From contig CP068257.2 in assembly GCA_009914755.4 (NCBI GenBank), positions 41,024,001 through 41,088,000 on the forward strand: a stretch of DNA of 64,000 bases, given 5' to 3'. The notes under the pieces were generated by a model. It had not been told where the DNA came from. It did no database searches and worked only from the letters and a program-made list of their open reading frames with translations. Shown piece after piece: positions 1-64,000 of the stretch. This DNA is from the human T2T-CHM13v2.0 reference genome, Homo sapiens. Made by a program: the position numbers and the translations under genes. Each line of letters begins with the position of its first letter. Positions within the stretch are counted from its first letter, which is position 1.

Positions 1-14680: not shown

Positions 14681-17600
14681 CGGCCTGCCTGGCAGAGGCA
14701 GGAGGTTCCCTTCGTTTTTATCTTGATTCTGAGGAACGAACATTGGCTGCATTCCCGACAGCCGGGCCAGGAGCAGGGATGTAGGTTTAGGATACCAGGA
14801 GACCCTGGGGCTGATGTGGGGGGCACAGAGCAGGCGCCACTTCTGGAACCTTCCCCACCAAGGCTGTTCAGGACCAACGAGCATGACTGCAGGCAGAGCC
14901 AGGGGAAGGAAGGCAGAGAATAGGCATAATGCCCACCTAGGAAATAGGCACAAATGAAGACCCCACAACCTCCAACTTGGATGCGGAGTCAACCATTCCT
15001 CACTACCTGCACTGGTGAGGTCTGTGTGTCCACCTGGCCAGCCCGGGATGCCCAATAGCTGGGGATGCGCTGTTTCTGGGGGAGTCTGTGAGGTGCCTCT
15101 GGCTGAGACCAGCGTTTGCAGTGGTGGACTGTGGCGAGCAGATGCCTCCCTGTGTGCATGGGATCATGCAACCCCTTGAAGGGCTGAAGAGAACAAGAAG
15201 GCAGAGGAAGGAGGAACTTGCCTCTTTCCTCCCACCTGCCTGCTTGGGCTGGGACACTGGCCTTCTCCTGCCCTGGGACTGGGTCCCCACCATCAGCTCC
15301 CGGGTGCTGCCCTCAGGCTTGCACTGGAGCCACACCACCAGCTTTCCCGGGGCTCCGGCTTGCAGGCGGTAGCTGGCAGGACTTCTCAGCCTCCGTCCTC
15401 ATGTGAGCCAACTCCTCACTATTGGTCTGCTTCTCTGAAGGACCCCAACTCATGGGTCCACCTGACCGTGGTCCAAGTCCCATCACACTTTGCAAAGCTG
15501 ACTGCAGCTGCTGCTCACTGGCCTCCCTGCCTGGCCCCTTCCATGCACCCTCCTCCAGCATCCAAGAGGATCCTGTGAAAACCCACGTCAGACCATGGCC
15601 CTCTGCACCGCCTCCTGCAAGGCATGCAGTGGAGGAAGAGTGACCTCAAGTCACTCGTGTGACCACGCGGGGTTGCCCCCGTCACCTCTCTGACCTCACA
15701 GCCCACTACGGTCCCCCACAGCCCACTCCCTCCCTCCGCTCTGGCCACGTGGCCTCCTGCATAAGGCTGCTTCTGTGCCAGAACGTCCTTCCCTCTGACA
15801 CACACAGGCTCCTTGCTCCTAACACCTGTAAGATCCCTCCTCCTATGTGACCTTTTGCCTGGCCACTTTCTCTAAAATTCCAACTCCCTCACACTGCACA
15901 TTCCCTCACACTGCACATTCTATATCCCCTTCCCCGCAGGATTTTTCTTTTTTAGAGATGGGGTCTCACTATGGATTTTTCTTCTTTGCCTTAATTTTTA
16001 TCCAACACCCTACACATTCTATTTATTTATACCATCGTGTCTGTCTTCCCCAGAGAATGCCAGCTTCTTCAGGCCAGGGATCTCTGCTTATTCTGTTCAC
16101 TACTGAATTCCCAGTGCCCAGAACAGCACCCAACACGCAGTAATGAGATTGTTGACGAATGGAAGACCGCACTGCTCCATGGGGATCTGGGAGAGGAAAG
16201 GGTTCCTCTCTAGGCAGCTGCTGAGGCCTCATCGATCCAGTATCTACACAGGGGTCCAGTCCAGCTCCTAAGAGTGCAAAGTAATTATAGATGCGATTAT
16301 TCTCCTGAGCACAGAATCAGCCAGGCAGTGTGAGGGGCCAGCCTGCACTGGTGCTGGACGCACACAGAGTCTCAGAGCCACACCCTCCACCTCCTGGGGA
16401 ACTGCCCTGCAGAACCACCCCCCATGGGCGGGCACTCGTCCTTCTGGGGCTCTTGGAGGAAATGGTTACAGAAGACTAGGCCAGATGACAATAAGGGATG
16501 GAGAATAACTAAGTGCCAAGCCAACGAGCCATCTGCTGGTAAGAACTCCATGCCAGGCAGCACAGGCGGTCCCAACAGCACGATCTCTGGATTAGCCCAA
16601 ATAGCATCGGAACATTTGACAACAAATTGAACTACTAGTAATAGTGCTCACTTCAATGAGCCGGGGACACAGTATCCCCATGGCGAGTCAGGTGGCCCGC
16701 TGTAACCACCCAGCTGGGTCTCCCCACCCCAAAGGCCTCCAGGCTGTCCCCTTCTCATCCTGTCACTTGAAAAGCAAAACTCATGGTGCCAAAGCTCTGA
16801 CACGGACTCCACTGGAGCTGTGGGCAGGGGGTGCCAAGGTACCGAGTTCCAAGCCGTTGTTATTTGAGAGCGTGCCCCCCGCCATGAGAGCAGGTGGGGG
16901 GACATAAAGTGACACAGGATGGACTGGCCAAAGGCTGAGGACGATCACTTACCTCACAGGATGATGCCACCCCCACGGACAGGCAAGGAGCTCTCACCTT
17001 CCCCAGGACCCCAGCTGCCACCAGAGCTCCAGATGGCCCTGGGGGTGTCTGTAAAGCCTGTGACCGTCCACCAGGTGGAGACCAGGCTGGCCAGGGGAGG
17101 GAGAGGAAGTGACCACTGGCCCTGGCACTGGCTGGCCGGCTCCAGCAGGCCCGAAGGGGAGGGAGGAGCCTGGGTGCACCAGACTCTCTCAATAAGCAGC
17201 ACCCAGACACTTAACAGATGGAAAGCGGTGGCTTGGAACTCACTTCCAACGAAACAATAGCACATGCTCCGGCTGGCTTTGACACTTGCTTCCAAAGGCG
17301 ACCTGCACCCAGGGCCAGGACCACGGCATCTGAGCCTCCTCCCCCAGCCGCCAACCCCATTCCCAATGGAGGAGCCCAGGAGAACTGGGGGCGGCCAAGG
17401 CAGCCCTTCCCTGCTCCGCAGATCCAGAGGATGCCCACAGCCCCCTTCCCCTCCCGCCTTTCCCACACTCCCTGTAGCAATTCACACAAGCGGGGAGGGG
17501 ACGAAACTGCTGAATCCAGCAGATAGCTTGTGGCGGGGTAATCCTCGGTCCGGCCCCATACAGGACAGAAATAAAATCGCCATTTCAGCTCCGGGCGCAG

Positions 17601-17929
17601 CTGGAGGAGGCTGACGCCCCCTAGTTAGGGGAAGGCTGTGGGTGACCGAGAAGGAACTTTTCCCGTTTTCTATTCAAATGAAATGAGGGTGGCGGTCGCA
17701 GCAGGGAGAGAGGAGCGAGGGGAGTTTTCCCGGCGGGGCTGGGGGGTCCACAGCGGCGCGGCCACGCTCAGCCCAGCGCTGGCTTAGGAGGGACGGGCTG
17801 CGTGGGGAGGCGACGGCTCCGGGCCGAAGGGGGTCGCTCAGGGCTCTGCACAGCTGTCCAGGGGGCATCGGGAGATAGGCAGCCGACCGGGGGCTGGAGT
17901 CAAGGGAAGAAGAAAGAGGGGGAAGGGAG

Positions 17930-18005
17930 GTGCAGGGAGTGAAGAGGAGGGGAGAGAGGAGAGACGGGGGAGGGAGGGGGGAGGGGGGAGGGGGGAGGGG
18001 GAGGG
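17930..18005 (+). repeat. G-rich (GGGGGAGGGG)n tract upstream of the ATG; G-quadruplex-prone and Sp1/MAZ-like
   Basis: 'ggggagagaggagagacgggggagggaggggggaggggggaggggggagggggaggggcgggcgggcgg'. Confidence 0.8.
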
Positions 18006-18264
18006 GCGGGCGGGCGGCCGGGAGGAGGAGCGCGCGAGCCGGAGTCGGAGCCCGAGCCCGAGCGCGAGCCGAGCGGAGGAGACCCTGCGGCACGCGGCGG
18101 CGGCTCCCGGGCGTCCCGGGCCCGGTGGCGGCGCGGCTGTGGTTGGCTGAGCGCCGCGGGCCGCCCCCCGCCCGCCCCCTCCCCTGCTCCCCTCCCCCGC
18201 CTCCCGCGGCGGCTGGCGTCGGGAAAGTACAGTAAAAAGTCCGAGTGCAGCCGCCGGGCGCAGG

Positions 18265-18333
18265 ATGGGATCCGGCTCCTCCAGCTACCGGCCCAAGGCC
18301 ATCTACCTGGACATCGATGGACGCATTCAGAAG
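18265..18333 (+). CDS. Coding exon 1 of the multi-exon gene: [23 protein letters not shown]
   Basis: ATG with strong Kozak inside the CpG island. The exon ends AAG|gtagcc (GT donor at 18334). The reading frame joins exon 2 at phase 0. N-terminal MGxxxS/T is an N-myristoylation-type consensus. The 5' UTR extent is unknown. Confidence 0.75.
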
Positions 18334-19544
18334 GTAGCCCCTCCCCCACCCAGACACCCCCTCCTCCCCCCGGGTGACAGCGCCGGGGCCGGGCGCGGCG
18401 GGGCGGGACTGTCCGTGCGTCTGCCGGTCCAGGCTGCGGCCTCCGTGCGCTCCGCCAGCTCTGGTCGGGGGCGGGGGTCCCCACGCGCCGGCTCCCCGGG
18501 GAAAGGGGCGACTCGCCCTGGGGGGTGGGGGGTGGGGGGGCGGGCTAGTGTTTCCGTTTCACAGGCAGAGCTTTTCTTTTTGAAAATCTGATTAGGCTGA
18601 GTTTTTACATTCAAGGGCTGGCACATGAAGCCTTTAATTTCCGGTGGATCGGCCCGCCGGGCAGCCCCGGGGTCGTGGTCCGCGGAGGGGGCGAGCAGCC
18701 GCCGCTTCCTGTCGCGCGGGGGCAGGTGCGGGGGGCGCCGGCGGGGACACTGCTCCCCCGCAGGTGAGTAGCTCCGACTGCAGAGGGGGACTCGGGCCGC
18801 TGCACCTCCGGGGCCCCGCGGAGAGCCTGGGGGGCAGCGGGTCCGGCTCTCCCCTGCTGTGCGGAGATAGGAAGTCCCTCGAATGTCCAGCGTTCCTAGC
18901 GGACTTGAGTTACACGGGAGAGGGGTTCAGAATAGACCCCCTTTGTTCGTGGCCCCCTCTGACGGGCAGGGAGGGACAATGAGCGCGCCGGCTTGGAAGG
19001 GGCTCTCATGAGCTCCCCCTAAAGTCCCCAGGGAAAAGCCATTGTGAGGAAATCCCTCAAACCTCAGCTGGGCGTTTCAGGAAGCCCTTGCAGCTGCTTC
19101 TCACCTTTCTGCCCACGGAGTACTCCACTGAAGGAGGCCAGGGAGAGATGCCCCAGCCAGGCACAGAGCAGGTGCCGGCCAGGCTTGAGTCTTTCCTGTT
19201 CCCAGAGGTGCATTTGGCCAGTTTAATCAGTAGATTTAAGCCAACAAGCCTCCCTCACCCTGTGCCCGGCTTGATCCCCGTGAAATGGAAAGTACAGCCC
19301 TCTCCCACCGTAGCCCGCTTTGAGAGACTCAGATAACCGGGAGGAGGAAGCATCTTCAAGGACAGGTGGTCACCCCCTTATTTAATCAGTGCTGGGCAGC
19401 TGGGCAGCTGGGCAGCGGCAGACGCACAACTAGACCCAGGTCCCTGACTCCAGGACTAGGCGTCTGCAATTGCATGGGACTGTAACAGCCTCCTTTCTCC
19501 CCAAAGGAAGGAGTGGCCCTCCCTTGAATATGTCACTGCACCAG

Positions 19545-19690
19545 CATGCACACTCACACACACACACACATGCTCCAATGCTCACACATCCACTCACAAA
19601 CACACACACGCACACACGTGCATACACACACGTGCACATGAGCACACAGACATGCACACCACATAGGCACATGCACACACACTTTTTCTG
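19545..19690. repeat. CA-rich imperfect microsatellite
   Basis: 'cacactcacacacacacacacatgctc...cacacacacgcacacacgtgcatacacacacgtgcacatgagcacac'. Confidence 0.85.
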
Positions 19691-22600
19691 CCCGATAGAT
19701 GAGAATGTATCAAAGACCTGCCTTTAAAAGCAAAAGTCTTTTTAAAGTGAGTTGTCACCAGATCAACAGTAGCAGGTCCGTCCTAAGAACTTCCTAAAGA
19801 TGTCCCGGGAGCAGCTCTCTTGGAAGCAGGTGAAAAGTGGAGGAGAGCTTCAGGAGGGGTGGGAGGAGGACGCTGGGCATGGCAGGCCAGGCTGTTATTG
19901 TGGGCAGGGTAGCTTTTCACAGTGGACACGCTGAGGTTGGGGTGATCTCCAGAAAAGCAGCCTGCAGGTGGGCCCTGGGGAAGACATGGCATGTGGCACC
20001 TTTGCGGGGGAGAGGCGGATTGACTGCCAGCTCTACCACTTCCTGTACCACGAGCAAGCCCCTGGGCTCCCCAAGCTGGCATCCCCGTCCATAAAGAAGG
20101 GATAATAAAATCTGCTTTATAGACTGGAATGAGAAGGGAATGAGTGAATGTAAACACTGCCTGGAACACTGCAGAACACGATGAGCATTATTCTTCCCTC
20201 AGTTCCTTCCATAAACGTCCTTTTGTGGTGCAAACAGGGAGGCGCCAGACGGGTCTCCAACCCCCACCCCGCCCCCCATCTCCACGAGGTCTGTTGCTTG
20301 CTCCTGAGCTGCCCCCGCCCTCTGCCCCTTGCTGTGAACCCCGTTGGAAGCTCCTAGCTGGACTGTGAGTCCTGGTTGAAGCTGAATCGTTTGCCCAAGC
20401 CATGTGCCGGGCAAAGCATGATAACTTCTCGCTCACCTCCCAGGCTGCACACCCAGCAGTGCTGTCACGGATGGGTTGCACCGGGCTCAGCTGAGAGCAC
20501 TTTCAGTGCCGCTGCCATCAGCCGCCATTCCTTCTCTTAAAGTACCAGGCACTGGGTAAATCCTGGAATTTCCAGCGTGAATCTGTCTCCCTGCCATCCG
20601 CCCCATCTCCTCTCCATCAAAGGTCATGGAAACAAACCCATGTTGCTTCCTAGGAGGGAGCCCTGGGGGTCACTGGGTGCAGGAGATAAGGGATGTGTTG
20701 CTTTCCGTCACTGTGTTCGTCGGCACCACCTGGCCATGAGTCCTGGCGATGGGCACACCCGCCCCTTCGTTATCTCTGCTCTTTGTCCCTCTGGTTACCT
20801 GACCCCTGGCCATCTCAGTTTCCCCCTGAGACCGCAGAGACGGGGAGGAAGGAGGGAACATTAGAAACTGGGGGTTCTGCCGAGTTCTGTGCTCCGGCAA
20901 AGCTCCAGGTTGACAATCTGAAGTTGTCTGAGGGAGGCCCCGGGCAGCAAGTGCCGGTGTCTCCTGGCTTGGCCTTACCTGTGCAGGTAACCCTGCAGAC
21001 ATGCCCAGTGATTCAGAGGAGCCGCTGCAGCCACTTGGCGCCAGGCCAATGCTTTATTTATATGAAGAAAACTCCAGACACGCACAGGTGTCACATCACC
21101 AGAGTGACACAGTGGGAGTCAGCAACAGGAATTTGGGGGATTGTCTTCCCTCCTCAGGAGCTTTTCCTTCAGAGGTTGTGCAGAGGAAGCTGGGCGTGTG
21201 AAGTGAGTCGGAGGTTGCCTCCTGAGCCCTACACGAAGGCAGGACTCTGTGCCCTGGAGTCCAACTGAGGCTCCGTTTTCAGTGCTCCCCTCTCATCTCG
21301 AGAACCTTGGGTCAGTTACTTCACTCTGTGCCCCTGTGCTGCTGTGCTAATAATTAAATGGGATAAGGCAGATTGCCTGGTCAATGAGCCCGCCGTGTTT
21401 ATTGAGCATCTACTATGTGCTGAGTGCTGGGGTCCATGGGAAGCTGAGTGCTGGCGGAATGGGAAGGCAACTACAAATGATAAACAGCAGCAGACGTTGC
21501 AGGCTGGGTGGGCCAGCCCCGTGTGGGGCCTGATGAACAGGTTTTTTTCCCTGACGATCGGCTTTGCAGGCTTTGTGGGCTTTGTGGGGAAGGAGCCCTT
21601 TGTGCAGAACTGGTAGCCATGAGGATGGCCTGGTGAGAAGCTGCTGAAGGGCTGGGGACAGCCTCCACCCAGCCAGCAGCATCTGCACCGGCCTGTTCCC
21701 GTCATCTGTTCCTTGGCTTGCCAGGGTGCACAGATCAGGACTTGGCACTTCCCCAGCACCAGGTGAAGCCCTCCTGTCACCCCCAACCCCGTGTCTAGAC
21801 CCTCAGGTGGGCTGTTAAAGAAGGGGAGAGGTGGAAGCCAGGTCCCCAAACCTAGGGTGCTGAGGTCCTTGCTTCAGAGAGACTGTGTCCTCTAGGAGCT
21901 GAAGCGCTTCGTCTTTCCCCAGAGGATTCGTTTTTTCCTTTCCTCAGCTGCCCCTACCCTGGGGGGCCCTGGCTGCAGCACCTGCTCCTTTCTCTTGCCT
22001 ATGGAGAAAGGGTTTGCTCAGCTGAGCTGCCCATGGAGTGACAGGGACGACGCACTCAGCACTGGGGAGCTGGAGGGGGTCCCACCTGGTGGCACATCCA
22101 GGCTTGGGTTTGCCAATCTTCCGAATCGGGGAAGAGAGAGGCCTTTGGGACCCCTGGGCCAGGCTGTGGGCTCGGGTGTGGTGAGGAGCCACATCTGGGC
22201 AAGACTGAATGCTCCGGGGCCTCTGTGGTGCCACTGCCCTGACCTGGCGGCCCCCTCGGGACACTCGCACTGTGCGCGGCCTCCCTGGCGCCTCTGGGCT
22301 GTGGTGTTCTGGTCTTGGCCTTGCTCTGCAGCTGGAACCCAGGTCTGAACACATCGGTGGCCGCTTGAGTTTGCGGGGCTGTTTCTACTGTAAACCAGAG
22401 CAGTGAATGCGCACAGCCCAAAGGGAGGAGCCGCGCTAGAAAGTGTTCAAGCGTCCGCAGAAGTCGGCTCCCAGTTCTTAATAGTTTGCCACCCACCGTG
22501 GCTACGCCACACCTACGCTTGCCTCCACCCGACCTATGCCTGCCCCCTTCACATGCGGGAGCCCAGGGCTCCGTGCCCTGGGCAGCTGGTGGGGTCTGCC

Positions 22601-25413
22601 CAGGCCTTCTCGTGATGCTTCCACCCAGCCTGGTCCTGGCACCCAAGGCCAACCTCTGCGGGCCCCAGAGCTGTGCCTTTTTGGCTCAGGTCCTCCCCGC
22701 AGTGCTTGGAGTCCAGGCCTCTGCACCCTGCTGGGGTGGTCTGTGGTCCTGGCCCAAGGGAATGTCGCTCCCTGCTGCCTGGTTCTACTGATCTGTCCTG
22801 TTCAGGCCCCTCTGCCTTCATTTCTTGCTTTGGCACAAGCATGAGCTGCTGTTTCCCCCAGCTCCTCAGGGGAGAGGAGTGCACTGCCCCAACCTTGTCT
22901 GGTGTGGTTAGCATGGTGGGGCCTTAAGCCCTACCCGGCTCCTGCGTGCCTTTCCCCTCTCCTGCCCACGACATGGTCAAATGCAAACCTCCTTTCATTT
23001 TAGAAGGCATGGGCTGCTCAGCCCACACGCGCAGTGCCCTTTCCTGTGGCTGCAGGCATCTCTGCTCAATTGTGCAGGGCTGCGTCCCCCGGCCACACTG
23101 ACTCCTCTCCAGGTTTCTCGGCTCCAGCACCACTGTCTGCGCCCTCCTTCCCAGGTGGACGGCGGCTCTCCTCGCCATCCTCTCCACTTCCAGCCTATCA
23201 TCTGTCTGCCTGTTACATGTTTGTAACTTTTGACCTTTAAATTGGTATAAAAATGGTACTGTAAGTTCACTGAACCAAGAAAATCTGCTGAAGGAAGGGG
23301 GTCAGTCACACCCTTTTGGGGTTTCCAGTGTATGAATGGAGGGGGTGGCGGTGGTGGAGGGACAGGGAGCAATGAGAGTTGCCAGCCTTATTGCTGTCCT
23401 GACCCCTGGCTGGGGACGACTCCCCTGTCTCCACCTGAATTGAAGCTGGGCTGTGAAAAGTAGTAAGAACCCTCGGTTTTTGGTTCCTTTTTCAACCAGC
23501 AATCAGCCATGAAGTGCCTGACCACTTGAGAGCTACAGCAGGTGCTGTCTCGGAGAGGGCACAGGAAACTGGGCCCTTCCCAATTTTAGCCCAAGGGTGC
23601 CGAAAAGTCAGGGAGCTGCTGGCCTCCACACTCCTTCCCATTGGTGTGGTCCGAATTCCCCTTTAGCCAGACATTTCCAATGTCCAGAGGCCCAGGAGGG
23701 GACAGCTGGAAGCCAGAAGCCCACCTGACGCCATCAGGAATTTCCATGAATGACCTGGAAACCTCTCAGACTAAACCAATGCCGCCCAATCTGGGAATCC
23801 AGGAGGGCTGGTCCCATAGAGTGGTGGGGACATGGTGCTGAGACGGACAGCCTCGCCTCATCCGCCTTTCCCACTTGCCAGCCGGGAGGCCTGGGCAAAA
23901 TCACTTTCTCCCCAGGGAAGTGGAGGCTCACTGTGCAGTCCACGCGGAGCAATGGGGTGAAGTTTCCAGAGCAGGGCAGGGCATGTGGGGAGGCTCAGGA
24001 ATGCCACCCTTGCCCTCAGGCCTGGGCACAGCATAGCCCCCATGACGCTTCTCTCATCCTGGACCCATCAGCCCGGAAGACTCTGGAAGCAGCAGTGGCA
24101 GCACCTTCCTGTCACTTGTCTTGTCACTCCCCGAGTCCACTGTGAGCTAGAACCACAGGCTCCCATGAAGAAGGAGCCAGAACCACAGGCCCCATGAGCC
24201 CAGGTCCCACAGCCCGCACCTTCGTCTTCCAGCCAGCCTCTCCGGAGCTCAGTGTGGGTGGAGGGGCTGTCTGGCCTCAGAAATGGGCAAAAGACAGCTC
24301 TCGTTGTCAGCGAGGTAAATCTAGCGCAGAGGAAGGGCACACTGTCCCCGTCAGACGCCTCAGATGAACTGACATGCAAATGAGAGATGAAACGGGGACG
24401 AGCCGGGCAGCTGATCTCAGTGCAGCAACTGGGACACCTCGGGGCATAAGCCGGGCAGGGAGGCGGCAGGAACTGGGCCCCAGGGGGCCAAGACTTCCTG
24501 AGAGGCTGGGCCCGGTAGCCCAGTCCTGGGCTTGCTTCCCAGGGGGTGGTGGGCAACCCTGAACCCTCTCTCACCCAATCACCTGCTCCCCTGGGTGCAG
24601 GTGACCCAGCAAGCCGCACTCCTGGGAAATTTCAGAAGGTTTTGGGCAAGAAGGGCCCAGAGAGCCCCCAGAGACCAGACAGCACAGCCCGATAGCTGGG
24701 CCTGCCCCAGACAAAGCGTGTCTGCACTCCTTGGCTTTCTCCCCAGACAAACCCACCCTGAGCTCAGGATCCCTCCAGCTTCCAGGAGCAGGTGCGGGGC
24801 CTGCAGGGACGGCTCGCAGAGAAGGCAGTTTGCGAGTCAGTGCCTGGCTTGTGGAGGTTGAGACCAAGGCCAGTTGGGTGCTTGCATTTCCAGGGGTCCA
24901 AATATTTTTGAGAAGAAAATGTTCTAAGAAAGTGCACAGGGTGGTGGATGAAAGACCACGCTCTGGGTACCGTGTACACCGCTCGGGTGACAGTGCACCA
25001 GAATCTCAGAAATCACCACTAAAGAACTTACCCATGTAACCAAACACCACCCCTTCCCCAAACACTATTGGAATTAAAAAAAAAAAAAAAGATTAAAATG
25101 GTTAAAAATAGAAAGTGCACAAGCAAGGGTCCATCTGCAGGAGTTGGAGGAGCGCATGCCTGTATTCCTGGCACTGCGGGCACAGTCATGCCATGGGCAC
25201 CAGGGACGCCCAGTGCACTCAGCCACCCAGGGGTGGCTCCCAACATTTTCAAGCTCAAAAAGAAATATTTTCACTTGAGGGTGCAACTTATTTGTCTTGA
25301 ACCCATCCCTGACTGCCTGTCTCCCCCCTCACCCTGACCACATCTCCCCAAATCCCGAAGCTGGTCACGCAACGGGAGCATTGGCCCTGAACAGAAACCC
25401 GCAGTACCCCTGA

Positions 25414-25767
<354 letters not shown>

Positions 25768-26879
25768 CACGCCCAGCCTTTTTTTTTTTTTTAATTTTAA
25801 ATTGTGGTAAAATATATGAACAATAAACCCTCCCTCCCCATCCCCCTCCCCCAGCCCCTGACCCCCACTGTACATTCCGCTTTCTATCTCCATGAAACTG
25901 CTGAGTGCGGGGACCTCACAGAAGTGGAATCACACAGGATCGCCCTGCTGTGCCTGGCCTCCTTCACTCGGATCATGCCCTCAGGTGCATCCATGTTGTA
26001 GCACGTGTCCGAATTTCCTGCCTTTTTAAGGCCGAGCGGTATTCCATTGTGTGCGTGGACCACATTTTGTGTTTCCATTCAAAACGGATGAATCGATGAA
26101 ACTGCCTGATATTTTTAAAGCCTCAGTCATTTTCATTCTTAGTTCTTCAGTTTGCAAAGGGCCGGCCTGTTGTGATGGGTTTATTGTTGCATCTTCTGAA
26201 AAACTTTGTGAGTTCCCGAAGGCCTCTCCACGTCTTGAGTCATGGCTGTGCTGCTTTGCGAAGCTGTGTGCATGTCTGTGGTGTAGCCTGTGTACAGCCT
26301 GTGATGCGTCGCAGCGGAAGGGTAGGGGGCTGCCCAGGGAAGACAGATGCGCCAGGTTCCGCTCCACGGAGCTCAGCTACCAGCCCTGGTGGAGAGCGCA
26401 GATGGGGCCGATTTGTCATTTGTCTGCGCTTGAGCCCAGCAGCTGTGTGGCCTCCCTGGGGCAAGTCATTCACCCTCTCTGTGCCTCAGTGTCTCTGTGA
26501 AGTGGGGGGAAGTTTTTGGAAGATTAAGTGGGCTAATACGCGTCAAATGCTAGAACACACTGGCACTTGGTAAATGCTATATAAGTGTTATCATTTTTGT
26601 TTGTTTATTATTTATTTATCCATGTCATGGATTTAAGGCAGTCTAATCTCAGTGCCTGGTGGAGACCCGGGCGCCACCCCCCCAGGTTGTCAAGTGGTCC
26701 CTGTGCCTCCCACTATCGTCCCCAGCACGGTGCCGTGTCCGGGCGTGCGTGAAGGGCCAGCTCACCTCACAGCTCTGCTTCCCAGGTTAGCTCCCATCCA
26801 CCCTCCCCCTACCTGTTTCCTCACCGAAGGAAGGGGCAGAAAGATGCCCTCCATGCCCCTTCCGACTGTTGCAGAGGGA

Positions 26880-27800
26880 TGGAGGACTATGGTACATACA
26901 CACATATACACGCACACACCCACCACACACACACACCATGCACATGCACATCACACACACGCACACACCATGCACACACACCACACACGTACACACCATG
27001 CACATCACACACAAGCACACCACACACACCAAGCACACGCACATCATACACATGCACACACACCACACACACCACACACCACACACACGCACATCCCACA
27101 CCATGCACACACACACCACGCACACGCACTGCACACACATGCACACACCATGCACACGCACATCACACACTTGTACACACCAGGCACATCACACACAAGA
27201 ACGCACACCACACACAAGGACACACACCACACACACACACCAAGCACACACACACCACACACACGCACACACACGCACACACCCACCACACACCACACAC
27301 ATGCACATCACACACGTACACACCACACACAGCACACACAAAAACACACCACACACACCATGCACATGCACATCACACACATGCACACCACGCACACGCA
27401 CATCACATGCACACGCCACGCGCCTCACACACAAGAACACACACCACACACACGCACACCACACACACGCACATATCACACACATGCACATCACATACAT
27501 GCACACACCACACTTACACACATGCACATCACACACAAGAATGCACACCACATACACGCACATCACACACATGCACACACCACACATGCACATCACACAC
27601 CTGCATATACATCACACACACATCACACACATCCACATGCACCACACCCACCACACACATGCACGCACCTACCACACATGCATATCACACACATGCACAC
27701 ACACCACACACAAGCACATCACAAACACCACACAGGCACATCACACACATACATACACACCGCGCACACATCACACACATGCACACACACCACACACGCA
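26880..27800. repeat. About 0.9-kb imperfect CA-rich (CACACAYR / CACCA) simple-repeat tract
   Basis: Continuous 'cacacaccatgcacatgcacatcacacacacgcacacacc...'. It is the source of the 400- and 448-aa His/Thr ORFs (26652..27854, 26869..28215) and the Cys/Val ORFs on the minus strand. Confidence 0.95.
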
Positions 27801-30567
27801 CAGTATGAAGATGACAGAGAAGTCAGCAGAGCCCCTGGGGGTTTCAGGAGTTGAGTGGGGACGAGGCAGGTGGCCACACAGCTCGGAGGGAGGGCAGAAG
27901 GCACCCGTCTTCGCAGAGTCACAGTGGGGCTTGCCTCCTATACGTGCCGGAAGGGTGAAGCCCCTTATCTCATTGCCCGATGTGATGAGGTTTGAAGTGG
28001 TTGAGCTTGGAGGGTATGGGCTGAGCCCACAGCAGACAGGCCTGGCAGTGCCCCCCGTCTTCCCACCCTGCGGTCATGCAGCCCGACTCTTGGGGGCGGG
28101 GTGCCACCGTGATGTGCCGTCACTTGCAGCAGTATGTCCTCATGCCAGGCTGAGACCAGCACTGTGTGACCAGCCTGCCCCATGTCCCTCAGCGCTGTGT
28201 CACACTCCACACTGAGGCCCCACTGAAGCATGCCAGGCCCCATCCTATTTCTTCCAGGTAGTCGTCTGCCCAGCACCTCCCCTCCCAGGCCTTGCCCTAA
28301 AGCCCAGGCCTCTCAGCATCCAGGACTCTGGAATCTCCCAGGTGTTGATGGCTGAGGTCATCAGCTGGATGCCAGGACACCCAGGATGCTCCAGGTCCTT
28401 GCTGGGGTCTGGAGTTTGTGATTCAGCCTCAGTCCCTGTGGTGAGTCCACCATGTGTCCTCAGACAATGGATCAGAGAGCCCCCAGAGGACGGCCCGGGG
28501 CCGAGTCGGGTCCAGATGCCAAAGGGGCTTCTCGAGGCATCTCCAGCTCCCACCTGCCCCTCGGAGTGCCAGGCTTGGCTTCTGGAAGAGAAAGCTGGGG
28601 GTTTAGTGACTCCAGCCAACTGCTGTGAGCCCAAGGCATCAAACTAAAAATAGCGAGGCCAAGAGGGAGTCTTTGTGTTCGGCTCAGTGGGCAATGGTGC
28701 CTCACCTCGCAGCATGACACAGGGCTGATGACACGGGGCACGTTGGTCACAAAGTGCCAGTCTCAGCCTGGCACAGGGACGTGCCACCTGCAGGTGATGA
28801 CACATCACAGTGGCAGCCGCTCCTGATGGTGCTGCTGCATTGAGTAGGAGCCCAGATCCAGGGAGACAGTTGCAGCAGATGAGGCAGGAGGCCAGCGAGG
28901 GGTTCTACCTGCTTTCCGGGCTGGCCTCTGCATGGACACAAAGCAGAAAGGGCATAAAGGTGACCCTGGCCACCAAAGCAGACCTGGAGCAAACTGGACC
29001 AGCGCAAGGCCCCGGTGCCAGCACTCAGAGACATTTCTTTTCTGGCAGGAAATTTGTGCTTCATTTTCTAATGAAATTCCAAGGCAATCAAAAGGCAAGG
29101 AAAGAGGAGGGAAAGGAAGGGAGGGAGGGAGGGGGTTCCATTCCCATCCGAATGGAAGCCCCCAAGGCTTCTGTAGCTCCCCCCATCACCAACTTCACTC
29201 ACCACTCTTATCTGATGCCTCCTATTTGGGTACACACGGCCGGGTCGGCCTTGCGAGAGACTCAGTTTCCTCTCGACTTCCGCCCGCCTGCACTGTCACC
29301 ACGTCCTGCCATTGACCTCTGTTCATCCACTCATGGTCACTGCTGTGAGTTGAATTGTGTCTCCCAAAAAAGTGGATTTCTGTGCTAACCTGTGAATGTC
29401 CCGTTAGTTGGAAATAGGGTATTTGCAGACATAATCACATCAAGATGAGGTCATACTGCATTGGGATGGGCCTCAAGCCCATATGCCCGCCATCCTTCTA
29501 AGGAGAGGGAAAGGCAGACACACATTTGTCCATGGAAATGAGAACGGAAGACGTAGAGACAGAATCAGGCCATGTAAAGACAGACTCAGAGACCAGAGTG
29601 ATGCATGTACAAGCCAGGCTCTGCGGGCAGCCCCTAGAAGCTGGAAGAGGCAAGCCTCCTCCCTGGAGTCCTGGGAAGGAGCCAGCCCCGCCCATGCCTC
29701 GAGCTCAGGCTTCAGGCCTCCGGAGCCAAGAGAGATAAACCTCTGTGGTTTCATGTCACCCAGTTTGTGGTCTTTGTTATAGCAGCCCCAGGACACTCAG
29801 GGGGTTGCCTTGTCCACCCCCATCCTGGCCCTCTGAGGGACTGGTTGGCTCTTAGAAGACCGTTCAACCTGCCCTCTGGTCCTCCTCCCCCACCCAGAGA
29901 CCCCTGGCTACACCCTGCCCAAGGGAGCTCACCAAAGCCCACAGGGTCCCTGTGATCTTGTCACCTGGGCTCCCACAGGCCAGCAGTGTTGGAACCTGGA
30001 CATCTGGCTCCAGCCTTGGTGGCCACCCCCGACCTTGCTCTGCTCCTACAGCTCCCGGCCTTCCCTGCCCTGGCCGGCCCTTGCTGAATGTCCCCGCTCC
30101 TAGGAAGCCGGATGTGTCGCGTGCAGGTGCCTCTCTGCACTGTAATAACTCCTCACCAGGCACCCTTGGAGCCCAGGATCAAGTCACTCACCTTCCAACC
30201 CTGCCCCTGCCCAGAGACTGGCACGAGAACCAGTAACAGTTGTTGAATAATGAACAATGGATGCATGCAGCTCACCCGTGAGAGGGCGTTGCTCGGCTGG
30301 GCCAGGGATGAAGCTTCTCCCGCGTGGCTCCACCGTCTATCCCTCAAGCTCCTGATGCTCCCCTGGGCACCTCTGCGCCATGAGGCCCCGTTGAAGTCAG
30401 TTGGGGAGGCAGTGTGGACCGTGAGAAGGGAGTCCTAAGCACAGGAAACGCTGCCTTCCTGGGGCCCTAAAGAACAGGCTCACCTTCCCCAAGGGCCTTC
30501 AGGCCCTGACATCTAAAAAGATGTTCTTTATCAAAGGGGAAAGCAGCCCTGGGGTGGGGGCGTGGCC

Positions 30568-30690
30568 ACCAGTGCAGTGGGCGTGGCCACAACCGAGAGG
30601 GCGTGGTCATTCGTGCAGTGGGCGTGGTCATCAAGAAAGGGCGTGGCTGCAGCCGGAAGGGCGTGGCTATCAGCTCCAGAAGGCCCTTCT
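30568..30690. repeat. 20-21 bp tandem repeat, 6 copies, GGGCGTGGC core
   Basis: 'gggcgtggccaccagtgcagt / gggcgtggccacaaccgagag / ggcgtggtcattcgtgcagt / gggcgtggtcatcaagaaag / ggcgtggctgcagccggaag / ggcgtggctatcagc'. Confidence 0.85.
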
Positions 30691-33600
30691 TGCTGTCCTT
30701 GGACTTGGGTTCTCCTTGTCGACGAGGATCTCAGCTGGAGCTGCCAGGGGCAGGGCTGGCACCAAAGCACTTCTGAAGTCTCCCCGCCTCCCAAGTGTGA
30801 GGCTGTGGGGAAGGAGGGAGGGCAGCTGGCTTGTTTCTGGATGAGCCCATCTGACTCAGCAGCTGGGACCCAGCAGGAGCGCAGAGCAGGTCCTGAAGGT
30901 GCCGAGGCCCCACCCGCAGCTCCGTCTCAGCTTTGTGAGGGCTGCACTCCCCCGTGTGCATCCGGCGTCACAAAGGACCACAGGCCCGGCGGCCTCCACA
31001 GCAGACACCAAGGCCCTCGCGGTCTGAAGGCCGAATTCCCAGGTCAGGCTGCAGCAGGGCTGGTTCCTGAGGCCTCTCCTGGGCTGGCACCTCCTCCCCG
31101 TGTCCATGCAGGGCCGAGCCTCTGCATGTCTGTGTCCTCGGCGCCTCGTTTTACAAGGACATCTCATTTTAAAGGCCCGGTCTCCAAATAAGGTCATATC
31201 GTGAAGTGCTGGGGTCAGAACTACAGCATGAATTTTGACGGGACACAGTTCAGTCCATAGCACCCGCTTTGGGAAGTGGGAATGACCTCTCCCTTCCCCA
31301 TCTTCTGGCCTTTGTAACCCTAATGTGGGAAAGCAGGAGGGATCCAGAACGACATTGGGTCACCAAAGAGAGCATCGCAGCCCAAAAGGTTGAAAGGCGG
31401 CACCAAGGTCCCGCGCCTGGTGACCGCCGACTCGCCCTCCCGGGCTCCAGGCTGTCCCCACTCCCCCCCGCCCCAACCCCAGCATGTTGAGGCGCCTGGT
31501 CCCAACTGCCCATTCACTCCCTGTACACAGACTGCTTCTTTGTCCTCCAGCCAGGGGTGAAGGGCCATGCTGGCGAAACAGCAAACAACCCCAACATGCT
31601 TTGCAGCCTGGCCAACCACATGACCAGTTTGAGGAGGTTGGCTGGAGATCACAATGAGGAAGTTGGATGAGGGGGTCCAACTTCTAGCAGCCCATAAGCC
31701 TATCCATTCAGACACCAAATCCATGGAAAACAGAGAGACAATATACTGATTTTCAAAAGGGAGACATACCCCAGCAAGTACAGACCAGGGAACAGGGTGC
31801 TGACGTGGCCACAGTTCTTAAACTACTCGACTTCATGGATGGGGCACAGTTTTTTTTAAAGGAGGATTTAGAATTCTATTTGGCAGGTGGCATGAAAAAG
31901 AGTTTTGAATAGAAACACACCCCTCCCTCCCAGTTGCCTGCCCAGTATGTTTGTTTTGTTCTCTTGAAACAAAGGAAGAGAGTGGTGAGGAGGGAGGGAA
32001 GATGAACCAGGAAGAATGAAAGCACTTGGCCTGCTTCTCAGATGGTCTTGGACTGTCTCCGCTCACAGGAGTTGCAGGTTTTTGGGTTTTATGCAAGTTC
32101 GGATCACAACAGGCCTCTTGCAAGAACCAGGCATTACCTTTATTCCAAAAGCCTTGCTGGGCCTTCTTGAAAGGACTGGCAGCCACCACTTCCCTAGAAA
32201 CCCGTGGCAAGTTCCCTCCTCCCGACCCCCTGCTGTTTGGTCCAGGACCCCCTGCAGTCCTGACTGGGACCCACTTGGCCCTTCTCAAGGGACCCAGCAC
32301 AGGACGTGTGTTTCTGCTTTGATGAACCGCCCTTTCCCCCCTGCAGTTCTAGTGGAATCTCCCCTCCCTTATCCCATTCCCACTTGGAAATGATGATGAT
32401 GGAATGGGCGATGCCGGCTTACCAAGACATCCAAGCTCTCTGGGTCGAAGTTGGAGAGAGGGGTGCACAAAAAGGATTCCACTCCTGTCTGCCTTCCCCT
32501 GCCTCCCCGCTGGGGTGTCCCTTTCCCATGGTTTCCTCTAAATCTTTTCACCCATGTCCAGCCACACCATTCTCACATACTGCCTTGAAACTGGGCTCGA
32601 AGGGGCTGCGTGCTGAGAGAAGGTCCTCTCCCCCAGTGATCCTCCAGAGGGGCTGCCGCCTGGGTCCCCCGAGCACCTCCTACCCCACCCTCCCCATTCC
32701 TGCCATCCCCAGGGTCCAGGGAGCCCAGATTCCAGGGAAGGGTTGCATTAGCTCCCACTCGGAGTCCTGATGCAGCAGAGACAGACAGAGGCCCTGGGAG
32801 AAGTGAGCATGAATTATTAAGACAAGACAAGGGTGAGGCCCCAGAGAGGGGGTGGCGGAAGGGTCATGTTCATGCAGCGAGAGTTGCTTCGAGCTTGAAC
32901 CGCGTATCCAGGAGTCAAGCAGATTGCAACTGGCGAGAGGCCTTCAGAAATGCCCCGTGAGAGTCCTGTGTGCAGAGCTCCATCTCAGCACACTTCCTGT
33001 TCTTTTGGTTCGTCGATTTTTGCATTTTCAGTCCCCTGTGATCCATTATTTATAACAGTGGAGATTGGCCTCAGACACTAGCAGTGAGGAAAACAAAAGC
33101 GAAGCTACGCAGAAAAATGACAAGAGTGATGAGCACAGCAGTCATGACAAATGAGCCCTGTGCGGAGGCCCGGGATCCGCGCAGATGCCGGCGCGGGGGA
33201 AATGGGCCCTGAAATCCCACCGTCAGGCCAGGCAGCTCTGAGCGTGACCTGGAGGGCTGTTCAGACGGTCTGGGTAGCCGTGTCCTGCGCATGAACATCC
33301 TCCGTCGGGAGAGGAATTCCCCACGGATTATCAGAGCTGCTCCCTCCACCCCCCGCCACGTCCCACGCGGGCCACATCAACTCCCTCTGCAGCCTCTGGC
33401 CAGCGGCTGAGCCCTCCGTGTCTCCCCTCGTTAATGCCTCCTTCACCATCCCCTCCTGAAGTTTCCCCCATTGCATACACGCGCTGAGGCCCACCCGGTA
33501 TCAAGGACTCCCATTGCTTGCGAAAAAGATTCCACCCCTCTTAGAACAGAGACCAGGGCCGCTGTAGCAAATGGCCATAAATGCCACAGCTTAAAACAAC

Positions 33601-34489
33601 AGAAACGGATTATCTCGCAGCTCTGGAGGATGGAGTCCAAAATCTGAATCGCTGGGCTGAAATCCAGGTGTGGGCAGGGCCGCGCTCCCTCTAGAGGCTC
33701 CCCCGGAGATTCCCTTCCTTGCCTCTTCCAGCTGCTGGTGGCTGCCAGCAGTTTGGGAATTGCGGCCGCATCACACCACCTTTCTGTTTGTTGTTGACAT
33801 CCCCGCCTCCCCTGCCTGCGGGGTCTTAGATGTCTCTCTCCTTCCCACTGAGTTTCACTCCACATTTGAATTGGATTAACTCATGCCATGTTAGGCAAAC
33901 GTGCCCCTCAAATCCTTCCACTTAACAGACATTTATTGAAGGTTCCTGTGTGCGGGGCCCAAGAGAAGGGACATTAAATTAGGAGATGAACCTTGGGAGG
34001 CCATGGCATGCTTCGGAGCCTCGGCGTCAAAATGACAACCCACACCCCACTTGGCGGTTCATCTGGGGCCCTGGAATCAGCAGACTGAGGCTGGAACCCA
34101 GCAATGGCACATGCTGGCTGTATGTTCTCGGGCCTCAGTTTCAACATCAGTGACATGGGGATAGAATCTGCCCAGCGGAGTTAAGTCACCGCATCCCGGA
34201 GAGCCGAGTGTCTCATAGAGGCTCCTGGTGTGGTCTCCATGCTGCTGCTCAGCACGGAATGAAGAGGTTCAGGAACTTGCCCACAGCCACGGATAATGAG
34301 GGACAGAGCTGGAATTGAGCCCGGGAACCTGCACACACAGCCCAGTGTGACCGTGCCTTCTAGAGAGAGGCCAGCCCTGGCACCAGGTGGGCATGCCAGC
34401 ATCACCTTCAAGGTGTGCTTTAAGGATCCAAGATAATGTGGGTGCTTCAACAGATGCATGGCAATAAAAGGAAAGCACCATGTTTCACC

Positions 34490-35280
34490 TTCACACACAC
34501 ACACTTACACATTCACACACTCACATACTTACACACATTCTCATACACTCACACATATGCTTACACACATTCACAGGCTCACACATGCTTACACACACAT
34601 TCACACGCACACACATTCACACGCACACATACACTTACACACATTCACACACATACACTTACATTCACACACATACACTTACATTCACACTCATACACAT
34701 ACATACATTCACACACATATTCACACATTCACACATACACATTCACACACATACACTTAGACACCACACTCACATTCACACACATTCACATACATTTACA
34801 CACACATCCACACACACATTCACACACATTCACATTTACATTCACAAACATTCACACATACATTCACACGCACTTACAGTCACACATACACTTATACACA
34901 GTCACACAGACTTGCACATAGACTTACACACATACACTTACACACGCACTCACACCTTCACACACACAGGCAATCACACATTCACACTCACGTACACTTA
35001 CCCACACATTCACACATACACACACCACATACACGCATACACTTACACATGCACTCACACACTATCACATTCACACACACATACACTTACAAACTATCAT
35101 TCACACACATACACACATACACATGCATTCACACACATGCTCACACACTCACACATACACTTACACTCACAGTCACATACACCCACATTCACACACATAC
35201 ACTCACATTCACACGCACATACACTCTGACACACATATACATACATTCACTCACACATACATTCACACACACACGGATGC
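34490..35280. repeat. About 0.8-kb imperfect CA-rich (CACACATTCACAC / CTTACACA) simple-repeat tract
   Basis: Continuous 'cacacacttacacattcacacactcacatacttacacacattc...'. Source of ORFs 34436..35229. Confidence 0.95.
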
Positions 35281-38200
35281 ATTAGTTTTCAAGTCAGGAT
35301 CCTAGCACAGCCCACACCCTGCATTTGCTTGGTGTCTCCTGAGGTCTCTAGTTATACTTCCCATCCCTTTTCTTGCCATGTATTTCCTGAACACATGTTA
35401 TCTTTGATCCTTAAACCATGACTTAGAGATACAGATGTATGACAAGCTGAGAGATGATGTGAGACTGTTGTTAATTTTTTCTCCATGTACTAATTACATT
35501 GTGGTTATCTTAACCACAAAGGAAGCGTTCTACTCCAGAGAACCGCGTGGAAACAGTGCAGATGGACTAGCACGATACCTGAGAGGAGCTTTAGGATAAC
35601 TCCGGTGCTGGGGAGGTTGGGGCCCAGTTCAAGCAGGAGGGGAGGCGTGGGGACAGGTGTTGAAGCTGTGGGTGTGCAGCGGAGGCTTCATGACGCTTTC
35701 CTCCTGCTCTTGTGTACGTCTGAGCATTTCCATAACAGGGAAGTGTTTTGTTTTGTTTTTTAAATAACATTTTAAATGCCTCTGGCACATGGGAATCCAT
35801 GGTAATTTCTGTCGTTGTTGTATATTCTTTTTCAAATGCAAGGACCTGAAAAATATCTCCTAAACTGGAAAAGGAAATGAGGCTGAATACAGATTTTATT
35901 TTAGCAAATAGAGAAGCAGTGATTGTCTGGCGGTTAACTGTAATCCATTCTGAGTGTGACTTTACTGTTAAGTATTCTAAAAACAAGAGACCAAACAAAA
36001 TGAACAATATGTCCAAATGTGTATATATATAATTTGTAACTAGAGGTAAATTGCAGATGAATTGCAGATGTACACAGACAGATGGATGGACAGATGATTG
36101 ATATAGATTGATTGACAGATGATTCATAGATAACTTGCAATGTTTCTTCAGTGAACGCATATTTATTTCTTGGGTAATAAGAAAAAACAATAGAATGTGG
36201 AATTTGGGGCTTGGCCTCTTTTAGCTCATTTAAAAAAATATTAAACACTTGGAATTATCGAGCGCTGAAAAAGGCAATAGAAAATTCACCTTTTAACTCC
36301 CTCAAAGATAGAAATGTGTGAATCTGCTAGTGGGTTGCGTTTGGCTGGTCCTGCAGGCTGATTTGGTCTGTTCTCTCTCCCAGAGAGATCCCCAAGCCCG
36401 GCTGAGATGTGCCTGTTTGTCTTGAGGGCAGACAAAGCCTAGCAAAATCTTATGGAAGCTGATATAAAAGCTTAATAGCTTATAAAAGCTCTAAAAATGA
36501 TTCACAGTCTAGGATAGAGAAAATAAAAGGAATTTGAATTGGTTTATTTTCCTTTAGAGGAGCCTAAATCAATATTTATTCTGAGTATGCAATCAGAAAT
36601 ATCAGTAATTTGAGAACAAGGCAAACAGAGCTGCACATCCCGTTATGGCCACGAGCCCACCTCGCCTTCGTTCAGACCACAGCTGAAGGTCTGACTTAGG
36701 TGCAGCACGCACCCCTGGAGCTGAGGGCCTGGAGCAGGGCCAGGCCGGGCTCTTCTCTCTCTTGTCTGTCCTCGTCTGTGGGGGAATGAAGATGACACAG
36801 CACTCAGGAGGTCCTTTTCAGGACCCAGAGTCACTGGGCTTTTAGGGCGTTTGGCTCTGGTTCTAGCCCGAGTGTGGTCTCAGTCCCCATTGGTGGTTGT
36901 GGTTGTGGCATGGGCATCATTAGTCACACAACATAAAACCACAGAACGCAGAATTTGCTCACCCTGGTTCACACAGGAGCAAGCTTGGGCACCAGCACCC
37001 CCTGAACGCATGCCAAAGGGCAGGTCCAGCTCAGTGCTGGGGTGTGGAGGAACCCACCTGGGGCCTGCCTGCAAAGACAGATGCCCTGCCGTGTTTAGAA
37101 AAAGAGAAAACTGGCCTAAACCACAGTGAGGTCAAATGGATCATTTAACCCGTCGAGTTTGGTTTCTTGTTCATCCGACGCGGTTGATCTTATTAACGCA
37201 TATGTGTTTGTGTTGATGTGGCCTCCAGCTTCTGTCGCACTGTGGACACAGTTGGATGTGGCTGCTAATCAATGCGGGGCTCCGTAGGTCAGTGAGAGCA
37301 ATCAGAGCCTGCTGTGCGGTGGCATCCCCGAGTTAAGACAGGCTTTTGTCCCATACTCTATTGAAACACCCAGAAATGCTGACATGTTGAAGTTAAGGCC
37401 ATGTGCCTTGGTGCTACTTGCTTGCGAAACAGCCTTTGAAGGAAAAAGGAGGAGGAGGATCCATGAGTTTCAAGGGTCCCCTCCTGTAATCACGGCTGCC
37501 ACTCAACGGAGTAAGTAATGTGTAGCGGGCCCTCTATCTGCATGACGAATCCTCCTAACATTCCTGTGGGCGAGGTAGGATTTGTCTCGCTTTGCAGCCG
37601 AAGAATCAGAGCCTCAGAAAAGTTAAGAAATCTTCCCTGGGTCAAGCTGGTAGGAGGAGGGACTGGAACTGAACTCACATCTCCACCTCCTCTCTTCCTA
37701 CTCCTCTGCCTTTCTTGCACCTAGAGCAGTGTACAACATCAACAACTGACCAGGGCGATCCTAGAGGTAAGAGACAGCCGAATGGCACGGACCCAGCCAA
37801 GCCCAGGCCTGCCCAGGTGGAACAGAGCCAGCTAGGAGCATTCGGTAGCAGAGGTCAGTCCGCTGATTGACTGTTCTCACTTCCAGGCCCACAGCCTCCT
37901 CCACCCTGATGGTCTATGAGTCTAGTGCGGCCCTTTGCACAATTTTAGCAACTGAACCCTTTTCCTCACAGAATTGTGATACCGTCCTAACATATGAAGC
38001 ATATATAAACAGTTGGGCAAATCATAATAGTTTCCATTATTTCATAAATTTGCATTTGTGGCACCAAGGAGAGAATTAATGGGAACAAGAGGGTTCTTGT
38101 GTGAGTTCCGCATTTGGATTTGGGGGTTCGAGGTGGCAGCTATAGGCTCACATTAGTGTCTGCATCACTTTGCTTCAGTTTGTCACGGTGGCCCCCCAAA

Positions 38201-38764
38201 TCCAGAACCGCCCTCCTCGCTGTGTGAGGAGGGTCCTGCCTGCACCGCTTTGCAGACATGGGCCAGCCTGGATGCCTGGGCGACGCTGCCCTGCGACTCG
38301 CTGGCCTGCAGGACATCTGCAAAACATTCAGGTCTCACGGCAGTGGCCATGAACGGCCTCACAGACACTGAGTGGACCTGACCCCAAAGAGAATGCGTCG
38401 TCCTTGAACGTGTCGATATTTAGGTTATTACACAATGAGTGTGTTGCTTTGCAATTAGTGTCTGAAAGAGTTAGAGCAGATGTACATATAGAAACGAAGA
38501 AACGAAATCTGAATCCATGCTGACAGATTCCCCCTCCCCAAACCTTGCTCAAGGTAACACAGGCGACCAGGAGCAAGTCCCGGCCGGCCCCCTGCTAGCG
38601 TGGTCTGAGTGGCCCAAGCAGGACCCCTGCCCAGGCTCACTGGACTCTCCTGGAGCCCCCAGACACGACACCCTTCCTCATCACTGAAAATCCACTTCCA
38701 CAGTGTAGGAGATGCATGGATCTGAGGGCCAGTAGGAAGTGCTGGAGCTTTAGGCTTTAGACAT

Positions 38765-38832
38765 TCTTTTTTTTTTTTTTTTTGAGACAGGGTCTCCATT
38801 TGTGGCCCAGGCTGGGGTACAGTGGCGTGAGA
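38765..38832 (-). mobile_element. Truncated Alu fragment (antisense, 3' portion only)
   Basis: Poly-T then 'gagacagggtctccatttgtggcccaggctggggtacagtggcgtgag', ending abruptly. Confidence 0.8.
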
Positions 38833-40287
38833 AATTCTTTAACACTCTGCCGAGTCCTGGCCCTTGGGGAGTGAGGCCTGGCTATGAGGCTTCTTGTCAG
38901 AACTCCGTGTGACTCTCAGGATGGAAGAACAGGGTGGGGGCTGCTCCTCCCCTCCCTCCCTCCAGCCCCTGGCCTTTGTAAAACGGCTCCGCCTACGCGC
39001 CTGTAGCCAGTGCAGAACCAGGGAGGCCTCTCCCCTTCCCTTCCCAGGAGGGGCCCCGCCTTGTCCTCCATGCCGGATTCTGTTCGTCCTCCCCCAGGTC
39101 CTCTCTGCTGCCTCCCACTGCCCCATTTCCTCCAGGAACCTTCCTCTCTCCTACCACCAGCCTCTCTCCTACCCCCAGACACACACTCTTTACATGCCGA
39201 TTTCTGTCCTCTGGTTAACTGGCGTTTAATTTTCTCAGCTGCTTGGCTTAATGCCAAAGAGTGTTCTTCCAAATAAAAATGGTAAAGACCTTTTTTCTCC
39301 CATGAGAATTTTATGTAAACGCAGTGCAGCATGCTCGTAGGCTGGTTCTGTTATCAATTTCTAAGCTCAGCTTCCAGAGCTAGAGAACTTTTTTATTGGT
39401 TATAAAAACCCTACATATTCAGTGCAGAAATTCTGAAAAATGCAGAACAGTATCAGGGAGAAAATAACTCATCCCCCACTACCCAGAGAAAACCGCTGTT
39501 AACACCGAAGTGCCACAGTTGCTGGCGTTCTCACACAGGTGTGCGTTTAGGAGTGTGTAAGTGCGTGTAAGTGTGTGTCTGGCTTTCTTTCACATAATTT
39601 TGTGTCCTGATCATTTTCACTCAGCATTACATCAGCAGCGGTTTCCAATATAGCATTAAATTGTCTTCAAAAACATGATTTTAATGCCTCTATAAAGTTC
39701 CATCATGGAGGCTCACTAAAATGTAATCACTTCATTGTTTATGAGATACTCAGCTTAATTCCATTTCTCTGCAGTGAATAATCCAGAGGAACACGCTCAG
39801 TGTGCATCTTTGCTTGCAGCAGGGCAGCGCAGGGCATTGGTTGGGGTATAAATCCGGGGGTGCAGTGGAGATTAGATTAGATCGTCCGTGGAAAGCACCA
39901 GAATGGTGCCTGGCACTTAATAAATGCTCTTATTAGTATGTTTATCTTCATTATGTCCCTAAGAGCCATTCCTGGAAATGAGACTGTGAGTCAAAGGGCA
40001 CAAATACCGCCAACCTGCTTTCCGACAGCGCTGTGTGGATACACGGGCCCGAACGGCGCCAGCCTCACTGCCTCTGCGTTAGTGCCGCCACTTCATCTCA
40101 GATACTCTCCTGAAGATAAGAGGAGAGTCCCATGCAGCCATAAGAAAGACAACGGAGAGATCTGTGTACCCTCCACCCAGTCTCCCCTACTGGGACTGTC
40201 GTGCAAAATTATGGCCCAGTCTTACAACCAGGGTATTGACAGCGAGACAAGCCCCCATCTGATCCAGATTCTCCAGTTGTACTTGCT

Positions 40288-40710
40288 GATGTCGTTTAGA
40301 TATTTGTCCCCGCCAAATCTCATGTTGAATTGGTATCCTCAGTGTTGGAGTGGGGCCTGGTGGGAGGTGACTGGATCGTGGGGTGGGTTTCTCACAAATG
40401 GTTTAGTGCCATCCCCTTGGTGCTATCCTTGAGATAGTGAATTCTTGCAAGATCTGGTTGTTTATGTGTGAAGGTAGAAGGCATCTCCTCTCTCTCCCTC
40501 ACGGGTGTGCACGCCTCCCTTCATCATGTGATATGCCTGCTCCTGTTTCACCTTCCATCCTGAGTGAAAGCTCCCTGAGGCCTCCCCAGAAGCCCAGTGA
40601 TGTCGGTGCCATGCTTATACAGCCTGCAGAACTGTGAGCCAATTAGAAATTGGCTTTATAAATGACCCAGTCTCAGATATTTCTTTATAGCAATGCAAGA
40701 ACAGCCTCAT
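40288..40710 (+). mobile_element. MaLR-type solo LTR (THE1/MST-like)
   Basis: 'gtccccgccaaatctcatgttgaattggtatcctcagtgttggagtggggcctggtgggaggtgactggatcgtgggg...gcctccccagaagcc...cagcctgcagaactgtgagccaattagaaat...ttataaatgacccagtctcagatatttctttatagcaatgcaagaac' follows the THE1/MST LTR consensus from start to end. Confidence 0.85.
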
Positions 40711-42027
40711 GCACTTGTACTCACTTGAGCATGTGCACTTACTTCTGCACGATGTTCTTGCCTGTGTAGACTCTTACATCCACAACCACAGTCACAGTCT
40801 AGAACATTCCATCGCCGCAAGGCTGCCTCTTATAACCAACCACATCCCCTACCTGCACCCATTTCCAACACCCCATGCCTAACTCGATTTCCAGCACCCC
40901 GTCCTGGTGAACATGAATCTGTTCTCTATCTCTTCAATTCCGTCATTTCAAGAATATTATATAAATGGGATTACACAGTATGTAACCTCTTGAGACTGGC
41001 TTTTTCCAACTGGCATCATTCCCTTGAGATCCATCCAAGTGGTTGTGTGCACCTTTTCCTTGCTGAGCCGTGTTCCATGTTGTGGGCCGACCCCAGTTTA
41101 GCACTCGCCCATTGGAGGGTTGGAGGGCATCCGACTCATCTCTAGTGTGGGGCAGTGCGTCACCTTCTCACAATTGTCAACGGGATTGTCACTAGTATTT
41201 GCCTTCCATGTCTTGGAGGCCAATGTGGCTGCTCTTAGAAATCAGTCCTCCTTATTTTGGTTGGGGAGATTTCTGATGTCAGTTTGACGTTTATAATTAA
41301 TAAGCATCATCATCAAGTTACAAGAGTAAATAAAAATATGAGGCAGGGTGAAATGTAAGATGCTCGAGAGGCTGAGATCAGTAGCTGTGTGAATACAGCA
41401 GGGCGGGCACCAGCAGTGAGCTCCACGGGGCCCAGCGTCCGGCCTCATTAACCAGCTGCCCTTGGGGAGGAGCAGAGCCCGCTCTTCCCTCCTGGGGAAG
41501 GGTAGTGTGATGGAAAGACAGGCTGCCCTTCTCTCCTGCAGGAGCTCAGCATCATGCTGTGTACATGCCTGGGCTCTCTTCTTCAGCCCTAGCCACTTAA
41601 AACCACTTGGAGGGAAAGATTGTAGAATAATTATAATGAGGAAAATTTCGCTCCAGATTCGTTACTCCAAGTTCAGAGAAGCTCTGTAAAAATTGTTGCT
41701 AAGGCAATTGAATAAAGAATGTCAGCCGATGTAAGCGATAACAGCAAGACAATGAACATAATTGCATGTTTTACAACAACCAACCTCAAAGCATGACTTC
41801 CCTGACATAGATATGTTTTTTAATGATTTTGAAAGGTAACACAGACATTTTCAGGGATTTGGAGAGGAAACTAATGCCATCCTGGTTTACCAGCTTTATG
41901 GGGTCATCTCTCCGGTGAAAAAGACTGCAGCCAGCCTCGCAGAGAGGGCGCTGTCTTAGGGAGGCACCTCCAACTGTCCCCGCGACCCAGCCCCTAAGTG
42001 CTTCACATCAACACTGTTCTTTTGTGA

Positions 42028-42392
<365 letters not shown>

Positions 42393-45300
42393 TAGTTATC
42401 TTGTTTGTCCAGGAATTGGAGCATTTCTAGGTAGCACCACAAATGTCTGTGCAAGAAACCCACAATTTCCAGTGGTCATTGGCTTTGTGCCAATCCAAAC
42501 TAGAGTCTGACAAACCCAGCAAGAAATATTCGCGGCAGCTGCAAGGAAGCTCCTCAAATAGAAATAGAAAAATGAACCAGGGTCTGCTCTTCCCTTCCGG
42601 GTGTGGAATCAACGGAAGCCGACTCAACACAGAGCCCTGGGGGCGTGAGGGGTTTGGCGGGATCTCTGCCGGCTGCAGATCTCTGCTCTGTTATTACCAG
42701 CCCTTCTGCCCAGCTCCTAATTGCTCTGAAGAGGGAATAATTTTCTCAGCAGCCATTGCCAGCCACATTTGGACTGAATAGATGCTGAAATGGCAAGGGT
42801 AAATGGGGCAGAGACAGTGAAAAGCCATTTTCTATCTGGAGCCCAAATAAAATCTTCCTCCCACACTCCTGCCTGGCTCCTCCGCAGCCTCAATGCCCTT
42901 CTGAGAGCTGCCTGCCCCAGTAGGAGGCCAGGCTGGGACCAAGGACACCCAGTTCTGGGTAACCATCTTCCCATGGCTCCTTGGACAACCACCTTAAAGA
43001 AGGGAAAGGCAAGAAGCAGAAGGAAAGCAGAGGCTGGACATTGGAATCAGCCTTTCTTTAAACTAAAAAAAAGTTTTCACATATGTGAATGCGTGTGTGA
43101 ATTTGAAGTCGTATGTGGAAGGGGCCATATATCCGTCAATGCATGCTCCAAAAATCAGAACTGATGGACGGCAAACAGCATCGGATGTGCAGCCAGCATT
43201 CTTCCGGCGGCCACCTCCCGGGGGAAATAGGTGCAGCAGACAGGACCGTCTGTGGGACGGGGACAGGCAAGCATGACAGCAGGTACCACAGATCAGGGTG
43301 CACAGACAGGGCTGGGGGAGGCAGCGTGGCACGGCACCCACTTCCCCTCGGCGTGTCTGGGCTGAAGCCCAGTGGACTCCCGCTGATCAGAAGGATCCTC
43401 CACTAGAAGGATCTCACTGGACGAGTCCCCTCCAAACTGGAACATGCAGGTGCCTTGGGCTTCATGCTGCACCTTTCAGATAAAAACACACAGGTGAGCT
43501 GGGAGAGCTGGAGTCCCATGGACCCCAGAGATCCAGGTCACGAGGAGGGGATCGCGCTGCACCAGGACACATTCACCAAGGTGAGCCCTGGTTCCTCCCC
43601 ACAGGCTGTGGGCAAGGAAGTGTCGATGCCAGGCTGGCTCAGTAGGTGGAAGAACCTTCCGGAATGCCTGCCCGCAGGCTGCTGCTGGCATCGAGTCTGT
43701 GTCCTATTTTCCATTCACTGCATGCATCCTCCAAGTATGATTTCCACTCGGAACCCTGAGCTGCCTCATCCCTCGCTCCGTCTCCCCTCCCTCCCGCCCA
43801 GCTCACACTGAAATCACGCCTCGCGTTCAGCGGCTGGAGTCCTGGTGGATTGCTGCTTCGGGGCTCTCAGAAATCCCTTTACTTGAGTCTTGGTTTTACA
43901 GGAAGACCATGAAGCACCCCCCAGGAGCTGGAGCTCCTCCTTCTGGACCCAGTGTCTCTTCTCAGCCTCACGACGAGGAGACCTGCTCATGGAGCTGCTG
44001 CGCCGGCCTGAGCTCTGATCCCTCCTCCGACCCAGCCTCACCCTGCAAGCAGCACCATGTGGGGCTCAGAATGGGGATCTTAAGGGACCCTTCCCACAAC
44101 CTCCCGATAAGCCTTTCCACGGAGGGCCCAAGCGGAGACAGGAGAACACTGTATTTGATAAAATAGAGTCAAATCCAGGAAAATGCCTCTGGACCCGGAA
44201 AGGAAACGACTCACCCCCCACCCATGAGAGACCCTTCTGTCCTGTCCCTTAACCCAGAGGCCCTGGGCATGGGTTTCGCAGCCCCCTGGAGGCCAGACCC
44301 TCAAACTCCAGCCTTGTTTCTTCTAAGTGTGCCAGTCAAGATGCTTCTCACTGCAAGAAACAGACTCTTTCTCAAGCCAGTTCAAGAAGATCTGCGTTGC
44401 TGCAGAGGCCGATGGGTGTGGGGAGCAGGCTCAGTGAGAGACTGTCGTAAGGAGGCTGAGAGGTCTTCAGAAAAATCCCCAGGACCTGGGGTGCCAGGAG
44501 CCTGGGCGGGCCTGGGCTCTCGCAGCCTGCAGCCCCTCCCCTCCCTCTCACAGCCTCCGCTGCCCCCGGGCTCAGGGCCCCTGCCTGTGCCTTCTCCTGA
44601 GGCTTCTCCTTTTTACCTCTCAGGGTCCCAGTGTGGCCAGCCCGGCACTAAACCCATGCGACCCTGGCTCACTGACAGTCGCCACCAGCTCCACATCTCT
44701 CAGTAAAAGTTCCCCCAAAAGAGTGTGATTGGGAGCTAGCCAGCGGGGCTTAAGGCAGCCCCCTGCTCCAGTCCCCTTGGCCATGGAGACAGGGCAGGGT
44801 TAGCAGGAGGCAAGGCATGCGCAGGACAGCTGGCCGGCAGAGGTCCCGTGTGCTGTCATGGGTGCAGGGTGGACACTGTGACCCTGGGTCCCCCACTTGG
44901 AAGGGGTGATCTAGAGGGACTTTTGTCAGAAAGACCCCCACCCAGCCAATCTGACTGATGGGGCCATCACCTTGACAACAGGCTTGGTGGCAAAGCAAGA
45001 GGGTACAACCGACCAGAGCCCCGGGTCCCCTGTGCCCTCCTGCACTGCCTGACAGGGCTGGGCCATGGCCCGTACCAACCGTGAGCTGAGCCAGGAATCC
45101 AGTCAAACCGTGTGCCTGAGTGACACGTAGCTCTCTTCCTTCTCTGGATTCACTGCTGATCAACCCCAACAAGCAGCAGGACTGTCTTGCTGTGAACCCA
45201 CCGCTTGCGGACCCCTCCCCAGGCCTCCATTCCCGCCTTTCTGAAGGTCAAGGCAGCGCCCTCCCCAAGAAACGGTGGGAACAGAGGAGCCAGGTGTTCG

Positions 45301-48300
45301 TTCTTCCCAGCTCCGGAAACGCTGCGGATTGCGCACTCGAGTTCCTGCTGACATAACAGTGGCTGCCAGACAAAATGTGGCGAAAAGTTTTTCTAGGTGC
45401 CTTTGTTCACTCAGAGACTTCCTAGAGACTTGTGTGAAAATCACAGGATTTGCAACCAGTGGGGACGTTGAGATTCGTGGCAACTGAAATGATACAAACT
45501 TGAACTTTGTGTCAAACCAGTAGTGTTTTGTGTAATTCTTTTCAAACCTGTCATTTCACTTACTGCTTCTCACAGCCCCAAGGGGCAGGTGGAGTTGATG
45601 CCATCAACCCTATTTACAGAATGGTAAACTGAGGCTCCCACTGGTTATGCGCTTGCCCACAGGGTTGAAAGAGAAGCCATGGACAAAAGGAGTCACTGGT
45701 TACCCAAAGGGCTTCCTGTTCTCAAATCCACTGCTCCTTCCATTACGTGGTGTCTAGAAGGAGGCTCTTTTGGATATAGACATTAAATAATCTGGGAGTC
45801 AGTGTATGCTGTGATCAAGCATGTGCGGTCCGCAGCCGATGGCCCAGGATGCAGTCCTGATGTACACTTCTGGCTGGGTGCGTGGGAGCCACACACATCT
45901 CTGTGTGCCTTGGTTTCCGTGTGTAAACATCTTAGACTAGTGCTTGCCTGTGGTTGGCACCTGGTAAGTGTCAGCCTTCTCTAATGTAGGCAGCTTGAGG
46001 GCTCCCAGACAGTGATGTTCCCGCTGACATTCCCAGGTCTCAGCTGATTATGAAGAGGCATCAATTTCCAGTGGGGGAGCCGCCCTCTGTCTCATCATTT
46101 GTTTCTCTCATCTTGCTTTAATATCACAGCACTGCCAGTCAAACCACACAAAAGGGTTTGTGATGACCTGCCGTGCATTCTCGTAAGCTCCAGCCCTGAC
46201 TCGCCTGCAAGCCAGAAGCCAACATAAAACTTTCGTTTTTCCCTTAATCTTGCTGCCTCTGCATCTCATTTTCAAATTTCATTTTATCAACTTTTTTTGC
46301 ACTATTTGTTTCTGGATAAAGGATTTGCAAAATTCTTCAGCATGTGGTCAGGAAGCCCTGTGGCCTCCTGACGAGGCAGCCTAGGGGTCCTCCCGTGGTC
46401 TGAAGCTGCAGCCGGGCTGGCCTCCCACAGTCAGGAGCAGCATCAGGCTGGGTGCTTCTGACACCAGCGAAGAGCGCGGCTGTCCAAGCCCCCATCCCTA
46501 GGGCTCACGCCTCATGCCCAAACTCGCACCCACTTTGGCGCCGCTGGAGACTAATGAACAGCAAAAGCTGAAGTCATGACTCTCATCCAGATCTAAAATG
46601 ACCGTGTGTCAAACATTTTTACTGAACTGATGAATCGAATGGGAACTGGTAAGAAGGTACGACCAGTTCAAAAGAGAAATCCAAGAACCCTAAATGTATA
46701 AGGAGTGAAGCAATGTTGAAATGGACTTACAAACGGATGCAGCTATATTCTCCAGTGGAGACAGCCAGTGCCAACTTTTGTGCTTATTCCAAATTTCCTG
46801 ACAGCCTCCCCACCTTTTTTCCAACATAATCTCAAAGAGAGATTATTCTGGATGGCAGAATAAGGCTGGTCCCCCTAGGTGTGGCATCCTTGCTTGCATA
46901 GAGGTGGCAAGAGTGCCACCATACCAAACAGGCCTTTTTCAGTTTGTTTTGCTGGAAGACCTCAGAAGATATCAGAAGCAAAAGCCTCTGTTGTTTGCTA
47001 TCCTAAGGTTAGGAAGCCAAGCATAAAAAGCTCTCCTCCAGATTTCACCGGCAGTACTTATAAATTTGATGAACCCCTCTCTTCTCAAGGCCCCCACGAT
47101 ATTCCAAAACCCTGGCCTGCCAGAGTAGAGCCTTTTTTCCCATCTTGGAGGCTGTGACCCTGAGAGCCCCTACCCTCCCCCAGGGGACTTTGTGGGCATG
47201 GACGTTGCACAGTCACCCTCGGCCCCTCAAGAGCGGTCACAGCCCAGCAAATGAGCGTCGTTCTCACGCACGTCTCTCAGGCTTAGGCTCGGTTGCATAA
47301 ACCTTCCCCAATTTTATCCTGGCAAGGAGGAGGACAGATCCTTCCGGAACCTTTGCAGATATTGCCACCAAAAGTAAAGCCTTCATAAAAGTTTGCATTT
47401 GGGGAGGAAGGAGAGCAGATGGTGAAAATCAGATATCACTTAAGAATTACTCATTTCAGTTTACAAAAAATCTAGGTCGTTAAAGGTGACTGATAGCTTA
47501 AGAAGACAGGGAAAGGGCTTCATAACAGAGCCGGAAAGTCCAACAGTACAACGACACGCATGATGCCAAAAAGTAAAGCGTTCCTCACTCATTCCACTCA
47601 GTGCTCCGTAACTGATTCTCCACTGGCTCCTGGGCTGCAGCCTCATGAAGCCAGCTGTTCCTCAACTGAAAAGAGCCCTGGAAGCCCTGGGCAGCCCACT
47701 GGCAGGGTCTGAATATCATCTGAGCGAGGCCATCAGAAGCTGTCCCCAGGAGTCTGTGCTTGGGGGTCAGTCATCGGAGGTGCTTACTGCGGTCCTTTTC
47801 CATGGGGCTCGAAGCTTCTGCATTGAATCACGAGCTCTGGCCTCCAGCCTGGTGCAGAACCTTCCAGGGGGCATTGGAGTAAAAGCTTCTGTAGATGACA
47901 GCTACCCCTTTTTTGGTCCATTTTATAGCAGAGGAAATTTAGGTTCAAAGAAGTTGAGTTGAGAGTCCCAGGAGTAAGAAGCAGTCAAGGATCCCCCCAG
48001 GCCTCCGGGGCCGCCTGGGCTGCCTGGCCTCACGACCTGGCCCCATGCTCCTGAGATGGAGAAGCCCCAGGCCCATGAGCCTGTTGCCCTTGGCAAAGCC
48101 ACTTCCCTTCTGAGTAAAGTCAGACGAGCCTGCCCAGTCCCAAGAGACTGCGATTCCGTAATCGCCCTCCCCTCGCCTTTTGAGGTCTTGCTGGTAGGTG
48201 CACCCCCTTCAAGCCAGCCCAAGGAGCCATGATTTGAGTCGGTCTTGCCAGATGTGTCTGGAGAGAATTTAACTCCAAGATCATCCCCCGTGCACTCTGA

Positions 48301-49469
48301 GGGGCTGGGACAGGATGTGGTGCCCTTTGTGCCCAGGAGGAGAAGCACCCAGTGGGGCGGGGTGGGGCGAGGACTTTATAAAGGCGTCATTTGCTGCGGC
48401 CACCCAGGTTGGAACACAGGGACCACAGGGCCCCCCGCCTTCTGCAGGACCACCCCGCTCATCTGAGGGAGACACTGTAGAAACACATCTTTGAGCAGTG
48501 GCTTCTAATCCAAGAAACCCAATAGAAGTCAAACGCAGATTCCTAGGGCCCAACCCGGACCCACTGCGTGGGAATCCCTCAGCCGGGGCCAGAAGCACGC
48601 TTTGAAGACACCAACCTCCTCAGCAAGCCTCTTGCAAACCACATCCTGCTTCTCCAGAAGCTGCAGATCCAGAATGTTCAAAGAAAGAGCCCTCCTTGCC
48701 TTCCTCTTCTTCCACCCCTGCCCTCTGCAGACTGGGGTTCTGTAGACCCCCAAAGTAAGTCCGCCACACCGGAAGGAAGTGAGTTACACAGGGGCCCACA
48801 TGGGAACCGCTTTTTGTCCTGTCTTGGTGGGAAAATGGCCACGACCCCAGCCCAGGCTCTGCCACGCCACAACTCCACGGGCATAGCCTGGGAGGCCGCA
48901 GCGTGAACTGTGACTAGGGCTGAGGATGGTGCCATGGTAGAAGTGAGGGCCTGGCACCCGGCCAAGTGCAGGACTCCTCGGCAGTGGGGTTGGGAGAAGC
49001 AGCCTCTGCAGGCGAGGCCAGGAACCAGGACACAGGAGGAGAAGCACATCTCAGAGGAGGGAGCTCTGGGAGGAGCCAGCAGAGTCCTGCAAAGGAGGAT
49101 GTGGGGGAAATGGGGTGAGGCCAAAGTGGGGGCTGCTGAAGGGGCTACTGCACCCGTGCGAGCAGGGCCAGGACCAAGCTGCATAGGCAGCCAGGGACAC
49201 AGCCGATGCCACAGACGTCAGGAACCACGCAATGACACAGGCCACCTTTGACCGACCGTTACCCCTGGGGCAAATACCAGTGGGGATAACGGGCAAGGAG
49301 AGGTGCTGTTTACTGTCTTATTGTTGCCAGTTCAGCAGCCCACAGGAAATGGTGTTAGTCACAGAAAAAAAAAATCTGTTTTCTATATTTCACTGTTTCC
49401 AAGTAAAGAAAAAAGAAAACTAATCTTAGCTTAAAAAAAAAAAAAATGGTGCGCTGGGCACCGAAAAAT

Positions 49470-50437
<968 letters not shown>

Positions 50438-50641
50438 TGAACACGACAATGACATTTTTCACCACCCGTATGCATCAACCAAATGAAAAGATGAGCCTGT
50501 GACATTCCCGTGCGTAGAGTTACAGCTTTTCTTTTCAAAACGAACCTTCAGTTTGGAGCCGAAGCGGAAGCACGTGGCGTCTGACGTCTCCAGGGAGACC
50601 CGCCGCCCTCGCTGCCGCCTCACCGCGCTTCTGTTTTGCAG

Positions 50642-50712
50642 GTAATCTTCAGCAAGTACTGCAACTCCAGCGACATCATGGACCTGTTCTGCATCGCCAC
50701 CGGCCTGCCTCG
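50642..50712 (+). CDS. Coding exon 2: [23 protein letters not shown](R)
   Basis: Acceptor 'cttctgttttgcag|GTAATC' and donor 'CCTCG|gtgagtgc'. 71 nt, enters phase 0 and leaves phase 2. The frame is continuous with exon 1 and no in-frame stop occurs. Confidence 0.8.
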
Positions 50713-50966
50713 GTGAGTGCGCGCTGCGGGCTCTGCCCGGTGACGCCACGCGGCCTCCTCGCCTTTTCGGGATGGCTGGGAGGGGCGGGAAGAGGCGCTG
50801 AAGGGCCCGAGGCACCGGCCTTCTACAAGGGGCTCTTCGAAATCAATCAATGCGCAGAATCCCGAGGGAGGCTCAGCCGCCCTCCGGGCCTCTCTGCCTC
50901 CACAGGTGATGGCTGTGTCCACAAGGAGGAAACCGTCGGGCTGAATTAAACAGAACCGCCCTCCTA

Positions 50967-51314
<348 letters not shown>

Positions 51315-52366
51315 TCATTCACTTTTGGAGAAAGCGGGGTGGTTGTGTGTGTTTGGTCCCCAGCCCCACATCACCCCATAGGTGCCTTTTCTACCCAGGG
51401 GGCTTGACCCAGATCAACACTGGGCGAAAGGCTGACTTCAGAAATGGGTTGAAAAGACCAGTGATCTGCCTTATCGAGTCCTCAGAGTCCCACAGGAGTT
51501 AATGTCCTAAATCAACAGTGTGTTCGAGCCAGTGAATTTTCTAATTATCAGCAAACTTTCCAAATGTAAAGGGTGAGCAGGAGTAGCTTTGGCTCAAGGA
51601 TTAACTTTAAAGTTAGGACGGAGGTGGAGAAGGGCAATTGAAGTTTCTCACAGACAGGTGAGAAAAGGGAGATGAAAGTACACGTCTGAAAGTGCAGCAA
51701 ATGGCAGTTTTAGCCGCAAAAATAGCCCATGGTCTGGGGCATCTTTGGGCACCATATATGAAGCAATGTGCCAATAAATAAATATATATACACAGTATTC
51801 CGTATAGCAGCCCTGGGATTTGAGTATCACCTCTATTTCACAGATTTTAACAATTTACAACTGAAGATCAGAGATTAACTTGGTCGAGGTAACACATCTT
51901 GCAAGAGGCCCCAAAACATGTGAGGTTGGAGGAAGACTCATCCTAAGCATTTAAAACTATTTTGTAGGAGAGACTTGCGCAGTTCAGACGGACTCCCAAA
52001 GGCACTGGAAGCGGAAAGACAAACTATGAGTTCGTCATCTGCTGATATAAATGTTAGTTCCTATTTTACCACAGTTTTTTAAAAAAAATCTCCCAACTCA
52101 ATAAAGTAGACTTGCTCCAATTCCCATTTTAAAGTATTTCAGCATCTACACGCACTTAGGATTATACGCAGCTGTTTAATTTCATTTACAATCGGAGTCT
52201 CAATGCCCTGGGGACGGCCTCCCACCCTTCCCATCCCACCACACCTTGGTCAGGCTGGTCCTGGGACTGTCCTGGTTGTCTCAGGGCTCTGGCCCCATGA
52301 GTACATTCAAGTGTACATCCCAGAGCACGCTATGGGCGAAAACACGGGCTTGGGTGTGTTTTCCAG

Positions 52367-52444
52367 GAACACGACCATCTCCCTGCTGACCACCGACGAC
52401 GCCATGGTCTCCATCGACCCCACCATGCCCGCGAATTCAGAACG
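52367..52444 (+). CDS. Coding exon 3: (R)[25 protein letters not shown](R)
   Basis: Acceptor 'ggtgtgttttccag|GAACACG' and donor 'GAACG|gtaagagg'. 78 nt, phase 2 in and phase 2 out. The carried-over CG plus G gives Arg, so frame continuity with exon 2 is exact. Confidence 0.8.
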
Positions 52445-53309
52445 GTAAGAGGCTCCGGCCGCGCTCCTCGGGGTGTGCCTGGCACTTCTCTCCATGACAT
52501 GGGAGGCTTTCTGTGATTTTGTAAATGTGCTACTGCAGAAAGGTGTGAATTGACAGCAGAGATGGAGAGCGAGGGTAGGAGCCAGTGTGAAGGAAGCTTG
52601 ACTCGTCGTGTTCCCCTGCAGAGGAGCTGGGCACGTTCCAAGATAACAATTGCAGCCGTGGCTCTGCACCTGCTTCTCAACGGGAGGAGGCATTGTACAG
52701 AGGGGAAACTGAGGCCCAGGAGGGTGAGCCAAGAGCTGCAGAGCCAGGCCCCGGGATCCCCACATTAACCCCAGGAAGGACCTCGGGAGATTCCCTACAG
52801 AGCCCCTGGGGACATTTCGTGTTTACCCACTTAGGGCCGGTCTCTGTGTTCATAAAGTGATGCCTGTGGGAGATTCTAAGCACAGAAGGGCCAGGGACAA
52901 GGGAGGCCCAGGAAGTCAAGAGGAGAGGCCGGTGAAAGCCTCCGTGAATGTCTGTGAACTAGGTCAAGCCAGCGGTGTATGGCCCAGGAAGGACGCGGAG
53001 CAGGGGCCCTCAGGTCAGTGACCTGCCCCTGTTCCTGGTGACCTGGGGAGACCCCAGCAGCCTCCACTGCTCTTTGTGGTTGGGCAAAGTGGAACTTAGA
53101 TTTCCTCATGAGGCGAGGGAGCAGGTGAGCTGGGGGCGGGGCGTGCGACCTCAGGACCCCTCTCTGGCGTCCTCTGTTCCTCCCAGAGTGGGGCTCACTG
53201 TGCCTCCAAGGGACTCAGTAGATGCGATGGTACACTTGTCAATCTGGTCATCAGGGTGTCCTGCCCAACTGACCCATGGCCAGCTCTGAGCCCACAGGAG
53301 AAAGTGCAT

Positions 53310-53700
53310 GTCAGGCAGACCCTTGTGTCAGTGAGGTCCCAGTGGGCGTGGCCAGCACCGTCCCCCTCAGTGAGGCCCCCCAGTGGACGTGGCCAGTGCT
53401 GCCTCCCTCAGTGAGGTCTCAGTGGACATGGCCAGAGCCGTCCCCCTCAGTGAGCGCTCAGTAGACATGGCCAGTGCCGTCCTCAGCGAGGTCCCCGTGG
53501 GTGTGGCCAGCGCCATCCCCCTCAGCGAGGTCCTCGTGGGTGTGGCCAGCACCATCCCACTCAGCGAGGTCCCAGTGGACATGGCCAGCGCCGCCCCCCT
53601 CAGTGAGGCTTCAGTGGGCATGGCCAGTGCCGTCCCCCTCAGCGAGGTCCCAGTGGACGTGTCCAGAGCTGTCCTGGTCAGCCGTCCTCCCTGTCACCTT
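53310..53700. repeat. 39-bp minisatellite, about 10 copies
   Basis: Unit 'cctcagtgaggtcccagtggacatggccagtgccgtccc' with variants; period measured at 39, 39, 39 and 38 bp. It stays open in several frames on both strands (ORFs 53383..53760 +, 53474..53800 +, 53367..53621 -) because 39 = 13 codons. Confidence 0.9.
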
Positions 53701-54289
53701 GAGGCCTCAGCCGAGCTCCTCTCATCTGGCTGTGCCCGTCAGTCTCCCCTCCTGCCCTAGCCAGGATGCCCGTCTCCTGCCCCACACAGTCTGGCTCTGA
53801 CTCTTGGCTTCCAGACTCCCCGGAAGGTGCAGTGCTAATTGGCTCCCCAGAGACTCCAGTAAGCATCTTGTCAGCCTCAGCACCAGCTCCAGCCTGGGGG
53901 GTCTCGCTCAGAAGCAAAGTCACTGAGTGACCTGTCCTCCTGACACCCACAAGACTAAAATGATCTCTCAGAGGGGACCTCACAGAAACCAGCACCTTGT
54001 CCATGCCAGCTGGGTATCTGAGAGAAACTGCTTTGTTTTCCTGAAGTCATTTGAAACAGCGTGCAGAGACATTTAAACTCGGCGGGAAATAGGAGAAGCC
54101 CACCTTGACCCTTCTAATTCTCTGGCCCCAGGTGCCTTATTAACAAGAGACAGTATCAGACACACCAGACAAAAGCCCTCCTGAGCCCAAAGAGCCCAAA
54201 TGTCTGGAAGCTCTCTGCTGAGATGCCAAAATGCATGCCTTTCTGATAAAGAGACAGAGACAGATGAGGTACCATGATATGGACATGGC

Positions 54290-54790
54290 AGTGGACGTGG
54301 ACAGGGGAGCAGTGGAGATGGAGAAGATGGAGACACACGCAGTTGAGGATACAGGCGAAGAAGATGGAGACACACGCGGATGAGGATACAGGCGAAGAAG
54401 ATGGAGACACACGCGGATGAGGATACAGGTGAAGAAGATGGAGACACACGCGGATGAGGATACAGGTGAAGAAGGTGGAGACAGACGCGGATGAGGATAC
54501 AGATGGAGAAGATGGAGGTAGACGCGGGTGAGGATACAGGTGGAGAAGATGGAGGTAGACGCGGGTGAGGATACAGGTGGAGAAGATGGAGGTAGACGCG
54601 GGTGAGGATACAGGTGGAGAAGATGGAGGTAGACGCGGATGAGGATACAGGTGGAGAAGATGGAGGTAGACGCGGATGAGGATACAGGTGGAGAAGATGG
54701 AGGTAGACGCGGATGAGGATACAGGTGGAGAAGATGGGGTTAGACGCGGATGAGGACACAGGTGGAGAAGAGGAAGTTAGACGCGGATGA
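54290..54790. repeat. 37-bp minisatellite, about 13 copies
   Basis: Unit 'gacgcgggtgaggatacaggtggagaagatggaggta'; period measured at 37 bp from recurrences of 'gacgcgggtg' at 54521, 54558 and 54595. Produces the 228-aa ORF 54073..54759 (-). Confidence 0.9.
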
Positions 54791-55394
54791 GGATATAGAT
54801 AGATGCATAGGGTGTGGATCTAACCGGGTACGGGTGATGTGGAAACGGATCTAGACAGCGATGTGGAAACGGATCTAGACAGCGATGTGGATGTGATCTA
54901 GATAATGTGGCTCTGGACGTAGAAAGAGCTTCAGATGCTCTATCTATGATCGTGGGTGTGGATATAGGCATAGACATGGTGAAGAGGAGAGAATAGACTC
55001 TCCTCTCTCATGACAAACTGATCGTGGCTGGGGGCGGCACGTGCTGAGATGTGGCTGTATTTGTCCCCCAGGCTGGTGCCTGCGCCTCCTGCACCCCCGT
55101 CTCCTTTGTGCCTTCTTCCATTCCCTCTGCCACTGTTAGGTCCAGGCCTCACTGAGCTCTGACCTCCCTGCCTCCAGCCTGCCTCTCCCACACGGCTGCC
55201 AGGTTCAACCTGGTAAGACACCTTCTTCTCCATGGTGGCCTCCCAATCTGGGCCCTGCCAACTTATGCCTCACCAACTTCTCCAACTTACCCCTGTACCC
55301 ACGCCCGCACCATGCCCAGCCCACAGGATCCTGCCTTCCCAGCTCTGCAGAACCAGCTTCTGCTTATCCGCTAGGTGCCAGCCCAGCCACCTGC

Positions 55395-56480
55395 CTTAAG
55401 CACCATCCGCAGTCACCCAGCCCATCACCATCACTAGCAAAGTCACCCAGACCCATCACCATCACCATCCAGAGTCACCCAGCCCTTCACTATCACCATC
55501 CAAAGTCACCAGCCCCATCACCATCACCATCCAGAGTCACCAGCCCCATCACCATCACCATTCAAAGTCACCCACCCCGATACCATCACCATCCAAAGTC
55601 ACCCAGACCTATCACCATCATCATCCAGAGTCACCAGCCCCTTCACCATCACCATCCAAAGTCACCAGCCCCTTTACCATCACCATCCAGAGTCACCCAG
55701 TCCCATCGCCATCACCATCCAGATTCACCCAGACCCATCACCATCTCCATCTAAAGTCACCCAGACCCATCACCATCACTATCCAAAGTCACGCATCCTG
55801 TCACTATCACCATCCAAAGTCACCAAGCCCCTTCACCATCACCATCCAAAGTCACCCAGTCCTATCACCATCACCATCCTAAGTTACCAGCCTTTCACCA
55901 TCACCATCAAAGTCACCAGCCCCATCATCGTCACCATCCTATCCAAAGTCATCCAGTACCACCACCATCCAAAATCACCCAGACACATCACCATCACCAT
56001 CCAAAGCCACCTAGCCCATCACCATCACTATCCAAAGTCATCTAGCACCATCACCATCCAAAGTCACCCAGACACATCACCATCACCATCCAAAGTTACC
56101 AGCCCCATCACCATCATCATCCAGAGTCACCCAGATCCATCACCATCACCATCCAAAGTCACTCAGCCCATCACCATCACTATCCAAAGTCACCAGCCTC
56201 TTCACCATCACTATCACCAGGCCCTTCACCATCATCCGAAGTCACCCAGACCCATGACCATCACCATCCAAAGTCTTCCAGACCCATCATCATCACCATT
56301 TGAGGTCACCCAGACCCATCACCATCACCATCCAAAGTCACCCAGCCCATCACCATCACTATCCAAAGTGACCAGCCCCTTTACCATCACTATCCAAAGT
56401 CACCCAGACCCATCACCATCACCACCCAAAGTCACCCAGCCCCTTCACCATCTCCATCCAAAGTCACCCAACCTGTCACC
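55395..56480. repeat. About 31-bp minisatellite, about 35 copies (about 1.1 kb)
   Basis: Unit 'catcaccatcaccatccaaagtcacccagcc' and variants (period 30-32 bp). Produces the His/Pro/Ser-rich ORF 56254..56532. Confidence 0.9.
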
Positions 56481-57712
56481 ATCAGCACATCACTGGCTTC
56501 CTCCCCTCAGTGTGCGCCTCAGTCTGAAGTGATCTCACTTACTTGTTTGAGGTTCTCACTGCTGCTGGCCCCGCTGGACGGTCTTCTCTCATAGGAAGGA
56601 AATTTCACCTTGCTCTCTGCTGGATTTCCAGCCCCTAAACGAGGCGGGGCATGCTGGGTGCAGGATGGAATGAGTTGGGGACGGAGTGAACCAGTCCAGC
56701 TCGTGCGTGCCTCCCCCTCTGCACTGCCCAGAGCAGTTTTTTTTTCTGGGGACGCAGGGCAACGTCTGGAGACATTTCTGGATGTCACCAGGGGTAAGGG
56801 CCTGCTACTTGTATCTGATGGGTGGAGACCCGGGATGCCGATGGCATCCTACAGCGCACAGGACAGGCCCACAACAATGACACACGTGGCCGGAGACATC
56901 AGCGGTGCTGAGGCGGAGCACCTGGTGACTGAGGTCTCCCCTGTGCTCTGTCGCTGTCCTCTCACCCTCCCCCAATCTTCCAACCTAGTAGTTCTCAGAC
57001 AACTGCGTCAGAATCCGCAGGGGGCTTGGTGGAGCACAGAGCTCCCCTCAGTCTCTGGTTTGTGACGGAGGTGGGCCCCGAGAATCTTTCTGCAGCAGAA
57101 AGCCAGGCTTTCTGCAGGTTCCCAGTGAGGAGGACGAGGCTGGCCCGGGACACGCCACTGATGCTCTTCTGACCCAGGGGCTTTTCTCTCCCGCTTCCGT
57201 CCCTCTTCCCTCGCCGGCAGGTGACGTTACTGGCCTTTTCTTTTTTGGCCCTGCCTCCCCCTTGGCTTCTCCCCTCTTCCTCTCCTCCACTCGGTGCCTG
57301 GTGACATGCGGCCATCCTCAGAGATGTGCTTCGGGGCCCGCACGCCTTGCTCCTCGCACTCTTCCTGCACCGGAGCCGCGGTGCGAGGCCTCGGGAATGC
57401 TCACCGTTTCTCTCCCGCCCCCCGGCCGCATGCTGCAGCCATTCCCTCACCACATGTCCAGGAGGGAGCCGGCATCCTTTGCTGACTCTCTTGCTGTGAC
57501 TATGGTGCTGCGTGGAAAAGGGGCCGTGGGAAGGCTGGGCAGGTGGCTGCTCAGAGCCCCACCTGACACGGTGACCCACGGGGCCTGGAAATTCACTGCC
57601 CCGATTTCCACACAGGTGCCTGAGCTCCTGCAGAGAATGCCTGAGAGCGAGACGCATGCCCGTCAATTTGTGCTTTCAGGCGTCCTAAGCACACACGCCT
57701 GCTCTTATTTGA

Positions 57713-58071
<359 letters not shown>

Positions 58072-58073
58072 TA

Positions 58074-58376
<303 letters not shown>

Positions 58377-58675
58377 CCACCCAGGAATCTTTTAAAAGGT
58401 ACCAGTTGATGCCCAGACCCCTCAATTAAGTCCAGATTTTTAAGAGATTTTTTTTTTTTAAAGCTCTGCAAGTGATTCCAGCACACAGTCTGGGGACTAA
58501 CCGCTGATATAAGGTCTGGAAAATCTAAGAAACCACTCTACCCCACCCTCTGGTGACCAGAAGCTTATGTCTACCAGACCCAGGGCCTTCCCTTGCTGAA
58601 ACATGCTGGGTAAACTCTTTGTTTCTTCCTAGCAGACAGCAGCCCTCTCCCTCTAGCTCAGAAGCTACGTCAGCA

Positions 58676-58722
58676 GTTGGTTGGTTGGTTGGTTGGTGGG
58701 TTGGTTGGGTTGTGTCTCTCTT
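58676..58722. repeat. (GGTT)n / (GGTTG)n simple repeat
   Basis: 'ggttggttggttggttggtgggttggttgggttgtg'. Confidence 0.85.
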
Positions 58723-61700
58723 TAACTTCCTCCACTTCTGAAGTCACCTGCAGTGACTTGGTGTGGACTTGGTCACCTCACTGTCCCCCCAGCCTCAGGC
58801 CCAGGAACCATGTCTTTGGAGGAGGCTCTCCTGCTGGCAGCTGGTTGCATCTGGCATGCTTGGATTCCTGCAGGTGGCTGGTTGCACCTAGCTTGCTTGG
58901 ATTCTTCCCAGATTCACAGCCATAGGGTGGGCGTTTCATGAAATCTCCAAATTCCAAGGGCTCTTGACAGACCACCTCCATCCTGATCAGAAGGGGTGAT
59001 GCCGGTTGCACGGTCTCTTAGAGCTTAAAACTCTAGCTTCTTCTCTGCTCCTCATTCCAAACTAAACAAATTGTTGCATTGGATTATTCTTTCAAAATAC
59101 TCCTTGCCTTAATGCCATCCTTTAGATTTTGGTGGCTGGCTCCTGGTGTGGACCGCATCTCACAGGTGGACTTCCTGGTTTCTGCCTCCTGTTACCCCTC
59201 ACAGTTATCTCTCCCTTGAGTCCTGCTACCTTCCAGAAAAATAGGCTCCAAACACACTTTCATCCCATCACTCCCAGCATGGAGTTCTCCAGTGGCCTGT
59301 TGGCTACAGGACACTCTCCAGCCCCCCGCATTGGGATGTCTGGCCCCAATCCACCATAATGTACTTGTCTCCAATCTGCTGAGCTGCATGAATGCCCACC
59401 CCAGCCCAGCGGGCACTCCCCTTCTGCAAACCTCCAAGCACATTCCCCCTCTGCACACTGCCAATCTTCCTGTCCCCGCCCCAAATCCAAAGGCCCCTCC
59501 TATGGCTGGGGATCCACTGGCAGCTGCCTAACCCTTCCTATGCTCCTGGACGTTTGGTGCAATCTGGAGCACGCTCAAGCCGGCATTTGAAATAACCTGG
59601 AACACGTTTACATCATGGAAAATATGGAAAATAGGCTGATTGGCTTCCACTCCCTTTTAGAGCTGGCAAGAAAAATAATTGATGACTAAACAACCTAACG
59701 ACCAACAAATATAAAAAGTCATAGCCCAACCATGATCAAATAAGGCTCCAGCATTCCTCCTTGGAGGGACTCTGAGCCATCTGGTGTCATTTTCCTTTCC
59801 AATCCGGGAACATTCTGGAGATCCTGACATCCAGCTAACATGGGCGTTGCTTCCTGACAACCCTACCCCTTCCATTCCCCAGTCACTACTGCTTCAAGAT
59901 GCAGTGGAAGGAGATAAATCAGACACCTCAGTAGCGTGAGTGAAAGTGGGGTGTGTGGTGAGACACATACAGAGGGGAGAGGGCCAGAGGACGGCGCCGT
60001 GCGACACACACCATTGCTCCTTTTGTTCCCGGTTTCGGCCAAGTTGTGCCGCAGGTGACTCTCCACCGGCTGAGCTCTGTGCATGCAGGGCCAGTATTCT
60101 CGGCCATTCTGGCTTAGAGAAAAGCTTTCTATATTCCAGAATGGCTCCAGGCCTCCTCCTCCTCCTATTAAATGTGTTTTAAAAGAGGTCTTAGAGCCCA
60201 GGCAGTTAGATCTTAGAAAAAGACAAATACAGTAGAAGCTGGAGGCAAGCTTATCCTTTCCAAAGAGGGAGTGCTTCCTGTGTTAATTTGTTATTGAGCA
60301 TGATGAAGATTCAGCTCCATTGAGACTGAGCCAAGAGTTGACTCATTCATGGGAGCAACATAACGGGTTGTGAGAAGCCAAAGGATTAAGCATCTGGGAG
60401 CCAAGACTGATCTTGAGTGGCCCAGAAATGCAACCCAAGGATCTTGGGCCCAAGGGCCAGGAAGGTTTCTGCAGCCTCCTGGAGCATTCACAGAGGCTCC
60501 CTGTCCGTCCACTTTTCCCTCTGTTGCTGATGTGATGGCTCCTGCCCTCAGCTTACCAGACTCCTCGGAGAGGCTGGCCTCTGAATTGGTTGAATGGGCT
60601 TGAAGGGGGCTGGACTCCATTTGGGTGGATGAGCAGGCCCAGTGCCCCTGTATGAGGGGAAGTTGTCTTGGTAAGCCTGTTTTTGTGTCAGGTCCCCAGG
60701 ACACCTTCCTCTGAGTCTCTTGCGTGGGAGAAGTTGCTGGACACGCCTCTCTGGCTCTGTCCCCGCCGGCACTGTGTGGGATCCATGCTGTTCTCCCTCC
60801 AGCCCTTGCCCCACCTCCTGGAGCCCTTCTCTGCGCCTGGTCACTACCCGCCCCCCACCTCCAGCATTAATTTTCTAGGGACAAGGGGCAGGGGAAGGAG
60901 GAGAAGAAAGAGTCCTTGCTGCTCCTCAGAGAAGACACAGGAGAAGAAAGTCGGAGAGGAGTGGGGAGCCAGGGTGGCAAAGCCCCTTCCTGCTGCCCAC
61001 GCAGGTCCTGGCTTTCTCTCCACCCACTGCACCATTTCCAGGGCTGCTCTCATGGTGGGAGCCGGAGAGACACTGAGAAGAGGAAGGAAGGAGGATCCAA
61101 GAGGAGCCCAGCACACCCGGCTTCTCTGCTGCCCACCCTCCACTCTGTCCTCCCAGCCCAGGCCCTTCCTAGGCAACCCTGGCACGGGTCCTCACTGGCC
61201 ACACTGAGGCCATCAGCAAAGCACCTGGCCTCTTCACGCCTTGGGCTCTGGGTCTGTAAGGCAGTGAGGCTGAGGTTCCTGGGACAGCTGGGCACTGTGG
61301 ACTTGCCCAGCTGAGCACAGGCATCAGGGGCTAGAGGGGCCCTAGTCCCGATGACGACCGAGTGCCCTCTCCACCTGGGGAGCTTGGAGGACTTTGCTCT
61401 GCACTTAGGGCCACGCTTCAAGCCCAGTGCCTCTTATGACCAAGTCTCTGGGGAGAAATGAGCCCTCCAGTGCCAAATGACCCACCACTAAAAGGCCTTT
61501 TGAGGCAGGGCCTCTCCTGAGCCCACGCAGGCACGTGGTGGGAGATGAGAGGGTGTGGGCTCACTTCTTGACATTCTGTGTGAGTGAGGTCATTCATAGG
61601 GTGAGGGGAGAATCAAGGGGACAGAGGGCCCTCTAGTCCCCAGCACTTGGGCTCAGCTGGCAAGTCCACAGTGCCCGGCTCTCCCGAGAACCTCAGCCTC

Positions 61701-62744
61701 ACCGCCCTACAGACAAAGGGCCCAAAGTGCAGGGAGGTCAGTGCCACACAGGTTTTATTTTTTCACATTATTGGTGTTTAAAATTGTAAAGATTTTCCAC
61801 GTTACCTGTAACCATCAAACCACATGTATTGCCCCCAGTTAATCACCATGAACAGCTTGGTGTGTATACCCCTCCATATTCACTGTGTTTCTTCTTCCAG
61901 GAATGAGCTCATTCTCTATACATCACTCCGTAACTTGTTGTTTTTACCTAGTAAGGAGTCATGGGCGTCCCACCAGGTGAATACTTGCATGTTTGTCTTC
62001 ATCTTCTTAACAACTACCTGACACTGCAGTGTCTCAGTCTGTCTGAACTTAAACAGCTAGACATTGAGTTCTCAGAGTCTGGAGGCTGAAATCCAAGATG
62101 AGGGTGTGGGCAGGTTCTGTTCCTGGGGAGGCCTCTCTTCCTGGCTTGCATACAGCTGCCTTCTGGCTGTGCCCTCATGAGGCAGAGCAAGAGACAGCTC
62201 TGGTGTCTTTGGCCCTTGTAAGGACACCAACCCCATCCCATGGGCCCCACCCTCAGGAACTCCTCCAAACCCAATCACCTCCCAAGGCCCTACCTCCTAA
62301 TCTTACCCACTGGGGATGAGGGCTTCATTATATGAATTTGGGGTGGGGGTGCCTCAACATTCAGACCCCAGCCCCATGGGACCACTAATGTGGCATCCTG
62401 CCTGTGGAGAGATGCACAGACTGACCCATCCAGACAGCACAGTGGAGCACGCTCTTTCAACCCACCTGCACCTGACCACAGTGGGCACTCAGGAAGAAAT
62501 GGGTAGAGCGAGTGAATGAATGAATGAGCAAGTCAAAGACATGAACACATGACATCTGACTGTCTCCCTGTGTGCTTGTGTTTCATTCTGATACATCCCT
62601 CCCTAAATTCATCTGCTGAGACAAAGGATTTTAACTGGTGTTTCTACACTGCTTTCCCCAAGATGTGGCAACCCACACCCCACCAGCAACACCTGTGACG
62701 TCTGCCGCCCTGTGTCCTTGTAGCACCTCTCTTACCAGGTTTCC

Positions 62745-62890
62745 AAATGTTGCTAAACTGCTGGGTCAAGGAATAGCATCTGCCTGGGGTTAGCCTCACT
62801 TGTGTGGATTTTTTCTTACTCCTCTTGGCCACTGACTGCTCCTGGTCTATGCCTGTTCCATTGGCTGCACTGTCCTTCCCTGCCTCTTGG
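62745..62890 (+). repeat. Copy A of an about 135-bp direct duplication (see 63730-63870)
   Basis: 'ggaatagcatctgcctggggttagcctcacttgtgtggattttttcttactcctcttggccactgactgctcctggtctatgcctgttccattggctgcactgtccttccctgcctcttggccagaggctgtc'. Confidence 0.85.
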
Positions 62891-63453
62891 CCAGAGGCTG
62901 TCGTGTGTCAGCGACAGAAACGTTTTGGCTGTCGTCTGCACAGCCAGTATTCTCTCCCCATCACGCTGGGCCTCGTGATGATGGGGGGGTGGGGGTTGAC
63001 ATCACAGAGATCCCAGTGCATTTTCGACTTCATCACTGTCACCATCCTCTCTTGTTCATTTGGGGGATACAGCCGCCATCAGCTCAACAGAGCAAAAGAG
63101 AGGGAGGCCACCTGCATCCACCAGGTGCTGAAATGGGTCCAGGCAGCTGCCAGAGTCTGACATTTCCAACTTGATACAGCACCTGTGATCGGCAGTAGTA
63201 CCCATGACAACATTTATTTAATTGACCAAACACGAACATTATAGAGGAAGGTGATCATTTAAATGATATACTTGAAATTCATCTGAGTAAGGAAGCTGAG
63301 AACAGTCAAAGAAGCTAATTTAAAAAATAAAAAAAAATAAAAAGAACCACCTAATCCGCTGATTTCTAATCATGCCGAGTGCTTATCTCTCCTGCCAGGC
63401 ATACAGCGAGCGCCTTGCAGAGTCTCACAGCGGCACTGTCTTCTCTTTTGCAG

Positions 63454-63497
63454 CACTCCGTACAAAGTGAGACCTGTGGCCATCAAGCAACTCTCCG
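63454..63497 (+). CDS. Coding exon 4: (R)TPYKVRPVAIKQLS(..)
   Basis: Acceptor 'gtcttctcttttgcag|CACTCCG' and donor 'CTCTCCG|gtaaggcc'. 44 nt, phase 2 in and phase 1 out. The frame continues from exon 3, and the gene runs past the window end. Confidence 0.75.
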
Positions 63498-63729
63498 GTA
63501 AGGCCCTGCTGTCGTTTTTTAAACTAAAAGAAGGAAAAAGAAATCTTGAGCTTGCCCCTGTGATAAAATATATACTAGTTAAGCATTTGAATCTAAGCAT
63601 TTGAAATATATATGAGTTACCTTTGAAGCATTTAACTATATGTTAGTTAAGCATTTGAATCTGCATTTGAAGCCGATACAACTGCAGAATCTGAAACCTT
63701 GTACTACTGTAAGGGCTCTGCCTTTCTAA

Positions 63730-63870
63730 CCCCAGGGAGAATAGCATCTGCCTGGGGTTAGCCTCCCTTGTGTGGATTTTTTCTTACTCCTTTTGGCCAC
63801 TGCCTGTTCCTGGTCTATGGCCGTTCCATTGGCTGCACTGTCTGTCCCTGCCCCTCGGCCAGAGGCCATC
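63730..63870 (+). repeat. Copy B of the about 135-bp direct duplication (about 90% identical to 62745-62890)
   Basis: 'gagaatagcatctgcctggggttagcctcccttgtgtggattttttcttactccttttggccactgcctgttcctggtctatggccgttccattggctgcactgtctgtccctgcccctcggccagaggccatc'. The minus-strand ORFs 62644..62832 and 63726..63998 share '(A)KRSKKKSTQ(V/G)RLTPGRCYS', confirming the duplication. Confidence 0.85.
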
Positions 63871-64000
63871 CCAAGGACTTTGCAGTTGCAGGGCGGCATC
63901 CACTCTGGTCTTCCTGGCCCAGCACCTGTCCTCCCCCCTCCACTGTGAGTTGCCAAGGCAGGCATTTGTGGCCCCTGGGATGCCTTGGGGTGCCTCATAC

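What the first reader, a model, noticed from the sequence alone, without database searches (positions are those of the whole stretch)
18265..63497. Four-exon plus-strand gene with an N-myristoylation-type start and a predicted beta-grasp/ubiquitin-like N-terminal domain; identity unresolved
Exons at 18265-18333, 50642-50712, 52367-52444 and 63454-63497 all have canonical GT/AG boundaries and good polypyrimidine tracts. The phases are exactly compatible (0, then 0/2, then 2/2, then 2/1), and the joined frame has no stop. A four-for-four fit like this is very unlikely by chance. The inferred N-terminus is [87 protein letters not shown]. Gly2 followed by Ser/Thr at position 6 is the classic N-myristoylation consensus, which suggests a membrane-anchored protein. 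The pattern '[14 protein letters not shown]...[15 protein letters not shown]...TISLL' looks like a beta-strand, then a helix, then a beta-strand, as in ubiquitin-fold modules (RBD, PB1, CIDE-N); CIDE-N domains share an 'xIATGL' helix end. I cannot confidently match it to a named human gene from memory. Introns are very long (32.3, 1.65 and 11.0 kb) and the gene continues beyond the window.
Basis: partly seen in the sequence, partly recalled or inferred. Interest (0 to 1): 0.6.

Follow-up and report, generated by a model that had tools for sequence, protein, structure and literature searches.

The report
First four exons of PDE9A
The four exons are real and are the start of the well-known human cGMP phosphodiesterase gene PDE9A, so the finding is ordinary, although structure prediction indicates they encode an ancient ubiquitin-shaped N-terminal module that I did not find described in the papers I could search.

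Summary
The four plus-strand segments have AG/GT boundaries and compatible phases.

The peptide matches residues 1-87 of the human PDE9A sequence deposited with PDB entries 3qi3 and 4qge at 87 of 87 positions (E = 5.7e-53). Orthologue fragments from mouse, birds and reptiles break at the same exon boundaries. The window also reproduces published details: a second, frame-shifted ATG 52 nt downstream, and the Kozak contexts of both ATGs.

The MGSGSSS myristoylation motif was described in 2006 (PMC1647287).

The Met-Gly start and the module are conserved from humans to molluscs, crustaceans and a tardigrade.

The gene is already known and interest is low. The ubiquitin-like module is a modest side point.

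The parts
17501..19000 (.). CpG island around the PDE9A promoter, 5'UTR and exon 1
   Evidence: GC 0.64-0.78 and CpG o/e 0.72-0.89. The transcription start site was not determined here.
18265..18333 (+). Coding part of PDE9A exon 1 (69 nt, codons 1-23): Met-Gly myristoylation signal, β1 and most of β2 of the predicted ubiquitin-like module
   Evidence: First ATG at 18265 has G at -3 and G at +4.
18317..18319 (+). Second start codon in exon 1, 52 nt after the first and in a shifted frame. It has a weak Kozak context (T at -3) and is used by variants that skip exon 2.
   Evidence: Position and context match PMC1647287. ATG2 joined to exons 3 and 4 reads [13 protein letters not shown]... in the PDE9A frame.
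18334..50641 (+). Intron 1 (32,308 nt)
   Evidence: GT at 18334, AG at 50640-50641. Holds Alus and long impure CA repeats.
50642..50712 (+). PDE9A exon 2 (71 nt; codons 24-46 plus 2 nt): end of β2 and helix α1 (residues 32-43)
   Evidence: Its length is not a multiple of 3, so skipping it shifts the frame.
50713..52366 (+). Intron 2 (1,654 nt)
52367..52444 (+). PDE9A exon 3 (78 nt, in-frame cassette): β3, β4 and the conserved loop [10 protein letters not shown] (L53, P65 and N70 invariant; M67 in at least 90%)
   Evidence: The mouse protein A0A494BAR7 (P0006) lacks exactly this exon.
52445..63453 (+). Intron 3 (11,009 nt)
   Evidence: Holds several minisatellites.
63454..63497 (+). PDE9A exon 4 (44 nt; rest of codon 73 to codon 87 plus 1 nt): β5 (residues 76-80) and the start of the linker
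   Evidence: The gene continues beyond the window; no further PDE9A exon was found in 63498-64000.

Best explanation
The finding is the 5' end of PDE9A, the gene for the high-affinity cGMP-specific 3',5'-cyclic phosphodiesterase 9A. The source is most likely human. The window holds the CpG-island promoter region, the coding part of exon 1, and exons 2, 3 and 4. The rest of the gene lies beyond the window, including the optional exon 5, the coiled-coil region and the catalytic domain.

The four exons encode residues 1-87. These comprise a Met-Gly-x-x-x-Ser N-myristoylation signal and then, at about residues 11-80, a compact module predicted to have the ubiquitin-like β-grasp fold.

Shown here: the identity, the exon structure, the conservation and the predicted fold.

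Taken from the literature: at least 20 human splice variants reshuffle the 5' exons. Variants that lose exon 2 must start at the second ATG in exon 1 to stay in frame with the catalytic domain. The long forms PDE9A1 and PDE9A2 sit at membrane ruffles, Golgi and vesicles, whereas PDE9A3 and PDE9A17 are cytosolic.

Inferred: the myristoyl-Gly plus ubiquitin-like module is a targeting and protein-interaction unit that places the phosphodiesterase in particular cGMP microdomains. Each of the four exons carries an essential piece of the fold. Alternative splicing of exons 2-4 together with the switch of start codon would therefore remove the module, and with it the acyl anchor.
For: Identity:
- 87/87 identity to residues 1-87 of PDE9A in the sequences deposited with PDB 3qi3 and 4qge (E = 5.7e-53).
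- Every named homologue is PDE9A.
- Full-length homologues with this N-terminus carry Pfam PDEase_I.

Gene structure:
- Canonical splice sites and compatible phases.
- Orthologue fragments from mouse, grouse, turtle and Komodo dragon break at the same exon boundaries.
- The mouse isoform P0006 skips exactly exon 3.
- The second ATG lies 52 nt downstream with a pyrimidine at -3, as published.
- ATG2 plus exon-2 skipping restores the frame.

Species:
- At least 11 Alu heads.
- A 108-aa read-through fragment, found on 32 public contigs, is 100% identical across exon 1 and 255 nt of intron 1.

Myristoylation signal:
- M1 and G2 are invariant in the trimmed alignment.
- 20 of 22 homologues start with MG, and position 6 is Ser/Thr in 19 of those 20.
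- Homologues include shark, molluscs, a tardigrade and crustaceans.

Fold:
- AF2 pLDDT 85.1, pTM 0.71; all five models score 81-85.
- Foldseek returns the same fold class.

Isoform localisation: PMC1647287.
Against: - The catalytic part of the gene is outside the window. Identification as the functional PDE9A locus rests on the N-terminal 87 residues and the gene structure.
- Protein identity cannot separate human from close primates. The Otolemur fragment is also 100% identical over the 87 residues.
- Foldseek E-values are only about 0.01.
- No sequence profile links the module to a ubiquitin-like family.
- I found no direct evidence of myristate attachment.
- In PMC1647287 the fragment 1-304, which keeps the motif and the module, was cytosolic, and N-terminally tagged constructs gave 'very similar results'. 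The acyl anchor is therefore not sufficient and may not be required for the observed localisation.
Confidence: 0.96

Rival explanations
1. The exons are PDE9A, but the N-terminal 87 residues are a flexible leader rather than a folded ubiquitin-like module, and the AlphaFold2 result is an over-confident artefact.
Confidence: 0.12
2. The Met-Gly start is conserved but is not used as a myristoylation site that drives membrane binding. Localisation of the long isoforms comes instead from protein-protein contacts of the module plus the C-terminal half.
For: Fragment 1-304 is cytosolic. N- and C-terminally tagged proteins localise similarly. Only the complete protein reaches the membrane. No paper in the library demonstrates PDE9A myristoylation.
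Against: Gly2 and Ser/Thr6 are kept across bilaterians, which is hard to explain without selection on the NMT signal. Isoforms that start at ATG2 lack the motif and are cytosolic. Established knowledge: a single myristate usually needs a second signal, so a cytosolic fragment does not exclude acylation.
Confidence: 0.3
3. The window is not the functional PDE9A locus but a duplicated copy or pseudogene, or the orthologous locus of a non-human primate.
For: Only 87 residues are available. The galago (Otolemur) fragment is equally identical at the protein level. No nucleotide database of eukaryotic genomes could be searched.
Against: Introns are present, all splice sites and the reading frame are intact, and exon 1 has a CpG island, so this is not a processed pseudogene. 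Intron read-through fragments found on many public contigs are 98.8-100% identical to the window (P0018, P0010), whereas the Otolemur read-through drops to 73.5% outside the exon.
Confidence: 0.05

Closest known systems
Human PDE9A (high-affinity cGMP-specific 3',5'-cyclic phosphodiesterase 9A; isoforms PDE9A1 and PDE9A2), gene on 21q22.3
   Same: Residues 1-87 are identical. The exon 1 details match: the first ATG in a good Kozak context, the second ATG 52 nt downstream in a shifted frame, and the MGSGSSS motif. The 5' exons behave as alternatively spliced cassettes, as described for the 20 or more variants.
   Different: Nothing differs in the part that can be compared. The window stops after exon 4, so the catalytic domain and exon 5 are not present.
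Ubiquitin-like domain (ULD) of TBK1 and the IKK kinases
   Different: Only 13-14% sequence identity, and no profile-level link. The module is N-terminal and follows an acylation signal, whereas in TBK1 it follows the kinase domain. Any shared function, such as intramolecular regulation or partner docking, is inference only.
CIDE-N, PB1 and Ras-binding domains
   Different: These score clearly lower than the TBK1 ULD and many UBLs. No match reaches any Pfam threshold. The 'xIATGL' resemblance to CIDE-N was not supported by any sequence search.
N-myristoylated signalling proteins (Src-family kinases, Gα subunits, NEURL1)
   Same: Met-Gly-x-x-x-Ser/Thr start, conserved in orthologues. The isoforms that carry it are found at membranes.
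   Different: Attachment of myristate to PDE9A was not shown in any paper I could search. No obvious second signal (a polybasic patch or a nearby palmitoylatable Cys) is apparent by eye in residues 1-10; this was not analysed further.

Membership tests
PDE9A gene / PDE9 family | Protein sequence identity to PDE9A | tested here: met
   87/87 identity, E = 5.7e-53, to PDB sequences 3qi3_A and 4qge_A, named PDE9A / isoform PDE9A2. All named homologues are PDE9A.
PDE9A gene / PDE9 family | Published 5' gene structure: two ATGs in exon 1 spaced 52 nt apart in different frames, with strong and weak Kozak contexts; 5' exons that are alternatively spliced | tested here: met
   ATGs at 18265 and 18317, with G and T at -3 respectively. 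Skipping exon 2 is rescued by ATG2. The mouse isoform without exon 3 maps accordingly.
PDE9A gene / PDE9 family | C-terminal class I phosphodiesterase catalytic domain (Pfam PF00233) encoded downstream | not testable with these tools
   It lies beyond base 64000. Indirect support: full-length homologues with this N-terminus (P0020, P0025, P0028, P0038, P0040) all carry PDEase_I.
PDE9A gene / PDE9 family | Chromosomal position 21q22.3 (human) | not testable with these tools
   No eukaryotic genome nucleotide database is available. Alu content shows a primate origin.
N-myristoylated proteins (NMT substrates) | Gly at position 2 after the initiator Met, with a small or uncharged residue at position 3 and Ser/Thr favoured at position 6 | tested here: met
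   MGSGSS in the window. MG in 20 of 22 homologues. Position 6 is S or T in 19 of 20, and position 3 is S, N, A or T.
N-myristoylated proteins (NMT substrates) | Demonstrated covalent myristate on Gly2 | not testable with these tools
   An experiment is needed. The literature search found the motif and localisation data only.
Ubiquitin-like β-grasp fold (structural superfold) | β-β-α-β-β-β order of elements, with a mixed sheet grasping one helix | tested here: met
   AF2 model mb1416addd865: E11-17, E20-26, H32-43, E51-54, bridge 60-61, E76-80; pLDDT 85.1. This is a prediction, not an experimental structure.
Ubiquitin-like β-grasp fold (structural superfold) | Significant structural similarity to solved ubiquitin-fold domains | tested here: met
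Ubiquitin family / UBL sequence families (Pfam PF00240 and relatives) | Match to the family profile above its threshold | tested here: not met
   The window peptide matches no Pfam family at E <= 10. Among 16 homologues, ubiquitin appears once at E = 0.13. A profile search against PDB sequences finds only PDE9A, with the TBCB and COBLL1 UBLs at E of about 1.2-1.3.
Ubiquitin-like modifiers (conjugatable) | Exposed C-terminal Gly-Gly for conjugation | tested here: not met
   There is no GG after β5. The chain runs on into the linker and the rest of PDE9A. It is an integral domain, not a modifier.
CIDE-N domain (PF02017) | Profile match, and best structural neighbours being CIDE-N domains | tested here: not met
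PB1 domain (PF00564) | Profile match above threshold; OPCA acidic motif or conserved basic cluster | tested here: inconclusive

The most novel reading that the evidence does not exclude
PDE9 is usually described as lacking a recognised N-terminal regulatory domain. On this reading it carries a bilaterian-wide, myristoyl-tagged ubiquitin-like domain whose closest solved relative is the TBK1/IKK ULD. This domain would be the missing targeting or regulatory module of the enzyme, and human 5' alternative splicing plus start-codon switching would exist to switch it on and off.
Probability: 0.3. Interest if true: 0.4.

Novelty: already known. Interest (0 to 1): 0.15.

Why it matters
As a gene finding it adds nothing new. 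PDE9A, its 5' exons, its two start codons and its myristoylation motif have been published since 1998-2006.

The small gain is structural. PDE9A is a drug target in heart failure, cognition and obesity, and reviews say its N-terminal region has no known regulatory function. Here that region is predicted with confidence to be a ubiquitin-fold domain, conserved together with its Met-Gly start from humans to molluscs and arthropods. Each of exons 1-4 encodes part of the fold.

This gives a concrete, testable reason why isoforms lacking these exons lose cortical localisation. It also suggests looking for binding partners of the module rather than only for catalytic-site inhibitors.

Tried and rejected
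1. Tandem copies of the module in other proteins. The exhaustive HMMER search listed long proteins with 3-9 matched stretches (P0029, P0033, P0044, P0063). They turned out to be cadherin-like β-sandwich repeats, mucin WxxW repeats and short 'SIGIDP' repeats. Their scores are summed weak matches to 'VSIDPTMP' and '[11 protein letters not shown]'. I rejected them as false positives.

2. The 5'UTR hairpin mentioned in PMC1647287. Folding 18150-18333 as RNA gives -74.5 kcal/mol, but z = -0.39 against shuffles, so it is no more stable than expected for such GC-rich sequence. This neither supports nor excludes a regulatory hairpin.

3. The first AF2 run with 6 near-identical sequences was too weak to judge the fold. 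It was superseded by the 22-sequence run.

4. The afdb50 fold library was unavailable, so I could not compare the model with the public AlphaFold model of PDE9A or look for the module in other proteins by structure.

5. Other genes within the finding's span. Rfam found only an Alu-derived SRP fragment. ORFs of at least 180 aa are all repeat-derived or GC-rich noise. tblastn with the retrieved fragments found no further PDE9A exon in the window.

6. Sequence-profile links to the UBL, PB1 or CIDE-N families: nothing significant.
Full report
**1. The observation**

I read the four proposed exons with their flanks and joined them by script. All coordinates are right.
- 18265-18333: 69 nt, ATG in the context GCAGGATGG, donor AAG|GTAGCC.
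- 50642-50712: 71 nt, acceptor TTCTGTTTTGCAG|, donor TCG|GTGAGT.
- 52367-52444: 78 nt, acceptor GTGTTTTCCAG|, donor ACG|GTAAGA.
- 63454-63497: 44 nt, acceptor CTTCTCTTTTGCAG|, donor CCG|GTAAGG.

Exon 1 lies in a CpG island (17501-19000), and GC3 of the coding sequence is 0.84.

The window contains 23,458 AG..GT segments of 40-200 nt with at least one open frame. Canonical boundaries and compatible phases alone would not be strong evidence. The protein-level evidence below is what settles it.

**2. Identity**

The peptide matches residues 1-87 of the sequence deposited with PDB entries 3qi3 and 4qge at 87 of 87 positions. That sequence is named 'High affinity cGMP-specific 3',5'-cyclic phosphodiesterase 9A / isoform PDE9A2' (E = 5.7e-53).

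A search of 5.8 billion proteins returned only PDE9A-named sequences among the named hits: galago, mouse, grouse, turtle and Komodo dragon. Mapped back on the window, these fragments break at the same exon boundaries. The mouse entry A0A494BAR7 (P0006) lacks exactly exon 3, which is independent evidence for that junction pair.

Full-length homologues carrying this N-terminus have the Pfam PDEase_I catalytic domain.

The window also reproduces specific published details of human PDE9A exon 1 (Rentero & Puigdomenech 2006, PMC1647287). There is a second ATG 52 nt downstream in a shifted frame (18317). The first ATG has a purine at -3 and the second a pyrimidine.

Joining ATG2 to exon 3 restores the PDE9A frame ([13 protein letters not shown]...), whereas ATG1 with exon 2 skipped runs out of frame. 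This is the logic the paper gives for variants such as PDE9A3 and PDE9A17.

The source is primate, with at least 11 Alu heads, and most likely human. Intron read-through fragments seen on many public contigs are 98.8-100% identical to the window. The galago read-through falls to 73.5% outside the exon. No eukaryotic nucleotide database was available to prove the locus.

**3. The myristoylation motif**

The MGSGSSS pattern was noted in 2006 as an N-myristoylation motif of PDE9A1 and PDE9A2. What I can add is conservation.

The exhaustive HMMER search and the cluster look-up show homologues of the N-terminal region in shark, the molluscs Elysia and Dreissena, the tardigrade Ramazzottius, and the crustaceans Macrobrachium and Homarus. 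Of 22 aligned homologues, 20 begin with Met-Gly, and position 6 is Ser or Thr in 19 of those 20. M1 and G2 are invariant in the trimmed alignment.

Against a simple membrane-anchor reading, the same paper reports three things:
- Fragment 1-304 is cytosolic.
- N- and C-terminally tagged proteins behave similarly.
- Only the complete long isoforms reach membrane ruffles.

I found no paper demonstrating myristate on PDE9A.

**4. The fold**

With 22 sequences, including the invertebrate homologues (alignment A2), the model became confident. Mean pLDDT is 85.1 and pTM 0.71, all five models score 81-85, and residues 11-80 are mostly above 90. The elements are β1 11-17, β2 20-26, α1 32-43, β3 51-54, a bridge at 60-61 and β5 76-80.

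Foldseek returns the same class (TBK1 ULD, FERM F1 lobes, SUMO) at modest E-values of about 0.01.

A profile of the module finds only PDE9A among PDB sequences. Pfam scans of 16 homologues give only sub-threshold hints (PB1 E = 0.04, ubiquitin E = 0.13).

The closest relative is the TBK1/IKK type rather than CIDE-N. Membership of any sequence family is not shown.

**5. How it most likely works**

Shown: exons 1-4 each encode part of the module.
- Exon 1: the acylation signal, β1 and most of β2.
- Exon 2: the end of β2 and the helix.
- Exon 3: β3, β4 and the conserved loop [10 protein letters not shown].
- Exon 4: β5.

Exons 2 and 4 (71 and 44 nt) are not multiples of three. Exon 3 (78 nt) is an in-frame cassette.

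From the literature: human PDE9A has at least 20 variants that differ in these 5' exons. Both ATGs are used. The long forms are cortical, Golgi or vesicular, and the ATG2 forms are cytosolic.

Inferred: the myristoyl-Gly plus ubiquitin-like domain is a localisation and partner-binding unit. It needs the rest of the protein, probably the dimer, to hold PDE9A at membranes. Splicing out any of exons 2-4 destroys the fold, and the switch to ATG2 removes the acyl signal as well. The result would be a soluble enzyme that controls a different cGMP pool. The analogy to the TBK1 ULD, a built-in β-grasp next to a helical dimerisation scaffold, is a lead and not a test.

**6. Comparison with what is known, and novelty**

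The gene, its exon structure, its start codons and the motif are all published, so the finding as stated is already known.

In the searchable library, the only paper containing both 'PDE9A' and 'ubiquitin-like domain' is an unrelated transcriptomics study. [quoted passage not shown]

The ubiquitin-like assignment therefore appears not to be in that literature. It should, however, be visible to anyone who opens the public AlphaFold model, which I could not check because afdb50 was unavailable. I rate this as a modest annotation gain.

**7. Surroundings**

Nothing else of note lies within the span.
- The single Rfam hit (Metazoa_SRP, 50100-50216 minus strand, 70.6 bits against a cut-off of 70) is an Alu fragment.
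- Long ORFs are artefacts of CA repeats or GC-rich sequence.
- A second CpG-island-like stretch embraces exon 2 (49551-51000). I did not follow it up.

**Verdict**

Novelty: already known. Interest: 0.15.

Noticed in passing
window 49551-51000: A second CpG-island-like stretch, in two blocks (49551-49950 and 50501-51000; GC about 0.61, CpG o/e 0.83-0.87), surrounds PDE9A exon 2, 32 kb downstream of the main promoter island. It could mark an internal promoter or regulatory element.
   Followed up: no
window 17900-18010: A purine-rich G tract (GGGAGGGGGGAGGGGGGAGGGG...) lies immediately upstream of the GC-rich exon 1 region, with C-rich mirror tracts at 18165-18205. It has potential to form G-quadruplex or triplex structures in the promoter or 5'UTR.
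   Followed up: no
window 50100-50216 (-): An Rfam Metazoa_SRP match reaches just above the gathering score (70.6 against 70 bits) but spans only 117 nt of sequence. It ends right beside an Alu head mapped at about 50217, so it is an Alu fragment and not an SRP RNA gene.
   Followed up: yes
window 53328-56484 (intron 3) and 14425-14674: A cluster of minisatellites: a 37-mer x 12.9 copies at 54319-54795 (95% matches), a 31-mer x 35 copies at 55401-56484, a 39-mer x 9 copies at 53328-53674, and upstream of the gene a 25-mer x 10 copies at 14425-14674.
   Followed up: no
window 26894-27802 and 34486-35274 (intron 1): Long impure CA/ACAC repeats, about 0.8-0.9 kb each, create spurious His/Thr-rich ORFs of up to 448 aa on the plus strand. 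These are not genes.
   Followed up: partly
proteins P0029, P0033, P0044, P0063 (not in the window): Repeat proteins (cadherin-like β-sandwich x 9, mucin WxxW x 11, 'SIGIDP' repeats) reach phmmer E-values from about 5e-4 down to 5e-17 against the 87-aa query. The scores come from summing many weak matches. This shows how single-sequence searches with short queries pick up repeat-driven false positives.
   Followed up: yes
window 18150-18333: The 5'UTR/exon 1 hairpin proposed in the literature folds at -74.5 kcal/mol, but this is no more stable than dinucleotide shuffles (z = -0.39).
   Followed up: partly
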